Source: a virus. From it: a stretch of 64,000 nt of DNA. The translations under genes and the position numbers were made by a program. The stretch is from IMG/VR virus record IMGVR_UViG_3300032235_000792. The stretch is one strand, 5' to 3'. The notes under the pieces were generated by a model. The model saw nothing but the letters and a program-made list of their open reading frames with translations. It had not been told where the DNA came from and searched no databases. Shown here piece after piece: positions 1 through 64,000 of the stretch (position 1 is the first letter of the stretch; each line of letters starts with the position of its first letter).

Positions 1-2955
1 GTAGATGTGTATAACCCCAATGCTCAATTTACAGTAATTGGAGTAAAGGGCGAGCAGCAGATTCAGTGTGTAGGTGATTCAGCAGACTCACTTAACGGCA
101 AATATTTTGTACTATCTGCGCCAGATGGATCTACTGTAAAATTTTGGTATGATAACAACGATGCTGGTACAGTAGAGCCAGCTATTGGTACAACAACAAG
201 ATCTTGGGAGATCAATGTTGTGACTGATGCATCAGACGTAGACGTAGCAACTACCACAGCAGCTGCTATAATGAATGATTTAGCTTTTAGCTCTGCAACT
301 AATTTAAGTGGTACATCTAGTCTAATAACAATAACAAATGCAGACAATGGTATTTCAGCTGTTGGCAGTAATGGAGCGGGATCAAACTCTGCAGGTTTTA
401 CATTTACGGAGACTGTTATTGGTGTATTAGACACATATGAAACTTTAAATTTAGTTAGCAAATTCACTGTGTTCCCAATGCAAGATACAGATGCAGCAGC
501 TATTGTCTTAAAAATAAATGAAACTAAAATATTAGAATCAGTGGTTAAGACCGCAGGAAGCTTCTCAAAGGCCACAAGAGAAATATATAACACAACAATA
601 AACGAACTTGCATACGACCATGATCCTGATCCTGCAAGTGGAAAAAATGAGCATGTGAGTCTATGGGATTCTTCTAACTGGGTTTCTACTTTTAGAAATT
701 TAAATCCAAATTTTGAATTAAAATCAGAATTAGCTTTAAGTGGTGTTTCATCTAATTACCAAATGGACACTGCACCCAACGTCGACGGTACTCAAGGCGA
801 GTATTTCAAACTTGTGCCATGTAATTTAAAAAACCTTCAGCATCATCTTGCTCATAAAGCATTATCTCAATTATCTATAGTTTCTGACATAGACTTCGCT
901 GCAAAAAACAAAAAAATTCAAATAAAATCTAAACTTCTTGGTTCAAATGGTGCAATTGAAGTTGTTGGAGGAAGGGCCAATATCGCTTCATTTAAAATAT
1001 TTGGCGATTCTTCTATTAGTGAAGTTAATGACAATAAATATTTAGAGACAAAAATTCGTGCTTTTCCTAATACGTTTAGTCCAGGTCAACACGTTGTATT
1101 AAGTAATGATTTTGGTGTAGAAAGACTAAATCGAATGAATAGTCTAGATACAATGGATGTAGTCAAGGTTGGCAATGGTTGTGAATATAAGTTTAATGCT
1201 AAAGCAACTAACTTTAATGAATTTACTAATATATCCATAGTTGATGCTAACACCGTGGATCCTACCTCGTATCCAAAGCCTGGGATAGTTTGGAGGTGGA
1301 CTCACGATGATATTCTTGCAACATTGGCAAATGTTTCACCTGGTGATATAGTTATGGCAAGTGGAATACCAGCTTGGGACGCAGGAAACATGGTTTCAGA
1401 AACTGGAAGCGGTGCAGTCGGTGGATTTCCGATTATTAAAGTATCTAACACAGATAAATATATAGACGTAGTAAATACTAGCGGCGCGGCAATGCCGTCA
1501 ACAAGTATAGGATCTGGAACTCTTAATATAAGTGCTACACCAATAATAGAGTGGAAGCTACAACACTCCAGTGATGTGGTATCTCCAACTAAATATAAAA
1601 TTGAAAGCTTAGGTTACAATGATATGTTTAGATTATCTAGGCAACAGGGAACACCCGCAGCTAATTTTGCAAGTTGTGGTGCGGCAGTAGATGATATTTT
1701 GGTAATAAGCGGTACAACATTTAATTCAATAAACAGTGGTGAATTCAGAATCTTAGGTGTAGACGATGACTCCATTATATATCAAAATGTAAGTGCACAA
1801 GAAGACTTAGATGATTTCCGATCGTTTAATGATTTAGATATTGCAGTATTCTGGTCTACAAACTCAGAAGCTGTAACAGGGACAGCTGGTTCATTTGAAA
1901 ATGTAGCTATAGGGGATTGGGTTAAAAAGACAACAGATAGTGACGAGTATTTTGTTCAAGTCTTAGACTTATTAGATAATTCAAATGTGTCTGTATCATC
2001 TAATTTGGCTACGAAGTTATTGCTAGGGTCTAGCTACAATGGAATCAGCGGGTTTTCAAGATCACATGCGATAAATCAGACAACTGAGACAAACACGGGT
2101 AGATCACTTAAGAGTGTGTCTGATATAAGAATATTAGAGGCGGACTCTGTTAGACTAGGTGACAGCCTCTTCATTCCAGAAAATGTATCTACTTCGTGGT
2201 TTAATGTTCTTAATTGTGGAAAATTTGAAATAAAGGACTTCGGAACACGCTCTGTACTAGGCTCTAGTGACGATATGTATATTTACATTAAAGTAGAAAA
2301 TATAAGTGGAGTAGCTCAAGAAGACGTAAATATGGGTACAATCAATTCTAAGTTCGCAATAACTGAAGGTTATGAAAACAGATTTAGAAGCATTAAACAG
2401 ATAAAGCATGTAGCTATAGATGATATTAACTCAGATAGAAGGGTGGTATACCTGTCTCCAGGAGATAGATCGTACAAATGGAGCCAGTCTAATGCTACCT
2501 CAATATCTGCATTAGGTAAGATTGGATTCTCACAAGATATTACCTCAGGCATAGACGGATACCTATACTACACTGGTCTTCTTAGAAAAGTGCAAAGAAC
2601 TATCGATGGCTTTGAACCAGATCCATCTAATTTTCCAGGTAGACGCGCTGTAGGAAGCTTGATTGAGATACTGCCGCCACTACCAGTAAGAATATCGATT
2701 GCTATTGAAGTAACAACTAGAGACGGTATTAATCTAAGTGAAATAAGTGATGAAATAACGTCGTCAATAATAAATTATGTTTCAAATCTTGGTGTCGGAG
2801 AAGATGTCATACTTTCGGATATAATAGTTAGAGTTAAGAACATAGATGGTGTTGCAGCCGTGACGTTCATAACACCAGAGCCAAACAACGAGCGTATATT
2901 TGTTGGCAATGGAGAAAAGGCGTTTATTGAACCATCAGATATAAGTATAGCATAA
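1..2955 (+). CDS. Large baseplate wedge protein with C-terminal baseplate J-like domain (5' truncated by window edge)
   Basis: The frame is open from position 1. The C-terminus (IEILPPLPVRISIAIEV...IINYVSNLGVGEDVILSDIIVRVKNIDGVAAV) resembles gpJ/gp6 baseplate C-termini. Confidence 0.75.
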   Translation, partial: VDVYNPNAQFTVIGVKGEQQIQCVGDSADSLNGKYFVLSAPDGSTVKFWYDNNDAGTVEPAIGTTTRSWEINVVTDASDVDVATTTAAAIMNDLAFSSATNLSGTSSLITITNADNGISAVGSNGAGSNSAGFTFTETVIGVLDTYETLNLVSKFTVFPMQDTDAAAIVLKINETKILESVVKTAGSFSKATREIYNTTINELAYDHDPDPASGKNEHVSLWDSSNWVSTFRNLNPNFELKSELALSGVSSNYQMDTAPNVDGTQGEYFKLVPCNLKNLQHHLAHKALSQLSIVSDIDFAAKNKKIQIKSKLLGSNGAIEVVGGRANIASFKIFGDSSISEVNDNKYLETKIRAFPNTFSPGQHVVLSNDFGVERLNRMNSLDTMDVVKVGNGCEYKFNAKATNFNEFTNISIVDANTVDPTSYPKPGIVWRWTHDDILATLANVSPGDIVMASGIPAWDAGNMVSETGSGAVGGFPIIKVSNTDKYIDVVNTSGAAMPSTSIGSGTLNISATPIIEWKLQHSSDVVSPTKYKIESLGYNDMFRLSRQQGTPAANFASCGAAVDDILVISGTTFNSINSGEFRILGVDDDSIIYQNVSAQEDLDDFRSFNDLDIAVFWSTNSEAVTGTAGSFENVAIGDWVKKTTDSDEYFVQVLDLLDNSNVSVSSNLATKLLLGSSYNGISGFSRSHAINQTTETNTGRSLKSVSDIRILEADSVRLGDSLFIPENVSTSWFNVLNCGKFEIKDFGTRSVLGSSDDMYIYIKVENISGVAQEDVNMGTINSKFAITEGYENRFRSIKQIKHVAIDDINSDRRVVYLSPGDRSYKWSQSNATSISALGKIGFSQDITSGIDGYLYYTGLLRKVQRTIDGFEPDPSNFPGRRAVGSLIEILPPLPVRISIAIEVTTRDGINLSEISDEITSSIINYVSNLGVGEDVILSDIIVRVKNIDGVAAVTFITPEPNNERIFVGNGEKAFIEPSDISIA

Positions 2956-2962
2956 GGATTAT

Positions 2963-5092
2963 ATGGCAGAGGCTAAAAATAGAATAGATTCTTTACATGA
3001 TCAAATGCCTGCTATATATAGCACAAGAACCAATCCTAATTGGTCTGCTTTAATTAGTGCGCTAGGCTCATCAGATGATGAAATAATGCAATTAATTCAA
3101 TCAGTGAGAGAACAATTCTTTATTAAAACAGCTAAAAGGCCTTACTTAGATAGATTAGGCACTGCGAACTTAGTACAAAGACCTAGATTTATTGGAATGG
3201 ATGACTCTGCTTTTAGAAAATTTATTCCAGTAGTTGCGTACAGTCCAAAGCAAGTTAAGTTAATATTAGATGAATTACTAGATGTTTTCTTTTTCAAAGA
3301 CTCTACTACATCATTTGCCATGACTAACCAGTTTGAGCCTTTTGTGCTACAAGACGGCTGGGACTTAGAGTACGAGATAGACTCATATTCTAAAGAAAGA
3401 ATAGAATTTAGAGAAGAAGAGTTTGAAGATATTTCTAACGCAAAAGCAAATGAAATTGTTGCTGCAATAAATAGGCAGTCTTCTAATTCATTTGCAATAG
3501 CATTTGAAGACAATTTAACAAAAAAAATAAACATAAGAATATTTACAAACACAGTTGGATCAAAAGGCGCTGTGAAAATAATTGGTGGAAAAGCAAACAT
3601 CGGACTGCAGTTTGACGGATTTAACGAAGAAGCCGGAGCAGGCGGTAACTCAGAATGGGAAATAACAAAGATCGGTGATACCGTAAAAATGAGATACACC
3701 AATGTTGGTAACTCTCCAAAAATAGAGACTTTAAATGTTGGCGATGTAGTTATAATAACTAGACCAGAAAACGAGGGTAGTTTTTTAATTAATGAAGTTA
3801 ACGTAATAGAGAATTATATAGTTTTTACTAATATTTTCGCAACAGAAGAAACTTTTACTCAATCATCAACAGAAGATGTTAGATTTTTTACCCCACTTAA
3901 GAACAATGTGTTTTTAAAAGATAGAAGAGCTGTTGTTTGGGAAGTTAGGCCTGGCGAAATAATAGTTGAAATGCCGCCTTCTCCTCCTATTGTTAAAAGA
4001 AATAGAAAAGGCGCTGCTCATATAAACGGAATTGAATCCAAAGTACAAGCGTACAACAAAACATTAAGTAATATAACCCTAGATAGACCAGACGAGTTCC
4101 CAACAACAGGTGGGCAGTTCTATTTTATCCCTGAAAATGAAATACAGACGTACTTCCCCAACGATGGTGACACTACTTATTTTAAATACAATAGCAGATT
4201 ATGCAGTGATATGCCAATATATACATATGTGTCTAGGGTTGGCAATGTTATTCAGGGTGTGTCGCCTCAATTGCCAGATCCCGCTTCTCTAAATCAGTTT
4301 ATGCTTACATCAGCAAATAGAGACACAAGTAACACAATAACAGTAACCACAACAGTTCCTAATAATTACAGCATTAACGATTTTGCAATTATAGAAAACG
4401 CTATGTTAGGCGCAGGCTCTGGGCCTTCTGTTAATGGAACTTGGAGGATCACCGAGATAGTGAGTTCAACACAATTTAAAGCATATTCTTTTGGTGGATC
4501 TCATGGAGACCGCCAATCTACCGGTGGCACCGTTCGTGTTGAAAAAGCAGCATTCTCTACTAGTGGCGGAATAGTACTGATGCGTTCTTCTAAATTAGAG
4601 CCTAGAAAACTAGGTCCATATATATGGGACCAGGACTCTAACTTTGTGTTATCGTCTTTTACAGGAACGCTGACAGAAGAAATAAATGCAGGATCTACTC
4701 AGAGAAATATATACTTGTCCACAAACAACATACCTAATGAATCTGGTCAATTAATATTTAACTTTGGAACAGAGCGTGAAGAAGGGCCAGTTAGATTCTT
4801 CTTAAAACCAAGCTCTAATGTTATAGCGATAGACCCATCCTATGTGTTTGAAAATACTCATCAAGTTGGAGATTACGTGACGGTAATAAGAAGACAGGGA
4901 GGGATGGTGCTTGGGCCATACGGTGAACAGATAGCACCGTACATAACTGATCCAGCTGCAGCTAGAGAAGTACTAAAAGAGCTAATGCAAAGAGTTAAGT
5001 CCGTAGGTATCTTTATTAATTTCTTGGTGAGGTATCCAGAACAATATTATGCAACTATTGATGTTTATAGAAGCGGAATAGATCCAGGTTAG
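2963..5092 (+). CDS. Baseplate wedge protein (gpI/gp7-like N-terminus)
   Basis: N-terminal FFIKTAKRPYLDRLG...MDDSAFRKFI motif typical of gpI-like wedge proteins. Follows the gpJ-like gene. SD AAGGA. Confidence 0.6.
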   Translation: MAEAKNRIDSLHDQMPAIYSTRTNPNWSALISALGSSDDEIMQLIQSVREQFFIKTAKRPYLDRLGTANLVQRPRFIGMDDSAFRKFIPVVAYSPKQVKLILDELLDVFFFKDSTTSFAMTNQFEPFVLQDGWDLEYEIDSYSKERIEFREEEFEDISNAKANEIVAAINRQSSNSFAIAFEDNLTKKINIRIFTNTVGSKGAVKIIGGKANIGLQFDGFNEEAGAGGNSEWEITKIGDTVKMRYTNVGNSPKIETLNVGDVVIITRPENEGSFLINEVNVIENYIVFTNIFATEETFTQSSTEDVRFFTPLKNNVFLKDRRAVVWEVRPGEIIVEMPPSPPIVKRNRKGAAHINGIESKVQAYNKTLSNITLDRPDEFPTTGGQFYFIPENEIQTYFPNDGDTTYFKYNSRLCSDMPIYTYVSRVGNVIQGVSPQLPDPASLNQFMLTSANRDTSNTITVTTTVPNNYSINDFAIIENAMLGAGSGPSVNGTWRITEIVSSTQFKAYSFGGSHGDRQSTGGTVRVEKAAFSTSGGIVLMRSSKLEPRKLGPYIWDQDSNFVLSSFTGTLTEEINAGSTQRNIYLSTNNIPNESGQLIFNFGTEREEGPVRFFLKPSSNVIAIDPSYVFENTHQVGDYVTVIRRQGGMVLGPYGEQIAPYITDPAAAREVLKELMQRVKSVGIFINFLVRYPEQYYATIDVYRSGIDPG

Positions 5093-5101
5093 CACGTATT
5101 C

Positions 5102-5110
5102 TGGTATAAT
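5102..5110 (+). promoter_or_regulatory. Extended -10 promoter TGGTATAAT
   Basis: Intergenic. The 15-mer TGGTATAATTAAGTA is identical at 39684. Confidence 0.75.
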
Positions 5111-5140
5111 TAAGTATATTTAGAGGCTAAAGGAAGTTGC

Positions 5141-8100
5141 ATGGCAGTATTAGGAAGAGTTTTAGTCAGTTCAGCTGAACGACTTGATTTACCAGATTTT
5201 CTAAGTATCGACTCTTATACACAGGGTGACTTCAAATACTTAATTAAATCTTTTGTAGGATCAGACAAGGCCTATGTGCTAAAAGGGTTTGAAGTAATAA
5301 ACCCTAATGCAGCAATCGATACGCAAAACTTATCAATTAATGTAGCAAATTCAGTAGTTTACTATCCAGATTCAAAAGCTGGCCCTTTCTTTTATGGCTT
5401 AGAGGATGGAAATCCAAAAGCAGCACCGCTAGTTCCTGAATTAAGAAAAAACGCAATAAATTATGTTTATCTAGTACTATCAACATCAGAGTCTGCAAAA
5501 GATTCTCGTGCTTTTTGGGATCCTGATAGAGAGGGCGGCGTTGGTGGAGAATTCAATCAAGATGTAAGTACAGAGTCGTTTTTATCAGTAGAAGTTAACG
5601 TATCAGTATCAGGGTTTCCAGATAATGTAGTACCAGTATGTAAAGTTACAGTTGGCACTAGCGTCATATCTTCTATAGAAGATTGTAGAAATTTAATGTT
5701 TAGACTTGGATCAGGTGGCATAAGCCCGAATCCTTTATCTAGATTTGAATTTAGAGAACAACCTCTAGCACAATATAAGAGATCAGAGCCAAATACCAAG
5801 ATGACTAAATACGACCCTAATTCTTTTAGGGGAGGAGACAAGAACATCTATACACTTAAAGAGTGGATGGATGCGGTCATGACAAGATTGTTAGAGCTTG
5901 GCGGTACTACATATTGGTATCAAGATCAGTCTTCTTATAGCTTAGTAAACATATTTAAAGATGCATTGGCTACGTCTATAAAATCAAAAGGCACTTGGGC
6001 AAACTCAGATGTTACACCAGGGCTTTTAACTTGGACAGAAGATATTATTCTTCAGTCAATGACAGATAAAAGAGATATAGTGATTAGAGCTGGAGATGCA
6101 ACACTTGGTGATGGCCAGGTTATGCTAATTAAACAGCAAAGAAATATACCAATAAATAGCGGTTCCGTTTCTGCAGATTGGATACAAGGTGTTAATTACA
6201 TAAATGCTCAAGATAATGGCCAAGGTACTTTTGAAAATTTATCAAAAGGAGACTGGATAAAGAAGGCTGGAGATCCAGATTACAGATTTCGTAGGGTTGA
6301 AAGATTCTGGATCGGACAGGAAAAAAGCGTGGGGCTTACATCAGATGCAGCAATCGCTCAGTGTGTAGAGCTAAGCGAACCATATGAAGGACTGAGCGAG
6401 CTATCACAAGGAATATTTAGCAAAGGTGAATACAGTAACGTAGATATTCAAGTTTTAGATAGAGATGATCCCATGCTGTATGATGCTGGTGGAGATCTTT
6501 GTTGGTTAGCTACTAGAGCAGATAGAATACTAAACATTTCAGATATAGTGTCAACTGAGTTAATAATCGATATTAGTGATCATGACGGTCAAAAAGCTAA
6601 GTGTACGTCTGTTGCGCATAATTTATCTGACAAGCAGAGAATTTACATAGCAAGTCCTTCTTTATTTGAAGGTGAATATCAGATAGAGGTTGAAAGCGAA
6701 GATATTTTTTATATAATGAATTCGAGTAGTTCGCTTGCTGATGAAGTTGGACAAAGTGCTTACTTTGCAACAGTCACAACTGCAGCAAATTATTCGTCGC
6801 CAGGTTTGTTCTTGTTAGAATCTGAGAACCATGGCTTTGATGTTAATCATAACATTTCTGTAACTGGATCTTCTGCCGGATACAACAACACGTACAAAGT
6901 CTTTCCTAAGACATCTACAGAGTTTACGATACCTGTGACGTCTTTGCTTCCATCAGAATCTTTTACAAGTGATCCAGCTAAGGTAACATCTGTTGAGATT
7001 TATGTAAGGACTGATATTGGTCCAACCAAGATTGAACAGGGCGAAATTAAACAAATCGGAAAAGTAGATTCGCAGAATATTATGTCTTTTATAGGCATGG
7101 AAAATTCTGCAATGATGAAGCCTGTATACTCTGTTGAACCTTTTTACAATACAATATTTGGGCAAGAAAACTACAACTCTAGTTCTGCGGATAATCTGAC
7201 ACAAAGAGTATCTAAACTATCTGCAATGATGGCAGATAAAGCACAAGATAAGACAATAACGTATGATTTGCAAAATGTATACGCTATAGTTAACACTCAA
7301 AATGGATCATACAGGGATATCGCCGCTTTTGCAAAAGCTGGTACTATACCTAAACTATTGTTCATTCAACCATCTACAGAATATAAAGTTGAAATTACAT
7401 TAAGCGGAACAATCAGCCTATTAGAGAATCAGGTCGCGTATTTACAACTCAACAGAAATGGAAATACTCTGATATCTAACCTAAACTCTTTAATAATAAC
7501 AGACACAGATAAGTTACCTTTAAGTGAGAACATATTTATTTTCGCCATTAGAGGTCCGGGTGGATCTGTTCTTCTATGGGATAAAACTCCCGTAAGAAAT
7601 TACTCGACTATATTAGATGAAGCTGAAGTTCAAGTAACAACGATAACCTTACCTTCGTCTTCAAGCATAAGTTCTGGTCAATATTTTAATATAAACTCAG
7701 CACTTGATACAAACAAATACTACGTGTGGTTTAACAAAAACAGTGGTGGACTGGACCCTTTTGTTATAGGTAAGATCGGCATAGAAGTTCAAGTTAGCAC
7801 TGGTGATAGCAACGCAAGTATTGCAGCCGCATTAAATTCAGCAATAAATGCAATAGCAAGCAGCGATATGTCTTCCATAGATAATCTAGACGGAACAGTC
7901 ACTATAACTAACAATATTGCTGGTTTTTGTACTGATGCATCTAATGTAGATGTCGGAGGATCATTCTCTGTATTTATAAATCAAGTAGGAACCGGCGCTC
8001 AATTAAATTTTGTATCTGACGGCGATTTGCTAGAAACAAGTATTAAAAAATTAGATGAAAAATTAGCAGAATTATCGCAAAGTATACCTAAAAAAGCTTA

Positions 8101-8881
8101 CGAAGAAACGATAACTATAACGTCTGGACCTACGACTGGCCTAAGTGAAGTAAATGAACTAGACGCAGTATCCGGATCAGAGTTACAGATTCCGCTAGAT
8201 TCTAGAAATAGCAATCTAGTAAAAAGTTATACAGTAAATTCTGGTCAATTAGAAGTATTCTTAAATGGGCAGTATTTAACACTTGACCAAGATTGGGAGC
8301 AGGTTGGAGCGAGCCAGGAAGAGTCGATAAAGATCAAGCTACTAAGAGACATGCAAGACGGAGATGTTCTTCTTGTTAGAATAGATAATACAAGCTTTTC
8401 CGGATCTGGTGGAGGCGGTGGATCATACGGCGAAGCGAATACTGCATCTAATGTCGGTGGTGGATTTTCTTTATTTAAAAACAAAATTGGCGTTGATTTA
8501 AAGTTTAGAACACTGGTTGCCGGAGCTGGAGTATCAATATCTCAGTCAAGCGATGTAGTATCGATATCTTCAACACCAACAGCTTCACTATTAAGTGTTG
8601 TAACTATAAACGGTACTAATTACAATATATTACCATCGAATGATGTAATATTAGTTAGTAATTTAGGCATGCTTGTCAGTGTATATTTGCCGTCTGCAGC
8701 AGCTAATCCAGGTAAAAGATTCGATATTAAAAAAGTAGACTCTGGTAGCATTGTTAGAATTAGAGGCCAAAGCGGTGACACTCTTGATGATGTGAATTTA
8801 TTTACAAGCTCAATAGATATATCTATACAGTATGAATCAGTTACAGTAGTAAGCAACGGTGTAGCCTGGTTTATAATATAA
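5141..8881 (+). CDS. Large baseplate-associated tail fibre/structural protein
   Basis: 1246 aa, beta-rich modules shared with neighbouring tail proteins. Own promoter and SD. Confidence 0.6.
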   Translation: MAVLGRVLVSSAERLDLPDFLSIDSYTQGDFKYLIKSFVGSDKAYVLKGFEVINPNAAIDTQNLSINVANSVVYYPDSKAGPFFYGLEDGNPKAAPLVPELRKNAINYVYLVLSTSESAKDSRAFWDPDREGGVGGEFNQDVSTESFLSVEVNVSVSGFPDNVVPVCKVTVGTSVISSIEDCRNLMFRLGSGGISPNPLSRFEFREQPLAQYKRSEPNTKMTKYDPNSFRGGDKNIYTLKEWMDAVMTRLLELGGTTYWYQDQSSYSLVNIFKDALATSIKSKGTWANSDVTPGLLTWTEDIILQSMTDKRDIVIRAGDATLGDGQVMLIKQQRNIPINSGSVSADWIQGVNYINAQDNGQGTFENLSKGDWIKKAGDPDYRFRRVERFWIGQEKSVGLTSDAAIAQCVELSEPYEGLSELSQGIFSKGEYSNVDIQVLDRDDPMLYDAGGDLCWLATRADRILNISDIVSTELIIDISDHDGQKAKCTSVAHNLSDKQRIYIASPSLFEGEYQIEVESEDIFYIMNSSSSLADEVGQSAYFATVTTAANYSSPGLFLLESENHGFDVNHNISVTGSSAGYNNTYKVFPKTSTEFTIPVTSLLPSESFTSDPAKVTSVEIYVRTDIGPTKIEQGEIKQIGKVDSQNIMSFIGMENSAMMKPVYSVEPFYNTIFGQENYNSSSADNLTQRVSKLSAMMADKAQDKTITYDLQNVYAIVNTQNGSYRDIAAFAKAGTIPKLLFIQPSTEYKVEITLSGTISLLENQVAYLQLNRNGNTLISNLNSLIITDTDKLPLSENIFIFAIRGPGGSVLLWDKTPVRNYSTILDEAEVQVTTITLPSSSSISSGQYFNINSALDTNKYYVWFNKNSGGLDPFVIGKIGIEVQVSTGDSNASIAAALNSAINAIASSDMSSIDNLDGTVTITNNIAGFCTDASNVDVGGSFSVFINQVGTGAQLNFVSDGDLLETSIKKLDEKLAELSQSIPKKAYEETITITSGPTTGLSEVNELDAVSGSELQIPLDSRNSNLVKSYTVNSGQLEVFLNGQYLTLDQDWEQVGASQEESIKIKLLRDMQDGDVLLVRIDNTSFSGSGGGGGSYGEANTASNVGGGFSLFKNKIGVDLKFRTLVAGAGVSISQSSDVVSISSTPTASLLSVVTINGTNYNILPSNDVILVSNLGMLVSVYLPSAAANPGKRFDIKKVDSGSIVRIRGQSGDTLDDVNLFTSSIDISIQYESVTVVSNGVAWFII

Positions 8882-8890
8882 GAGGTTTTT

Positions 8891-9331
8891 ATGACTTACA
8901 GACCATATTCTCAAATATCTAGCTCAGTAGACTTATCTACGATAAAGACGCCATTATTAAATAGTAGCGGTCTTACTATATTGGAACACATGCCTGTTAA
9001 GGTCAATGTAAACGGAGACGTCGCATTTGTTGATGTATCTAATGAAAATGATATATTTAGCTTAGTCGGCATATCAAATACTATGATAACATCTGGTACA
9101 TATGGTGACATAGTTACTCAAGGTCGTGTCGTAGATATTAGCGGCTTTGATTTTGGTGAATATGTTTATATATCTAAAACTGGCGGACTAACAAATATTC
9201 TGCCAGATGAAGGTAGCTATGGGTTCGTATCTGGAGACTGGGTCGTGAAGGTTGGAGTAATAGCTAAAAATCCAAGTGACCCTATGCTAAAAGATCTTAT
9301 CGTCAATATGCAGATAGTTGGACAATTGTAA
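8891..9331 (+). CDS. Virion structural protein (capsid-fibre/cement-like small beta domain)
   Basis: G-x-IVTQG...GEYVYISKTGGLTN pattern common in phage structural modules. SD GAGG. Confidence 0.5.
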   Translation: MTYRPYSQISSSVDLSTIKTPLLNSSGLTILEHMPVKVNVNGDVAFVDVSNENDIFSLVGISNTMITSGTYGDIVTQGRVVDISGFDFGEYVYISKTGGLTNILPDEGSYGFVSGDWVVKVGVIAKNPSDPMLKDLIVNMQIVGQL

Positions 9332-9332
9332 C

Positions 9333-9503
9333 ATGAGTGCATTTAATGTTGAAGGATTGTCAGAAGAAGAACTATTAGAGGTGCAGAAGGAAATATCCGA
9401 GGCGCTTATACAAATATTAAACAGAACAGAAAAAGAATCAAACTCTGTATTGGAAAAATACGGTTTAAAATGTCAGATTCTTTTTGAATTAAAAGAAAGA
9501 TAG
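9333..9503 (+). CDS. Small hypothetical protein
   Basis: ATG at 9333 directly after the upstream stop. 56 aa, helical and acidic. Confidence 0.55.
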   Translation: MSAFNVEGLSEEELLEVQKEISEALIQILNRTEKESNSVLEKYGLKCQILFELKER

Positions 9504-9511
9504 GACTAACT

Positions 9512-10891
9512 ATGGCGGAAATATCTAAGTTATCAAGATTAATGGGTGGAGCTAGCAGAAACATAAGCTTTGCTACTAATACGCTTGTCGTAGATAATCT
9601 AAAACTAAAATTAGGAGGCACAGGGTCTGTATCTTTTTCTGGTGCTTTAACATCAGATTACACTATAGGTGTACCTAATGAGAACGTTAATTTAGGCAAT
9701 GTTAACTCATTAAATACACTAAGCGGTGTATCAGCTGGATCAGCGAATTTAGGAGCTTTTCCTGGGTCTGTTATTCAAAACAATAGAAGCATTAAAGGCG
9801 CTCTGCAAGATCTAGAATCATATATAGAGAGTAACACTGGCGGAACATTTTCTGATGTAAATTTTTCTGTCTATGACGATATAGATCCTAGTAAAAGAAT
9901 ACTATTTCAGGCTTCTGGAATAGCGACTGGGCAGTCTAGGTCTATCCTAATGCCTAATTCAGATGTTGATCTAGGCCTAATATCTACACATGAAACAAGA
10001 TTAGATGATGTAGAAGATTCTGTTACAGACCATGAGACACGAATATCTGTAATAGAAGACGCGCTATCTTACAGTAAATTAACTGTTTTTTCAAGTAATT
10101 CAAGTGTATACCAAGATGGGTCAAGGGGCACGGCAGATACTAGTTCTGATTTTAGAGATGGTTGGTATTTTAAAAATACATCGATTAGACAATCCATAAA
10201 TTGGAAACTATTTGATGAGCCTAGCTCAATAACTTTAGATAATTTTTTTGCTTATGCTGTTGTAACTTTTGATTCTACCATAGATACGCCATATATAACG
10301 ATATATACTGAACCTACAGGAACAGGCGACTTCGACCCTTCTTATCACTCAAAGGCAGTATATGCAATTACTTCTCCAATAGCTATTAATGAAAAGTATT
10401 TAATTCATGTAGGTAACGCTCCGAGTATTCATCCTGAATTACCTAGAATTGAGCTTACACTAGATTCATCTAGGTCGCAAGGTGATTTAGCAGATTCTGA
10501 AAATGTAATAAAGTGTAATTTAGAAACAGATGCAGCTAGTGTTTACGATAATCTACAATTTGTAGTAGATAGACTTGGTTTGAATTTAGCCAGTAAGAAA
10601 GTTGACTTTAGTTTAAGAATAAAGGAGCTATCTGGAAAAGAGCGGTTTCCTATAAACGATGTGGCTCAATTTGTTCATATTGACTTATCTAAAGAAGTTA
10701 TAGAAAGTTCTCTCGTTGTCAGCATTGATAGGCTAATGTTGCATGAAGACGATGACTATACCTTAAGTACTGTTCAAACAGTAGATGGTCTAGTCACTAG
10801 ATTAACATGGGCCGGAGATATTGCTATTGGTGGCGATTCTGCGATAGAAATTGGTGACAATATAAGAGTGAATTATCGACACAACGCGTAA
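9512..10891 (+). CDS. Fibre-like virion protein
   Basis: Short coiled coil (HETRLDDVE...HETRISVIE), a ~180 aa globular domain shared with 13706, and a C-terminal module shared with 10971 and 13706. Confidence 0.6.
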   Translation: MAEISKLSRLMGGASRNISFATNTLVVDNLKLKLGGTGSVSFSGALTSDYTIGVPNENVNLGNVNSLNTLSGVSAGSANLGAFPGSVIQNNRSIKGALQDLESYIESNTGGTFSDVNFSVYDDIDPSKRILFQASGIATGQSRSILMPNSDVDLGLISTHETRLDDVEDSVTDHETRISVIEDALSYSKLTVFSSNSSVYQDGSRGTADTSSDFRDGWYFKNTSIRQSINWKLFDEPSSITLDNFFAYAVVTFDSTIDTPYITIYTEPTGTGDFDPSYHSKAVYAITSPIAINEKYLIHVGNAPSIHPELPRIELTLDSSRSQGDLADSENVIKCNLETDAASVYDNLQFVVDRLGLNLASKKVDFSLRIKELSGKERFPINDVAQFVHIDLSKEVIESSLVVSIDRLMLHEDDDYTLSTVQTVDGLVTRLTWAGDIAIGGDSAIEIGDNIRVNYRHNA

Positions 10892-10929
10892 ATAGTTAGT
10901 TATACTCATCATTGCTTAACCCAAAAATA

Positions 10930-10938
10930 TGTTAAAAT
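10930..10938 (+). promoter_or_regulatory. Extended -10 promoter TGTTAAAAT
   Basis: Intergenic, 32 nt upstream of ATG 10971. Confidence 0.55.
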
Positions 10939-10970
10939 AGTGACATAAAAAATATCTTAAAGGGGATAGC

Positions 10971-13634
10971 ATGTCAGTAAATCAAATTAAAGGCAAGTTT
11001 GTTAAATTATCTAACAATGAGGCCTTATCGTCAAAAAATCAAGCTGGTGATGGAAACGTAGACATCCTGAAGGTTGATACCTCTGATGAAGTTATACTAT
11101 TAAAGCTTCCTATAGTAGATGATGGAGTTAGCCCTTCGTCTAACGTATCTACTGAGGCTTATGTTGATCAAGAGATCGCATCAGTAAATGATAGAATTCA
11201 AGATCACGTTGACGGTGTTGCTGAAAAGCACAGCGCAGCAGATATTGAAGTATCTCCATCTGGTGATCTATCTTCTACAAACATTCAATCAGCGCTAGAA
11301 GAAATTCAGAACGATGCCTCTCAAGGGATCTCTGACGCTGCTACGGCGCAATCTGCAATAAACAGCCACATTGCTGATTCTACAGATGCACACGATGCTT
11401 CTGCTATATCAGTATCACCTACTGGTAACCTTGGATCTACAGACGTTCAAGCTGCTCTACAAGAGTTGCAAGGTGACGTTGACGATATCAACGATACATT
11501 ATCTAATTTAAGTGCAGAAGCTTCGGCTATCACAGTTGTTCCAGCTGGTAATATTGGATCTACTAATGTTCAAGCTGCTATTGAAGAATTAGATTCTGAA
11601 AAAGTAGCTAAAGCTGGCGACACAATGACTGGCTTTCTTACATTGCACGCTGATCCAACGGCAGACATGCATGCCTCTACAAAGAAGTACGTTGATGATG
11701 AAATCGGTGCTCTTAGCTTTGAAGCTTCTGCCATCTCCGTTTCTCCTACTGGAAACCTCGGATCTACTGATGTTCAAGCGGCTTTACAAGAGTTACAAGG
11801 CGATGTAGACGGAATAAACACAACTATTGGAAATCTTAGTTTTGAAGCAGATGCAATAGCTTTTACCCCTGCTGGCGATATTGGTTCTACCGATGTTCAA
11901 GCTGCTATTGAAGAATTAGATTCTGAAAAAGTAGCTAAAGCTGGCGATGAAATGACTGGCTTTCTTACTTTACATGCAGATCCAACATCTGATTATCATG
12001 CTGCAACTAAGAAATACGTTGATGCTGTTGCTGAAGGACTTCATGTTCATAGCCCAGCTAGATTACTTGCAGACTTCGATCTAGACGGCTCATACAATAA
12101 CGGTGTTGACGGTGTTGGTGCTTACTTAGACGTAAGTGGATCTCCTATTGCAGGAATCGATGGCGTTTCTTCTTTTAATGTCGGAGACAGAATCATAGTA
12201 GCATTACAAAATGGTAATGTGCTTGACCCTGAAAACGGTGTTTATTTTATTGCTGATTCGGCAGACATAAACGGCAACGGCGATATTATAAAATTAACAA
12301 GAACATCTGATTTTAATACTCCTACTGAAATGGCTGGCGGAGACTTTATCTTTGTTCAAGATGGTTCTCAATATGCTGATAGTGGTTGGGTAATGACAGA
12401 AACTGTTACATCAGTTGGTGTTACACCTGTTAAGTTTGTTCAGTTTTCTGGTGCAGGAACATACCTTCCAGGTGATGCATTGTCTTTAACTGGTGGTGAG
12501 TTTGATGTACTTTTTGATAATTTTACAATCGGCATTAACGGGGTTAACCAATTAGAGGTTAAAGACGATTCTATAAATGAATTTAAATTACAAGATAATT
12601 CAGTAACTGGTGCCAAATTAAACATGGATGTAGCTGGTGACGGCTTAAGCCAAGGTATGATGGGTGAGTTACAAGTTAATGTAGATTCGATGTCCCTTGA
12701 AATTTCAATGGACGCACTCAGAATCAAAGACCAGGGTGTTACTGAGTTTAAACTAGGTGATTTATCTGTATCTACTTTTAAATTGCAAGATGACTCTGTA
12801 ACTGCTGCCAAATTAAACATGGATGTAGCTGGTGACGGTTTAATCCAAGGTATGATGGGTGAACTACAGGTCAACACTGACAACATGTCCCTTGAAATTT
12901 CAATGGACACACTTAGAATCAAAGATCAAGGTGTTACTGAATTTAAACTAGGTGATTTATCTGTTTCTACTTTTAAACTACAAGATGACTCTGTTACTGC
13001 AGCTAAGATCAACATGGATGTAGCTGGTGACGGTTTGATCCAAGGTATGATGGGTGAGTTACAAGTTAATGTAGACTCAATGTCTATAGAAATTTCGATG
13101 GACACACTTAGAATCAAAGACCAGGGTGTTACTGAGTTTAAACTAGGTGATTTATCTGTATCTACTTTTAAATTGCAAGATGACTCTGTTACTGCAGCTA
13201 AGATCAACATGGATGTAGCTGGTGACGGTTTAATCCAAGGTATGATGGGTGAGTTACAAGTTAATGTAGGTTACGGGCTTGAAATACTATCTGATGCTGT
13301 TAAAATTAAGCCTGAATTCACAGGTACTGCAGACATATCTATAAGCAGCAATGGTTTAAGCATAGTAAATAGATTCAACAAAGAAGTGTATCAAATATCT
13401 TCAACTTTAGGGGCTGGTGCATATTTTGATCTTGCTTTTGAAATTGAACCTAACTCTATGCATGCATTTGTTGATCGTCTAGCAATTCATGAAGGCATAG
13501 ATTACGACTATACTATCAGTACTGTAGGTAGCGTTAGCCGAGTTACTTTCATAAATGCCTTAGTCACCCCAGGTCAACAGCAATTAACTGCTGGTGATAC
13601 TGTTTTCTTCAGTTATCAGAAAAAAGCAAATTAA
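10971..13634 (+). CDS. Repeat-rich tail/head fibre protein
   Basis: STDVQAALQEL repeats, GDTMTGFLTLHADP...ATKKYVD fibre motifs, 65-aa tandem repeats. Confidence 0.7.
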   Translation: MSVNQIKGKFVKLSNNEALSSKNQAGDGNVDILKVDTSDEVILLKLPIVDDGVSPSSNVSTEAYVDQEIASVNDRIQDHVDGVAEKHSAADIEVSPSGDLSSTNIQSALEEIQNDASQGISDAATAQSAINSHIADSTDAHDASAISVSPTGNLGSTDVQAALQELQGDVDDINDTLSNLSAEASAITVVPAGNIGSTNVQAAIEELDSEKVAKAGDTMTGFLTLHADPTADMHASTKKYVDDEIGALSFEASAISVSPTGNLGSTDVQAALQELQGDVDGINTTIGNLSFEADAIAFTPAGDIGSTDVQAAIEELDSEKVAKAGDEMTGFLTLHADPTSDYHAATKKYVDAVAEGLHVHSPARLLADFDLDGSYNNGVDGVGAYLDVSGSPIAGIDGVSSFNVGDRIIVALQNGNVLDPENGVYFIADSADINGNGDIIKLTRTSDFNTPTEMAGGDFIFVQDGSQYADSGWVMTETVTSVGVTPVKFVQFSGAGTYLPGDALSLTGGEFDVLFDNFTIGINGVNQLEVKDDSINEFKLQDNSVTGAKLNMDVAGDGLSQGMMGELQVNVDSMSLEISMDALRIKDQGVTEFKLGDLSVSTFKLQDDSVTAAKLNMDVAGDGLIQGMMGELQVNTDNMSLEISMDTLRIKDQGVTEFKLGDLSVSTFKLQDDSVTAAKINMDVAGDGLIQGMMGELQVNVDSMSIEISMDTLRIKDQGVTEFKLGDLSVSTFKLQDDSVTAAKINMDVAGDGLIQGMMGELQVNVGYGLEILSDAVKIKPEFTGTADISISSNGLSIVNRFNKEVYQISSTLGAGAYFDLAFEIEPNSMHAFVDRLAIHEGIDYDYTISTVGSVSRVTFINALVTPGQQQLTAGDTVFFSYQKKAN
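11397..12024 (+). repeat. 327-bp (109 aa) tandem duplication within fibre gene
   Basis: GAAGAATTAGATTCTGAAAAAGTAGCTAAAGCTGGCGA at 11583 and 11910 (offset 327). Confidence 0.9.
12570..13270 (+). repeat. 195-bp (65 aa) coding tandem repeat, about 3.5 copies
   Basis: AACATGGATGTAGCTGGTGACGG at 12621, 12816, 13011 and 13206. Confidence 0.95.
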
Positions 13635-13663
13635 TTTTTTAAAAAATTAGTCGTTAAAATTTA

Positions 13664-13685
13664 GGGTGCAACATGAGTTGCACCC
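13664..13685 (+). promoter_or_regulatory. 5'-UTR hairpin GGGTGCAAC-ATGA-GTTGCACCC
   Basis: Perfect 9-bp stem directly downstream of TAAAAT (13655-13660) and upstream of the SD of 13706. Confidence 0.6.
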
Positions 13686-13705
13686 CAATAAACAAAAGGA
13701 TTTAT

Positions 13706-15988
13706 ATGTCTTTATCAATTAACCCAAAGTTCCTATCCGGACTAATGACAACGGATCAGGAACTTTTAAATGAAGCGCAGGTTAGACAGGACGCCGATAC
13801 GGAGTTGCAGTCTAATATTGATGATGAATCATCAGCGCGACAAGCAGCTGATGCTGCGGAAGCTGCCCTTAGAGAAGCTGCAGATTTAGCTGAAGCTTCT
13901 GCTAGACAAGCAGCAATAGACGCTGAAGTTTTAGCTAGAAACGCTGCTATTTCTGTTGCAGTTACAGCAGAACAGCAAGCTAGAGAGCTATTCGATGGAA
14001 TGCTTGATGCTAAAATTGATCAAGAAATTTCGGATAGACAGGCTGCCGATACACAGCTTAGTGATACTATTTCAAGCACAGCAACTTCTCTCATGGGAAC
14101 AATCGGTGCTGTAAATGATAGAGCTCTTGCCGCAGAACTAGTTCTTGACGGAAAAATTGAAGCTGAAAAGTCTCGTATCGATGCTATACTTTCTGCTTCT
14201 GACGCTGACAAAGATTCATTTGCTGAAATCGTTACTTTAATTAACTCAGTAGACACAACCAACGATCAAGCCTTTGCTGGATACGTGTCGTCTAACGATG
14301 CTAGAGTTTCAGAGGTTGAATCTGATTTAGCTCAAGAATCATCGGATCGTCAATCTGCTGTTCAAGGTGTACAATCTAATTTAGATAGTGCTGTATCTTC
14401 AATAAATACTTCAGTAAACAGCTTACAAAGCCAAATTACATCTGAAAATAGCAGAGCTCTTGCAGCAGAAGCTTCTCTTCAGTCTGAAATTAACGCTGAA
14501 GAATCTCGTGCTATGGGTGTTGAAGCTGAACTTCAATCTGACTTAGATGATCTTGACGGTTATGCTCAAGATATTAGATCTGACTTAGATGATCTTGATG
14601 GCTATGCTCAAGATATCAGATCAGATGTTGACCTTCTTGAGTCTAGTGTAAGCTCTGAATCATCAGCTAGACAACTTGCTGATCAAAGCTTACAATCTCA
14701 GATTAATACTGAAAAGTCTCGTATCGATGCTATGCTTTCTGCAGCAGACGAAGATAAAAACAGTTTTGCTGAAATTTCTTCATTAATAGAGTCTACTAGT
14801 TCTTCTCTTCAATCTAGCATAAGCTCTGAATCATCAGCTAGACAACTTGCTGATCAAGGCTTGCAATCTCAGATTGATACTGAAAAATCTCGTATCGATG
14901 CTATGCTTTCTGCTTCTGAAGCTGACAAAGATTCATTTGCTGAAATCGTTACTTTAATTAACTCTATTGATACTACAAACAGTGAAGGCTTTGCGTCTTA
15001 TGTTATATCTAATAATGCTAGAGTTTCAGAGGTTGAGTCTGATCTATCTCAAGAAGCATTAGACAGACAATCGGGTGACTCTGCTCTTGATGAAAGAATT
15101 GTTCCTATGGAAGAAATTCTTGAGTTCGAGAAAGCAATTGCTTATGAGAATAATTCAGCAGTTTATGCTGATGCTCAACCTGGTATAGAAGATGCTAGCT
15201 TAAGACCTGGTTGGTATTACAAGAATTCAGTAGCTGGTCAAAAAATTAACTGGTATTTCTTTGATGGTGTAAATCAAGCAAATGTAAGTCTTGGTGACTT
15301 ATCTGCTTACGCGGTCATGACGTTTGATTCAGTGTCTCCTGTTAAATCGCCTATTATGGCTGTTTATACAATGCCAACTGGTACAAATGACATCATGCCA
15401 GGATTCGCTCATTCAAGAGTTGTTTACTCTGGTCTAAGCGTTACTCCTTCAGCTGGCAAAAAGTATTTAGTATATTTTGGACAAAACCCTGCAATTCACC
15501 CTGAATTACCTAGAATACAATTATCTATGAGTACTAGTAATTCTGTTGGCGAAAAAAATCCTTCAGAAAGAGTTCTTACTACTTCTTTTGGGTCTAATTC
15601 TAGTGATGGAGTAAATACTGTTCAATTTATGGTTGAAGCTTTAGGTGTTAGCTCATCATCTTTTAAAGGTGAAGTTGAGTTAAAAATCCGTGGTGCTTCA
15701 CTTAAAAAACTTGAAGATATTACTTCTAGATTAGCAGCTATTGAAGATAACGGTTTTTCAAACGGTAACGTTACTGTTGGTGCAGAACTAGGATACGTAG
15801 ACCTTGATAGACAGTACTCTAAGCTTATGTCTGTCTCTATTGGTCGTCTAGCGATTCACGAAGGTGAAGACTTTACTGTTTCCGTTGTAGACGGAAAAAC
15901 TAGATTAACCTGGATTAACTCTTTAGCAGTTGGTGGCGATCAAGCTATTCAAACTGGCGATAGAGTTTTCTTCGTTGGCGCTTACTAA
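13706..15988 (+). CDS. Long coiled-coil fibre (fibritin/whisker-like) with globular tip
   Basis: Heptad-rich Ala/Glu/Ser region with internal repeats. SD AAGGA favours ATG 13706 over 13673. Confidence 0.7.
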   Translation: MSLSINPKFLSGLMTTDQELLNEAQVRQDADTELQSNIDDESSARQAADAAEAALREAADLAEASARQAAIDAEVLARNAAISVAVTAEQQARELFDGMLDAKIDQEISDRQAADTQLSDTISSTATSLMGTIGAVNDRALAAELVLDGKIEAEKSRIDAILSASDADKDSFAEIVTLINSVDTTNDQAFAGYVSSNDARVSEVESDLAQESSDRQSAVQGVQSNLDSAVSSINTSVNSLQSQITSENSRALAAEASLQSEINAEESRAMGVEAELQSDLDDLDGYAQDIRSDLDDLDGYAQDIRSDVDLLESSVSSESSARQLADQSLQSQINTEKSRIDAMLSAADEDKNSFAEISSLIESTSSSLQSSISSESSARQLADQGLQSQIDTEKSRIDAMLSASEADKDSFAEIVTLINSIDTTNSEGFASYVISNNARVSEVESDLSQEALDRQSGDSALDERIVPMEEILEFEKAIAYENNSAVYADAQPGIEDASLRPGWYYKNSVAGQKINWYFFDGVNQANVSLGDLSAYAVMTFDSVSPVKSPIMAVYTMPTGTNDIMPGFAHSRVVYSGLSVTPSAGKKYLVYFGQNPAIHPELPRIQLSMSTSNSVGEKNPSERVLTTSFGSNSSDGVNTVQFMVEALGVSSSSFKGEVELKIRGASLKKLEDITSRLAAIEDNGFSNGNVTVGAELGYVDLDRQYSKLMSVSIGRLAIHEGEDFTVSVVDGKTRLTWINSLAVGGDQAIQTGDRVFFVGAY
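14537..14960 (+). repeat. 42-bp (SDLDDLDGYAQDIR x2) and 171-bp coding repeats
   Basis: TCTGACTTAGATGATCTTGA at 14537 and 14579. AAGCTCTGAATCATCAGCTAGACAACTTGC at 14650 and 14821. Confidence 0.9.
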
Positions 15989-15993
15989 TCAAC

Positions 15994-16030
15994 AAAGATG
16001 GCACCGATACTACTCGGTGTCATCTTTATT
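15994..16030 (+). terminator. Intrinsic terminator
   Basis: AAAGATGGCACCGA-TACTAC-TCGGTGTCATCTTT 14-bp stem ending in a T-run, just after stop 15988. Confidence 0.75.
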
Positions 16031-16097
16031 AAATGTTTTGAATTAATTATTAAAATATTTAAGAAGGAAATTAATCCTTCTTTTATAGGGAGAAAAA

Positions 16098-17708
16098 ATG
16101 GCTATTTATACTGTGCGGAAAGACGGAAGTGGCACGCACACCACTATTCAACTTGCTATGTTTCAAGCAACAACTGGTGACATTATTGATGTTGGGCCAG
16201 GGGTCTTTGAAGAGAATGTTGATTTTTATAAGTCAGGTATTACCTTAAGAGGTGCTGGTAAAGAACAAACAGAAATTAAAGGTATTCAAGAAGCAAATGT
16301 AACTAAATCTTGTAGTTGGGCAGTTGGTGCCACAACTCTTTCGTTTCCTGGTGGAACTTCAGGGTTTGCAGTTGGAAGATTTCTTTCTGGTTCAGGTTTA
16401 GCGACTAACACTAGAATTACTTCAGTTTCTCCAACTTCTATAACTATTTCTGCCGCAGCTACTGTAGCTAAAACAAATCAATCTGTAGTTATGCCGCTAA
16501 TACCTTCAACTATTGTTGTTCGTGGTGCAAATCACACGATTCAAGATTTAAAAATTACTGCGCCTCAAGCGTTAGAGTCAAGGTGTCTTGCAGACAACGG
16601 AGCAATCTTTTTTAGAAATACGGGGAACGGCGAGGCCGCTGCTTCTGGATATATTCTTCAAGATTGTATTATTGAAGCAAGAGGTGAATCAGCAATAATG
16701 ACTGATGCTGCCGCTGGAGTTGGGAACGGGATTATCCGTAGAAACATAATTCAGGGTCAGACATTTGTTGGTGCTGCTGCCGCTCAAGTTCCAGCTTTTG
16801 GTACTATGACTAAAACAGGTACAGTTTTATCTGCTAGAACTATTCAGTTCAGTGATCTAAGTGGTATTACCGCACCACATGCTGGTAACTCTCAAGGAAG
16901 TGAGATTACTCCGGGATTGCGAGTTGCTTCAATTAGTGGAAATATCGTTACAGTTACTGCGAACATCCCTGACGCTGTAGGAACTTCGCGTTCTTTTTCT
17001 TTTGTTAACGTACAGTTTAACTATCCTAACGTTGCAAGGCAGTTAGTCGTTATTCAAGGTAATAACATTGCAACACAATTTTTAAACAATACAGTTAAGG
17101 GCACCACTGGAAGCGGGATTTCTTTTAACACAGCCGTAACTATTGACTCAGCGAACTCTCCTGTTACTTCGAATATCTTAAAAGGTAGTTTTAAATTTGG
17201 GTATGCATTGAGAGCAAGAGGTGCAAACTCTGGAACAAACGTTACTAGCAACGTAAACTACTCTCTACCTGGAAACGAGAACGCTGGTTATTTGATTGGA
17301 CCTACTGGATCACAGGTGGCTGGTTATACTATAGGAACAAACTCAACGGTTGTAAAAAGTCTAGTTTCTGCATCTCAATCTGTTGCTGGACAGCCAGTTG
17401 CGACAAGCCTAGATAAAGCTCAATTAAAACTTGTACCTAAAGTTTCTAGTTCTACAGCTTTTAGCGATGATACAACTTGGGAACTTGTTTCTTGTATTTA
17501 CAAGAAAGTTGGTGGCTCTCAAAGAATGAGTATATCTTTTAGAGATTTTTCTGCTCAAAAACTTGGAAAGCTTAAGCTAGGTATGTCTGGTGGTGATAGT
17601 TTTGAATTACATAAAATTATCATCTCTAAATCAGATAGAACCTTACTTGTTCTTAATCGTTCAGACATTGCAGATGCTCCTGATAACGATTTTTCTTTAA
17701 AGTCTTAA
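16098..17708 (+). CDS. Pectin-lyase-like beta-helix protein (tailspike/depolymerase-like)
   Basis: N-terminal TVRKDGSGTHTTIQLAM...GDIIDVGPGVFEENV pectinesterase-like start and beta-helix-like periodicity. Confidence 0.6.
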   Translation: MAIYTVRKDGSGTHTTIQLAMFQATTGDIIDVGPGVFEENVDFYKSGITLRGAGKEQTEIKGIQEANVTKSCSWAVGATTLSFPGGTSGFAVGRFLSGSGLATNTRITSVSPTSITISAAATVAKTNQSVVMPLIPSTIVVRGANHTIQDLKITAPQALESRCLADNGAIFFRNTGNGEAAASGYILQDCIIEARGESAIMTDAAAGVGNGIIRRNIIQGQTFVGAAAAQVPAFGTMTKTGTVLSARTIQFSDLSGITAPHAGNSQGSEITPGLRVASISGNIVTVTANIPDAVGTSRSFSFVNVQFNYPNVARQLVVIQGNNIATQFLNNTVKGTTGSGISFNTAVTIDSANSPVTSNILKGSFKFGYALRARGANSGTNVTSNVNYSLPGNENAGYLIGPTGSQVAGYTIGTNSTVVKSLVSASQSVAGQPVATSLDKAQLKLVPKVSSSTAFSDDTTWELVSCIYKKVGGSQRMSISFRDFSAQKLGKLKLGMSGGDSFELHKIIISKSDRTLLVLNRSDIADAPDNDFSLKS

Positions 17709-17722
17709 CTTACTTTACTGTG

Positions 17723-17740
17723 TAGGGGCGAAAGCCCCTA
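17723..17740. terminator. GC-rich GAAA-tetraloop hairpin (terminator or mRNA stabiliser)
   Basis: TAGGGGC-GAAA-GCCCCTA after stop 17708. No clear U-tract. Confidence 0.55.
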
Positions 17741-17873
17741 TACATCTAAGTTCATTAATGAGAAATCATCTGTTCCTTAGTGATATCAATAGCTTATAAA
17801 TAGTATTCTTAAATTATTTTCATTTTAAAACTAAAACATATTTTTAAATATAAATTACATAAGTAATTATGCG

Positions 17874-17880
17874 GTATAAT
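17874..17880 (+). promoter_or_regulatory. GTATAAT -10 promoter
   Basis: End of an AT-rich intergenic region upstream of 17914. Confidence 0.7.
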
Positions 17881-17913
17881 ATCATATAATTACGTAAGTA
17901 TTTTAGAGGAAAT

Positions 17914-19863
17914 ATGTCATTAACTAGACAGAATCTACAGCAAATAGAATCAAAGACTATAAAATTTAAGAACTTAGGGTTTTCCTCAAATGTATCTCTA
18001 AACAATATATTAGACAGTATTGACTCAGATCTAGACTTTCCTTTAAAATTATCGGCGACGTTTCCTTCAAATAATTCTAAATTAAATATATCTGGAACAA
18101 CAGTGGTTGCGCCAGACGGTGCCAATAAGATAATATCTCCAATTAAGAAACAGATATTCTCAGATATACCAGATCTTTGGGTAGATTTTCAATTAAAGAC
18201 AGTTTCTCACTCAGATTTATTTGATTTGACATGGCCAACAACCAATAACATAGGTTCTTACAGACGTTTGGCAATAAGTTTAAATAAGTTTGGTAAGGTT
18301 AGTATTGTTTTTTCTGATGAACAATTAGTTTTGGCTGACTTAGAAGATCCATCATCTTTGTTTCCAAGAGAATCGTATCCTATTGGATACATAGATCTAG
18401 AGTGTAATAGTTCTCTTGGTAGATTTAAAACTCCGGGGCAAGTTTCTAATATTATCTCAAATGAGACTATAAATAGATTTGAATCTGGTGGAGGAGCTAG
18501 CGGTAGCTCATTTGAAGGTCAACTAATAGATGGAGAACCAGTTGTTGCTCCAGATGTAGGAAATCTTAACGCGGTTTACTACAATGAAATAACTCAAAGA
18601 TACGAGAAAGCAAACGCCTCAAATGTATCTACTAGAAGTGCGGTAGGCCTTTACGATGCGGAAAATAATACTGTTGTGTTTAGTGGCGTTGTAAACTTTA
18701 CACATGCAGAGTTGCCATACACAAATGTATATTTATCAGAAGATATAGATGGTGGTATAACACTTGGAACAACCTCTACTATTTTAGGGCACACACTATA
18801 CTTTAATAAGCTATTCGTATCTCCTACAGTAAGTGAATCAACGAGCGGAACTATAACGGATCCTAACGGAGATAAATTCTTACTACTACAACCGGATTTA
18901 ATAAAAACTCTGGTTCTAGAATCTGAAGGCGGATCTAAGTACAGCGTGTTAGTATCTAATGACGGTGTTTTAAGTACTGAGCCAACTACAGAATTAGCAT
19001 CTTCTATCTTTAGAACGACTAAGCCTAATGGTACATATGCTAAAATTGGCGTATTAGATGACGGTACACTTTATACAGAAGATACATCTGATTTATCTAT
19101 ACTTATAGATGACTTTTTTTACATTAACTCGCCAGATTTAAACGCATGGAAATTTACAATTGATGATAGTGGCAATATAGTAACTAAAACACATGCTAAT
19201 AATTTTTATGTGTCAGCGACACCTAATAACCTTCTTGAGGTAAGACAATTAGTTTCTGGTAGGGGCAGTGTAGCTTTTCCAAACATACAATCATTTGATC
19301 TAATAGAGCCGCAGCAGACTTCCCCAAGAGAGGGTTTGACATCTTTTTCTGTACTCAAAGATAATGCAAATGAAAATGGTGTTTTAGTTTCTTTCAATAA
19401 CGAAAACGTATGGTCATCAGTTGGATCAACAGTAGGAGATGTCAAGCAGTCTGTTTTAACAGAAGAACAATTCCTATCACTTAACGGAAATGCTTGGGCA
19501 TTAATGGACGGTAGAGACGTAACTGGGTCTGTTTACCACGCTATAACTGGTAATATAGTAATACCAGATATGGTAACTCAAGGAGCATTCTTGAGACAAG
19601 CCACAGATGGAAGAGCCCTAGGCTCATATGAGGCAGATGCATTGCAGGGTCACCATCATTTAATGCAAGATGATCTTAATGGTGGTGGCCAAATGACTTT
19701 TAGTCACGCACCTGGATACAGAAGTTACGCCACTCCGACACACACAATGTTATCTGTTAGGGCAACAACACTGCTAGACGATGGCGTAAACGGTACTCCT
19801 AGAGTAGCTAATGAAACTAGATCTAAAAACGTAGCAATAAACTTTTTTATTAAGATAAATTAA
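17914..19863 (+). CDS. Short tail fibre-like protein with tail-collar domain
   Basis: C-terminal VGDVKQS...WALMDG...IPDM..GAFLR...LGSYEADALQGHHH...ETRSKNVAINFFIKIN collar and tip motifs. Confidence 0.75.
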   Translation: MSLTRQNLQQIESKTIKFKNLGFSSNVSLNNILDSIDSDLDFPLKLSATFPSNNSKLNISGTTVVAPDGANKIISPIKKQIFSDIPDLWVDFQLKTVSHSDLFDLTWPTTNNIGSYRRLAISLNKFGKVSIVFSDEQLVLADLEDPSSLFPRESYPIGYIDLECNSSLGRFKTPGQVSNIISNETINRFESGGGASGSSFEGQLIDGEPVVAPDVGNLNAVYYNEITQRYEKANASNVSTRSAVGLYDAENNTVVFSGVVNFTHAELPYTNVYLSEDIDGGITLGTTSTILGHTLYFNKLFVSPTVSESTSGTITDPNGDKFLLLQPDLIKTLVLESEGGSKYSVLVSNDGVLSTEPTTELASSIFRTTKPNGTYAKIGVLDDGTLYTEDTSDLSILIDDFFYINSPDLNAWKFTIDDSGNIVTKTHANNFYVSATPNNLLEVRQLVSGRGSVAFPNIQSFDLIEPQQTSPREGLTSFSVLKDNANENGVLVSFNNENVWSSVGSTVGDVKQSVLTEEQFLSLNGNAWALMDGRDVTGSVYHAITGNIVIPDMVTQGAFLRQATDGRALGSYEADALQGHHHLMQDDLNGGGQMTFSHAPGYRSYATPTHTMLSVRATTLLDDGVNGTPRVANETRSKNVAINFFIKIN

Positions 19864-19871
19864 GGGATTTT

Positions 19872-21077
19872 ATGCCTAATAAGACACACCTAACAAGACA
19901 AGAAGAAGCAATTAAAGAAGTCGGTGTTCAATTAAGAACAGTCGACCCTGTTTCACCAACGGAAGAGCAGGTTTGGCTCAATGTAAACGAGAACAAATTA
20001 AAATCATTTGTAGATGGTCAGGTTCGTGTTTACTTTGAAAATTATACAACCACGTCTATAGAAATACCATCGTCTGGGTTAATGGACGCAAACGTGTCTT
20101 ACAATTATTATAAAGAAATATTAGACTCAGAAACTTTTACCATAGATAATATATTAGATGGCGTTGATGTTAAAATAATGCTAACAAATAATCAAAATGA
20201 TTCTGTAAAAAAAGTAGATGTAGCATTACCATCTGCTGCTCAAATGAATAACGGTAATTATTGGATAATCAAGTCTGCAGCAAACTCAGAAACATATCAT
20301 GTATGGTATGATTTTGATGGAACTGGGTTGGCCGAGCCCGTTGTTGTAGATAGTCAGCCAATTAGAGTAATAGTTACACAGGGGCGCAAGGAAAAAACAG
20401 ACCTTCTGTTTAAGAATATATCTACTACTGGTTCATCTTATTTTACATTATCTGACCATACTGGCGGAAGTTACTACGTTTGGTATAACATAAATGGACT
20501 TAATGTTAACCCACTTGGAAGCACTCCCGGCGGAATACAGGTTAACTTAACAACAGGTATGACTGCAGCTCAAGCAGCTTTAGCTACACAAACAGCTATA
20601 AATTTTGTAGGAGTAGATGTGACAACCACTATTGTTGGTCAAACATTAACAATAGAAGCTAACAGTTTTGGTTCGTCTAATGATATCCAATCATTTGGAA
20701 CAGACGTCATTCAATCCGTAACTAGATTAGTCGATGGTGCACCCACTACAAGTCAAGATCAGGTAGCCTCTTTAACAGCTAATGCACTAAATTTAACTAG
20801 TAATTTTTCTGCGACAACATTGACAAATACTGTACATATTACTTATTTACAGCCAGGTAAATGTGATGACGTCGTAAACGTAGATGTTCCAGTGGGATTT
20901 TCCTTCTTAAATATTGAACAAGGTAGCGGACCAATTGCTATATCATTTACAAACTCTATATCTTTCGCAAACTACGCTGAAGCCATAGTTGTTCCAAGTA
21001 ACTCATTTAGACTTTATGAAATTGTAAAAATAGGTCCAACAATAGTTGGCATATATAGTGACTTTGACATTGCTTAA
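19872..21077 (+). CDS. Tail fibre accessory protein with nested repeated domains
   Basis: Two copies of the YF.L...Y.VW[YF] module. N-terminus shared with 21086. Confidence 0.6.
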   Translation: MPNKTHLTRQEEAIKEVGVQLRTVDPVSPTEEQVWLNVNENKLKSFVDGQVRVYFENYTTTSIEIPSSGLMDANVSYNYYKEILDSETFTIDNILDGVDVKIMLTNNQNDSVKKVDVALPSAAQMNNGNYWIIKSAANSETYHVWYDFDGTGLAEPVVVDSQPIRVIVTQGRKEKTDLLFKNISTTGSSYFTLSDHTGGSYYVWYNINGLNVNPLGSTPGGIQVNLTTGMTAAQAALATQTAINFVGVDVTTTIVGQTLTIEANSFGSSNDIQSFGTDVIQSVTRLVDGAPTTSQDQVASLTANALNLTSNFSATTLTNTVHITYLQPGKCDDVVNVDVPVGFSFLNIEQGSGPIAISFTNSISFANYAEAIVVPSNSFRLYEIVKIGPTIVGIYSDFDIA

Positions 21078-21085
21078 GGTGATAC

Positions 21086-24000
21086 ATGAAAAATGTTTCC
21101 ATAACTGAAACTAAAGAATCTAGTGAGATAGTTGAAGTAGGAATACAGCGCAGAGCTGACGATCCTAATCCGGTCTATCCAATAGATAATCAACTTTGGA
21201 TTAATTCGTCTAAGACATCAATTGATGCTAGGATGGATTCTATGGAATACTCCAAGGGATCCAGAATCAACACAACTTCATTTTTAAATGTAGAAGGCTT
21301 TACAACTGATCTAATAAGACTAGATCAAGCTCCAATATGGTCAAGCAGTATAAGCGGAGTAATCGCACCAAAATTTTACAAAAAGCAGTTACCAACTATA
21401 GCACTAGCTCATGTAGCAGATAGCGTTAAAACTAATAGTGATGGCCATACATTTGTATCATATAGAGTTACAGCAGGAGCAGCGCCATTTGCAATAGTGT
21501 TAAAAAAATATTCATTTGACGGTGAAGAGGTTGCTAATTTTAGTTTAAATTTTGGAGCGGTAACAATTCCTGCCGCAGCAGCAACTATTCTTGTCGTATC
21601 AGATACGCACGTAATACTTGCATGTGCTGCATTAATGACAATGACAGGTAACTCTGCTGGTACAGTATCTCCGTCTTATCTATACAAAATAGACTTTAAT
21701 GGTAAGGTTGATACAGTATTTCAAACTAGTCTAGGAACCGGTCTAAATGGAGCGATATTAGGTGCAGAGTTAGATGGTGCAAATCTTTTAGTAGGCGGTA
21801 GTTTTACAACTATTAACGCAATAGCAACTACAAGATTAGCGAAAATAAATTTAAATGCAACATCATCTGCTCAATTACTGGACACAGCGTTTAACACAAA
21901 CATAGGCAACGGTGCCAACGGTGACGTTAACTGTATACTTAAAGCAATTAATGGCGATTATATAATTGGTGGTAATTTTACTACATTCAATACCTCAGTA
22001 GGTGGCACAGCAAGAGTAAGAATCGCTAAGATGACTTCTGCCGGAATATTAGACACCACGTTTTCTACGAATATTGGTGCTACTAGTTTCAATGCGACTG
22101 TCAGAAAAATAATTCAACTTAGGGATTCGTCTGCACATTTTATATGTGTTGGGGACTTCACAGCATTCAGAGGCGTAGTTGCAAATAGAATATCAAGAAT
22201 ATCAACTAATGGTCAATCAGACAGAGCCGATTACAATATAGGTACAGGCTTCAATGCTGTAGTTAATGCACTTGAGATAGACTCGTCTTCGAGAATTATT
22301 GCAGGTGGAGATTTTACTACCTATAATGCCGTTGCTCAGAATAGACTTATACGACTAAATGGTGATGGTGCTAAAGACGCTACATTTAACGTTGGGACTG
22401 GTTTTAATGGTGCAGTTAATGCAATTGCATCAACGTCATTAGGTGTATACGTAGGTGGATCATTTTCAACATTTAACTCTTTAGCTCAAATATCTTTAGT
22501 TCGTCTAACGTCTTTAGGCGCCAAAGATGCTACATTTAATATTGGAACCGGATTTTTAGGTTCTGTTTCTAGCATTAAAGTAGATTCTAGCAATAAAGTT
22601 TTAGTAGGCGGTACTTTTAGTCAATATCAAGGTGTTACTCAAAATAGATTAGTTAGATTAAATACTGACGGTTCAAAAGATGCTACTTTAAATATAGGCA
22701 CAGGTTTTGATTCTAACGTTAGTGCTATTGCAATACAGCCAGATGGTAAGATTATTGTTGTAGGTGATTTTACTCAATTTAATGGCTCTGCTCAAAACAG
22801 AATTATCAGATTAAATACAAATGGTTCAAAAGATACTACATTTAACGTTGGAACTGGTTTTAATCTTAGTGCTAAAGCAGTATACGTTCAACCAGATGGC
22901 AAGATAATTATTGGTGGCGATTTCACTCAATTTAACGGAATTAATTTAAACAGAATAGTTAGATTAAATACAGACGGATCTTTAGATACAGCTTTTAACT
23001 CAGGTGCTGGGTTTAATTCTTCTGTGAACTCTATTACTATCTCTAACGGCGCAATAGTTGTTTGTGGTGCTTTTACTTCTTATAAAGGCGTAAGTGAAAA
23101 TCGTGTTGTTGCATTAAATACTAACGGTGAAAGAATCACATCATATACATTTAGTAACGGTTTTGATGCAGAAACAAAAGCAGTAGTTCAATACTCTACT
23201 GATTCTGTATTTATCGGTGGTAACTTCACTACATATAGAGGAACAGCACAGGCCCGTCTTTTAAAACTAGATACGTCCTATAATTTAGGCCAACGATACA
23301 TGCAGTTTTACACAATGACTGGTGGTGGATTGGGCGGTAGTGGTTTATCTTTAGAAGTTGATGATAATTTTATATATGTTGGAACAAATTTCGCAACAAA
23401 AGCCTTATATAAATTTAATTATTACGGAGAGCTTAGTCTAACACCATATTTATTTACTGGAACAACGATTCGTGATCTTAAAATTAAAGAGCACATCCTA
23501 TATGCTTGCGGTGATTTTACTGCCTATAATAGTGACACAAATGAAAAAAATATTGTAGCAATTCATAGAGAAAGTGGGCAAATAAATGTTCTACCTTCTA
23601 ATTTTCAAAATAGAAGACATGGTCACATTATCCTAAAAAATGAATCTTTAGCTATTGCTACCATAAACCTATCTACTCAATATAGTAAGACTGTAGCCAA
23701 CTCAACTACTTTAGAAGCTGGAGATGGCCTACTTATAAAATTTAGTACACTAAATGGTAAGTTATTGCTCGATGAGGCTGCAGTATTTGAAGCAGCACCT
23801 TTTCCTAAAGGTACATTAGGTCCTCTTGAGATTATTGCTGGACAAACCGTAAGTATAGCAGCTGGCGGAGTATACGATTATGCCTCTATAAATATTCACG
23901 CTGGTGGAACACTAAACATAGACGGGACTATAAGTCCAGAGTTAACTGAAATATATTGTAACGGTACATTTACACTAAATGGAACCATAAGAGGAAGACG

Positions 24001-24787
24001 CCAGGGTAATGGTGGATATTTTGAAAGAACTACAGCAGTAGGAGAGCACGTCAGTTTTGAGGTAATTCAAAAACTAGGTGGAGATGGAGTCAAAGGATTC
24101 TCTACTAACGGCGGTGTTGGTGGGACAGGACTGAACGGTTTTGGTGGCGGTGGTGGAGGAGGTCAGGGTCGTGGAGGTCAATACGGCGGAGCTGGCGGAG
24201 CAGGCGGTGCACCAGGCGCAAATGGAAATCCAGATACTAGAACCGCTGGAGGAATCGGCGGTGTAGGTAATTTTACACTAGGAAGCGGCGGACAAAACGG
24301 TCCAAATAATGGTGGAAGAAACGGCGGAACTGGTGGTGCAGGCGGTGGATCTGGTGGAGGCGGTGGATCTGGTGGAGAATACAACAAGTATAGTTCTGAT
24401 CTTCTTCCTGGAGAAGGCGGAGCTGGTGGTGGATACAAGGGTCAACATGGAATTGGCATTTACTTATATATAAAAGGCGCAGTAAGTGGTAATGGCTTGA
24501 TTGATTTATCTGGAACAAACGGATACAACGGTGGAAACACAGTGGTTTATTACTATGGATACGGCGGAGCAGGTGGTGGTGGTGCTGGTGGAAGTGGCGG
24601 CAGTCTTACAGCTAGAGATGTTGGTAATTCTTTTAATAATAAAGCATCTACCATATATAATCCAAGTAAAATATGGGTAAAGATAACTGGTGGAAACGGT
24701 GGAGCAGGCGGTACTAGCGCTGGCGGAAGCGGTGGAGCTGGTCAATTAGGTAACACAGGTACATACACTGTGGCAGGAATATCATGA
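21086..24787 (+). CDS. Receptor-binding protein with delta-60/DUF5122-like beta-propeller repeats and glycine-rich C-terminus
   Basis: About 10 repeats of GTGFN..V.AIA.Q.DGKII.GGDFT..NG...NRI.RLN.DG..D.TF. Polyglycine C-terminal region. Confidence 0.75.
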   Translation: MKNVSITETKESSEIVEVGIQRRADDPNPVYPIDNQLWINSSKTSIDARMDSMEYSKGSRINTTSFLNVEGFTTDLIRLDQAPIWSSSISGVIAPKFYKKQLPTIALAHVADSVKTNSDGHTFVSYRVTAGAAPFAIVLKKYSFDGEEVANFSLNFGAVTIPAAAATILVVSDTHVILACAALMTMTGNSAGTVSPSYLYKIDFNGKVDTVFQTSLGTGLNGAILGAELDGANLLVGGSFTTINAIATTRLAKINLNATSSAQLLDTAFNTNIGNGANGDVNCILKAINGDYIIGGNFTTFNTSVGGTARVRIAKMTSAGILDTTFSTNIGATSFNATVRKIIQLRDSSAHFICVGDFTAFRGVVANRISRISTNGQSDRADYNIGTGFNAVVNALEIDSSSRIIAGGDFTTYNAVAQNRLIRLNGDGAKDATFNVGTGFNGAVNAIASTSLGVYVGGSFSTFNSLAQISLVRLTSLGAKDATFNIGTGFLGSVSSIKVDSSNKVLVGGTFSQYQGVTQNRLVRLNTDGSKDATLNIGTGFDSNVSAIAIQPDGKIIVVGDFTQFNGSAQNRIIRLNTNGSKDTTFNVGTGFNLSAKAVYVQPDGKIIIGGDFTQFNGINLNRIVRLNTDGSLDTAFNSGAGFNSSVNSITISNGAIVVCGAFTSYKGVSENRVVALNTNGERITSYTFSNGFDAETKAVVQYSTDSVFIGGNFTTYRGTAQARLLKLDTSYNLGQRYMQFYTMTGGGLGGSGLSLEVDDNFIYVGTNFATKALYKFNYYGELSLTPYLFTGTTIRDLKIKEHILYACGDFTAYNSDTNEKNIVAIHRESGQINVLPSNFQNRRHGHIILKNESLAIATINLSTQYSKTVANSTTLEAGDGLLIKFSTLNGKLLLDEAAVFEAAPFPKGTLGPLEIIAGQTVSIAAGGVYDYASINIHAGGTLNIDGTISPELTEIYCNGTFTLNGTIRGRRQGNGGYFERTTAVGEHVSFEVIQKLGGDGVKGFSTNGGVGGTGLNGFGGGGGGGQGRGGQYGGAGGAGGAPGANGNPDTRTAGGIGGVGNFTLGSGGQNGPNNGGRNGGTGGAGGGSGGGGGSGGEYNKYSSDLLPGEGGAGGGYKGQHGIGIYLYIKGAVSGNGLIDLSGTNGYNGGNTVVYYYGYGGAGGGGAGGSGGSLTARDVGNSFNNKASTIYNPSKIWVKITGGNGGAGGTSAGGSGGAGQLGNTGTYTVAGIS

Positions 24788-25278
24788 GCTTAATATATCC
24801 TATATTAGTACTATATGATGGTGATGCTTTCATATGCCAAAACTCTTGCCTTGGAGATCCTAAGAGTTACGTCGAGTCGTATCTTTCATCGAATAATTTA
24901 GATAAAACCAATATTCAAGTCTATGCATATGAAAGAAAAAAATGGATCGCTCTACTCTTAGAGTCTAAAAATAATAAGCTTGATTTTATCATAGAGAAAG
25001 ATAAAATAAAACTGCTTAAAACTGTAGAAGATCTAGAAGAAGTTGACATGGACGTTGACTGGGCAAAAGACAGCGAACTATCTGAGTTTTATTCAGAAGA
25101 AGAAATAGAGAAAATAAACGAAAATAAGCAAATATTATCTACATTCTCTTTTATAACTCAAGAGATACGAGACAGTCTGCCTCATCAAATACCTGTAAAG
25201 AAAAGAAAAGTTTCAATAAAGGTTAGAAAACAGGTAGTAGAAAAAGAAGTTAGCGGAGTTAAGTTAGAACTTACATAG
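24784..25278 (+). CDS. Hypothetical protein (possible fibre chaperone)
   Basis: ATGA overlap with the fibre gene. Function inferred from position only. Confidence 0.5.
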   Translation: MSLIYPILVLYDGDAFICQNSCLGDPKSYVESYLSSNNLDKTNIQVYAYERKKWIALLLESKNNKLDFIIEKDKIKLLKTVEDLEEVDMDVDWAKDSELSEFYSEEEIEKINENKQILSTFSFITQEIRDSLPHQIPVKKRKVSIKVRKQVVEKEVSGVKLELT

Positions 25279-25281
25279 TTA

Positions 25282-25288
25282 GTATAAT
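25282..25288 (+). promoter_or_regulatory. GTATAAT -10, probable leaderless transcript
   Basis: 8 nt before ATG 25297, no SD. Confidence 0.7.
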
Positions 25289-25296
25289 ATGTAAGC

Positions 25297-25869
25297 ATGG
25301 AAAACCTAACGTCTTTACCGCTAAGGCAAGTTCCTTACGAATCATTTATAGAAGTAGACAGCGTCTTCTCCCCTGAAGAGTGCAGTTTTTTAATAAAAAA
25401 AATAAAAGACAACGTTTCTATTTCTACTGTAGATGGTGGATTTGTAAATAAAGAAATACGTAGTAGTAAGTCTTTTTTTATAGATAGAGGCGGAGAATTT
25501 GAATGGGTATTCGAAAGAGTTTGGCACTATATGAGGTTAGTCAATTTAGAATTTTATAATTTTGATTTAGCCTGTTTTAGAGAAGGAATTCAATTTAGTC
25601 AATACGATGCAGGCGATTTTTATAATTGGCACAAAGACTACGGCCCTTTAAATTTTTCAACGAGAAAATTATCTGGCGTAATAAATCTGTCTTCTCCAGA
25701 GGAGTATTCCGGTGGAGAACTTGAACTATTTAGAGTATTAAAGCAACCTCAAAAGAGTCAGGGCAACTTGATAGTGTTTCCTAGTTTTGAGCAGCATAGA
25801 GTAAATAATATAGTTAGCGGAACTAGGTACAGCTTAACCACCTGGATCTCAGGCAACTGCTTTAGGTAA
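25297..25869 (+). CDS. 2OG-Fe(II) oxygenase (prolyl 4-hydroxylase-like)
   Basis: WHKD...RKLS...YSGGEL...VFPSFEQHRV...TRYSL: HxD...H facial triad and RxS. Confidence 0.9.
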   Translation: MENLTSLPLRQVPYESFIEVDSVFSPEECSFLIKKIKDNVSISTVDGGFVNKEIRSSKSFFIDRGGEFEWVFERVWHYMRLVNLEFYNFDLACFREGIQFSQYDAGDFYNWHKDYGPLNFSTRKLSGVINLSSPEEYSGGELELFRVLKQPQKSQGNLIVFPSFEQHRVNNIVSGTRYSLTTWISGNCFR

Positions 25870-25872
25870 ATT

Positions 25873-26484
25873 ATGATAGTTAACTTTAACACTGATCCAG
25901 TACCTTATTTAATAATAGATAACTTCTTAGATAACTTTAATGAAGTATCAGATATAGCAGAAGATCTTTATTATCTAACAGACTTAGGTACACATAATCT
26001 TTATGTTAAAGACCTAGTTAAAAGAAACGAATTTTATCTATATAGTCGAATTGAAGATCCTAATGTAAAAAAATTAGCAGAACACATGAACTGTGCTTTT
26101 TGGAGAGAGTCTGTCAGAGAGATATATGACAGTGCACCATATCCGTTTCCAATGATAAACTCTGTTACCTACGATGGCCTTTTAATAGGTTACTACGGCA
26201 ATAGCGGATACTACAGTTTACATAGAGATACCTGTTTTATAACAGGACTAGTCTTTCTTCATAAAGAGGTAAATTTCGAAGGTGGTAATTTTATTCTTTC
26301 AAATAAAACAGAGAGAACTATAAATAAAGAATTTAAGTCTGTAGAAATAGAACCAGTCTCAAATAGAGCAGTGTTTTTTCCTTCTTGCTATTTCCACGGA
26401 GTTTCCAGTATCAAAACCAATAGCGATGAAATATCTTCTATGCGAATAAGTTTTCAAAATTTTATGTCTTTTAAGAACGACTAA
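25873..26484 (+). CDS. 2OG-Fe(II) oxygenase
   Basis: LHRD...FEGGNF...NRAVFFPSCYFHGV...RIS. Confidence 0.85.
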   Translation: MIVNFNTDPVPYLIIDNFLDNFNEVSDIAEDLYYLTDLGTHNLYVKDLVKRNEFYLYSRIEDPNVKKLAEHMNCAFWRESVREIYDSAPYPFPMINSVTYDGLLIGYYGNSGYYSLHRDTCFITGLVFLHKEVNFEGGNFILSNKTERTINKEFKSVEIEPVSNRAVFFPSCYFHGVSSIKTNSDEISSMRISFQNFMSFKND

Positions 26485-26486
26485 TT

Positions 26487-26768
26487 ATGAATAAATTAAT
26501 ATTTAGAGTATATAGAACTTCAACGTTTCTTTTTGGTCATAGGCCAGAAAACAATAGGTCATACTTAGCTTTAAAGAAGAGATTAGATGACAAGTGTTCA
26601 TTAGAAAATTGGTTTATAGATTTTAAAGACCATACTGATGTGCTTAATTTTGCACTTGAATACTCACCTGTTTTAATAAAAAAACCAACATATCATGGCA
26701 CTGTTGGTGATATAGAGATATATGACTGCGAAAGAGAAAATCTAAGCATAGATTTAACGGTAAATTAA
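26487..26768 (+). CDS. Hypothetical protein
   Basis: 93 aa ORF tightly packed in the operon. C-terminal IEIYD motif. Confidence 0.55.
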   Translation: MNKLIFRVYRTSTFLFGHRPENNRSYLALKKRLDDKCSLENWFIDFKDHTDVLNFALEYSPVLIKKPTYHGTVGDIEIYDCERENLSIDLTVN

Positions 26769-26770
26769 AT

Positions 26771-27073
26771 ATGTTTAAAAAATTAAATAAATATGGCATC
26801 CCATTTCCAATGATAAGAGATCCTAGAACAGGATTAGGGTCTGTATCTTTAACCTTAGTTTTTTTGTCTAGTATATACGTACAATTGGCTCTTTTAAATA
26901 TGTTCGCACAAATGTTTAAAGGTGTAGATATAGTTAATGCCCTCTATTGGCACGGCATGAGTTTAGCACTTTACTTTGGAAGATCTTTTAAGAAAGAAGG
27001 TGATGTGTCTTTGGATGCGGAAGAAACGACAGAGGAGACACCCAAGAAAAGATCTAGGATGCCTCCAAAATAA
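26771..27073 (+). CDS. Holin-like two-TM membrane protein
   Basis: Two hydrophobic segments and a highly charged C-terminus. Confidence 0.5.
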   Translation: MFKKLNKYGIPFPMIRDPRTGLGSVSLTLVFLSSIYVQLALLNMFAQMFKGVDIVNALYWHGMSLALYFGRSFKKEGDVSLDAEETTEETPKKRSRMPPK

Positions 27074-27078
27074 TCATG

Positions 27079-28338
27079 TCAGATCGTAGTGCTGTCTGAA
27101 TAGTACACTGGCAAAGCTTTGCAGATATCAATAACTTCTTGTTTTAATTTTTTTGCAACATCTAAATCTCCAGCATTCTTCAAGCAAGTAATAATCAGCC
27201 TAGCGACTTCTTTCATCTCTTGCTCTTTAAATCCACGAGTAGTTAAAGCTGGAGTACCTAAGCGAATACCTGATGTAACGAATGGGGATCGCTTGTCTCC
27301 TGGAACCATATTCTTATTACAAGTAATACCGATGTGTTCTAGGTAGTTAGAGGCATCTTTACCTGACATGTTAAAGCTATCTGTTTTAGCTAAGATAAGA
27401 TGATTGTCAGTCCCACCGCTAACAACCGCAAGTCCTCCGGCTATAAGTTCTGTTGCCAAGACTTTAGCGTTAATAATAACCTGCTGCTGATATGCCTTAA
27501 AATCTTCAGATAGTGCTTCCTTAAATGCCACAGCCTTAGCAGCAACAACATGTTCGAGAGGTCCACCTTGAATGCCAGGAAAAATATTACTGTTCACTTT
27601 CTTAGCGATGTCTTCGCTATTTGTGAGTATGATTCCGCCCCGTGGTCCTCTCAGTGTTTTATGTGTCGTAGATGTTACAACATCTGCCAAGCTAACTGGA
27701 TTCTGGTGCAGTCCTGCAGCAATTAGACCAGCAATATGTGCCATATCTACCATTAGATATGCACCAACTTCATCTGCAATATTTCTAAATTTCTCAAAAT
27801 CAATTGATCTTGGGTATGCAGATGCACCAGCAATAATTAGCTTAGGTTTTTCTTTAATAGCAATATTTCTTATGTTATCATAATCTAAAACTTCAGTAGA
27901 TTCATCAACACCATAAAAACTAGTAGCAAATAGTTTACCAGAAAAATTAACTGGACTTCCATGAGTAAGATGTCCACCTTGACTTAAGTCCATGCCTAAG
28001 ATTTTGTCTCCACTGTTTAGTAGTGAAAAATATACTGCCATGTTTGCAGAAGATCCAGAGTGTGGCTGTACGTTAGCGAACTTACTTCCAAATATTTGAT
28101 TTAGCCTAGATATAGCGAGTGCTTCGATCTCGTCAACAATATCACAACCGTTGTAATACCTTTTACCGGGATAGCCTTCTGCATACTTATTTGTAAGGAT
28201 CGATCCTTGCGCTTCCATTACTGCTTTAGAGCAATAGTTTTCAGAAGCAATAAGCTCTAACCCTAGTTCTTGTCGTTGAGATTCTAGTTGTATAAGTTTA
28301 TGTATTTCTGAATCAGATGAATCAAGATTACTGTTCAT
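27079..28338 (-). CDS. glyA: Serine hydroxymethyltransferase
   Basis: [45 protein letters not shown] (PLP lysine), SGIRLGTPA. Confidence 0.98.
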
Positions 28339-28348
28339 GTTTATCCTT

Positions 28349-29215
28349 TTAGTTTATGGTTTTTATTGATTTAAGAAAAATCGTAGCAGTGTCTCTGTGT
28401 CCGTTGTTTTTAAGTACATCGTTCCAGTCCATATCTGTATCGCCGGTAACAGCATAGTGAGTTATAGCTTTAGCCTTATTCAATTTACTAAGTCCTTTCA
28501 AGCCTGCTTCATCAGAGTCAAATGCACACACTATCTTAATGCCTGCATCTTTTAGTTCCAGCAATTTATCGATCTGGTGCTCAGTAGTTCCACAACCAGA
28601 GGTAGCGACTGCCTTCCATGGATTCTTAAGAACTCCACCGTAAAGTTTATCTAAAGATTGCTGAATAGATAGGGCATTAAATGCACCCTCACAAACAATT
28701 AAGCCTTTTATGTTAGTAACAAAAGGATTCTGGTTCCAGTTATAAAAAACAAGACCGAGACGTGTACCGGGTAGAGTAAGGACTTTAACAGTATCGCCAT
28801 CTCGCTCCCAAGGTTCTATTAGTCTAGTTTGTGAACCAACAAATACAGAGTCAAAATAATATGGAAAAACTATGCCTTCGCGCTCAGTATCATAGTACAT
28901 ATCACCTTTTGGATCAAGTCCTCGTGACCTAATGTATTCGACTCCTTTAATAGCCCTTGGATCAGATAGCGGTAAGAAATGAGAAGGCCAGTCCAAACGA
29001 GAAACCTCATTTGGTGTGGCTTTCGTCATATCAAAATCACCTTTAAGAAACTCGTTCAGATCCACGCCAGCAGTGTGGCAGTACTCTCTTAGAGAGTAAC
29101 CTCGTTGACATCTACCACTACACCAGCACCATATAGCTCCAGTATCTTCGTCTGAATGCCAGTAGATAGTATCATTAGGTCTTTTACAAATCAAGCATTT
29201 CTTGGTATTCACCAT
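28349..29215 (-). CDS. DNA primase (Zn finger + TOPRIM)
   Basis: CLIC...C.C...C Zn-binding region. [10 protein letters not shown] and [14 protein letters not shown] motifs. DWND. Confidence 0.85.
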
Positions 29216-29290
29216 TGTGTAGTCCTAATTTTCTTAACGTAAAAATAATATCTATTTTTAGACCAATTACAAAAAATGGATCAGACTTTT

Positions 29291-29722
29291 TCATAATTTA
29301 AACCTATTGATCCAATCGAAAAAATTAACTTGAGCTTGATCTTCAGATCTAAACATTAAATAAAGCAATGGGTGATCCATTAGCTCAGATCGTTTTAGAC
29401 CTTTAGTGTAGTGTATATACTCTTTTCTTGTCATCTGTCGCGTGTCCATAAGGTATTTATTTACTATATTACCACCGAATATTTTCTGAAGATCTTCTAG
29501 CGATGAGGTGGCACTTGTGGTACTGTTTTCGGAAGATCTTTCTGTTGTATTACTTCTAGCTTCAGCAATGTCATCCACAGCCTTCTCTTCGTTATTATCA
29601 ATATCTTCTGATGCGTCAACCCTCTGATTTTCGACATAACTGAGTTCCTTTGCTTTACCTGTTATCTCTGCTAATTTTTGAAGAACTTCATCTTTACTCA
29701 TAAATATTAATTGTTGCGTCAT
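29291..29722 (-). CDS. Hypothetical protein
   Basis: ATGA overlap with the helicase stop. In the replication operon. Confidence 0.6.
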   Translation of the reverse strand: MTQQLIFMSKDEVLQKLAEITGKAKELSYVENQRVDASEDIDNNEEKAVDDIAEARSNTTERSSENSTTSATSSLEDLQKIFGGNIVNKYLMDTRQMTRKEYIHYTKGLKRSELMDHPLLYLMFRSEDQAQVNFFDWINRFKL

Positions 29723-30741
29723 TCTTCATCTCCGTTATAACCTACCTGAGAAAGTAGACTAGTTAGTTTTTCTTGTTTAACCTTTTCCATATGATTTGCA
29801 GTGATCTCAACGTATCTACCTTTATCAAAGGCGCATTCAATCTTCATACCTTGATAACCAAAACGATCTTTCTTTATTAAGAACTTAGTGGTCTTGTTTT
29901 CAAAGTCAGGCACGATTTCTACTACTACAGTTGATGGCTCGTATACACTCGGACAATCCTTTATTCGAGAATCAAGTTCTTGATTATTTCTTTTTCCAAG
30001 AGAGTGAAGCTGAGCAAACAATACCACAGGAATATTCGACTCGCGTATGTATTTACCTAGCCACATTCTTAAATCAGTTAAAGTCTCAAAACTACTTCTA
30101 GCCGGATTATTTACAGATGTTTTTATTTGCTGAAAATAATCAATCATAACGGCAGAATAATCTGCGGTTTTTACCTGAGTAAGTATGTTCTTAACACCTT
30201 CTAAGGTAGATGTTATTCCGTTGTTATAAACGACATCTACAACCTTAACGTATTTACATATCTCAGGGTAGAGTTTCATACATTCTAGCTGCTGAGATTT
30301 AGGCATTACGCCTTTTTTGTAGTCGTTAAAATTAAACCCAAGCTCAAGACATGCAATACGATATATGATATCTTGCTTTGGTTCTTCGTTAGATATAACC
30401 AGCGTCTTCTTGCCTTCTTTCCATAATGGGTGAGATATGTTCGCAGCAATAGTAGACTTACCATTACCAGAATAACCGCACATAAGATAAAGATTTTCTC
30501 GTGTAAACGGAATTGCAGCTGTCAACGCCTTGTTGATAAAAGTAATCTTTTCACCAAGCATCCTATTATAAGATGCAACACTTTCATACATCTCTTTAAT
30601 AGATTCTTTATCACCGAAAGAATCTAGCTCATCTAACGATACTTCGATATTGATATCAGTAATCGGTTGAACAGAATTTTTAGTACGACTAGGTGTTGCA
30701 GACAATGCTTTGGCAATTTCTTGCTCAGATAGTTTTGCCAT
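29719..30741 (-). CDS. DnaB-like (SF4) replicative helicase
   Basis: GYSGNGKS Walker A, ISNEE, VMIDYFQ, VLFAQL, KDRFG arginine finger. Confidence 0.9.
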   Translation of the reverse strand: MAKLSEQEIAKALSATPSRTKNSVQPITDINIEVSLDELDSFGDKESIKEMYESVASYNRMLGEKITFINKALTAAIPFTRENLYLMCGYSGNGKSTIAANISHPLWKEGKKTLVISNEEPKQDIIYRIACLELGFNFNDYKKGVMPKSQQLECMKLYPEICKYVKVVDVVYNNGITSTLEGVKNILTQVKTADYSAVMIDYFQQIKTSVNNPARSSFETLTDLRMWLGKYIRESNIPVVLFAQLHSLGKRNNQELDSRIKDCPSVYEPSTVVVEIVPDFENKTTKFLIKKDRFGYQGMKIECAFDKGRYVEITANHMEKVKQEKLTSLLSQVGYNGDEE

Positions 30742-30742
30742 A

Positions 30743-31255
30743 TTATAGATCTCCTAGGTCAATGTTTACGTTAACATGACTAGGGTCAACACTCGGTCCT
30801 TTTTCTGATGCCTGCTGCTCAAGAATAAGAGCCTCCCAATCTAATGTAGGGTGCGAATCTGCATATTTCTGTTGTTTTCTATATTCAGATGCAGACATAC
30901 TGCCATATTTAGGAGCAGAATCAGATTCGGCATTTTCTATTTCATAGATAGAAAAGAAAACACGTTTGCCAGCGTTAGCTATAAATTCTTTCCAAGAAGA
31001 TTCAAATTCAGACAATGTTTCAATTCTTCCAAATTTCTTCATGCTTTTATATACAGACTTAACAACATAATCAGATGGATAATGAGCTTTAATAGCTTTC
31101 TCTAAATAGACTAAAGCATCTTCCATAGGAACTTTGGACTTGTTCATTGAATGAAAGAGTATATCAAAGTTGCCTTCAACTGCAGCTTTAGATCTGTCCA
31201 TGTCAGCAAGGTCAGCCTTCCACTTCATAAAGATAAGTTCAGCTTTACTACTCAT
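30743..31255 (-). CDS. Hypothetical protein upstream of helicase
   Basis: SD GGAGG precedes ATG 31255 (MSSKAELIF). Confidence 0.65.
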   Translation of the reverse strand: MSSKAELIFMKWKADLADMDRSKAAVEGNFDILFHSMNKSKVPMEDALVYLEKAIKAHYPSDYVVKSVYKSMKKFGRIETLSEFESSWKEFIANAGKRVFFSIYEIENAESDSAPKYGSMSASEYRKQQKYADSHPTLDWEALILEQQASEKGPSVDPSHVNVNIDLGDL

Positions 31256-31445
31256 GGCTAACCTCCAAGACTTCAGTCTTCTTGGATTTAAGGTTAGTAA
31301 TCTCAATTTTGGCAGAATTATTTATCTTGTCAATAAATAATAGTCGGATTTCGTACTCTCCATTGATAATGAAAGGTTTTTTCTTACCTAACCACCATAC
31401 GAGAGTATCTTGAAGCTTGTCCTTAAAACTAGACATGTTTTCCAT
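31248..31445 (-). CDS. Small beta-strand protein, possibly CsrA/RsmA-like
   Basis: SD AGGAG. LVWWLGKKKPFIINGEYEIRLLFIDKINNSAKIEI parallels the CsrA strand pattern. Confidence 0.45.
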   Translation of the reverse strand: MENMSSFKDKLQDTLVWWLGKKKPFIINGEYEIRLLFIDKINNSAKIEITNLKSKKTEVLEVSHE

Positions 31446-31515
31446 AGAACTCCTAAAAAACGTTTAATAAAAAATCGTATATATTTTATACGAATATATG
31501 AATTTTAACTATTAA

Positions 31516-31522
31516 GTATAAT
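31516..31522 (+). promoter_or_regulatory. GTATAAT -10, probable leaderless transcript
   Basis: 6 nt before ATG 31529, no SD. A divergent minus-strand TAAAAT lies at 31483-31488. Confidence 0.75.
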
Positions 31523-31528
31523 AGATAA

Positions 31529-32905
31529 ATGAAGGCGATCATCACTAATAAATTAATCGTTATCCAAAATCCAACAGACGATATTGTACGAACGTTTGAG
31601 AAAATATGCTCTTTCACCGATAAGCAAAAAGAGTTTCAAGTTAAGCGGATGGAGCGAAATCCTTTTCAGAAAAATTCACCTTTCTTAAATAAGTTAAGAA
31701 AAGAAGTAAATGGTTCTTTGCTTAAAAGAATAACAGGCGGTCATCTAGTCTTTAATTCAGGCTTACATTTTTATTTACCTGACTTATCAATAACAGATAA
31801 AAGACAAGATACCGGCAGTACTATGGCTTTGCCTTGGAAGAAAAAGCCGCATGACCCTAGGCCATATCAAGAAGAAGCTATAGAAGTAGCAATCAATTCT
31901 TGGCGCGGAGTTATAAACTTTGCAACTGGCTTAGGTAAGACTTTAACTGCTTTACATCTTTTAAAGAGATTAAAAAGAAAAGCACTTGTAGTAGTTCCTT
32001 CTGAGAGTATAGCAAATCAATTTTATAAAGAACTGTCTGATGCTTTTGGTGATGCTAATGTAGGATACTTTGGCGGTGGAAAGAAAAAGATAAAGTTTAT
32101 AACAGTAGGTATTGCTGCATCTATTATAAATAATCTTGATAAGTTTAAAGAGCAAGAATTAGGTGTTGTCATATTTGATGAGGTTCATCATATAGCTGCA
32201 AATACATTCTATGATATCTCTATTGCTCTTGGAGACGTTGGAAGAATTTACGGACTAACCGCCACTGACTTTAGATCAGACGGAAAAGATATAATGATAA
32301 ATGCGGGGTGCGGCCCAGTAATAGTTAAAAGAGACATCAAGTGGGGCATAGCAAATGGGTTTTTGGCTAAACCTAAATTTATAATTACAGAGGTGGACAC
32401 CGAAGGCACCGACTACCAAAATGATAAACTTAAAAATTATAAAGCACATGTCTTAAATAATGACAAGATGAAGAATCAAATTAAATCTGATATACAAAAA
32501 TATTTAGCAGAAGGTAAATCAGTTCTCTGCTTAGTAGGTGAGGTTGCACATGGAGAAGAGTTATCCAAAGATTTGGGAATACCTTTTGCCCAAGGAAGAG
32601 ACAAAGAATCTCAGCGGTATGTGGACGAGCTTAACTCTGGAAAAATCAAAGGACTTATTGGAACAGGGGGTAAGGTCGGAGAGGGTACAGACACCAAGCG
32701 GGTTGATGTTCTTATACTTGCAAACTTTATGGCGTCTAAAGGTCCTGTCATTCAAGCAATTGGAAGAGGTCTGCGCTTGTATGGGGATAAGACTGAATGT
32801 ATCATCAAGGACTATGTACCTAAGGGTTCGAGTATGCTGTCCCGTCACGCAAAAGGTAGACTTATATTTTATAGAGACATAACTAACGATATAAGTTTCA
32901 CTTAA
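31529..32905 (+). CDS. Superfamily 2 DNA helicase (UvsW-like)
   Basis: PRPYQ Q-motif, ATGLGKT, DEVHH, GLTAT, QAIGRGLR. Confidence 0.92.
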   Translation: MKAIITNKLIVIQNPTDDIVRTFEKICSFTDKQKEFQVKRMERNPFQKNSPFLNKLRKEVNGSLLKRITGGHLVFNSGLHFYLPDLSITDKRQDTGSTMALPWKKKPHDPRPYQEEAIEVAINSWRGVINFATGLGKTLTALHLLKRLKRKALVVVPSESIANQFYKELSDAFGDANVGYFGGGKKKIKFITVGIAASIINNLDKFKEQELGVVIFDEVHHIAANTFYDISIALGDVGRIYGLTATDFRSDGKDIMINAGCGPVIVKRDIKWGIANGFLAKPKFIITEVDTEGTDYQNDKLKNYKAHVLNNDKMKNQIKSDIQKYLAEGKSVLCLVGEVAHGEELSKDLGIPFAQGRDKESQRYVDELNSGKIKGLIGTGGKVGEGTDTKRVDVLILANFMASKGPVIQAIGRGLRLYGDKTECIIKDYVPKGSSMLSRHAKGRLIFYRDITNDISFT

Positions 32906-32944
32906 GTTAATAAAATGATATAATATAGTCATAGGGGCAACTTT

Positions 32945-33397
32945 ATGGCTAATATTAAAAAATTTAAAAGAGGCGATAAGACTAAATTATCAGCCAATTT
33001 TTCAGTTAAAGAATTTGAATGTAAGTGTGGTAAATGTGAGGAAACCCTCATAAACCTAGATCATGTTCAGCGATTACAGCAACTTAGAGATGATCTGGGT
33101 TGTTCAATAACCATAAATTCAGCATATAGATGCCTAGCTCATAATACTGCTATAGGTGGTGAGAAAAACTCTCAACACATGAAAGGTAATGCCACAGATA
33201 TAGTTGTAGATGGTATGACTCCGGATGAAGTGGCGGATTCGTGTGAAAAGTTTGACGGATTAGGAAGATACAATACGTTTACCCATCTAGATTCTAGAGG
33301 AAGAAGAGCTCGCTGGGATCTGCGTACTAAGAAAGATTCAAAAGCCCCATCTAAAAAAGATATAAAAATTACTCTTAAAGATATAGAAAAAGAGTAA
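32945..33397 (+). CDS. Peptidase M15A (candidate endolysin)
   Basis: NFSVKEFECKCG, INSAYRC..HN..IGG..NSQH..G.A.D, FTHLDSR. Confidence 0.9.
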   Translation: MANIKKFKRGDKTKLSANFSVKEFECKCGKCEETLINLDHVQRLQQLRDDLGCSITINSAYRCLAHNTAIGGEKNSQHMKGNATDIVVDGMTPDEVADSCEKFDGLGRYNTFTHLDSRGRRARWDLRTKKDSKAPSKKDIKITLKDIEKE

Positions 33398-33398
33398 T

Positions 33399-33656
33399 AT
33401 GTCTAGTCTAACTATTCCAGAATTAAGTGTAGGAATGGTTGTTATAACACCAACTACATTAATGCCTTATCTTACAGAAGATAAGAAATATGTTGTTCTG
33501 GCTATGGATAGTGACGACTGGATCCTAATACAGGATGACACTGGTGAGACTAGACACTATCAATCACATCTTTTTATAGAAGCAAATGTTTACTATTCTA
33601 TGGTTCTTTGGTTATCGTTAATGAGAATGTTCGATATTTCGCCTAAAGACATGTAA
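33399..33656 (+). CDS. Small SH3-like hypothetical protein with hydrophobic tail
   Basis: YLTEDKKYVV...ILIQDDTG pattern. Confidence 0.5.
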   Translation: MSSLTIPELSVGMVVITPTTLMPYLTEDKKYVVLAMDSDDWILIQDDTGETRHYQSHLFIEANVYYSMVLWLSLMRMFDISPKDM

Positions 33657-33691
33657 TTGTTCAAATTTTAAATTTTTTTTAGTTGCCGTAG

Positions 33692-33778
33692 GTATAATGA
33701 CCATGACTGCCGACTATACTAGTCTAGTACTGTTCATAACTATTCTAAACTACATGTTGTTTTATTTATATGTATAAT
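33692..33778 (+). promoter_or_regulatory. Tandem GTATAAT elements at 33692 and 33772
   Basis: Both are in the gap between annotated genes upstream of the dUTPase. Confidence 0.65.
33703..33777 (+). CDS. Putative 24-aa hydrophobic micropeptide MTADYTSLVLFITILNYMLFYLYV
   Basis: Translated by eye. It fills the gap between two GTATAAT elements. Confidence 0.35.
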   Translation: MTADYTSLVLFITILNYMLFYLYV

Positions 33779-33798
33779 CCCTCCACCTAGGAGGCGAC

Positions 33799-34236
33799 AT
33801 GTCACTTAATCCAGAAAATAAATGTGCAAATCTATTTAAAGATGTATCTAAATTACAGGATCCCGTCGTTGATATGTTTAATATGCAAGCATCATTACAA
33901 AGACATTTAGCAGAAAAAGGTAGAGCACTAGACTATGACTCTGCAACTTTTAAGCAAAGAGTAGATGACATATCTAAACAGTGGCGAAATATGAATCTAG
34001 AAATGTCTGAGTTACTAGAGCGTCTTCCATATAAAGAGTGGAAAACATACCCAGATGAATCACTTCAAGGTTTTAGATCTCAAGAAGATATGCTTGAAAC
34101 ATATTATGAATATATTGATGTATTTCATTTCTTTATGAATGTTGGCTTAGCTCTTGGTATCGACGGTGATACTTTTGAGAAGCTTTATATAACTAAAAAT
34201 AAAGAAAACTTTGATCGTCAAGCTAGAGGTTATTAG
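33799..34236 (+). CDS. Dimeric (all-alpha) dUTPase/MazG-like NTP pyrophosphatase
   Basis: EMSELLE..PYKEWK, EYIDVFHFFMN, YITKNKENFDRQARGY. Confidence 0.88.
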   Translation: MSLNPENKCANLFKDVSKLQDPVVDMFNMQASLQRHLAEKGRALDYDSATFKQRVDDISKQWRNMNLEMSELLERLPYKEWKTYPDESLQGFRSQEDMLETYYEYIDVFHFFMNVGLALGIDGDTFEKLYITKNKENFDRQARGY

Positions 34237-34251
34237 TTTATTAACTAGTGA

Positions 34252-34258
34252 GTATAAT
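34252..34258 (+). promoter_or_regulatory. GTATAAT -10, probable leaderless transcript
   Basis: 6 nt before ATG 34265, no SD. Confidence 0.75.
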
Positions 34259-34264
34259 TAATAA

Positions 34265-34969
34265 ATGGATATAAGTAATCTATTTTCTACCAATATTCGT
34301 GTGTCAAACGTTGATCCATTGGATACTAATGCTATCTGGCCAAATAACATTGAAGTAACTATTTGTCGGATTCCTATAAGGAAGCGTGACGGATATTCTA
34401 AAGATGGTGTTAGAAAACTGGCTGAAAGGTTGAAAGCTAATACTGTTAAAAATGGTATAGTTTTTCTTATCTGCTACTCTCCTAATGAATGTAAGTCTAG
34501 GCCTTTTGAAGTTGCTAGCATAATGTCTGAAGTTGGATTTGAACATATTGACAACATCATACTTAATAAGTCTTGGCTACCTGGCAAAAGAAGTGAATCA
34601 AATCTTGTTAATTCTCATGAATATGTTCTTTACTTCTGTAATGGAAAAGTGTGGAAGTTAGATAGGCTACCTTTAAAACAATACTTAAAAATAGATGATG
34701 AACAAAGTTGCCCTGGCAATTCTTGGACTATAGAAACAGGCTCGTTAGAGGATTCGTATCCTCTAGATTTAGCTGAGTTACTAATCCGCATGACGGATGT
34801 GCTTCCTGGTTCTGTTATCTTTGATGCGTACATGGGGACTCCAGCTACCTTGCAGGCTTGTCTAAAGCTTGGACATTCATTTTATGGATTTGAAACTGAT
34901 CCTAGAAAACTAATTAAATATAAAAAAATAATAAGTGATTTTCAGCAAAATAAACCGGAGGACAAATAA
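34265..34969 (+). CDS. N4/N6 DNA methyltransferase-like protein, degenerate motifs
   Basis: HEYVLYF, YPLDLAELLI, IFDAYMGTPAT...G.SFYGFE. The catalytic (D/S)PP(Y/F) position reads CRIPI. Confidence 0.7.
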   Translation: MDISNLFSTNIRVSNVDPLDTNAIWPNNIEVTICRIPIRKRDGYSKDGVRKLAERLKANTVKNGIVFLICYSPNECKSRPFEVASIMSEVGFEHIDNIILNKSWLPGKRSESNLVNSHEYVLYFCNGKVWKLDRLPLKQYLKIDDEQSCPGNSWTIETGSLEDSYPLDLAELLIRMTDVLPGSVIFDAYMGTPATLQACLKLGHSFYGFETDPRKLIKYKKIISDFQQNKPEDK

Positions 34970-36639
34970 TGCTTTATGAGAAATCGAAAGCTAAGGACAT
35001 AATCGCAGACAAATCTCGACTTAACGAGATTGTTGCATCATCCATTAAGGATATGGCCACTATCGTGGGATCTACCCTTGGTCCTGGTGGTAGAGCTGTT
35101 TTAATTGAACGAGATGGTCAGCCTCCTTTGGCAACTAAAGATGGTGTGACTGTTGCTAAATCACTAGGTGTTGATAAGGCTGAATATAATACTATAATTG
35201 AAGCATGTAAAGAGATTTGTATTAACACTGCTAAGGATGCAGGTGACGGAACTACTACAGCAATTGTGTTGGCCAATGCTATTACCCAGCATGGACAGTC
35301 TTTTGTAATAAACAATAAGAAATATAACCCACAGCGCATAGTTAACGAGCTAGAAGATTTATATGATGATGTAATTGTCCCATACATCAAAGACAGATCA
35401 ACTCCAGTGGATAGCGATTCTAAACTTAGAAGTGTTGCTACTATTTCTGCTAATGGCGATAAACGTATAGCTAATGTTGTTGTTGATGCTGTTTTAGCTG
35501 CAGGCGATGACGGTCATATTATTATAGAAGAAGCTCAAGGTGATGAGATGCGCGTTGAGACACTAGAAGGATATATCATTACCTCTGGACTAAAGGAGAT
35601 AGGTCAACTTGGGCCTATGTTTATCAATGATAGGACAAATCAGCAATGCAAAATGGATAACGGATATGTCTTCTTATATAACGGAACGATCAATGACCTT
35701 AAGTCTTTGGCTTTTGTTCAAGAAGCTATTGAAGGAACAGAGCTCTACGGATCACCATTGATGATTATTGCTCATGACTTTGCAGATACGGTACTAGACA
35801 CTATTGCTAAGAACGTGAAAGGTGGTATTACAATTTGTCCAGTTAAAACACCAAGATCTGGACTACCTAATTCAAGATCTGTCTTCTTAGAAGATATGTC
35901 CGCATATACAGGTGCAAAAATATTTGACCCTTCTAACATAGAAGATATTGATAGTGAAGACTTTGGTAAATTTGTTTTTGCTAAGTCAAATACTTATGAA
36001 ACGCTACTTATTGCAGAACCAGACGCTGATGTTATTGAACATAGGATTAAAGAACTAAAGGCTTTGGAAGATAATTGCCTTTCTGAATTAGATAAGATGC
36101 ATGTTAGAGCTAATATTGCAAAATTGACAGGCGGTATTTCTACTATTTTCGTAGGCGGAGTTTCTGATCTTAAAGTAAGAGAAAGAAAAGCTCGAGTTGA
36201 AGATGCTGTTGAAGCTGTTAGATCTGCTATTGCTGAAGGTATTATCCCAGGTGGTTGTTTGATTCAGCTTGAGCTTGCTAACTTAATTGAAAATCATGTT
36301 GATAAAAAAGAATCTTGGGCTATTATGATAAATGCTTTGAGAGAACCGTTCAAACTCCTTCTCACTAATTGTGGAGAAGATCACGACGAGGTACTTGCAC
36401 TACTACCTAAAGGCAAAGTGTTTGACGCCAACAATCACGCCATCGTTGATCCATTTGAAGCTGGTATTATTGAACCGGCTAAAGTAGCCAGGGTTGCAAT
36501 TGGTAATGCTCTATCTGTTGCCTCTTTACTTATCACATGCGGTGGCATAGTCTGTGTTCCAAGGGACTCTCAGTTAGAAAATCAACTAGCCATGTCTAAA
36601 CAAGCATTTAAGGATATGATGAGTACATCTGGACAGTAA
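34969..36639 (+). CDS. groEL: Phage chaperonin GroEL
   Basis: TLGPGGR, TKDGVTVAK, AGDGTTTA, ATISANGD, RVEDAV, GIIPGG, GIIEPAKV. Confidence 0.96.
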   Translation: MLYEKSKAKDIIADKSRLNEIVASSIKDMATIVGSTLGPGGRAVLIERDGQPPLATKDGVTVAKSLGVDKAEYNTIIEACKEICINTAKDAGDGTTTAIVLANAITQHGQSFVINNKKYNPQRIVNELEDLYDDVIVPYIKDRSTPVDSDSKLRSVATISANGDKRIANVVVDAVLAAGDDGHIIIEEAQGDEMRVETLEGYIITSGLKEIGQLGPMFINDRTNQQCKMDNGYVFLYNGTINDLKSLAFVQEAIEGTELYGSPLMIIAHDFADTVLDTIAKNVKGGITICPVKTPRSGLPNSRSVFLEDMSAYTGAKIFDPSNIEDIDSEDFGKFVFAKSNTYETLLIAEPDADVIEHRIKELKALEDNCLSELDKMHVRANIAKLTGGISTIFVGGVSDLKVRERKARVEDAVEAVRSAIAEGIIPGGCLIQLELANLIENHVDKKESWAIMINALREPFKLLLTNCGEDHDEVLALLPKGKVFDANNHAIVDPFEAGIIEPAKVARVAIGNALSVASLLITCGGIVCVPRDSQLENQLAMSKQAFKDMMSTSGQ

Positions 36640-36640
36640 T

Positions 36641-37108
36641 ATGAATTATATACGTGAAAAAATTAGAATAATAATTGCAGGCCTTGTCTTGGTATGTGTC
36701 GGTTTTGGTATTGGCTTTTTTAGTAAACCTACTAAGGTTACGACAAAAACTGAGATAAAAGAAGTTGTTAAATACGTAGAAAAAAAACAAGAGCGCAAAA
36801 ATGTCAAAACTACTAAGAAAAAAATTATCAAAAAAGATGGAGAAGTTGTTGAAGAAGAGGTCACAGAAGATAAATCTGAAACAGATACTGAACTGTCCTC
36901 TTCTTCTAAAAAAGAATCAAAGAAAGAAGAGAAAAAGATAAACAACTCTGGTATCACTCTTAGTGCATTAATTTTAGCCAGAGATTTATCTGTTGATGAA
37001 TACGAATTTGGTGTGGCTTTTTCTAAACGTGTTTTTAGTAATATATCTATGGGCGTTATTGCAACAGAAAAGAAAGCAGTTGGACTAACTATAGGTTTGG
37101 AATTCTAA
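36641..37108 (+). CDS. Membrane-anchored protein (possible spanin-like)
   Basis: N-terminal TM, charged linker and C-terminal amphipathic beta strands ending in F. Confidence 0.45.
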   Translation: MNYIREKIRIIIAGLVLVCVGFGIGFFSKPTKVTTKTEIKEVVKYVEKKQERKNVKTTKKKIIKKDGEVVEEEVTEDKSETDTELSSSSKKESKKEEKKINNSGITLSALILARDLSVDEYEFGVAFSKRVFSNISMGVIATEKKAVGLTIGLEF

Positions 37109-37461
37109 TGCCAAAATACACGTTTTCTTGTTTTAAATGTGGTAAGCTAATTCAGAAGTATGTCTCTGCGTCGCAGAGATTTAACGAATGTGAATGCGGT
37201 CAGGTAGTTGAGAGAAACATGCCAACCATATCTGGCACCAAAACTACAGAAACTGTAGATAAGTTACTTAATCGGAAGCACGTAGATAATCAAGTTGGTG
37301 CTTTGAAAGAAAGAAAATTAGACTATTACTGGGAAGTCGAGGTTCCTAGGATGGTAGATTCTGGTATCTATTCTATAGAAACTATGTTAGAGCAGGGTTG
37401 GATTTTCTATAATGAAAAAGGCGAACTCACTACCAGAACCAAGCCGGTTCAAAAATCTTAG
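37108..37461 (+). CDS. FmdB-family zinc-ribbon protein
   Basis: MPKYTFSCFKCG...CECG. Confidence 0.8.
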   Translation: MPKYTFSCFKCGKLIQKYVSASQRFNECECGQVVERNMPTISGTKTTETVDKLLNRKHVDNQVGALKERKLDYYWEVEVPRMVDSGIYSIETMLEQGWIFYNEKGELTTRTKPVQKS

Positions 37462-37467
37462 TATAAT
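37461..37467 (+). promoter_or_regulatory. GTATAAT -10 overlapping upstream TAG, probable leaderless transcript
   Basis: 6 nt before ATG 37474, no SD. Confidence 0.7.
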
Positions 37468-37473
37468 TCTGCA

Positions 37474-37905
37474 ATGAAGCAGAAAAATTCTTTAAAATTA
37501 CTATTACTTAGTTTAGTCATTAGTTCATTACTACATTTTTTTTTCATATTAAAATACAGGTACACTGCTACTGACCCTGTTCAAAGTGAACAACACCAAT
37601 CTAGAAATCAAGATCCACCGCAAGATCTAGACGACGGCAAAACTTCAATCTGGGTTAGTCCTGGCGTAGTTCCATGTGATTCTTATGAGGGAATAGGCGT
37701 TCAGTTTAATGCTATAACTGGTATTGTGACACATGTTGCTAGTAATGCACCTGCTGATAAAGCTGGTTTGCAAATTGGAGATGAACTTGTTACCCCACTT
37801 TGGAGCATGGAACTGGCTTTTGGTCAAAAAATTGATTTAGTTATTGTAAGAGATGGCAAGAGGCTTACTATGCCAGTAATTGTAGATAGGATCTGTCATC
37901 AATGA
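37474..37905 (+). CDS. Membrane-anchored PDZ-domain protein
   Basis: N-terminal TM. YEGIGV...VTHVASNAPADKAGLQIGDEL...IVRDGK. Confidence 0.85.
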   Translation: MKQKNSLKLLLLSLVISSLLHFFFILKYRYTATDPVQSEQHQSRNQDPPQDLDDGKTSIWVSPGVVPCDSYEGIGVQFNAITGIVTHVASNAPADKAGLQIGDELVTPLWSMELAFGQKIDLVIVRDGKRLTMPVIVDRICHQ

Positions 37906-39668
37906 AATTAATTAAAGTAGATATAAATAATATATTGTCTATTGAAAATGCTGAAGTAATATTTGGCGATACAGGGTTGGTTTTAGTTGAGGGACACGAT
38001 TATGACACAGGTCGCGCAAATGGCGCCGGAAAGTCTGCTATATTTAACGCTATTTCGTTTGCTCTGTATGACCGTATCCCAAGAAGAATTACTAAATCTG
38101 AAATCGTTAGAAAAGGTGCAAAAGACGGATCTTGTTGTGTTACGTTGGGCGTTGATGATCGAGTATTCAAGGTTAAAAGGTCTAGACCCACATTAGTTGA
38201 GTTTTTTATAGATGACGTCAAAGTCGATATGACTCAAGAAGAGTTTGAGTCTAAGATTGGCTTAAACTATGACCAATTCGTATTAACTATGTACAATCCG
38301 CAAGATTCTAATGAACGTTTTCTTACGCTAAACGATTCTGATAAGAAAAATTTCTTATTGAAGATAATGAATCTTAATAAGTTTAATTCTGCCAAAGATA
38401 CAGTTTCAGAAAAAATAAAGGATCTTTCTCAGCAGAGACTAATGATCCTCTCGAAGATAGAAACATATAAATCTAATATTAAGATCTACAAAGAGTCTCT
38501 AATTGACCCCACTGTTGTTCAACTGAGCATTGATCAGATAAATAGGGACATTGCTGCATATAACAAGGCTATAAAAGAATTAGAAAAGGTATTAGAGCCT
38601 GATTTGTCGAAATATGCAGAAACTGAATCTAAGATTCAGCAGAAGATCATATCTTTTGCTACAGCGAACGCTAATAGATCAGATGAGCTTAAGAAGTATA
38701 GAACTCTTGAGGCCAATTTAAAGCCGTTTGATCCTAGAAAACCAGATGCTTCGTGTCCAGTTTGCCGCGTGGAATTAAACATACAGGGCAAAACTCTAGC
38801 CAAAGTTGATGATATTGAAGCTTTAAAGCTGCAACATAACGCACATCAAGAAGAAATAAAATCAGAGATGTTGATAGTAAAACAGAACATAGATAAATAC
38901 GATACAATTTTGTCTAAGCAAGATGAAGTTAATGCACTTGTTAATAAAATAAAAAATAAAAAACAAGAAGAATATAGAGATTATAGAGACGCTCAATCTA
39001 GTATATTTGAATATAAAAATTCGATATCCATTAAAAACTCTCAATTAGGTGCACTAAATTCTCAGTTAGATAAAAATAACGACATCAAAGACAAGATACA
39101 AGAAATAGTAAATAATACGAAAAATCTTAACGATAAGCTAGAGGGAGTAGATCTTGAACTGTCAATTCTCGGAGCTGTGGACTCGATTTTCGATTCAACT
39201 GGTGCTCCTGCTTATATTATTGATTGCATCATCGATCTTATTAATGAGGCTGCTTCTTCAAATATTTGTGACATTTGGTCTAATGCTTCTTACACCATTA
39301 AGACTTATAAAGAGAATAAAGATAAAACGGTAAAGGCAAAAATATCAGAATCTTTAGTAATAGACGGGTCAGAGAGATCGATTGGTTCACTTTCTGGAGG
39401 TGAATTTAGGGCTCTTTCTCTACTTCTTGATTTTGCCATAATTGATGTACTAGGCTCTCAGTACAACGTGAACATAAATCCTATAATACTAGATGAACCA
39501 TTTGACGGCCTAGATAATCTAGGCAGAGAATTAATCATAGACCTACTGTCTAAAATCTCTCAAACTAGACAGATATGGGTAGTTGATCATGCATCTGAAG
39601 CCAAAAGTCTGTTTAATCAAGTAGTTAAAGTTGAAAAACGAAATGGCATATCTAATATAATTCAATAG
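37902..39668 (+). CDS. sbcC: SbcC/Rad50/gp46-like recombination ATPase
   Basis: NGAGKS, CPVC zinc hook, LSGGE signature, ILDEPFDGLD. Confidence 0.93.
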   Translation: MKLIKVDINNILSIENAEVIFGDTGLVLVEGHDYDTGRANGAGKSAIFNAISFALYDRIPRRITKSEIVRKGAKDGSCCVTLGVDDRVFKVKRSRPTLVEFFIDDVKVDMTQEEFESKIGLNYDQFVLTMYNPQDSNERFLTLNDSDKKNFLLKIMNLNKFNSAKDTVSEKIKDLSQQRLMILSKIETYKSNIKIYKESLIDPTVVQLSIDQINRDIAAYNKAIKELEKVLEPDLSKYAETESKIQQKIISFATANANRSDELKKYRTLEANLKPFDPRKPDASCPVCRVELNIQGKTLAKVDDIEALKLQHNAHQEEIKSEMLIVKQNIDKYDTILSKQDEVNALVNKIKNKKQEEYRDYRDAQSSIFEYKNSISIKNSQLGALNSQLDKNNDIKDKIQEIVNNTKNLNDKLEGVDLELSILGAVDSIFDSTGAPAYIIDCIIDLINEAASSNICDIWSNASYTIKTYKENKDKTVKAKISESLVIDGSERSIGSLSGGEFRALSLLLDFAIIDVLGSQYNVNINPIILDEPFDGLDNLGRELIIDLLSKISQTRQIWVVDHASEAKSLFNQVVKVEKRNGISNIIQ

Positions 39669-39683
39669 TTTACCTATGGATTA

Positions 39684-39692
39684 TGGTATAAT
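39684..39692 (+). promoter_or_regulatory. Extended -10 promoter TGGTATAAT
   Basis: Intergenic, upstream of 39734. Confidence 0.75.
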
Positions 39693-39733
39693 TAAGTACT
39701 GAAGGAGTACGCTGTCTAACAGCTAATTATGCC

Positions 39734-41137
39734 ATGAGTAAGTCTATTAAGGAACTCTTAGAGGAAGTGAATTTAGAGCTAGATATAAGCTCTGAATATT
39801 CTTATGAGTTTCACTCTGAATTAATAAAAAATCAAGGCTCATCTAGTATCATGCTTAATAAATTCAAGAGCATGCTCAATCAGACTAACGACCCTGCCAA
39901 GCAGCGAATACTTAAAGACATGATCTCCAAGGAAGAAGTTAGACTAAAGAAAGAACAAGAAGATTCTGCTAAAAAAGCAACAGAAGAAAAAGCATCTAAA
40001 GAGAAGACTTTAGCAGAACAGGCTGAAGATAGAGAGAAATTAAAAAATACTCGTATGCTATCCTCTCCTCAAGAGTGGGAAGAGCAGAAGGCCATGGAAA
40101 GCCTTGTTGAAGACCCATCTATGGCATCTGAAGTTGCTGCACAAAGAAGACAAAATACAAAAGATTGGTTTAAGCAAAAGTATCCAAAAGTATTCGCAGA
40201 CAAAGAAAATAGAAAAAAAGCTCTTCAAGACATGGAAGACAGAGCTGCTGCTGAAAAAGAGAAGTCTAAATCTTACGATAAGGCAGTAGAGCAACATGAC
40301 CCGGAGTCTCGTCCTGCACATGCTACTAAAAAGAGGAGCGCATCTAGAATAATTCAGATGGGTGAAAGAAAAGGCGCAATGGAGAGAAAGTTTATAAATA
40401 GAGAGCAAGGCGCTGATCCAAAGCCTGAATTAAAAAACAAAATGGATGCAGAGCAGATAAGTGCTGTAAAAGACATAGTTGGAAAACCAAAAAAATCTGT
40501 AACATCAACTTCCGCTGATTACGATAAATTCAAGACACCCTCACCAGAAGACAGGATTGTTAGTCAAATTAAGTCTGGATCGCCTCAAGAAAAGATTGCT
40601 GCATTAAAGGCGGCACGACAAAAATTGATGGGATCAAGTTCTCAACCAGGACCGTCTGCACCTCAGATAACTCCAGAGGTTAAAAAATCATCTGATAATT
40701 TTGATTCTCTAGTCGATAAGTTAAATAACTTAAAAAAGGGAATGGCTAACTCTGGATTAGGTGGATTTGGAAGTGTTAAAGCAGGAGCGGTCCTTCCTAA
40801 TAAAATTTCCATCCCTAAGTCTAGTAATAATTCTGCTGCATCTAAAGTTAAAATTCCTAATGTTGCCCCTCAAAGTAAGAAAGATCCAATGAGATCAATT
40901 GCTCAAACTCAAAACAAAGATATTAAAGATCTTAAGATGAAAGAGGCTAATGCTCACTTTGATAATCAAGTTATTAAATATGATACCAATGGACAGTGGA
41001 ATCTTGAGAAAAGATGCTGGGAAGGGTATGAACCAGTCCCTGGTAAAAAAGCTTATTCTGAAGATTCTTGTAGGCCAGTAAAGAAGAAAAAATCTAAGAA
41101 CAAAAGTCGATCATCTAAGGTTGATGATAGAAAATAA
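39734..41137 (+). CDS. Probable internal head/virion protein
   Basis: Low complexity, Lys-rich, several LxK-[NSGR] motifs, C-terminal CWEGYEPVPGKK motif. Confidence 0.5.
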   Translation: MSKSIKELLEEVNLELDISSEYSYEFHSELIKNQGSSSIMLNKFKSMLNQTNDPAKQRILKDMISKEEVRLKKEQEDSAKKATEEKASKEKTLAEQAEDREKLKNTRMLSSPQEWEEQKAMESLVEDPSMASEVAAQRRQNTKDWFKQKYPKVFADKENRKKALQDMEDRAAAEKEKSKSYDKAVEQHDPESRPAHATKKRSASRIIQMGERKGAMERKFINREQGADPKPELKNKMDAEQISAVKDIVGKPKKSVTSTSADYDKFKTPSPEDRIVSQIKSGSPQEKIAALKAARQKLMGSSSQPGPSAPQITPEVKKSSDNFDSLVDKLNNLKKGMANSGLGGFGSVKAGAVLPNKISIPKSSNNSAASKVKIPNVAPQSKKDPMRSIAQTQNKDIKDLKMKEANAHFDNQVIKYDTNGQWNLEKRCWEGYEPVPGKKAYSEDSCRPVKKKKSKNKSRSSKVDDRK

Positions 41138-41145
41138 AAGGGCAA

Positions 41146-41283
41146 ATGAAATATCTACATGAAAAAGAATATCAGTTGCATTTTGTTAAGCTTATATGTG
41201 CATTAATAATATTATCTGAACTAAAAAGAAAAACTGTAACTAAAGAATACGACAAACTAAGCTTTAGGAACGTACTTAATTAG
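41146..41283 (+). CDS. 45-aa hypothetical protein (not in ORF track)
   Basis: SD-like AAGGG precedes ATG. MKYLHEKEYQLHFVKLICALIILSELKRK... Confidence 0.4.
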   Translation: MKYLHEKEYQLHFVKLICALIILSELKRKTVTKEYDKLSFRNVLN

Positions 41284-41291
41284 TTTACTAA

Positions 41292-41298
41292 GTATAAT
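41292..41298 (+). promoter_or_regulatory. GTATAAT -10 for phoH
   Basis: Intergenic, upstream of SD AGGAG. Confidence 0.65.
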
Positions 41299-41322
41299 TT
41301 GATTATAACTTAGGAGCACTAG

Positions 41323-42603
41323 TTGAATAAAAAATTCGTATTAGATACCAATGTCATACTTTCAGACCCTCTCTGTATATACAAATTCGAAGACAATGAA
41401 GTACACATCCCCTTAATAGTTATTGAGGAAGTAGATAAGCATAAGAAAGGTCAAGAGGAAAAAGCCAGAAATGCCAGGACTTTTTCTAGAGAAATAGATG
41501 TATTGCGAGAGCAAGGTAAGTTGTCAGAGGGTGTAGAGTTAAGAAATGGTGGAAAACTTTTTTTAACTGTAGTAAAAGAAGCTGACGACCTACCTTTAGG
41601 TCTTGACTTAAAAATAAATGATGACTTGATATTGTATACTGCGTTTAAAATTGGAGCAGTTGTTGTATCTCAGGACCTTAACGTCAGGCTTAAGGCTGAT
41701 GCAATAGACGTACCTGCTGAAAATTATGAGGCTGGTAAAGTAAAAGTAGAAAACGATATTCTATATTCTGGTTATAAAGTTGAGTTCTTTACAACAGATG
41801 ATATGTCTGATTTTAGGTCATCTAGGTTTCTTGCGTTTGAGAATGAATTTGATAATGAATACATTATTTTGAAAGACGAAGGGAATCCTAAAAGTTCAGC
41901 TCTAGGCAGATATTCTAAGGCAAAAGGTGGCATTGTTCCGCTCATAGCCTCAGACAATACTTGGGGAATAAACCCTAAAAATGCAGAACAAAGATTTGCA
42001 TTAGACGCTCTTCTTAACGATGATATCAAGCTTGTTTCATTAATTGGAAAAGCTGGAACTGGTAAGACGCTACTTGCGGTAGCGGCAGGTTTGACCAAAA
42101 CTATAGAGTCTGGCACATACAAGAGAATGCTTATCTCGAGACCCGTCGTTCCAATGGGTAAAGATATTGGATATCTACCTGGCGATATAAAAGAAAAGCT
42201 AGATCCTTGGATGCAGCCGATTTATGACAACCTTGATCACTTATTTGGTGAACACGGAGAAGATAACCAACAATGGAAAGGACTTCTTGAGAGAGGTCTC
42301 ATTAAGATAGAGGCACTTACATACATAAGAGGTAGATCTATCCCATCTCAATACTTAATCGTAGATGAGGCCCAGAACCTTTCCCCACACGAGATCAAGA
42401 CTATTGTAACTCGAGTTGGTGAAGGCACCAAGGTGGTTCTTACTGGTGACACTGATCAAATTGATAGTCCTTACTTAGATGCTATCAACAATGGTCTAAC
42501 ATACGTAGTAGACAGGTTGAAGCGTGAGGATATCGTTGCCCATGTTGAACTCAAGAAAGGCGAACGATCTAAGCTAGCAGATATAGCTACTAAGTTGCTC
42601 TAG
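41323..42603 (+). CDS. phoH: PIN-PhoH (PhoH2-type) protein
   Basis: VLDTNV PIN motif, GKAGTGKT, YIRGRSI, IVDEAQNL, TGDTDQID. Confidence 0.95.
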   Translation: MNKKFVLDTNVILSDPLCIYKFEDNEVHIPLIVIEEVDKHKKGQEEKARNARTFSREIDVLREQGKLSEGVELRNGGKLFLTVVKEADDLPLGLDLKINDDLILYTAFKIGAVVVSQDLNVRLKADAIDVPAENYEAGKVKVENDILYSGYKVEFFTTDDMSDFRSSRFLAFENEFDNEYIILKDEGNPKSSALGRYSKAKGGIVPLIASDNTWGINPKNAEQRFALDALLNDDIKLVSLIGKAGTGKTLLAVAAGLTKTIESGTYKRMLISRPVVPMGKDIGYLPGDIKEKLDPWMQPIYDNLDHLFGEHGEDNQQWKGLLERGLIKIEALTYIRGRSIPSQYLIVDEAQNLSPHEIKTIVTRVGEGTKVVLTGDTDQIDSPYLDAINNGLTYVVDRLKREDIVAHVELKKGERSKLADIATKLL

Positions 42604-42609
42604 TATAAC
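42603..42609 (+). promoter_or_regulatory. GTATAAC variant -10 overlapping phoH stop, possible leaderless transcript
   Basis: 7 nt before ATG 42617. Only a weak GAG is present as a possible SD. Confidence 0.5.
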
Positions 42610-42616
42610 TAGAGCA

Positions 42617-43261
42617 ATGAAGGCACTTATCATAGACCCAGCTAATTCAACTGGGTATTGCATATTAGATTTCGACGAACTGACTCAAATTGCTGAGATT
42701 ATAGATTGGGGATTCATAGACGTAGATCAACATAACTATGCTGGTGATCAGTATATTGATCTAATAAGTAAAATAGAACATTTAATTGTTAAGCACAATA
42801 TAAATAGAGTAGCTATCGAAGATTATTTCTTTAATCAAAGATCTGCCCAAGGATCTACTTTAAACTGCGCTTATAGAGCCGTTATTCACTTAAAATGTAG
42901 ACAGCTTGGCTTGCACTATGATATTCTAAATATCTCACTTTGGAAAAGTTTCGTAAATGGTAGAACAACGCCTACTAAAGATCAAAAAGCAAAGTGGGGT
43001 AAAGAACCTGCAAAGAAATTAATGACACAAGAGTCTCTATATAAGCGATGGCAGATAAGATTCCCTAATCATTCCATATCTAATCTGACTAACAAACCTA
43101 TAAAATTTAGATATGATATAGTTGATGCTGTTGGTATGACTGTGTTTTTTGCTAGCATACATCTCCATGCAAAAATGATCAAGTATAGTATTCCTGTGAA
43201 CGACATTGAATGGAAAAAAGAGCCTAAGGGCACATATGAATATGGAGGAAATAATGGCTAA
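42617..43261 (+). CDS. RuvC-like Holliday junction resolvase
   Basis: LIIDPANSTGY, VAIEDY, DIVDAVG acidic catalytic motifs. Confidence 0.8.
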   Translation: MKALIIDPANSTGYCILDFDELTQIAEIIDWGFIDVDQHNYAGDQYIDLISKIEHLIVKHNINRVAIEDYFFNQRSAQGSTLNCAYRAVIHLKCRQLGLHYDILNISLWKSFVNGRTTPTKDQKAKWGKEPAKKLMTQESLYKRWQIRFPNHSISNLTNKPIKFRYDIVDAVGMTVFFASIHLHAKMIKYSIPVNDIEWKKEPKGTYEYGGNNG

Positions 43262-43544
43262 AAAGAAAACTAGTTGGGAAAAAGTTCTTACAGAATCTTG
43301 GGTTGCTAATAGAAAAAATCTATCAGAAGAAGATGCTGAGAAAGAACTTGTAAGCGCAGAATTTGAAATTAAACAGTTGCTTCATGACAAAGAAAGTAAT
43401 GAACAACTTAAGGCAGCTAAAGAAATTGTTAGCGATCTTAATGCTGGATTTAGCTCTGCTATTAAATATGAGAAAGCTAAAATTGATTTTCTTCTTGAAC
43501 AAATTGAAAATGCTCGAGTTAAGAACAAAAATAAGGTGGAATAA
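43254..43544 (+). CDS. Hypothetical coiled-coil protein
   Basis: SD GGAGG before ATG 43254. Confidence 0.65.
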   Translation: MAKKKTSWEKVLTESWVANRKNLSEEDAEKELVSAEFEIKQLLHDKESNEQLKAAKEIVSDLNAGFSSAIKYEKAKIDFLLEQIENARVKNKNKVE

Positions 43545-43699
43545 TGATTACTCAAGAACAACTCTATACTATAGTTAATCTAGTTGATCTTCATTCTAGA
43601 ACAATGGATCAAGAGATCAGTATGAAGTTAAAAGAATTAATTAATAACGTAATGGATGATTTGAACAATAGCGAGGTTAAGCATGAGCTTGAAAACTGA
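43544..43699 (+). CDS. 51-aa hypothetical protein (not in ORF track)
   Basis: TAATG overlap with the upstream stop and SD-like AAGGTGG. MITQEQLYTIVNLVDLHSR... Confidence 0.55.
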   Translation: MITQEQLYTIVNLVDLHSRTMDQEISMKLKELINNVMDDLNNSEVKHELEN

Positions 43700-44021
43700 T
43701 TATCTAGATGGCTCTAATGGTTTTACTCAACAGATGGCTGATGTATTTGCTCAAGGTGAACTGTTTGTTTCATCTAATTCCGTAGCGCTTGCTTCAGCTC
43801 TTCAGACAGCCGCATCTAAAGGGCAGAAAAAATTTACTGTAACAATAGAAACAACTTTTGAACCTGCTAATCTCAGGCTAAATGGTCTGCATCTTCAAAC
43901 TTATTTAGCTGGAATTCAAGCTGCTCTTGCATCTGAAGACGTTTATAATTACGAAGTTACTCTAGCGCTAAACACATCTCTCCAGACCACTACAAGCATC
44001 GATTTTAACTTTTCTTTCTAG
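43683..44021 (+). CDS. Hypothetical protein
   Basis: SD GAGG. 112 aa. Confidence 0.65.
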   Translation: MSLKTDYLDGSNGFTQQMADVFAQGELFVSSNSVALASALQTAASKGQKKFTVTIETTFEPANLRLNGLHLQTYLAGIQAALASEDVYNYEVTLALNTSLQTTTSIDFNFSF

Positions 44022-44035
44022 TATCAAGAAGCTAA

Positions 44036-44067
44036 TCCCTGCAATTTGTATAAATACGTTGCAGGGA
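44036..44067. promoter_or_regulatory. Hairpin TCCCTGCAA...TTGCAGGGA upstream of DNA polymerase
   Basis: 9-bp perfect inverted repeat in the intergenic region. Confidence 0.55.
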
Positions 44068-44112
44068 CACTTCCTCAATCCCCTCATTTTTTTTTGAGGT
44101 CTAAGGAGCATC

Positions 44113-47100
44113 ATGAACTATCTATGGATAGACGTAGAAACTACTGGTTTAAATGAAAAAAAGAATGACATTATTCAGTTAGCCTGCATACCAATAATTA
44201 ATGGTGTTGTTAAGGAATCATTTAACGAATTTTGTCAACCATTTAATTTTGACACTATTGAACCAGAAGCACTTAAGGTGCATGGTTTGACATTAGAAAT
44301 GATAAGAACGTTTCAATCACCTGATTTGATGTTTGAAAAGTTTATTAATTATATTAAGTCTTTTAACGTAAAATTTACTATTGCTGGTTTTAATGTTGGA
44401 TTTGATAAGCGATTTTTATCTGCTTCTTTTTCTAAAATAAACAAAAATCAAGACTTCTCAAAGCTATTTAATATAGATATTCACTGTGTTTATAAGAGAG
44501 CATCAGATGTAAAAAGCAAAATAGCATCTAAGTCTCTTAAGCTAGAAGCACTATCTAATCTTTACGGCATCGAGATAAACGCACACGATGCATTATCAGA
44601 TATATCTGCAACAATAGAGGTTGACAAGATTATATCTGGGCTAATGGGAGAAGACACCACAGTCTATGTTCCACAACTAAGTGCTGAAGATGTTAAGATA
44701 TGCGTGGGTTTCCCTGAAATGGCACAACTTCATGTTCACTCTCAATATAATATGATAGATGGTGTTCTTAAGCCAGAAGAATGGTATGCTTGGGCAGCAG
44801 CAAATGGCGTCCCAGGTATATCAATCGTTGATCAAGGCTCTGGTATTTCTTTGTTTAATTCTGTAAGAAATAAAGAAAAAACCGTAGCAGTGTCTGGTTT
44901 AGGTATTAATTTTGCATACGATGAAGATGTTGATATGCACAACATTTTTTCTCTTAATGCTTGGGCAATATCTGATGAAGGATACAAGAATTTAGTCAGT
45001 CTTGCTTCAATTGGCTACGATAATTCAAAAGAAATAAATGGAATTGTAACACCTGTACTTACTTTGTCTACTATAATTAGTAAAAGTCAAGGATTAGAAT
45101 TTGGTTCTGCTGATTTAAAAGGGCCAATTGGCCAAGCTATAGTTGCTGGAGATAGAGATCTGGCTGAGTCAAGATTCTTAGATCTTAAGAGTAAGCTGAA
45201 TATTATTCTAGAGTTTAACCCTGTAGATATAATTAAGGTTTATGACGGTAAGGTTGGCTTCAGGAGTGCTCCTAAGAATAAACTAATTACTGAAGGAAAC
45301 CTTAGCAAGGCATATAATAAATTTCTGTTCGAGATGTATTCTGAGCATGGTTGCCGAGCTATTCCAGTAACTGGTGCGTGCTTTATAGATCCAGATGATA
45401 AGCTTGTTCAAGATTGTTTATCTAAGAACGCTCATAAAGACCAAGCTTACTACTACGAATCATATCATATAAAGAAAGCAAATCAGGTATTTAAAGAGCT
45501 TAAGGTGCATCTTGGCAACGATCTTACTGAAGACATATTCAATCAATGGGTACTTAGAACGCTAGACATTGTAGATAAAGCCAAGTCTATAAATGCATCT
45601 TTTGATTACCATTTGCCCGCTATATTTGTGCCAGATCATATTAGGAAGAAGACAGATAACTACGATATGCAGACTTATTATGTAATGATGGAACGCATAC
45701 ATAAACATGGCAGGTGGATAAATGATCCTATATATGTAGAGAGATTTAAAAAAGAGCTAGACGTCATAATGAAGAATGAAGTCATGAACTTCATACCGTA
45801 CTTTTTGGTTTATGAGGACGTTTCTCAGTTTTCTAGAGATGCTGGGTTCCTACAGTCTATCGGTCGTGGTTCTGCTGGCGGATGCTTGATATCTTATTAT
45901 CTCCAGATCATTCATGTTGACCCAGTTAAGAGTGACCTTCCTTTTGAGCGATTTCTGTCACATGCCCGTATTCGTGCAGGATCTTGGCCAGATATTGATA
46001 TGGATATTTCTAGAACAGCTAGACCTCACGTAATGAAGTATCTTAAAGACAAGTACGGACTAGGTTTTGCTCAGATTTCTACATTCTCTACAATGAAAAC
46101 AAAGAACGCTATCAAAGATGCTATGATGGCTATTTATGGTCGAAATCGTAAGGATTTTGAGATCGAGGCTGTTTGTAAGACTATCCCTGATTCACCTCAG
46201 GGTGTTGAAGAGAAAGATTTTTTATATGGATACACTGATAAAGAAGGTGATGATCATGTTGGTCACTATGATGAGAATGAAATGCTTCGTAACTTCTTCT
46301 CGTCGTATCCTGATGTTAAAGATCTGGTAGATAAACTTCTTGGTGTAGTTCGTGGCTGGTCACGTCACGCCTCTGCTTTTGTAATATCTACACTAAATCT
46401 TCAAGACGGTCGCGTACCTACAATGCGAATGTATGACGGAGGTATGAATGACTATATTAACGTCACTCAATATAATGCAAAGATGGTTGAGAAAAGTAAT
46501 CTTGTTAAGGCTGATATCTTAGGTCTTAACACTATGGCTATGGTTACAGATTGCGTTAATCTACTTAAAGACAGGGTCAACTATTTAGAGACTGACGATA
46601 AGGGTGTTGCCCTCATATATCGTCTACCTGAATTAGAAAGTGTTTATATAGATTTTTATAATAAGAAAACAGACTCTTCTTTTCAATTTAATACAAATAC
46701 TGTTAAGAACGCTGCACCTCAGTTTATGCCAACAGAGAGATCGCATTTAAGCATCATGACAGCTCTGCTAAGACCTGGAGCGATGGATGCTCAGATCGAA
46801 GAGGGCGTGTCTGCTACTCAGTGGTACATGGATGTGAGAATGGGCAAGCGAGATCCTATCTACATTCACGAAGATCTAAGACCTATCTTAGAAGAAACAT
46901 ATGGGATAATGGTTTATCAAGAGCAGGTGATGAAAGTTCTAGTTGATATCTGTGGATATACACTAGAAGAAACCGATCGTATTCGAGATGCTATTTCTAA
47001 GAAAAAACAAGACGTAATGATGGCCGCGTTTGATCGTATTCGTGAAGCTACTAAGAAAAAAGGGTGGAACAAGCACCAGTCTGATAATCTATGTAATACT

Positions 47101-48093
47101 ATTCAAGCTTTCTCTAGATATTCTTTCAATAGATCTCACTCACATTGTTATGCAGAGCTAGGATATATCACAATGTATCTCAAGCATAATCACCCTCTTG
47201 AATGGTGGACATCTGTGTTAAATAATGAAGATAAAGAGGATAAAATTAGAGGATTCATCTCTTTGCTAAATGATACAATTAAGCCACCATCTATGAAAAA
47301 TGCTTCTGAACAATTTAAGGTTGAACAAGATCATATTGTGGCACCAATATCAGCGATCAAGGGTGTGGGTCCAGCGGCGGTTAAAGAGCTAGTCAGCAAG
47401 GGTCCTTTCATGGATTTAGAAGATTATATTAAAAGGGTTGATCACGGTAAAGTAAATAAAGGTGTTGTTGAAGCAATGATTAAAGCAAGAGCCGCTGACT
47501 CATTAATGAACAAAAGATTACCATCATATGCAGACATGCGTTTGCAGTTTTTATCTGACTATAACTATCTTAGAGGTGGAAAAATTGCATGGAAGCCAGA
47601 GCTTAAAGACACTAACCCACTTGCCATCTATTTCATGGAAAAAGAATCAAACAAGACTTTTAATAAGCACCTGCTGTCTGATCCAGATGTAAGAGCTTTT
47701 TTGAAAAACAAATGGCCAGCTCTTGTAGATACTGGAAAGAAGGGTGCACCATTTATCATGTATGATAATGATAATAATCCGATACCAATTATAAATAATA
47801 TTAAAGTAGCAGAAGGATTAGTGCTCAAAGATCACAAAAAAGAAGTCGGCATGATAATGCTATACGAAGGATCTTCTATTAAAAAAGGAATATCTAAGAA
47901 AAGTGGAAAAGAATACTGCATGCTCAATGTCGTTTTGTCTGACGGATACTCTAACATAGAGTGCATAGACTGGAATAAGACTAAGCCTCTTCGCTTTCCT
48001 GAAAATAGCGTTGTCTACATTAAGGGCACTCTAAAAGAGGGGTTCAGAGAATCCGTAAGTATAAATTTGAAAGAAATTGAAATAATAAAATAG
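44113..48093 (+). CDS. dnaE: DNA polymerase III alpha (family C) with fused N-terminal DnaQ-like DEDDh exonuclease
   Basis: WIDVETTG...GFNVGFD...HDALSD exonuclease. LHVHS PHP. GRGSAGG, FERFL, PDIDMD, KADILGL, YQEQVM, YSFNRSH. Confidence 0.96.
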   Translation: MNYLWIDVETTGLNEKKNDIIQLACIPIINGVVKESFNEFCQPFNFDTIEPEALKVHGLTLEMIRTFQSPDLMFEKFINYIKSFNVKFTIAGFNVGFDKRFLSASFSKINKNQDFSKLFNIDIHCVYKRASDVKSKIASKSLKLEALSNLYGIEINAHDALSDISATIEVDKIISGLMGEDTTVYVPQLSAEDVKICVGFPEMAQLHVHSQYNMIDGVLKPEEWYAWAAANGVPGISIVDQGSGISLFNSVRNKEKTVAVSGLGINFAYDEDVDMHNIFSLNAWAISDEGYKNLVSLASIGYDNSKEINGIVTPVLTLSTIISKSQGLEFGSADLKGPIGQAIVAGDRDLAESRFLDLKSKLNIILEFNPVDIIKVYDGKVGFRSAPKNKLITEGNLSKAYNKFLFEMYSEHGCRAIPVTGACFIDPDDKLVQDCLSKNAHKDQAYYYESYHIKKANQVFKELKVHLGNDLTEDIFNQWVLRTLDIVDKAKSINASFDYHLPAIFVPDHIRKKTDNYDMQTYYVMMERIHKHGRWINDPIYVERFKKELDVIMKNEVMNFIPYFLVYEDVSQFSRDAGFLQSIGRGSAGGCLISYYLQIIHVDPVKSDLPFERFLSHARIRAGSWPDIDMDISRTARPHVMKYLKDKYGLGFAQISTFSTMKTKNAIKDAMMAIYGRNRKDFEIEAVCKTIPDSPQGVEEKDFLYGYTDKEGDDHVGHYDENEMLRNFFSSYPDVKDLVDKLLGVVRGWSRHASAFVISTLNLQDGRVPTMRMYDGGMNDYINVTQYNAKMVEKSNLVKADILGLNTMAMVTDCVNLLKDRVNYLETDDKGVALIYRLPELESVYIDFYNKKTDSSFQFNTNTVKNAAPQFMPTERSHLSIMTALLRPGAMDAQIEEGVSATQWYMDVRMGKRDPIYIHEDLRPILEETYGIMVYQEQVMKVLVDICGYTLEETDRIRDAISKKKQDVMMAAFDRIREATKKKGWNKHQSDNLCNTIQAFSRYSFNRSHSHCYAELGYITMYLKHNHPLEWWTSVLNNEDKEDKIRGFISLLNDTIKPPSMKNASEQFKVEQDHIVAPISAIKGVGPAAVKELVSKGPFMDLEDYIKRVDHGKVNKGVVEAMIKARAADSLMNKRLPSYADMRLQFLSDYNYLRGGKIAWKPELKDTNPLAIYFMEKESNKTFNKHLLSDPDVRAFLKNKWPALVDTGKKGAPFIMYDNDNNPIPIINNIKVAEGLVLKDHKKEVGMIMLYEGSSIKKGISKKSGKEYCMLNVVLSDGYSNIECIDWNKTKPLRFPENSVVYIKGTLKEGFRESVSINLKEIEIIK

Positions 48094-48101
48094 GAGAAAT
48101 A

Positions 48102-48566
48102 ATGCATTATATTATTGTATCTAGCGCACCAGAAAAATTAAGCTCAAATGAAATGGTGATTCACAAGCCCAACTTCTTAGAGGAAGTGAAATCAACAAGG
48201 GGACGAAGAGGTGTTAATCGCGTTACCTCAATCAGTTCAATTAGAGATATTCTTTCTCTATTAGCTGAAAAATACGACCAGACGCTAAATCCGTATCACC
48301 TAATTCTTCAAAAATATGACAATCTACCATACTCGACTGACGAAGATTTTTCTAATATTTTATTAAGAATTATCAAGGACAACGGATTAAAACTAATTGA
48401 TAAAGCAGTAGAACAAAAAATTAAAACTAGAAAACCTACCGTAGATACTATCTACTACGTTAGTGATTCTGTGGACGGCACTTCTGCACTTATAGGTCTT
48501 GGATTTCACATGAAAGATTCTAAGAATTCTAAAAAGATTAGCTCTAATAAAGATTCTGTGGTATAA
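48102..48566 (+). CDS. Hypothetical protein
   Basis: SD AGGAG. 154 aa. Confidence 0.65.
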   Translation: MHYIIVSSAPEKLSSNEMVIHKPNFLEEVKSTRGRRGVNRVTSISSIRDILSLLAEKYDQTLNPYHLILQKYDNLPYSTDEDFSNILLRIIKDNGLKLIDKAVEQKIKTRKPTVDTIYYVSDSVDGTSALIGLGFHMKDSKNSKKISSNKDSVV

Positions 48567-48567
48567 T
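48559..48567 (+). promoter_or_regulatory. Extended -10 TGGTATAAT for SSB operon
   Basis: Contains the TAA stop of the upstream gene. Confidence 0.7.
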
Positions 48568-48628
48568 ATAATTATGCCGATTTTGGCAGTTAATAAAACT
48601 ATGGCAATTATGCTAGTAAGGAGAATTT

Positions 48629-49597
48629 ATGTCGTCAATCAAGATTAATCTTGACTCACTCAACCCCAAGTCATTCAAAAAGACAGTAAGACACAAGGTG
48701 CAAGATGGTAGCAACATTTTTAGGTTCTTGCCTCCATTCGGCAAAGAATCAGATGGATACCCGTATCGTAAGTGGAATGTCGTTTGGGGACTCATTGATC
48801 CAAACTCTGGGCGTGCGCGTCCATTTGCATCTTCATCTACATACGAAGGTAGATGTCCAATCTACGATTATCTAGATTTGCTTAAGACAAAAGTTGCAAC
48901 AATGACTAATCCAGCAGATGAGGCTAAGGTTGAAGCGCTTAACAAATTTATATCTGACCTTCGCCCTAAAACAGCATACGCTTATAATGCGTCAGATAAA
49001 TCTGGCCAAATTGGCGTGTTGGAACTTAAGGCTACTGCACATAAAAAAGTAATATCTTTGATGGATAAATATATTAAAGACTACAATCAAGATCCTACAT
49101 CTCTAAATTCAGAACCTACAGATTCTGGTGTATGGTTTAATATTAGTAAAGTTGGCAAAGGATTCGATACATCATACGATGCTTCAAAAAATCAAATCAT
49201 GGCAAAAGACGCGTCAGGTGTTCCTGTTTATAAAGACGATCGCTCGCCTCTTGCCGACAGCATTGTTCATAACTTTGACTCGTTGGGATACGACCTGAAT
49301 AATCTTTATCAAAAACTAACTTATGAAGAGTTAAAAGATATTCTTGTTGCAAATTTAGTAAATGCAGCTCAGAATATACCGGAACTACTTGTTCCAGGAT
49401 TCGGTTTGGACGAGAGCGGGGCTTCTGAAGAAGCACATGTCACAATTACTACAACTACTGCGGTAAATAAGCCAGCAGTGTCTAGTGTAGCAAAACCTCA
49501 AGGTACAGGTGCTAAGATTAATCTAGGTAAAGCTGAAGATGTTGGAGATGATACTGACGATATTCTAGCAATGGCAGACGATCTCTTTAATTCTTAA
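48629..49597 (+). CDS. Single-stranded DNA-binding protein (T4 gp32-like)
   Basis: N.FRFLPP, CPIYDY, G.GFDTSY, acidic C-terminal tail DDILAMADDLFNS. Confidence 0.8.
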   Translation: MSSIKINLDSLNPKSFKKTVRHKVQDGSNIFRFLPPFGKESDGYPYRKWNVVWGLIDPNSGRARPFASSSTYEGRCPIYDYLDLLKTKVATMTNPADEAKVEALNKFISDLRPKTAYAYNASDKSGQIGVLELKATAHKKVISLMDKYIKDYNQDPTSLNSEPTDSGVWFNISKVGKGFDTSYDASKNQIMAKDASGVPVYKDDRSPLADSIVHNFDSLGYDLNNLYQKLTYEELKDILVANLVNAAQNIPELLVPGFGLDESGASEEAHVTITTTTAVNKPAVSSVAKPQGTGAKINLGKAEDVGDDTDDILAMADDLFNS

Positions 49598-49606
49598 GGA
49601 GTAGAC

Positions 49607-50053
49607 ATGTCTAACGAATTACAGACTATAGATGTCACAAAATTAGCTGAATATACTAAGAAAATCTCAGAAATAGGGAGCCTCAATAAAATGATGGCTC
49701 CTAACTATCTTAGAGACTTTATTAATGCGATGGACATGACCAGTTCTATGTTATCAAAGGCTGTAAAAGCAAATCTTGACTCTAAAACAGAACTTGACAA
49801 AATAAGAGCTATTGCTTACTTAGATAAAGCAGAAGATTATTGTAATGCAAAAGGTATAAAAATGTCAAATGGCGTACGCGAAGCATACGTTGATCTTGAT
49901 GAAGATGTCGTAAGGGCAAAAGATAAATTTGCAGCTACAGAGGCTATGGTTATGTTTCTAAAGAATAAGTATCAGGCTTTTAGATGTGCACATGACGACG
50001 TAAAGAAAATATCATTTAACGAAGTGCAGGGAACTGCATTTGAAGGCTTTTAA
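49607..50053 (+). CDS. UvsY-like recombination mediator
   Basis: Helical protein with REAYVDLDEDV motif, between SSB and RecA. Confidence 0.55.
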   Translation: MSNELQTIDVTKLAEYTKKISEIGSLNKMMAPNYLRDFINAMDMTSSMLSKAVKANLDSKTELDKIRAIAYLDKAEDYCNAKGIKMSNGVREAYVDLDEDVVRAKDKFAATEAMVMFLKNKYQAFRCAHDDVKKISFNEVQGTAFEGF

Positions 50054-50063
50054 CGGAGGAAGT

Positions 50064-50324
50064 ATGAAAGTAAAATTTACAAGTACAAGTATCAATGACA
50101 AAGTTCAAACTGTATCTACGAGCCAATTTGGCGATCGTGAATTCAGTTATGGTGAACGTTATCGTGTCTATTTTAGCAATGGCACCTCTGCTATCGCTTA
50201 TGTAAATAGACAAAGTGCAAGCAGCCTCTCAATTGCTAATGAAGATCTCCCTAAAGGACTTCGCCTAGCTAAAGTAGGAAATCCTGTTGTTCGCACAATC
50301 AAATCACTTAAGAAAATTAAGTAA
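50064..50324 (+). CDS. Small basic hypothetical protein
   Basis: SD GGAGG before ATG 50064. Confidence 0.65.
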   Translation: MKVKFTSTSINDKVQTVSTSQFGDREFSYGERYRVYFSNGTSAIAYVNRQSASSLSIANEDLPKGLRLAKVGNPVVRTIKSLKKIK

Positions 50325-50335
50325 GGAGTTTCTCC

Positions 50336-51442
50336 ATGTCATCTGTTAATAAATGGATGAAAAAGTTAGAAGGTGACTTTGCAAAAGTTGCCTCTGATAT
50401 GGAAAAACCTTCTGATAAAGTTATCGCACTTGCCTCGCCCAGTTTTAACTGGGCGGTTGGCAACGGCGGAATTACGGAAGGTAAAGCCGTGTGCTTTTTC
50501 GGCCCAGAATCTTCTGGTAAATCGTTGCTTTCTCAACTTGCAATGATTGAGCTTCAAAAGAAGTACCCAGAATCTATCCAGATCTTGATTGACGCTGAGT
50601 TTAGCTTTAATCCCATCTGGTTTCAAAAGTTGGGTGGTGATCTCGACAGACTGCTCGTAAAACAAACTAACGATCCGCTACAGATCTTTGATTGGTTAGA
50701 AAAAGATGTTCTCGAAATGTTACAAGAAGGCGCTCCAATTAACGGCCTAATGATCGATTCGGTCAAGTCAATTCGCTACCCTGGCGATATCAAAGCAAAG
50801 ACTACTGACGTTTCTATGGGTGGTTCTGGTGCTAAGTATCTAGGTGCTGCGTTAAAAGGACTTCTTCCCATCATTAGGACATACAACATCACAACACTAT
50901 TGATTCAGCAGGTCTATGAAGAAATGGATCAATACAAGAAGATGAACAATCCTTGGATTATCCCAGATGGTCGAGCTCTTAAGCACTTCTGTGACTACAT
51001 GCTTCAGGTTGAACGTGTAGATACTAAAGCTGGTCGTGTCGAAGAAGGTAGCACTATCGCAGGTGGGGCACTTCAAGTAGGTCACAAAGTAAGGGTTAAA
51101 GGTAAAAAGAATCGTGTTGGTGCACCTTACCGTGTTGCGGAATTTACTCTAAGATACGATTCTGGAATTGTCGGCACTGAGGAGGAGATCTATGAATTGG
51201 GGAAATCTCTTGGCGTTATTTATCACCCTATCTCTCAAGATTCTGGTAAGGCTAATAACATGATGTGGGCGTTTGGAAACTATCCTCATGTGAAAGGCGA
51301 AACCAATATGAAATTCTTTGTAACTTCAAATAAGCAAATTCTAGATGAAGTCTATAAGGCATGTCTACTTGCTGATGACAATGCTCTAGAGTCTAGAAAT
51401 AAAGAGCTTCAAGTTTCAAATGTTGACTTGACGGATATCTAG
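50336..51442 (+). CDS. recA: RecA/UvsX-like recombinase
   Basis: GPESSGKS, LIDAEF, MIDSV, GRALKHF, KKNRVGAPYR. Confidence 0.93.
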   Translation: MSSVNKWMKKLEGDFAKVASDMEKPSDKVIALASPSFNWAVGNGGITEGKAVCFFGPESSGKSLLSQLAMIELQKKYPESIQILIDAEFSFNPIWFQKLGGDLDRLLVKQTNDPLQIFDWLEKDVLEMLQEGAPINGLMIDSVKSIRYPGDIKAKTTDVSMGGSGAKYLGAALKGLLPIIRTYNITTLLIQQVYEEMDQYKKMNNPWIIPDGRALKHFCDYMLQVERVDTKAGRVEEGSTIAGGALQVGHKVRVKGKKNRVGAPYRVAEFTLRYDSGIVGTEEEIYELGKSLGVIYHPISQDSGKANNMMWAFGNYPHVKGETNMKFFVTSNKQILDEVYKACLLADDNALESRNKELQVSNVDLTDI

Positions 51443-51756
51443 TGATAGGCATAGAAGATATTGAATGTATGCTACAGATTGAAATCGAATTCGGGCACTC
51501 AGTGCCCGAATTTGCTTTCGTCAATCCAGCAATTATTCATAACATATTCGAAAAAGGTATATCAGCGGGCTATGCCCCTAACCCTCACTACGGCTTTAGT
51601 GGATTTGCTCTATGGACTAGGATCGGCAGACTAGAACTAGTGCCGTGTCCGTACTTCTCAGATAGCGAAGTTGTATTTTCGTGTAGTAGAAATATGATAT
51701 TAAATGTATTCAATAAACTAGGCTTAGAATATGGCAAAAATTCTGTTCATAGGTGA
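51442..51756 (+). CDS. Hypothetical protein
   Basis: GTG start overlapping the recA stop. Fills the gap to sbcD. Confidence 0.5.
   Translation: MIGIEDIECMLQIEIEFGHSVPEFAFVNPAIIHNIFEKGISAGYAPNPHYGFSGFALWTRIGRLELVPCPYFSDSEVVFSCSRNMILNVFNKLGLEYGKNSVHR
51488..51518 (+). terminator. Intragenic terminator-like hairpin downstream of recA
   Basis: AATTCGGGCAC-TCA-GTGCCCGAATT 11-bp perfect stem followed by TGCTTT. Confidence 0.6.
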
Positions 51757-52735
51757 TCCTCATCTTAGGATAAACGACTTTGAGCAATCCGTTGCGCTAT
51801 TGCGATGGATTGAATCTATCGCGATAGAACACAAGCCAGACATAGTTTGTAATCTTGGAGACACATTTCATAATCACGCAGTGCTTAGATCTGAGATTAT
51901 GAAAGAATTTAAAGACCATATTGATAATATTGTTAGTAATGATATTACATACTGGTATGTGTTAGGTAATCACGATCAATATAAACCAAAAGATAACAAG
52001 TATCACGCACTTCAATCGTTTGTTCAGCATGAACGATTTGTGATATTCGATAAACCTAGAACAGATATATTAGATATAACAATCGTACCTTATGTTCAGA
52101 ATTTTGCAGATTTTCCACTAGACACCAATAAAATCTGCATAACTCACAATACGTTTATTGGAGCAGATTATGGATTTAGACGTGAAGACTGCGGTATCGA
52201 CGCTGACAAAGTTTCTGCAGACATTATCGTATCTGGACATATACACAAAAGGCAGACATTCGGAAAAGTCGTCTATCCCGGAACGCCGGTTGCACATAAC
52301 GCCACGGATGTGGATGAGATTAAGGGATTATTGCTTTTCGACACTGAGACACTTGGGCAATTATTCATACAAGCCCCTTTTCCAGCGTGGAGAAGCCTCG
52401 AATTCCAACTTGGACAACAGCTCTCAGTAGACGAAATGCACACAAAGATTTCGTCCTCTGTTGATAATACTAATAAGTGGATAGTTAAAATATCTGGGCC
52501 AAAAACTGAATTATTAAGTTATTTTAAGTCTAAAAAATACAACGAGCTTGTTTCTAAAAACAATATAGTAATAAAATCAAACATGATTGACTCTACTAAA
52601 CAAAGTAGAGTAAAGATAGAAGCGTCATCGCCTAATTCTATAGTTTCTGATTATGTTAATAAAGTATATAGCGGCAGTATAGATAAGCAGTTGATAATAC
52701 AAAAAGCACAAGAAATAATCAATAACTTACACTGA
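51731..52735 (+). CDS. sbcD: SbcD/Mre11/gp47-like metallophosphoesterase nuclease
   Basis: IGDPH, LGDTFH, LGNHD, SGHIH, YPGTP. Confidence 0.92.
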   Translation: MAKILFIGDPHLRINDFEQSVALLRWIESIAIEHKPDIVCNLGDTFHNHAVLRSEIMKEFKDHIDNIVSNDITYWYVLGNHDQYKPKDNKYHALQSFVQHERFVIFDKPRTDILDITIVPYVQNFADFPLDTNKICITHNTFIGADYGFRREDCGIDADKVSADIIVSGHIHKRQTFGKVVYPGTPVAHNATDVDEIKGLLLFDTETLGQLFIQAPFPAWRSLEFQLGQQLSVDEMHTKISSSVDNTNKWIVKISGPKTELLSYFKSKKYNELVSKNNIVIKSNMIDSTKQSRVKIEASSPNSIVSDYVNKVYSGSIDKQLIIQKAQEIINNLH

Positions 52736-52747
52736 TCTTGGTATAAT
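52717..52747 (+). promoter_or_regulatory. AATCAATAACTTA box + extended -10 TGGTATAAT (packaging operon)
   Basis: The box matches the IHF consensus WATCAANNNNTTR, 12 nt upstream of TATAAT. Confidence 0.7.
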
Positions 52748-52765
52748 GTTAATATAGGAGTCTAA

Positions 52766-53209
52766 ATGGTTAATTATATTGATCATCACCAATGGTTAGT
52801 TAATAACAATATGTTAACTGATCAAATTAAGGATAACATCGCTATGGGCGGGTATTGCTTAGTTGAGGGTGTTAAAGATGTTGGCACGTCAATAGATTTC
52901 AATGATAAGTTGGTGCACTACAAGATAATAGTACCAGATAATCTTTATAATAACTTAATGTTGCTTAAAAAGTTTAATAGTGGTGAAAGTTTAGGGTTTT
53001 TTGAATCTATTAGATTAAAAAAATTTTTAAAGATAAAGAAAGAGAACGACGAAAGTGGACTAGGTTATAACCTAGAAAATATTGGTAATAAGTTTGTTAA
53101 AACTTACCTAAACAAAGAATGGTCCGTTAAAGTAGACCTAATTAAAGAAAGTAGTAATGAAGCAAAAAATTTTTGGCTACATAGCGATACAGATAAATCA
53201 CTTGACTGA
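52766..53209 (+). CDS. Hypothetical protein
   Basis: Own promoter and SD AGGAG. Confidence 0.65.
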   Translation: MVNYIDHHQWLVNNNMLTDQIKDNIAMGGYCLVEGVKDVGTSIDFNDKLVHYKIIVPDNLYNNLMLLKKFNSGESLGFFESIRLKKFLKIKKENDESGLGYNLENIGNKFVKTYLNKEWSVKVDLIKESSNEAKNFWLHSDTDKSLD

Positions 53210-53342
53210 TGACGAAGATTTAAGACAAGATCTTTGGGTGCTCTTCTTGGAAGGTAAGGCCACTTTTTCTTTTAAAGATTATATAGATACTAAATATGAT
53301 AAGTGTTTGGAGTTAGAGGATGGCACTAAAGAGAGATTTTAA
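53157..53342 (+). CDS. Small protein resembling sigma-70 region 2 of ECF-type factors
   Basis: DEDLRQDLWVLFLE resembles the AEDLxQExF region 2.2 motif. Overlaps both neighbours. Confidence 0.4.
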   Translation: MKQKIFGYIAIQINHLTDDEDLRQDLWVLFLEGKATFSFKDYIDTKYDKCLELEDGTKERF

Positions 53343-53931
53343 TGATGAAGAAAAGATTGGACTAACTCAAAGAGAAATCGAGTTGGGTGAAAAGTATCTT
53401 CGCAAGCATAAAACTGCTGGTGCAATAGGCGATGTACAGTCTCTTAAACTATACGAGATGTTTTTAATAGGTAGCTCTCTTCACGAAATACAACAACAGT
53501 TCCCAGAATATGAAATAGGTCAAATAGTTCTAACAGCTGCATTAAAAAAATGGGGCATGGATAGAGATAAGATGCAAGGCACTCTTAGAGATCGAGTACG
53601 GGCCAAAGTTGTTAAATCTGTTATTGAACAAGTAGACTTTCTAACATCAATGCTTAGTGTTGCAAATGTCGAGCATGTAGATGAGATGCGGAAGTACATA
53701 ATTGACCCTAACAATCCAAAACCAAACCTAAGAATAAAGTCTATAAAAGACTATAAAGAAGTTGCTGAAGTTTTAGGCAAGATAGTTCAGGGTGCAACTC
53801 CTGGTGCTAAAAGCAACAGCATATCGCCTATGTTCGATGCACTTGCTCCTAACACCGGAAAGAGTGTTGAGAAGAAAAGAGACGATGATGACATAGATCT
53901 TGATTCTTTGCTAGACAAGGGTGAAGAATAA
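53320..53931 (+). CDS. Probable terminase small subunit
   Basis: HTH-like segment, immediately upstream of the large terminase. Confidence 0.5.
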   Translation: MALKRDFNDEEKIGLTQREIELGEKYLRKHKTAGAIGDVQSLKLYEMFLIGSSLHEIQQQFPEYEIGQIVLTAALKKWGMDRDKMQGTLRDRVRAKVVKSVIEQVDFLTSMLSVANVEHVDEMRKYIIDPNNPKPNLRIKSIKDYKEVAEVLGKIVQGATPGAKSNSISPMFDALAPNTGKSVEKKRDDDDIDLDSLLDKGEE

Positions 53932-53936
53932 CGTAC

Positions 53937-55871
53937 ATGAAAAACGACAAGGCTAAATCAAATTTCGATAAGCTATCTCTTAAGCAAAGAAAAACATTGT
54001 TTTTCAAGAAGTGCGAAACAAGAGAAGAACTGTCTAAATTTATTCAAGTATTCTTCGGACTTCACTTACCGGATCAGGTTGTTTCCAGGTATGCTGATGT
54101 TAGTCCATTAGACGTTATATGGGAAGTGTACGATATTTGTGTAAATAAGCGTAACCCTAACAATATAGAAGAAATACTATACGTCGCAGGTCGCGGATCT
54201 GGTAAGACTCTAGGTATGGCAATTGCTGAGTTGCTAGTGATGCTTCATGACGGAAGAGACATATGTCACGTTGGTGCTGTTTTAGCTCAGGCTAAGCGAT
54301 GTTACGAGTATCAGACCAAGTTCATGCTATCCGGAAAAATACGCCCGATAATAGAGGATAAGAACTTAGCTCAAGAAGATAGGATCCTGCAAAAATTAAA
54401 CATGGAAAAATCTACTTTTTTAGTAGATAATCAGACTGTTACCATAGAAGTACTACCGTGTACACTCAAAGCACTTAACGGTCCTCACGTCCCTCTTGTG
54501 GTTACAGATGAGATCGATACCGTTTCTGGCGAAGGATTAAAGGCATTCAAAGAAATTAGCGGTATGCTAGACTCTAAGGGTGACAAGAAAGCTTTAAGAG
54601 TTGGTATTTCGACTAGAAAATCACGTTACGGCTTGATGAACAGAATGATGGAAGATGCTGAGTCAGCAGGAAGACACGTTCGTAGATGGACTGCTTGGGA
54701 GTTTACAGAGCGCTGCCCAGATGAAAGATCTGGCACAACGCCAACTGAATCATACCATATTCAAGATAATATGGAGGTTATTGACGAAGCAACCTTTAAA
54801 ATGAAAGATCCTAAGAAGCAAAAAGAATACACACAGCACACGATGCCAGGCGAAAAATGCCTAGCCTGTCCTGCTGCTGCTATATGTCTTGGCGACGCGA
54901 AAAAACAAGCGTCAAAATCATGGATGCTGAAGCCAGTTGGTGAATTGATTAAGAAAGTAAGGTCAGAAGGTACTGATTGGGCTTTAGCTCAGCTAATGAA
55001 TCTAAAACCGTCTGTTGAAGGGATTATATACAAAGAATTTGATGAAAAAATACATGTAAAAGACTGGAACTCAATGTGGAGAACCTTAACCGGAACAGAC
55101 TTTCCAGGTGAATGTTCACATGATATATTTGTAAAAAAATGCCATGCCATGCACCTACCTTGCTATGCTGGTGTTGACTGGGGATGGTCTAATCCAAATA
55201 CAGTCGTTTATTTTTTCATAGATAAAAGAGATAATGTTTACGTCGTGAGATCTGATGGGATGACCTACGTCTCTCAGCCAGAGTGGATCCACTATATAAA
55301 GACAAAATACAATGCAATGTATCGCTGCCAGCTCTACTTTCCAGATATCGCGGATCAAGGTGCTGTAACAGAAATGAAGAAAGCTGGACTACCTGTTTCA
55401 GCTGATAATGATAAGTCAATTAATACTGGCATACAAGTAATCAAAAGACTGCTTAGAGTTCCTGGTACTAGCGACACCAAGATGCACGTCGCTAAAGAGA
55501 CCAATGAACCTCTTATAATTGAATTTTTAACTTATCACTTTAAGACTTCAGCTGACGGAACAATTACTGAAATGCCAGATACTGAATACGATCACTGGCT
55601 AGATGCTCTAAGATACCCATTGACAATGCTTTTAGGCAAAGGAACAATGGTCATGGGGCAAATGATAGATGTAGATAAGGCTAATACAATAGATTCGCAA
55701 GGCAACTACTACAAGACACCTTCACCGGAAGAATTTTGTGTAGTAAATAACTTAAAGATAAACACTGACGAGCCAGATTTAACTAAACTTGGAAAAATAG
55801 GTCGCTTAAACGACATAGACGATGAAGAAGACCAAAACGGCGGCAGTGGCGGGTTTTTATGGGGTTTTTAG
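53937..55871 (+). CDS. terL: Terminase large subunit
   Basis: AGRGSGKT Walker A, VVTDEID Walker B, GVDWGWSNP and DHWLDALRY nuclease motifs. Confidence 0.93.
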   Translation: MKNDKAKSNFDKLSLKQRKTLFFKKCETREELSKFIQVFFGLHLPDQVVSRYADVSPLDVIWEVYDICVNKRNPNNIEEILYVAGRGSGKTLGMAIAELLVMLHDGRDICHVGAVLAQAKRCYEYQTKFMLSGKIRPIIEDKNLAQEDRILQKLNMEKSTFLVDNQTVTIEVLPCTLKALNGPHVPLVVTDEIDTVSGEGLKAFKEISGMLDSKGDKKALRVGISTRKSRYGLMNRMMEDAESAGRHVRRWTAWEFTERCPDERSGTTPTESYHIQDNMEVIDEATFKMKDPKKQKEYTQHTMPGEKCLACPAAAICLGDAKKQASKSWMLKPVGELIKKVRSEGTDWALAQLMNLKPSVEGIIYKEFDEKIHVKDWNSMWRTLTGTDFPGECSHDIFVKKCHAMHLPCYAGVDWGWSNPNTVVYFFIDKRDNVYVVRSDGMTYVSQPEWIHYIKTKYNAMYRCQLYFPDIADQGAVTEMKKAGLPVSADNDKSINTGIQVIKRLLRVPGTSDTKMHVAKETNEPLIIEFLTYHFKTSADGTITEMPDTEYDHWLDALRYPLTMLLGKGTMVMGQMIDVDKANTIDSQGNYYKTPSPEEFCVVNNLKINTDEPDLTKLGKIGRLNDIDDEEDQNGGSGGFLWGF

Positions 55872-55877
55872 TATAAT
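55871..55877 (+). promoter_or_regulatory. GTATAAT -10 for portal, overlapping terL stop
   Basis: TAGTATAAT followed by SD GGAGGAG. Confidence 0.65.
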
Positions 55878-55895
55878 GTATCTTACGGAGGAGAT

Positions 55896-57791
55896 ATGGC
55901 TTTTTGGGACACATGGATAAGAGACGGAGTTAAGCGAGAACTAGAGGCTTTGAATAAAGGAGACCCGGATGCTGTTCCGGAAAAGCCTGACACTATGCCA
56001 GAGGATGACGACCCTGAGATTGGTCGTAAGGCGATAGTAGCGGATCCTTTTTTTACACAGCAAAGTCAACAGACAATATTTAGATATCGCTTGTCTAGAC
56101 TATCAAATAAGACGTTAAAAGACGTCTCTATGAGAGACTGGCTTGTTTCAGCTATTCTTCAGAACAGAGTAGACACACTTGTTCGCTTTTCTAGACCGCA
56201 AGTCCGAAAGTTTGATATGGGATATCGGATTGTGAAAAAGAATAAAGAATCTGAGCACACCGAAGAAGAAAATAAAGAGATTGAGAATCTTCAGGAGTTT
56301 ATATACAACTGCGGAAGAATTCAAAATACACCAGACGAAGATCGTATGCTGTTTGGTGATTTTATGAAAATGATAGTTAGAGACGCGCTGACTTTTGGCA
56401 ACGTAACGGTTGAAAAAGTTAGAACTAGAAGAGGTGCTTTACATAGATTTAGGCCTGTTCCTGCTGAGAGTGTTTACCATATAAATCCAAATGCTCCGAA
56501 GGCTCAAGTAGAAGATCATATTAAGTCTGTCAAGAATACTTACACACCTAAGTCTGATAATGATCCTAAAAAGAACTATCAAGTAAATGATTTACCGTTA
56601 GATTATTTTAAGTACGTTCAAGTGTCTTACGATAACAGACCTTTGGCTGTCTTCGGTGATGAAGATCTTATATTTAAGTTGTTTAATCCGCAGAATTTTG
56701 CAGATGGTAATGGATATTGCTATTCGCCAGTTGAAATGGCAATTATAAATATTACTAATCACATGAATACGGAGCACTATAATTCTAACTTTTTTACACA
56801 TGGTCAGGCTGCTAAAGGTGTACTTCACCTTAAAGGTACGGTAACTCAGTCACAGATGACTGCGTTTAGGAGACAATTCTACAGTCTTATTAACGGTGCA
56901 CAAAATGCATGGAGAACTCCTATTGTTTCTGGTTTAGAAGATGTTCAATGGGTGCCAATGGCAGGTGGCTCAAAAGACATGGAGTATCTTAACTACAACA
57001 TGCATCTTATGCGCTCAGTATGTACACAGTTTCAGATTGACCCGATGGAGTTAGGTTTGGATCTTCTAGTTACTGGTGGTCGTGCAGCAAACCTACAAGG
57101 ACACCAGACAAAGATTGAATTCTCCAGAGAGAAAGGCTTGTATCCTTTACTTATGTTCGTTGAAGACTTCGTGAACTCGAGCATAATCCCAGCCATCGAC
57201 CCAGAGTACTCAAAGAAGTATAAGTTTCAATTTGAAGGATATACAGATGAGACTCCTCAGACAGAAATTGCATTATTGCAAGCTGAGATGAGCGTAAACA
57301 AGACAATGAATGATTTGTTAAGTTCTGCAAGAAAAGCTCACATCAAACACCCAGTTGCTGATTTGCCAATGAATGCCGCTTTTTGGGGCCTAGTTGAAAA
57401 GAATATGACTCGTGGAGAAATACGAGAACTATTCTTTGGAGACAAAGGGGCTTCAAAAAAGAAAGAACTACAATACATACCGGCTGATCCAGCGTTCTTA
57501 TCATGGCAGCAGATGCTATTGACTATTGAAAATACTAAAAAGCAAGAACAACAACAGCAACAAGCTATGGCGCAACAACAGCAAGCAATGGCACAGCAAG
57601 CTCAAGTAGAGCAAGCTCAGCATAGTCGAGATCAAGAAAAACATGACGCAGAAATGAGTCAAGTAAGAGGTCAAGCCGCGTATAATGCTGTTAAGCATGG
57701 ACAAAACTTGCATGATGCCGCTGAGCAAGCTGGTGCAACTAAACCAACAAACATCGGTGGAAAAAATATCAAGAACCCGCTAAACTTATAA
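55896..57791 (+). CDS. Portal protein
   Basis: IVRDALTFG, YSPVEMA, NFFTHG..AKGVL, NAWRTPI, KDMEY, FQIDPMELG. Follows the terminase. Confidence 0.92.
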   Translation: MAFWDTWIRDGVKRELEALNKGDPDAVPEKPDTMPEDDDPEIGRKAIVADPFFTQQSQQTIFRYRLSRLSNKTLKDVSMRDWLVSAILQNRVDTLVRFSRPQVRKFDMGYRIVKKNKESEHTEEENKEIENLQEFIYNCGRIQNTPDEDRMLFGDFMKMIVRDALTFGNVTVEKVRTRRGALHRFRPVPAESVYHINPNAPKAQVEDHIKSVKNTYTPKSDNDPKKNYQVNDLPLDYFKYVQVSYDNRPLAVFGDEDLIFKLFNPQNFADGNGYCYSPVEMAIINITNHMNTEHYNSNFFTHGQAAKGVLHLKGTVTQSQMTAFRRQFYSLINGAQNAWRTPIVSGLEDVQWVPMAGGSKDMEYLNYNMHLMRSVCTQFQIDPMELGLDLLVTGGRAANLQGHQTKIEFSREKGLYPLLMFVEDFVNSSIIPAIDPEYSKKYKFQFEGYTDETPQTEIALLQAEMSVNKTMNDLLSSARKAHIKHPVADLPMNAAFWGLVEKNMTRGEIRELFFGDKGASKKKELQYIPADPAFLSWQQMLLTIENTKKQEQQQQQAMAQQQQAMAQQAQVEQAQHSRDQEKHDAEMSQVRGQAAYNAVKHGQNLHDAAEQAGATKPTNIGGKNIKNPLNL

Positions 57792-57818
57792 GATAAGTTA
57801 GCGCTCATCCCCTCCAAG

Positions 57819-57843
57819 AGGCTCCTTAACCGGAGCCTTTTTT
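57819..57843 (+). terminator. Intrinsic terminator after portal
   Basis: AGGCTCC-TTAACC-GGAGCCT followed by TTTTT. Confidence 0.88.
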
Positions 57844-57849
57844 ATATCA

Positions 57850-57856
57850 GTATAAT
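57850..57856 (+). promoter_or_regulatory. GTATAAT -10 directly after portal terminator
   Basis: Positioned to restart transcription for the kinase cluster. Confidence 0.65.
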
Positions 57857-57898
57857 CATTTTGTGATAATTAATGATTACGAAATATTTTATAAATTA

Positions 57899-58027
57899 AT
57901 GTTTACTATTGCTAAATTAGATATAGATAATCATATAGTAAATCATATTCATGACGATGATGGTCCATATTTTGCATTAACAAAAGCTGAAAATTACGTC
58001 TTAAAATTTAAAAGAGGGATATACTAA
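57899..58027 (+). CDS. 42-aa hypothetical protein (not in ORF track)
   Basis: MFTIAKLDIDNHIVNHIHDDDGPYF.... The stop overlaps the next ATG (TAATG). Confidence 0.4.
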   Translation: MFTIAKLDIDNHIVNHIHDDDGPYFALTKAENYVLKFKRGIY

Positions 58028-58869
58028 TGACTTGGATTATTTTAGAAGGCCTAGATCGTTCTGGTAAATCTACTGTTGCTGAAATGTACAAGAGTGAGGG
58101 ATTTGAGATAATTCACATGAATGCCCCAAATAAGATGTATTTTAAGCAAGGCTATTCGGGTCCCTCGTATCTCGAAGAAATGATAGACCTATATTCAACC
58201 TATGCTGGCAAAGACGTACTGTTTGATAGATCTGCATACGGCGAACTAATATGGCCAGAAATCTATAATAGACAAGCTCTGTTGACATCAGAAGACTTCG
58301 AGTATCTCCAACAATTAGAGTACAATAACGACACAGTAAAAATATTAATGTACGATGAAAATAAAGATGCACATTGGCAGCGATGTGTAGACAATAAAGA
58401 ACCTCTTACACGACAACAGTTTGTACACGCAACAAGGTTATATGAAGAAATGGCTAAAACGCATAATTTCGAGAAAAAACAACTTAAAGACTTTACGAGA
58501 AACAACTCGGCAACTAAGCAAATTGATGCAGGACAACCAGCAGAAAAATCCAATGATAGAGGTGTTAGCATGTCTGGGATTCTACGATCAAGCGATGGAG
58601 ACGGAAATGAAGATTCCGAACTTCGCGGTGTGGCACAGTCTGTACTTGACAAGAAACTTGAGAGGGCAAATGCCATCAGAGATCTTTTGTCAGCGCCGAT
58701 CGTTAAGAAAAAAGGAAGCGCTTTTCAGCAGCTTGAAAAAGATATTAAGCTCTTCCTAGAACAGCAGCTAGAAAATATATTTAATGAGCCAAAGCAAGAC
58801 GATTTCACTAATGAAGAGGTCAAAATACTAAAAATATACGCACAGCGCATAAAGGAAAAGTTAGGTTAA
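58027..58869 (+). CDS. Thymidylate/dNMP kinase-like protein with C-terminal extension
   Basis: IILEGLDRSGKST, LFDRSAYGELIW. Confidence 0.85.
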   Translation: MTWIILEGLDRSGKSTVAEMYKSEGFEIIHMNAPNKMYFKQGYSGPSYLEEMIDLYSTYAGKDVLFDRSAYGELIWPEIYNRQALLTSEDFEYLQQLEYNNDTVKILMYDENKDAHWQRCVDNKEPLTRQQFVHATRLYEEMAKTHNFEKKQLKDFTRNNSATKQIDAGQPAEKSNDRGVSMSGILRSSDGDGNEDSELRGVAQSVLDKKLERANAIRDLLSAPIVKKKGSAFQQLEKDIKLFLEQQLENIFNEPKQDDFTNEEVKILKIYAQRIKEKLG

Positions 58870-58873
58870 TACT

Positions 58874-59218
58874 ATGATAACGTTTAAGGAACGCAAGACG
58901 GTTTATTTCGATTGCGATGATACACTTTTAGAATGGAAAACATGTAATGAGCATGATGTAGGCGCAATAACAATTGAAAATAACGGACACACGTTTTATA
59001 AGAAAGTAATATCGGCAAATGTAGAAGCTCTTATAGATCATTCACTGGCTGGTCATCTAGTTGTAGTTTGGTCAGCTGGTGGATCAACTTGGGCAGAAAC
59101 AATAATTAAAGCTCTGCGTATTGAACCATACGTAGACGTTATCCTAAATAAGCCAGATTTCTTTTACGATGATAAGGACCCGTCACATTGGCTACCAGAA
59201 AGACAATTTAAGGCATAA
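58874..59218 (+). CDS. HAD-superfamily phosphatase (cap-less)
   Basis: YFDCDDTL, VWSAGG, KPDFFYDD. Confidence 0.85.
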   Translation: MITFKERKTVYFDCDDTLLEWKTCNEHDVGAITIENNGHTFYKKVISANVEALIDHSLAGHLVVVWSAGGSTWAETIIKALRIEPYVDVILNKPDFFYDDKDPSHWLPERQFKA

Positions 59219-59671
59219 ATGAAAGTATCTGATTATCTTAATCTAATAAGACAACTTCAATCAAATCATAAAGATTTGATATTATGCGGATCAGCCGCAT
59301 TAATACTTGCAGAGGTACTACCTGATCGCAATATTGGCGATATAGATTTTGTTACTAATAATAGGGCTATGATTAGTGCACTAAATCTTACTCGAGATGC
59401 TTATGCTGATGAAGTTGCTAATGGTGGATATCTGTCGTACAGTGTAACTAAAATTAGAGAAGGTTTTGGAACATACAAGCTAAATGCACTTATCTTTAAT
59501 CCGGAAGCCTGCATAGATACAGAGATTATTAAATTGTCCGGCGGAGATATAGTGTGTCAACGTATATCTGACGTAATACAATGGAAGCAGAAGTATAACA
59601 GAAAAAAAGATATTATAGACCTAGACAATATGTCTTTAAACATGCTTGAGAAAGCAGTATTTGACAAATAA
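59219..59671 (+). CDS. Nucleotidyltransferase-fold protein
   Basis: LCGSAAL...GDIDF...K...R.KD..D. Confidence 0.75.
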   Translation: MKVSDYLNLIRQLQSNHKDLILCGSAALILAEVLPDRNIGDIDFVTNNRAMISALNLTRDAYADEVANGGYLSYSVTKIREGFGTYKLNALIFNPEACIDTEIIKLSGGDIVCQRISDVIQWKQKYNRKKDIIDLDNMSLNMLEKAVFDK

Positions 59672-59681
59672 TGGAGGAAAG

Positions 59682-60260
59682 ATGAAAGGAATTAAGCTGG
59701 CAAAACAAGATTCTGTAAAAAACAGGATTAAAGAACTGGAAGTTGCACTGCAAAACACGCAGATGGCACTACAAGTATCACAGATGATGATAAAGCATTT
59801 AACAGATCAATTCAAGGCGACTCAAAATGACGTTGCTAACACGATGGGTATGCTAAATGATTTTCAATATAGAACTTTAGCTATGCTTGAAGTAGGTAAC
59901 TTTAGTAAAGATGCAATTGATTCACAAGCTGAAGTCCTTAAGCTAAAAGACTTTAACGATGCTTCTATTAAAGAAGATATCGAGAAAGGTTATCTAGATG
60001 ATGAGGCTGGCGTTGTGGCTGAAGATAGTGTTATTGTCATTACTTCGCGCACTCCTGGTCTAGAAGAAGATCAAGGTATTTTTCGTTCCAAGTTTCCAAT
60101 GGCTGAGTGCCTAACTCCTGCACTAAGAAATAAGCTTCTAGGGTTAAAGTTAAATGATAAAGTTAGTGTAGAGCTCGGTGGGACAACCCATGAGGTCTCT
60201 ATTCTTTCTATTAAAAAACTTAAAGTAGCAAATGAAAGTGTGACTGAGAAAGAAGGTTAG
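59682..60260 (+). CDS. Coiled coil + GreA/FKBP-like C-terminal domain protein
   Basis: SD GGAGG. C-terminal TPALRNKLLGLKLNDKVSVELGGTTHEVSILSI resembles the GreA/Rnk C-terminal domain. Confidence 0.55.
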   Translation: MKGIKLAKQDSVKNRIKELEVALQNTQMALQVSQMMIKHLTDQFKATQNDVANTMGMLNDFQYRTLAMLEVGNFSKDAIDSQAEVLKLKDFNDASIKEDIEKGYLDDEAGVVAEDSVIVITSRTPGLEEDQGIFRSKFPMAECLTPALRNKLLGLKLNDKVSVELGGTTHEVSILSIKKLKVANESVTEKEG

Positions 60261-60261
60261 G

Positions 60262-60813
60262 ATGACGCTGGTCGTCAACATGCTTGGCGGCAGTGGTATA
60301 GGTAAATCCACTATTGCCGCCGGTTTATACTATAATATGAAGTTAAATCACATGAACGTTGAATTAGTTAGAGAGTATGTTAAAGTTCTTGCTTGGCAAG
60401 GTGCAAGCATAGGAAGATTTGATCAGGTTAATATTTTTGGAGAGCAGTGTAAGTTAGAGCATACTCTTTATGGTAAGGTTGACTACATAGTTACAGATTC
60501 GCCTATAATCCTAGCTCCCATATACGAGTTTTTTTATCATGGTGATTCAATGATGGAAGAAGCTGCTTTAAAGTTCTTAAAGAAATCTAAGGAGATAAAC
60601 GTTAGGCATCTTAACATAGTACTAGAAAGAAATAAGTCCTATGATCCTAGAGGAAGATTTCAAACGGAAGAAGAAGCTAAAACTGTAGATGGTATGACGC
60701 TAGACTTCTTGAAGAAGTATAATATAGATTATTGCGTTGTTTCTGGTTCTGAAGAATCGCGAGTTAAACAGATCATGGAACTTATACAGAATGAACAAGA
60801 AGAAAGATCGTAG
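60262..60813 (+). CDS. NadR/AAA_28-like P-loop kinase
   Basis: VNMLGGSGIGKST, ELVREYVK, IVTDSPI, YDPRGRFQTEEEA. Confidence 0.85.
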   Translation: MTLVVNMLGGSGIGKSTIAAGLYYNMKLNHMNVELVREYVKVLAWQGASIGRFDQVNIFGEQCKLEHTLYGKVDYIVTDSPIILAPIYEFFYHGDSMMEEAALKFLKKSKEINVRHLNIVLERNKSYDPRGRFQTEEEAKTVDGMTLDFLKKYNIDYCVVSGSEESRVKQIMELIQNEQEERS

Positions 60814-61153
60814 CATGGATAGTAGGTGCCCCAGAAAACTGGAGCACCTACCATGCGAATTTTGCCCACTAGCAGTTTTGAGATTAAAGGCACTCAGAAA
60901 TAGTGACAAAGAACTCTCTGAAGACGAGGAATCCACTCTTCCAGGATGCTCATGGGCTATAAATCATCAGATGTCAAATTACTGCTTCTTTAACTATGTT
61001 GCTGATTATTTGCATGATGTACCTTCCGATAAAGAGATAGCTCATATGAATAACGTCTCTGTCGAAACTATAAAAGATGCCACTAAAGATGCTATAGAAG
61101 AGATAAAATGTCTAAAAGTCATAAAAGACCTAGACGACGATGCTGCATTCTAG
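60791..61153 (+). CDS. Cys-rich protein with sigma-70 region 4-like HTH
   Basis: C...CEFC...C...C followed by SDKEIAHMNNVSVETIKDATKDAIEEIK. Confidence 0.6.
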   Translation: MNKKKDRSMDSRCPRKLEHLPCEFCPLAVLRLKALRNSDKELSEDEESTLPGCSWAINHQMSNYCFFNYVADYLHDVPSDKEIAHMNNVSVETIKDATKDAIEEIKCLKVIKDLDDDAAF

Positions 61154-61244
61154 TCTTAATATTTTCTGATAAATTTAATACTTAGATACACTCTACCTGT
61201 GTAAGTATAAGTAATTTCTTTGTGTTTTTAAAGCCAAAAACGTA

Positions 61245-61251
61245 GTATAAT
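61245..61251 (+). promoter_or_regulatory. GTATAAT -10 for prohead protease
   Basis: Intergenic, followed by SD AGGA. Confidence 0.7.
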
Positions 61252-61268
61252 AGTGTTATAGGAAATTT

Positions 61269-62828
61269 ATGGCTAAAGATAAAAAATTGTGGATAGATAT
61301 GTGTGCCGGTTCTGAGCTTAAAGATACTCAGGGCGAAACCCTAAGTGTCGAAGGCGCTGACATATCTGATCTTGAAAATGGAAACGGTAGGCTCAACGAT
61401 AACCACGGTAAGGGCTTCTTTAATTCCCTTGGTAGAGTTACCGAAGCTAAAAAAATTTTTAAATCAGAAGATTGCGATAACGAAAGACATAAGTACTTTT
61501 GGGAAAAAATAAAGGCACCCTTCATATATGCTAAAGGATACCTGTATAGTGATGAGGATCATCCCAATGCCAAAGCTGCGGCTGCAATTTTAAGAAATAT
61601 TCATAGAGAAGATGCACCTCTCGCGATGAAGGCCTCTGTTGAAGGTGGTGTTTTAGCTAGAGGAATATCTGACTCTTCTAAACTAGCAAGAACAAAAATT
61701 CATTCTGTTGCTCTGACCTTCACTCCTGCCAATAACGCTACTTTAGTTGAACCACTCAACGTAGATAAGTCTACCTATGATTGGGATAGGGATATGCAGT
61801 TAATCAAGTCAGTAATGCACCTAGCTGAGACCAATGTTCCTTCTTTTAGACACATACAAAGACACGCATCTGCTAATGCTATATATGACAATATAAAGAA
61901 AATACAAGAACTAGCTAAAGGTCTTGGTATTGATATAGAAGTTAGGGCCCCTTCCCCAGAAACAATAATGGAAAACGCTGTTTTTTCTAAAGTTGAATCT
62001 AATATACTAAAAATAAATGAATTAGTTAAACAAATTAAGGTTAATCAGCTAGGACTTATATCTACTCCAAGCATGCTAAATCAGTCGCCTAACACACCTA
62101 ACTCGTTTGCTCACCCTGAAATGGTAACAAGATGGCATGGAAAGGGTGTTATCCCAGAAGGGCATCCAGATCGTCAACAAATGGTAAGTTATATTAATAA
62201 CCTTAGAAATACTCCGCACCCGCAAGGTCTAAACGCCAATATCGACGAAGCAAGAAGACTATACGATGCTCATATATCTGATCTTAATAAGGCAGAAGGT
62301 GCACGAGCTGCAAAAGGTGTAGCTTTAGCTATTGGATTAGCACATGCGGCACATTACGTAAATAAACCGCCTGTAGAAGTTAAAGAGCATGCTGAGCATG
62401 TTCATAGAGAATTAGAATCACAGAAAAATAAAAGAGTCAAAGAGCATAATTCTAGAATTTCTAGTGATGAGATGAAATTATCACCTAAAGAATACGGTTT
62501 TGATGAAAAAAAACCAGCTGTTTCAACAACTAGCATTAAAAATAAATTAAAAAAAGCTTTTGAAAAAGAGTTAGATAAAGCACTTACCGCTGGATATGGC
62601 GGTGCAGGTATGCCAACTGATATGGTTGGTGGTGCGGTTATTCAGGCTCAAAGTTTAGAGACAAAGCGTAAAAAAAAAGTAAAAAAAAGTCAAGCTGATC
62701 TCAGCAAATCTCTCCAATATATTACATGTGATAATTGTGGCCATGAGCAAGTCCACATGCCTCATCAAGTAAAGTGCAGAGAATGCAAGCACAATTTCAG
62801 TTTATACAGACTAAATAACTTAAAGTAA
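61269..62828 (+). CDS. Prohead protease with long C-terminal extension and Zn ribbon
   Basis: DTQGE, LNDNH, ASVEG, VALTFTPANNAT (HK97/herpes-fold protease motifs). C-terminal CDNC...CREC. Confidence 0.85.
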   Translation: MAKDKKLWIDMCAGSELKDTQGETLSVEGADISDLENGNGRLNDNHGKGFFNSLGRVTEAKKIFKSEDCDNERHKYFWEKIKAPFIYAKGYLYSDEDHPNAKAAAAILRNIHREDAPLAMKASVEGGVLARGISDSSKLARTKIHSVALTFTPANNATLVEPLNVDKSTYDWDRDMQLIKSVMHLAETNVPSFRHIQRHASANAIYDNIKKIQELAKGLGIDIEVRAPSPETIMENAVFSKVESNILKINELVKQIKVNQLGLISTPSMLNQSPNTPNSFAHPEMVTRWHGKGVIPEGHPDRQQMVSYINNLRNTPHPQGLNANIDEARRLYDAHISDLNKAEGARAAKGVALAIGLAHAAHYVNKPPVEVKEHAEHVHRELESQKNKRVKEHNSRISSDEMKLSPKEYGFDEKKPAVSTTSIKNKLKKAFEKELDKALTAGYGGAGMPTDMVGGAVIQAQSLETKRKKKVKKSQADLSKSLQYITCDNCGHEQVHMPHQVKCRECKHNFSLYRLNNLK

Positions 62829-62832
62829 TTAA

Positions 62833-62885
62833 AATCAATAACTTAAGTATGTTGAGTATAATAGCTATTAACTATCAACTATTTA
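62833..62885 (+). promoter_or_regulatory. AATCAATAACTTA box + GTATAAT (62856) + second WATCAANNNNTTR box (62873)
   Basis: Upstream of the scaffold/capsid operon. Confidence 0.7.
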
Positions 62886-62961
62886 CGTTGGTTTAAGCCT
62901 AAGTGCATGATACAGTGTAATCTGTAAGTTTTTATATACGAACTTGTTAAGGAGACAAACA

Positions 62962-63300
62962 ATGGCTAACAGTGTACAAATTTTGGATAAGATCCAGAGA
63001 AATTGCCAGCAAAGAGGTATCGCGGTTTCTAGACCTAGCGCTGAACTTCTAATTGCTGCTGGAATTGAAATCAGTTTTGAAGCAGCAGAGATTGCTTCTC
63101 CAATGGGTGGAATCGATCCATCAGTATCACCTTTCTTAGGAATTGGCGTTGCTAATCCTGGAAAAATCGTTCTAGATACGGATCCAGCTTCTCTTGAAGA
63201 ATTCCAAGTTTTGAGAATCGCTTGCGGTCACGCAAACACAGTTGTTATTCCAGCTGGTGAATTGCCAGGTCACGCAGATCTTAACGGAATGGGTCAATAA
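62962..63300 (+). CDS. Hypothetical head-module protein
   Basis: SD AAGGAG before ATG 62962. Lies between protease and scaffold. Confidence 0.6.
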   Translation: MANSVQILDKIQRNCQQRGIAVSRPSAELLIAAGIEISFEAAEIASPMGGIDPSVSPFLGIGVANPGKIVLDTDPASLEEFQVLRIACGHANTVVIPAGELPGHADLNGMGQ

Positions 63301-63332
63301 TATTAAAGAAGCTAATAAAAGGAGCTACTACT

Positions 63333-64000
63333 ATGGAATTCACTAATGAAGAAATGGTAAAGTCTCTAACTTCTTTAATTGATGAAACACTTGAAGAAAT
63401 TGAAGAGATTAAGAAATCAAAATTCGCAGCTTCAGAAATTTCTCTTGGCGATGACAAAAGTGGAATCGCTGATAAGTCTAAAAACGGCAAATTAGAAGCT
63501 AAGAAAGCCGAAGATGAGGACGAAGAGGAAGAGGAAGAAGACGAAGACATGGACAAAGCTGACTGTATGGACAAAGCCGAAGATGAGGACGAGGACGAAG
63601 GAAGCGATGACATGGATAAGGCTGATTGTATGGACAAAGCCGAAGACGAAGACGAAGAGCACGAAGAAAAAGAATCTAAAAAACATGAGAAAAAAGAGTC
63701 TAAGAAAGAAGAGATGAAAGAAATGAAGAAGTCTCTTAAAGATTCTGAAAGTCTTATGAAATCTTATGTTGATGAGAGATTCAGTTCATTAGAGAAAACT
63801 ATTTCTAAACTAGCTGCAGCAGTTGAGGCAATCGCCGATGCTCCAGTTCAAAGAAAAGGTATTCCAGCTGGAGTAGCTCCTCTTCGTAAATCATCTGAAG
63901 AGACAGAATCTCTTTCTAAGTCAGAAGTTGCAAATAAACTTCTTGAACTTAAGAAAACAGGTAAACATGTTGATTCATCTGATATTTTTAAAGTTGAAAC
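63333..64000 (+). CDS. Probable scaffold protein (3' truncated, absent from ORF track)
   Basis: SD AAGGAG. MEFTNEEMVKSLTSLIDE... is open to the window end, highly acidic, with MDKA/LMKS/LRKS/LSKS motifs and APVQRKG. Confidence 0.75.
   Translation, partial: MEFTNEEMVKSLTSLIDETLEEIEEIKKSKFAASEISLGDDKSGIADKSKNGKLEAKKAEDEDEEEEEEDEDMDKADCMDKAEDEDEDEGSDDMDKADCMDKAEDEDEEHEEKESKKHEKKESKKEEMKEMKKSLKDSESLMKSYVDERFSSLEKTISKLAAAVEAIADAPVQRKGIPAGVAPLRKSSEETESLSKSEVANKLLELKKTGKHVDSSDIFKVE
63504..63660 (+). repeat. Acidic coding repeat KAEDEDE..MDKADCMD, about 2.3 copies
   Basis: AAAGCCGAAGA at 63504, 63573 and 63636. Confidence 0.85.

Follow-up and report, generated by a model that had tools for sequence, protein, structure and literature searches.

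A conserved -10-only promoter class with probable leaderless gene starts in a family of large uncultured phages

Boxes and start codons in the window

The window analysed here is a 64,000-nucleotide stretch of viral DNA (IMG/VR record IMGVR_UViG_3300032235_000792). On its + strand, the box AGTATAAT was found at 25281..25288, 8 nt before the ATG at 25297 of a 2OG-Fe(II) oxygenase gene (25297-25869), and at 31515..31522, 6 nt before the ATG at 31529 of a ResIII/DEAD helicase gene (31529-32905). The same box was located at 34251..34258, 6 nt before the ATG at 34265 of an N6_N4 methyltransferase-like gene (34265-34969) that is followed by groEL, and at 37460..37467, 6 nt before the ATG at 37474 of a gene for a membrane/PDZ-like protein (37474-37905) that is followed by sbcC. 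At the fifth site, the variant box AGTATAAC, with the hexamer TATAAC, lies at 42602..42609 (+) and ends 7 nt before the ATG at 42617 of the RuvC gene (42617-43261). The original prediction had given these five distances, and re-measurement returned the same values, confirming the spacing pattern. The longer word AGTATAA(T/C) was common to all five sites. A sixth leaderless-type start, which the prediction had not listed, was found at 57849..57856 (+), where AGTATAAT ends 6 nt before the GTG at 57863 of a 54-aa gene (57863-58027). Across the whole window, 10/10 copies of AGTATAAT were on the + (coding) strand. Five of the 12 + strand AGTATAA(T/C) sites sit 6-8 nt upstream of the first ATG of a long ORF, with a chance estimate of about 6e-11.

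Shine-Dalgarno (SD) strength was scored as the duplex energy with the anti-SD, for which random 20-mers gave a median of -2.15 kcal/mol. The five sites in order scored -0.6, -0.9, -3.0, +0.7, and -2.1 kcal/mol, and by this scoring no SD match preceded any of the five ATGs. The 52 other starts in the window had a median of -5.45, with 58% at or below -5. The claim that the five sites lack an SD while most other genes carry one was thus borne out. In none of the five frames does another possible start precede the ATG, an in-frame stop lying 3-33 nt before it, and no SD-equipped in-frame start was found downstream of them. Over their first 25 nt, the predicted leaderless mRNAs had a median MFE of -0.05 kcal/mol, although the contrast with SD-led genes was weak (p = 0.03-0.19). 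Among these sites, significant structure was detected only at 42617, where the box lies within a perfect 10-bp inverted repeat (42595-42617; dG -17.2, z -4.9).

Conservation in relatives

We collected 105 distinct upstream regions from orthologues of the helicase, the methyltransferase, and the phage sigma factor; counts over this set are phylogenetically non-independent. A G-TAnAAT box stood 6-10 nt before the start in 72/105 regions and at exactly 6 nt in 50, and the spacing seen in the window was kept in dozens of orthologues. All 72 box-adjacent regions started with ATG, compared with 10/33 of the others (Fisher 1e-15, uncorrected for relatedness), and the SD energy reached -5 at only 3/72 of the box-adjacent starts. 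The other 33 regions were mostly SD-bearing, and 23 of them started with TTG or GTG. The restriction of box-adjacent starts to ATG agrees with the known AUG need of leaderless mRNAs (PMC8459731, PMC9031893). In the window, the GTG at 57863 was the only non-ATG exception.

The three gene families differed in how often the layout occurred. The helicase had the box 6-8 nt before the ATG in 49/60 distinct regions (40 at exactly 6), and the sigma orthologues had a box-adjacent start in 9/9, at exactly 6 nt in 8, usually with TATAAC as the box. For the methyltransferase, the box was 6-10 nt before the ATG in 14/36 distinct regions, and in the other 22 this box preceded an SD-bearing leader of 16-22 nt, 16 of them starting with TTG or GTG. 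The spacer letters varied between relatives while the spacer length was kept, and the layout was retained in orthologues down to 46% protein identity. In distant relatives, the divergent region between the helicase and a 65-aa gene carried boxes back to back, 4-6 nt apart.

Single genes behaved similarly. In the relative G002, the PDZ-like orthologue was preceded by TATAAA + 6 nt and the RuvC orthologue by GTATAAT + 6 nt. The 54-aa protein at 57863 and its G002 orthologue shared 70% identity from residue 1, and the two genes had the box, 6-nt spacer, and GTG in common. At the position of the PDZ promoter, the relative G005 carried AAGGAG within an 18-nt spacer, and the 108-aa ORF that follows is a positional candidate for the PDZ counterpart. 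The gene at 61269 follows a GTATAAT box (61245..61251, +) by 17 nt, with a weak AGGAA SD; in its G002 orthologue, the box-to-ATG distance is 9 nt and an SD is absent, which amounts to a change of layout from one relative to another. No informative orthologue of the oxygenase at 25297 was found. This site is the weakest of the five, because it has no informative orthologue and an 8-nt spacer, and a start 7 nt after the box would leave a 2-nt leader.

The pattern might instead have arisen by chance in intergenic DNA that is rich in AT. G+C makes up 36-37% of the genome, TATAAT by itself shows no over-representation (81 observed vs 95 expected), and TATAAT + 6 nt + ATG also occurs inside genes at 46483 and 52958, where it looks like chance. 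However, when the window and four relatives were pooled, the distance from TATAAT to the ATG opening a long ORF had a sharp peak of 17 cases at 6 nt, other distances having about 1-3, and 0/19 permuted hexamers exceeded 9 at any distance. The orthologue comparison down to 46% identity refuted a chance origin, to which we assign a negligible probability.

Promoter class and predicted transcription start

The consensus of the promoters is T-T-R-G-TATAAT, in which the third hexamer position is free and no -35 element is needed. The G at -13 was conserved in 72/72 regions, with a purine (R) at -14. The box variants (TATAAT, TAGAAT, TAAAAT, and TACAAT, plus TATAAC and TATAAA) fit a TAnnnT-type -10 hexamer of the sigma70 family. 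No -35 element was found, 66 aligned promoters being without information upstream of -16, and a sigma70-type promoter scan detected 0/5 sites. The extended -10 TG at -15/-14 was absent; the conserved G lies one position off the TGn register.

The same promoter type also heads SD-led genes in the window. It was found on the + strand at 33772..33798 before the dUTPase gene (start 33799), at 41292..41298 (GTATAAT), 24 nt before the TTG at 41323 of PIN-PhoH, at 55871..55877 (GTATAAT), 18 nt before the ATG at 55896, and at 5104..5110 (GTATAAT) before the gene at 5141. On the - strand, a GTATAAA box (31485..31491) forms the divergent promoter of the 65-aa gene (31445-31248), which has a 39-nt leader and an SD. 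Boxes similar to the one at 5104..5110 were present at 17874-17880, before the gene at 17914, and at 52741-52747, before the gene at 52766. Some boxes lay directly 3' of terminator hairpins or of another box; the box at 55871..55877 directly follows a terminator-like hairpin, so that a -35 element would not fit in between. The leaderless-type share of this promoter class was about 40% (6/15 in the window and 11/27 in G002), and the remaining promoters had leaders of about 5-32 nt with a strong SD.

The SD-led promoters of the class were informative about the start of transcription. A purine stood at position 7 after the box in 21/27 of them, compared with 42% at positions 1-6 (p = 2e-4), which suggested that transcription would start at the A of the ATG wherever the box is followed by 6 nt. 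In G005, a tRNA also begins directly after box + 6 nt. Sigma factors are encoded within the phage family and have region 2 of the sigma70 family, and the sigma genes of relatives carry the G-TAnAAT promoter themselves. The box could be read by the host primary sigma or by a phage RpoD-like sigma without region 4.

A polymerase starting at another distance, for example directly after the box, would instead give 6-10 nt leaders and SD-led mRNAs with a 5' hairpin. Such a start would make sense of the pairing between the 6-7 nt after the box and the SD in many SD-led members, which is sensible if these bases are transcribed, and the G at -13 without a TGn extension is non-canonical for sigma70 in a family that has its own sigma factors. 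However, the hexamer varies like a -10 of the sigma70 family, with TA and AAT kept and the third position free, and region 2 of the phage sigmas belongs to that family. The purine enrichment lies at position 7 and not at positions 1-2, and SD-less 6-nt leaders would not explain the strict ATG rule. We regard a start at another distance as quite improbable.

We consider it likely that this promoter class is used by a whole family of uncultured phages of about 165 kb and that the genes with an ATG 6 nt after the box are leaderless. An RNA polymerase with a sigma70-family factor would start at the purine 7 nt after the box, and a box 6 nt before the ATG would then yield a transcript beginning with AUG. 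The ribosome may bind this 5'-terminal AUG directly, with no need for an SD, and several genes are probably translated from mRNAs without a leader. Of the original proposal of leaderless mRNAs, the -10 behaviour, the spacing, the SD absence, and the ATG use proved to be conserved; the start of the transcript at the AUG, the ribosome pathway, and the identity of the sigma are what we infer from sequence. As a counterweight, the box of the site at 42617 is TATAAC, which is weaker and is embedded in a strong palindrome. Across 385 kb from Bacteriovoracaceae, the candidate host family, TATAAT stood 6 nt before 0/360 long-ORF starts, and efficient leaderless translation in the host is thus unproven.

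Possible tying of translation to the promoter, and known systems

Four of the five genes lie within co-directional arrays, 13-28 nt after the upstream gene and with no terminator between them, so read-through RNAs must exist. The SD-less ATGs might accordingly be translated mainly on such RNAs by termination-reinitiation, 70S scanning, or an AU-rich enhancer, with TATAAT irrelevant to translation or acting as an internal promoter for downstream genes. Besides the array positions, the overlap of the upstream TAG stop with the box at 37460..37467 (stop 37459-37461), and likewise at 42601, would suit this reading. However, the helicase lies in a divergent intergenic region without an upstream same-strand gene, which makes coupling to an upstream gene impossible there, and yet it has the best-conserved 6-nt spacing. 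Coupling also leaves unexplained the fixed distance to a 7-base word and the ATG in all 72 box-adjacent regions, and this word also stands at the head of SD-led units that immediately follow terminators. Translation mainly on read-through mRNAs therefore appears rather unlikely.

An SD-less AUG within an array would be translated efficiently only when the RNA starts at the promoter of that gene. The SD-led members showed a related layout. At 33772-33798, the box is followed by 6 nt (CCCTCC) complementary to the dUTPase SD (GGAGG), and a transcript start 7 nt after the box would leave this masking arm out of the gene's own transcript. In the SD-led members, the pairing of the box-adjacent bases with the SD was stronger than that in all 500 permutations, and the SD-masking layout also occurred in many methyltransferase orthologues.

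Tentatively, and as a possibility that we hold to be less than even, these genes may be translated only from the transcript of their own -10-only promoter, through two interchangeable designs. In the first, a bare AUG would be competent only as the 5' end of an RNA. In the second, an SD, often accompanied by a weak start codon (TTG or GTG), would be hidden in read-through RNA through pairing with an arm located immediately 5' of the transcription start. Orthologues appear to swap between the two designs. The promoters may be read by a phage RpoD-like sigma without the -35-reading region, and the leaderless layout of the sigma gene itself would then possibly give a self-reinforcing switch. The earlier suggestion had been an escape from CsrA-type repression or the use of stress-modified ribosomes. 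Nothing in the window points there, and the candidate CsrA-like 65-aa ORF (31248-31445, -) had no Pfam match at E <= 0.1. Promoter-tied translation is the better-supported explanation.

Designs of this kind have been described in a few other phages, to which the present layout adds a well-conserved case; the Thermus phages phiYS40 and Lalka27a are the closest. These are also large lytic phages, in which many transcripts begin at the start codon itself, at its A or G, from promoters whose -35 element is minimal or absent (PMC3594737 section 4.2.3, bioRxiv 10.64898/2026.04.20.719267). The 5' ends of the Thermus phages were mapped, whereas those described here are deduced from the DNA. Leaderless mRNAs are widely used in the Thermus host phylum (PMC12340547); in contrast, the candidate host family here lacks such a signal, and the phage also uses strong SDs, with only about 40% of these promoters being leaderless-type. 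An increase of IF2 and a decrease of IF3 on infection are reported for phiYS40. The phiYS40 leaderless transcripts belong to the middle/late class. The helicase, RuvC, SbcC operon, and sigma contents found here would fit a pre-late class, but the same box type also precedes structural genes.

[quoted passage not shown] Those of Deinococcus-Thermus, Actinobacteria, and Caulobacter resemble the present sites in a TANNNT with its first T about 12 nt before the start, no SD, and an AUG preference (PMC3160421, PMC12340547, PMC8459731). The present sites differ in their phage gene set, the invariant G at -13, the near-perfect hexamer, and the switching of orthologues between leaderless and SD-led starts. 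Lambda cI expressed from PRM is likewise a phage mRNA that starts with AUG and is translated without an SD (PMC3160421, PMC9031893). However, cI is one regulatory gene only, it belongs to a temperate phage, and its promoter needs an activator, whereas a class of replication, recombination, and sigma genes is concerned here.

In T4, the genes e, soc, 49, and I-TevI can be translated only from RNA made at their proximal late promoter, which lies in or beside a structure that prevents translation of read-through RNA; their own transcript lacks its 5' arm (PMC3014915). This gating layout is common to the SD-led members here, such as that at 33772-33798, but the T4 starts are SD-led and the T4 promoters are TATAAATA elements that depend on gp55. 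Gating by a leaderless AUG would, by analogy, have the same effect as the T4-type structure and is not described for T4. The T4 gp55 late and extended -10 promoters likewise consist of a -10-region word without a -35 element, with phage sigma-like factors; the word here is G-TAnAAT and is neither TATAAATA nor TGnTATAAT.

Leaderless translation has usually been seen as a trait of certain host phyla or of individual repressor genes in phages. The present family of large environmental phages appears to keep leaderless-type starts for core genes (helicase, sigma factor, and recombination genes), in what is probably a host lineage with little sign of leaderless use. These starts persist over deep divergence, beside strong SD sites. 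The natural switching between box + 6 nt + ATG and box + short SD leader + TTG/GTG allows the rules of leaderless initiation to be tested by comparison. Starts of this kind will be missed or wrongly placed by gene callers, and annotation of the phage family can use the G-TAnAAT box as a promoter model. The pattern also suggests that phages use leaderless starts to couple translation to promoter choice.

Box-adjacent start codons in the window

The window has a G+C content of 36-37%, and nearly all of its genes are carried by the + strand. The original prediction of leaderless mRNAs was built on five + strand genes in which a -10 hexamer lies just upstream of the ATG, and the spacings from the end of the hexamer to the ATG were confirmed as 8, 6, 6, 6 and 7 nt. 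According to Pfam, these genes encode a 2OG-Fe(II) oxygenase (ATG at 25297; TATAAT, 8-nt spacer), a ResIII/DEAD helicase (31529; TATAAT, 6 nt), an N6_N4 methyltransferase-like protein (34265; TATAAT, 6 nt), a PDZ-like protein with a weak match (37474; TATAAT, 6 nt) and RuvC (42617; variant TATAAC, 7 nt). The longer word AGTATAA(T/C) was common to all five sites. The accompanying claim that these starts lack a Shine-Dalgarno (SD) sequence also held, with SD energies of -3.0 to +0.7 kcal/mol, whereas the 52 remaining starts had a median of -5.45. Each of the five ATGs is the first possible start in its own frame, and none of the later in-frame starts of these genes carried an SD. The predicted 5' ends were unstructured, although in this respect they differed only weakly from the 5' ends of the SD-led genes.

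The placement of the motif was far from random. On the + strand, 5 of the 12 AGTATAA(T/C) sites stood 6-8 nt ahead of the first ATG of a long ORF, for which the estimated chance is about 6e-11. When the window and four related contigs were pooled, the TATAAT-to-ATG distance of long-ORF openers showed a sharp peak at 6 nt (n = 17), and permuted hexamers gave nothing similar in the same test. All 10 occurrences of the word AGTATAAT in the window were on the coding strand. Four of them belong to the original sites; at 41291, 55870 and 61244 it lies 17-24 nt before SD-led genes, and at 57849 it is followed by 6 nt and the GTG of a conserved 54-aa gene, a case absent from the original prediction. 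An orthologue search with the gene of this GTG case (58027) matched only a fragment of the same phage.

Other features were observed around these boxes. Within 62855-62943, about 90 nt that lack an obvious ORF separate a AGTATAAT box from the next gene, and this stretch may represent a long leader or a small RNA; the TTG start listed at 62944 is probably wrong because AAGGAG sits just inside the gene. A similar arrangement was found near 10944 of G002, a related IMG/VR genome. In two places (37459-37461 and 42601-42603), the word T-A-G-TATAA(T/C) opens with the TAG stop codon that ends the upstream gene. The TAG at 37459 and the ATG at 37474 share a reading frame that has no stop between them, so amber read-through would join both proteins. 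Three related genomes encode a tRNA with the anticodon CUA (amber suppressor) downstream of the helicase gene: G005 (contig L029, 13105-13193, - strand, 2.1 kb downstream), G003 (L023, 4396-4472, - strand, 1.1 kb) and G004 (L028, 4963-5039, + strand, about 5.2 kb). No tRNA was found in the window, and only a tRNA-Met in G002; the latter was rejected as an extra initiator, as its first base is paired and it has two of the three anticodon-stem G-C pairs, judged by eye. In G005, AGTATAAT plus 6 nt leads exactly to the first base of the CUA tRNA, whose transcript may thus begin at the mature 5' end.

Orthologue upstream regions in related phages

A nucleotide search against cultured phages gave no match. 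The closest cultured phage was Myxococcus phage Mx1, with a protein identity of 25-34%, and its helicase context was not comparable because the gene starts 1 nt after the preceding one. Close relatives were found in IMG/VR, including the complete genome G002 (165,836 bp). In these relatives, a -10 box 6-9 nt before the ATG was kept in the helicase, methyltransferase, PDZ-like and RuvC orthologues, while the letters of the spacer varied. Two helicase orthologues had a short SD leader instead, one of them with a GTG start, and the G005 gene at the promoter position matching the PDZ-like gene also had a short leader with an SD. The box-adjacent layout preceded many other genes of the relatives, such as those for a lysozyme, an RNase T-type exonuclease, a NUMOD3 protein and both sigma factors.

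In a deeper comparison, orthologue upstream regions from metagenome and viral contigs were classified and distinct regions were counted. Conservation of the -10-to-ATG spacing, which had been named beforehand as a check on the leaderless class, was evident in this set. For the helicase, 49 of 60 distinct regions had a box 5-10 nt before the start (exactly 6 nt in 40). All 49 used ATG, and the regions without a close box comprised 4 ATG and 7 GTG/TTG starts, 7 with an SD. For the methyltransferase, the close box was present in 14 of 36 regions (exactly 6 nt in 2), again always with ATG; the rest began with ATG (6) or TTG/GTG (16), and 21 had an SD. These 22 regions retained the same box, followed by a 16-22 nt leader bearing the SD. 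The RpoD-like sigma gene had the leaderless-type layout in 9/9 distinct regions (exactly 6 nt in 8), all with ATG. Overall, ATG was used in 72/72 box-adjacent regions versus 10/33 of the rest (Fisher 1e-15, relatedness ignored), and the hexamer was preceded by G in 72/72 box-adjacent regions. Previous studies in E. coli and Caulobacter have reported that leaderless mRNAs require AUG and that as little as a few additional nucleotides at the 5' end inhibit them (PMC8459731, PMC9031893). The observed pattern of ATG use and spacing is the one expected from selection on leaderless translation.

Two sites need separate comment. At 25297, the 8-nt spacer would leave a 2-nt leader. No 2OG oxygenase orthologue was found in the close relatives, and the only homologues, at 36% identity, had no box, so this site is without comparative support. 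At 42617, the TATAAC variant lies within a palindrome, although the orthologue in G002 carries a perfect box with a 6-nt spacer. The palindrome (42595-42617; dG -17.2, z -4.9) is an inverted repeat of two perfectly matched 10-bp arms around a 3-nt loop; it encloses the box, and its last base is the A of the RuvC ATG. In G002 the repeat is much weaker, and in G005 this position has none. Among hairpins sought around each box, only this one was significant, and the other sites were at shuffle level.

Promoter architecture, sigma factors and candidate host

Alignment of 66 promoters yielded the consensus T-T-R-G-TATAAT, with no conserved position upstream of -16, and a standard -35/-10 scan detected 0/5 of the original sites. 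Some boxes come straight after a terminator hairpin or sit back to back with a box on the opposite strand. A purine occupied position 7 downstream of the box in 21/27 SD-led members, versus 42% at positions 1-6 (p = 2e-4), which is the expected mark of a transcription start; in the leaderless-type members, the A of the ATG takes this position. Leaderless genes are generally recognised in genomes by a -10-like signal with its first T 12 nt ahead of the start codon (PMC3160421, PMC12340547). Judging from the sequence, it is likely that most of the sites give transcripts starting no more than 2 nt from the AUG.

The divergent region 31446-31528 holds two boxes: AGTATAAT on the plus strand for the helicase, and GTATAAA on the minus strand for a 65-aa gene, which has an SD and a leader of 39 nt. 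The minus-strand box is overlapped by the palindrome TCGTATA-N5-TATACGA. In distant relatives, the two divergent boxes are just 4-6 nt apart.

The relatives encode two sigma70-family proteins, with genes on the - strand at 18315-19004 (L018) and 9112-9591 (L020) of G002 and at 14973-15671 (L025) of G003. The RpoD-like protein contains regions 1.2, 2 and 3 and stops at the beginning of region 4, and the second contains region 2 only. A sigma factor lacking the part that reads the -35 element matches a promoter that has none. Both sigma genes start 6 nt after a GTATAA(T/C) box; since they carry the same promoter, the host holoenzyme would presumably have to recognise it, initially at any rate.

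The phage glyA (27079-28338, - strand) was 67-70% identical to those of Bacteriovoracaceae, Halobacteriovorax and Bacteriovorax MAGs versus about 60% for other bacteria, and the Bacteriovoracaceae MAGs have the same G+C content as the phage (37.4%). These similarities hint that the host may be a predatory bacterium of this family. In four Bacteriovoracaceae MAGs, TATAAT followed by 6 nt and ATG occurred at 1.1-2.3 times the reversed-pattern control, and 0/360 long-ORF starts in 385 kb of Bacteriovoracaceae MAG DNA had TATAAT 6 nt upstream. The tentatively assigned host thus gave no evidence for this design; if Bacteriovoracaceae is the host lineage, the leaderless class might be the phage's own and not copied from host practice.

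Possible gating of translation by the promoter

The original prediction also proposed that leaderless mRNAs could escape repression by CsrA-type proteins. This proposal gained no support; the 65-aa ORF that had been labelled CsrA-like (31248-31445, - strand) had no Pfam match at E <= 0.1. The SD-led members pointed elsewhere. In many of them, the 6-7 nt immediately following the box can pair with the SD, and this complementarity was stronger than in 500/500 permutations; it is seen at 33772-33798 of the window and in most SD-led methyltransferase orthologues (for example L314, L317 and L335). The arm and the SD change together across orthologues (GCTCC/GGAGC, CCCTCC/GGAGG, CCCCTTA/TAAGGGG). 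With a start 7 nt after the box, the masking arm would be missing from the gene's own transcript and kept in read-through RNA from upstream, where alone the SD would be masked. A masking arm placed in this way has been reported in T4 (genes e, soc, 49 and I-TevI; PMC3014915).

An SD-less AUG would have the same outcome, because it would be a good start only as an RNA 5' end. At 42617, the A of the AUG would additionally be sequestered in the inverted repeat when the RNA comes from read-through. The distinction between own-promoter and read-through RNA matters because 4/5 genes lie in co-directional arrays with no terminator ahead. The four internal genes might instead, though less probably, be translated by re-initiation on read-through RNA, but this would not account for the helicase gene, as it stands at the head of a divergent region. 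That translation is tied to each gene's own promoter is possible, although we consider it rather doubtful at present.

Among known cases, the Thermus phages phiYS40 and Lalka27a, with their leaderless transcripts, come closest (PMC3594737; bioRxiv 10.64898/2026.04.20.719267). Also close are lambda cI and, in Deinococcus-Thermus and Actinobacteria, leaderless genes adjacent to a -10 motif; by contrast, dRNA-seq of phiKZ revealed no leaderless transcript (PMC8244752). The design is of a known type, and its conservation here is unusually good. What goes beyond earlier descriptions is the alternation of orthologues between a leaderless ATG and an SD-led TTG/GTG layout, together with a possible link to promoter-gated translation, in which a gene would be translated only on RNA begun at its own promoter.

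Follow-up and report, generated by a model that had tools for sequence, protein, structure and literature searches.

Two small sigma-related proteins of an uncultured tailed phage: candidate fragments of two unrelated sigma factors

Two open reading frames (ORFs) of a ~165-kb uncultured tailed phage appear to be pieces of two unrelated sigma factors. An earlier note on part of this genome, a stretch of 64,000 nucleotides that we refer to as the window, had proposed that a 61-aa protein resembling sigma region 2.2 and a 120-aa cysteine-rich protein resembling region 4 could form a bipartite late sigma factor or a sigma-appropriation system. We lean modestly towards a different arrangement, in which the 120-aa protein completes a truncated sigma factor and the 61-aa protein is the leftover of a mini-sigma. 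We infer this mechanism as a whole, for both ORFs and including every binding step in it, beside homology, synteny, distribution, a conserved truncation and selection that were observed directly. Neither the region nor the 120-aa protein had a match among 50,697 phage records searched with megablast and tblastn, and the closest match of the terminase was that of Myxococcus phage Mx1, at 26% identity.

The 120-aa gene (60791..61153, + strand) was found in the ORF list, with the cysteine cluster and the helix-turn-helix that the earlier note had read in it. Cysteines are located at residues 13, 22, 25, 53 and 65, in the N-terminal half (60827..60985, + strand), and are followed by the helix-turn-helix SDKEIAHMNNVSVETIK... 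at residues ~78-108 (61022..61114, + strand). We collected 148 homologues with identities of 61-100%. In an alignment of 40 sequences, C13, C25, C53 and C65 were invariant; position 22 varied, with D, N, E or T found there in some relatives, as seen both in the alignment and in the orthologues of genomes G008-G012. Pfam Sigma70_r4 (PF04545) was matched by 33/40 family members at E <=0.01 (best 3.9e-7) and by the orthologue in G002, a complete related genome, at E 5.2e-4. The window's own copy matched with 13 bits (E 0.074; residues 81-106 on profile positions 24-49), below the cut-off of 24.1 bits, and its membership in region 4 is therefore carried by the family. The family aligned only to positions 24-49 of the 50-position profile, which is the region-4.2 half.

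Structural and wider searches with this protein were less informative. The AF2 model, of moderate quality (pLDDT 70), contains a long helix (residues 54-71) before the helix-turn-helix; it gave no Foldseek match in the PDB at E <=0.001 and no Z >=5 in VIA wide. A PDB sequence search with the family profile returned nothing significant, FliA region 4 reaching E 0.46, and PHROGs yielded only weak matches of no known function. The nearest Atlas clusters were viral stand-alone Sigma70_r4 proteins. No region-2 match was obtained in Pfam for the window copy or the family, indicating that the protein is not a complete sigma-70 factor by itself. A zinc-binding anti-sigma (ZAS, H-x3-C-x2-C) was considered and rejected, as H19 was unconserved and C22 was replaced in several orthologues; neither the WhiB-type nor the ZAS cysteine spacing fitted the family alignment. 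The gene belongs to the core of the phage group and was found in all seven of its genomes that were checked, among them G002, G008, G009, G010, G011 and G012; G003 is without it. In G002 it was the sole region-4-like match, and a search of G002, G008 and G010 with PF08281 detected no further sigma-4. Judged by family profiles and distribution, the 120-aa gene is a real, conserved piece of sigma-factor machinery.

We found no full-length sigma factor in the window, as the earlier note had stated, either by tblastn or when every ORF of the window was searched with a phage sigma profile in hmmsearch at maximum sensitivity. Its two-subunit model, however, had counted on there being no complete phage sigma elsewhere in the genome that could account for the promoters, and relatives encode further sigma proteins beyond the window-equivalent region: a sigma70-like protein that stops short of region 4.2, and mini-sigmas made up of region 2 alone. 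The truncated protein was read in relatives (G002, G008 and >100 database homologues). In the window's subclade it ends right after region 4.1 (>100 homologues, ~229 aa); the G002 copy has 229 aa, regions 1.2, 2 and 3 and the C-terminal end ...REEKIMRIKFGISD. Five clade members stop at the identical point, with a TAG or TAA codon. The best 120 homologues were nearly all 227-233 aa long, and PF04545 was matched in none of them; full region 4.2 is retained in sigma70 relatives with 40-47% identity to the truncated protein. The remaining region-4.1 stub is conserved, with R216 invariant and L213, F225, G226 and D229 conserved at >=90%. On the Pfam region-4 profile the two are complementary, the stub aligning at the beginning and the 120-aa protein at positions 24-49. 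Their genes lie ~85 kb apart in G002. A direct hhalign comparison of the two proteins gave a probability of 30%, with the alignment placed on the region-3 helix-turn-helix, because most rows of the truncated-sigma alignment are without region 4.2.

Complex prediction supported the pairing. Runs of the truncated sigma with the 120-aa protein gave ipSAE values of 0.68, 0.69 and 0.68, against 0.00 for the best of 3 controls, and passed a mark that 58/80 solved complexes and 2/110 mismatched pairs had attained. The runs had >=68% of contacts in common, and the pLDDT of the partner was >=75. The predicted interface comprised sigma residues 205-229 and partner residues 43-111, with the stub held by the helix-turn-helix (residues ~78-108) and the helix 53-77. 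As the two proteins are halves of a known fold, this pass may merely echo intact sigma-4 domains that the model has learned. On the strength of the conserved truncation and these predictions, the likeliest split sigma factor is the truncated sigma plus the 120-aa protein, rather than the 61-aa ORF plus the 120-aa protein. The conserved 4.1 stub would pack into the helix-turn-helix of the 120-aa protein, so that sigma domain 4 would be rebuilt from two polypeptides, and the 120-aa protein would form the part of the holoenzyme that faces the beta flap and upstream DNA. In this respect the bipartite sigma of the earlier note partly stands: the phage probably does have a sigma in two pieces, with a different first piece.

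The distribution of the two proteins was then compared. Both are present in G002 and G008, and the 120-aa protein is absent from phages with a full-length sigma. Co-occurrence was not strict: G009, G010 and G011 (each 100% complete) and G012 carry the 120-aa protein, and no truncated sigma was found in them. In G010, a local maximum-sensitivity hmmsearch did not find the truncated sigma, and looking for a 4.1-like stub on any other protein gave at best a 65-aa frame (E 0.079) judged to be spurious. The pairing can thus be neither the sole nor the original role of the 120-aa protein, which probably began as a free-standing sigma-4-type factor on which a later acquired sigma came to lean.

Conserved promoters bear on what such a sigma would need. 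The late promoters consist of a -10 element only, GTATAAT, which in some of them is extended by a TG; none has a conserved -35, and orthologous sites are kept in four genomes, which bears out the -10-only class described in the earlier note. Three copies on the + strand of the window have counterparts at the orthologous positions of G002, G008 and G010: 52741..52747, 18 nt before a 147-aa gene, a -10-like element that is the likely promoter of the unit containing the 61-aa ORF; 55871..55877, at the terminase stop codon and 18 nt before the portal gene start; and 61245..61251, 17 nt before the protease/scaffold gene and just downstream of the Cys/sigma-4 gene. A generic sigma-70 promoter scan showed no enrichment (41 found vs 38.9 expected). 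Escherichia coli sigma70 without region 4.2 can act unaided at promoters of the -10-only, extended-TG class, and the truncated sigma may therefore need no partner at the late promoters. We also noted an invariant 13-mer, TGACACTGCTACG, in all six relatives with the 120-aa protein (G002, G008-G012); it was not present in G003, which is without the protein. The distance from the 13-mer to a downstream CGATATA-type promoter-like motif varies from ~27 to 52 nt, making a fixed -35 element unlikely.

These observations give some weight to the possibility, which on balance we doubt, that the 120-aa protein works outside any sigma as a free-standing sigma-4/GerE-type DNA-binding regulator with a cysteine-held N-terminal domain, for instance a late-gene activator or an early-gene repressor, and that the truncated sigma acts alone at -10-only promoters. 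Complete relatives that have the 120-aa protein and no truncated sigma are as such a regulator would predict, phages commonly encode small stand-alone proteins of the Sigma70_r4 type, and both the GTATAAT sites lacking a conserved -35 and the 13-mer shared by all six carriers are compatible with it. Under this alternative, however, the truncated sigma would keep a conserved 4.1 stub that has no evident use when a helix-turn-helix partner is lacking, and the complex prediction passes, placing the interface precisely at this stub. Phylogeny, moreover, confounds the shared occurrence of 13-mer and protein, and the spacing to the promoter-like motif varies.

The 61-aa ORF (53157..53342, + strand) was likewise recovered from the ORF list, with the string DEDLRQDLWVLFLE quoted in the earlier note. 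It sits in a conserved slot between an upstream neighbour of 147 aa (52766..53209, + strand) and a downstream neighbour of 203 aa (53320..53931, + strand) directly before the large terminase, neither of which belongs to a family. Codons 1-17 overlap the 3' end of the upstream gene, and the last 7 codons are the start region of the downstream gene in another frame. The conservation check favoured a real gene. Several relatives keep the ORF with an invariant motif, LT.DED..Q.LW...LEG, and over the non-overlapping codons 18-42 pN was 0.10-0.34 compared with a pS of 0.5-1.0, indicating purifying selection. In the complete relative G002, however, no homologue of the 61-aa protein appeared even when E values up to 10 were allowed, and the gene is therefore dispensable.

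To place this short protein, its profile was compared with longer relatives. The profile found 69 relatives, ~50 of them of 121-147 aa and matched at the N-terminus, and hhalign joined the 61-aa and 121-147-aa families with a probability of 99.4% (E 6.5e-22). With gene contexts taken from IMG/VR loci, the 121-147-aa form was found in the same slot in ~80 related contigs retrieved. This long form combines the N-terminal motif with a C-terminal sigma-4 domain, whose fold was recognised structurally with Z 8.8 and an rmsd of 1.7 A across 56 residues; it matched sigma-H in the PDB at E 4e-6, and 9/49 members matched PF08281. In whole-chain Foldseek searches, all PDB matches were ECF sigmas, with probabilities of 0.77-0.96 but E >=0.05, and the BFVD matches were phage ECF sigmas with E >=0.02. 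Both proteins of the earlier note are thus sigma-related, as it had suggested: the 120-aa protein through the Sigma70_r4 matches of its family and the 61-aa protein through ECF-like long-form relatives.

Direct evidence for region 2 was sparser. Pfam Sigma70_r2 was matched by 0/9 short-form members with the E limit set to 10 and by 0/49 long-form members with a limit of 0.05, a PDB sequence search with the 61-aa family profile gave no sigma match, and a region 2.3/2.4 signature was absent from both families. PHROGs returned nothing for the 61-aa ORF, and phrog_351 was matched only by 3/49 long-form relatives. The Atlas feature matches of the 61-aa protein do include viral Sigma70_r2 clusters (score 0.92, 8/30 matches). 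The long form aligned to the truncated sigma with an hhalign probability of 7%. The label 'region 2.2-like' is accordingly a tentative one, drawn from the motif, the architecture and whole-chain fold matches with E >=0.02. The window's copy ends before the sigma-4 domain, and none is present. By position and profile similarity, the 61-aa ORF is a positional orthologue and remnant of an ECF-like mini-sigma that is still whole in related phages. It has lost the sigma-4 half of that protein and corresponds to the module at its N-terminus, a helix pair resembling regions 2.1/2.2. Sigma region 2.2 grips the beta-prime clamp helices. The remnant would consist of an N-terminal helix pair carrying a D-L-x-Q-E/D-L-W motif, whose position and pattern match region 2.2, and the purifying selection on it suggests that, even by itself, it can probably still bind polymerase.

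A decaying gene would look similar in several ways. The relatives form a graded series, from the full 121-147 aa through 61-75 aa to absence in G002, and the C-terminal tail of the 61-aa protein is the start region of its neighbour in another frame, both as expected if the ORF were a functionless remnant of a mini-sigma gene heading to loss. We consider this unlikely, as the short form persists with an invariant motif where synonymous sites are saturated (the pN and pS values given above), and short forms of 49-72 aa are spread over many separate 50%-identity clusters, one of them in UniProt/BFVD (50 aa, 50% identity, rmsd 1.0 A). A retained polymerase-binding remnant remains our preferred reading of the 61-aa ORF.

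We then returned to the pairing put forward in the earlier note, a SigO-RsoA-type two-subunit sigma in which the 61-aa protein holds beta-prime and the 120-aa protein provides region 4. The 61-aa module is fused to sigma-4 in relatives, so it normally works beside one and could have borrowed the 120-aa protein after the loss; both genes are found in most lineages examined, and the Atlas matches to viral Sigma70_r2 clusters point the same way. Against this, the expected co-occurrence across relatives failed in G002, which keeps the 120-aa gene with no trace of the 61-aa gene, so the two are not obligately co-inherited. In G008-G012 the 120-aa protein is found together with the unsplit 121-147-aa form, which has its own sigma-4, indicating that the Cys protein is not the split-off piece; the two sigma-4 domains are also not specifically related (hhalign probability 0.45%). 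Region 2.3/2.4 opens the -10 element, and the 61-aa module is without it. The two genes are 7.4 kb apart in the window and in different units, unlike the sigO-rsoA operon. We therefore regard the 61-aa and 120-aa proteins as very improbable halves of one sigma factor.

A broader scheme would have the sigma activity of this phage group assembled from exchangeable parts, with the Cys/sigma-4 protein as a shared trans-acting region 4 for the truncated sigma70, the region-2-only mini-sigmas and the 61-aa module, and with the four-cysteine domain as a metal or redox switch; the protein might also read the 13-mer. We offer this as speculation, with a rather low chance of being correct.

Split sigma factors are, to our knowledge, limited to a handful of cases: SigO-RsoA, Tn916 Sig7-8, T4 gp55/gp33 and SPO1 gp33/gp34. 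In Bacillus subtilis SigO-RsoA (PMC8103513, PMC7826278) and Tn916 Sig7-Sig8 (bioRxiv 10.64898/2026.10.01.756105), region 4 and region 2 reside on separate polypeptides. The present system resembles these in having a small partner of ~60-80 aa with a region-2-like core-binding motif. It differs in that the cut probably falls within domain 4 of a primary-like sigma70, separating 4.1 from 4.2 and leaving regions 1.2 to 3 in place. Region 4.2 is found on a protein that also has a four-cysteine domain and would predate the truncated sigma. In G002 the two genes are separated by ~85 kb instead of sharing an operon, and the RsoA-like 61-aa ORF is, by our reading, a dispensable truncation product of a one-piece mini-sigma. 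T4 gp55 with gp33 and SPO1 gp33 with gp34, going by the summary in 10.64898/2026.10.01.756105, combine a region-2-type protein with a separate region-4 stand-in on the polymerase at -10-only promoters. The likeness lies in phage-encoded late transcription factors and -10-only promoters; no sequence relation of the ORFs studied here to T4 gp55/gp33 or SPO1 gp33/gp34 was found, and the promoter is GTATAAT rather than the T4 late TATAAATA. As far as we know, T4 gp33 is without a region-4 helix-turn-helix.

Compared with group 4 (ECF) sigmas, including phage ECF-type ones, the 121-147-aa relatives share the two-domain order and the C-terminal sigma-4 fold (Z 8.8), but they are much shorter, with 0/49 Sigma70_r2 matches and no region 2.3/2.4 signature, and the window's 61-aa copy is without sigma-4. 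Stand-alone phage Sigma70_r4 and GerE/LuxR-type proteins are, like the 120-aa protein, small and essentially a region-4-type helix-turn-helix; the 120-aa protein adds an N-terminal half with four invariant cysteines, matches only the 4.2 half of the profile and is predicted to dock onto the sigma stub.

Collectively, if the preferred reading is true, a sigma factor would be divided here at a different cut, inside domain 4 of a primary-type sigma, with the missing half on a Cys-rich protein that predates the truncation. The route to a divided sigma would then be one in which a resident sigma-4-type factor makes region 4.2 of an acquired sigma dispensable. The analysis further brings to light a family of ECF-like sigmas that lacks annotation and whose members, with 121-147 aa, are very small; their genes immediately precede those for the terminase in many large uncultured phages. 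It also documents the stepwise loss of a mini-sigma gene, from the full form to an N-terminal stub and then to nothing.

The region studied is a tailed-phage head-morphogenesis block, with genes in the order Mre11-like phosphoesterase, 147-aa gene, 61-aa ORF (window 53157-53342, +), 203-aa gene, large terminase, portal, two P-loop kinase-like genes, 120-aa ORF (60791-61153, +) and protease/scaffold gene. Among 50,697 deposited phage genomes, no DNA-level match to the region and none to the 120-aa protein was found, and the large terminase has a counterpart in Myxococcus phage Mx1 at only 26% identity. One related record, G001, is an identical 23.8-kb IMG/VR fragment with a completeness rating of 14%. 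Another, G002 (165,836 bp, rated 100% complete), is collinear with the window at ~65-75% DNA identity and was used together with G008 (166.6 kb) and G010 (176.5 kb), both of which have terminal repeats, as a whole-genome stand-in for the window's phage. In many relatives (loci L068, L100-L105, L109, L111, L117, L119 and L125) the terminase orthologue matches as 2-3 pieces with gaps of ~1.1-2.1 kb, suggesting that inteins or introns bearing homing endonucleases have inserted repeatedly at certain positions; in the window the gene (53937-55871) is uninterrupted. The two kinase-like genes (58027-58869 and 60262-60813, +) have matches to AAA_28 (E 1.3e-10) and phrog_2107 thymidylate kinase (E 1.7e-17), with 23 nt shared between the second and the start of the 120-aa ORF. 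We also noted a 204-aa coiled-coil protein (59646-60260, +) with a weak match to the GreA/GreB C-terminal domain (E 0.043), which, if real, would make it a possible polymerase secondary-channel factor, and a 519-aa protein (61269-62828, +) whose N-terminus is prohead-protease-like (phrog_1028, E 2.9e-7) and whose C-terminal end, CxxC...CxxC, is zinc-ribbon-like.

The earlier note had proposed that the 61-aa ORF (sigma-2-like) and the 120-aa ORF (Zn/sigma-4-like) make up a split sigma factor in a window with no full-length sigma. Both ORFs and the strings quoted from them are present where the note had placed them, and no sigma gene was found in the window by tblastn with sigma proteins of the relatives or by maximum-sensitivity hmmsearch. 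Several close relatives keep the 61-aa ORF and, in it, an invariant motif, LT.DED..Q.LW...LEG. When 1.84 billion representatives were searched with a profile, 69 relatives were found, including short forms of 49-72 aa and ~50 proteins of 121-147 aa matched at the N-terminus; the short and long families aligned in hhalign at 99.4% (E 6.5e-22). The C-terminal part of the long family is a sigma-4-type helix-turn-helix (PDB sigma-H 3mzy at E 4e-6; PF08281 in 9/49 members, PF04545 in 4/49). In the confident AF2 model of the long form (pLDDT 92.6), this domain matched many sigma-4 structures (Z 8-8.8, rmsd ~2-3 Å over ~60 residues). The best whole-chain Foldseek matches in the PDB were all ECF sigmas (probability 0.77-0.96, E 0.05-0.3), and in BFVD the top match was an uncultured phage's 50-aa homologue of the short form, followed mostly by phage ECF-type sigmas and some uncharacterised proteins. 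At all loci among the matches listed, the long gene lies between the 147-aa and 203-aa orthologues, before terminase and portal, and the 61-aa ORF in the same slot is therefore its positional orthologue with the sigma-4 half deleted. The last seven codons of the ORF double, in another frame, as the ribosome-binding and start region of the next gene; over the non-overlapping codons 18-42, pN was 0.10-0.34 and pS 0.5-1.0, with synonymous sites saturated. Selection has maintained the stub in several lineages.

The region-2.2 label given to the 61-aa module rests on the D-L-x-Q-E/D-L-W pattern, domain order, whole-chain fold matches and an Atlas lead, in which viral Sigma70_r2 clusters made up 8/30 matches (score 0.92); for region 2, the short and long families had no sequence match in Pfam or the PDB, and the region 2.3/2.4 signature is missing from the module family. 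Other results speak against the proposed pairing. G002 has the 120-aa gene with a 17-nt spacer in place of the 61-aa ORF and nothing like that ORF in its whole genome, relatives G008-G012 hold the 120-aa protein beside an unsplit mini-sigma, and the sigma-4 domains of the long form and the 120-aa protein are unrelated beyond fold (hhalign, 0.45%). Hence, the two ORFs are unlikely to be two halves of one sigma.

We found 148 database homologues of the 120-aa protein at 61-100% identity, and 17 viral loci. In a 40-sequence alignment, cysteines were invariant at C13, C25, C53 and C65 and nearly so at C22, and the stretch P-S-D-K-E-I-A-H-M-N-N-x-S was near-fixed. The region-4.2-type helix-turn-helix proposed for this ORF was borne out by Pfam Sigma70_r4, which 33/40 family members matched (best E 3.9e-7); the window's own copy reached only E 0.074 (residues 81-106 to profile positions 24-49), and the alignment covers the region-4.2 half only. 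The AF2 model was moderate (pLDDT 70), with nothing significant in Foldseek or VIA structure searches, and the nearest Atlas clusters, a lead only, were small viral Sigma70_r4 proteins (scores 0.84-0.89). ZAS and WhiB identities were rejected, as the cysteine spacings do not fit. The four cysteines and the helix-turn-helix are retained by the orthologues in G008, G009, G010, G011 and G012, which also carry an acidic extension at the C-terminus; it ends ...D-Y-K-I-Y-R in L127-L130 (the loci of G009-G012), and the window and G002 copies are without it.

In G002, the orthologue of the 120-aa protein is the sole region-4-like match, and two Sigma70_r2 proteins lie outside the window-equivalent region. 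One is a 229-aa truncated sigma with regions 1.2, 2 and 3 (E 1.4e-6, 2.1e-23 and 1.6e-10), whose C-terminus, ...REEKIMRIKFGISD, is the end of region 4.1; nothing resembling region 4.2 was found downstream of its gene. In five clade members the protein ends at this very residue, at a TAG or TAA codon, and phage sigmas at 40-47% identity continue into canonical region 4.2. Its best 120 database homologues are nearly all 227-233 aa with regions 1.2, 2 and 3 present and PF04545 absent; in the 4.1 stub, R216 never varies, and conservation is 90% or more at L213, F225, G226 and D229. The other protein (159 aa; 129.1-129.6 kb, L021:1282-1761, -) has region 2 only and a proline-rich low-complexity tail. 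Such region-2-only mini-sigmas, 131-159 aa in G002 and G008 (158.2-158.6 kb and 20.4-20.6 kb in the latter), are absent from G010.

Complex prediction for the G002 truncated sigma and 120-aa protein, run with alignments and three controls, gave ipSAE values of 0.68, 0.69 and 0.68, versus 0.00 for the best control; the ipSAE mark was reached by 58/80 solved complexes and 2/110 mismatched pairs. At least 68% of contacts were common to the runs, and partner pLDDT was at least 75. On the sigma side, the predicted interface coincides exactly with the 4.1 stub (residues 205-229); on the partner side it spans residues 43-111, including invariant hydrophobic residues and the helix-turn-helix. These predictions support a putative binding of the 120-aa protein to the truncated sigma; part of the score may come from intact sigma-4 domains that the model had learned. 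Phages with a full-length sigma (G003-G007) are without the 120-aa protein. A serious rival is that this protein is a free-standing regulator. G008-G012 all have it, and the truncated sigma was found only in G008, so that its presence in G009-G012 favours the rival. In G010, local maximum-sensitivity hmmsearch detected no sigma70-like protein, and a search for other proteins with a 4.1-like stub found none. This distribution makes the 120-aa protein older than the truncated sigma and found more widely, and the pairing of the two, if it is real, a use that arose later.

Promoters were examined through the motif GTATAAT, which has one copy on the - strand of the window and 18 on the coding (+) strand, including 5104, 17874, 25282, 31516, 33692, 33772, 34252, 37461, 39686, 41292, 48561, 52741, 55871, 57850, 61245 and 62856. 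Most copies lie 13-50 nt upstream of gene starts, often preceded by TG or A. Those ahead of the genes for the 147-aa protein, the portal and the protease are kept at orthologous positions in the window, G002, G008 and G010, with differing flanks and no common -35 element. The motif thus has the look of a -10-only late promoter shared across the group, in agreement with the promoter type that the earlier note had described. Since G010 retains it as well but is without the truncated sigma, that sigma is only a candidate reader of the motif. A 13-mer, TGACACTGCTACG, occurs exactly 3-11 times per genome in G002 and G008-G012, is absent from G003, and has only one-mismatch copies in the window (11333-11345, +; 28382-28394, -; 44883-44895, -). 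In early cassettes it comes after a terminator hairpin. A CGATATA-type motif lies downstream of it at a variable distance (~27-52 nt), and this variation speaks against a fixed -35 role.

The closest known systems are the two-subunit sigma SigO-RsoA (PMC8103513, PMC7826278), and Tn916 Sig7-Sig8 and the T4 and SPO1 phage pairs (10.64898/2026.10.01.756105). Collectively, the set of sigma parts in this phage is real and unusual, and is probably a split sigma of a previously unseen form, with a partner assignment other than that of the 61-aa and 120-aa proteins.
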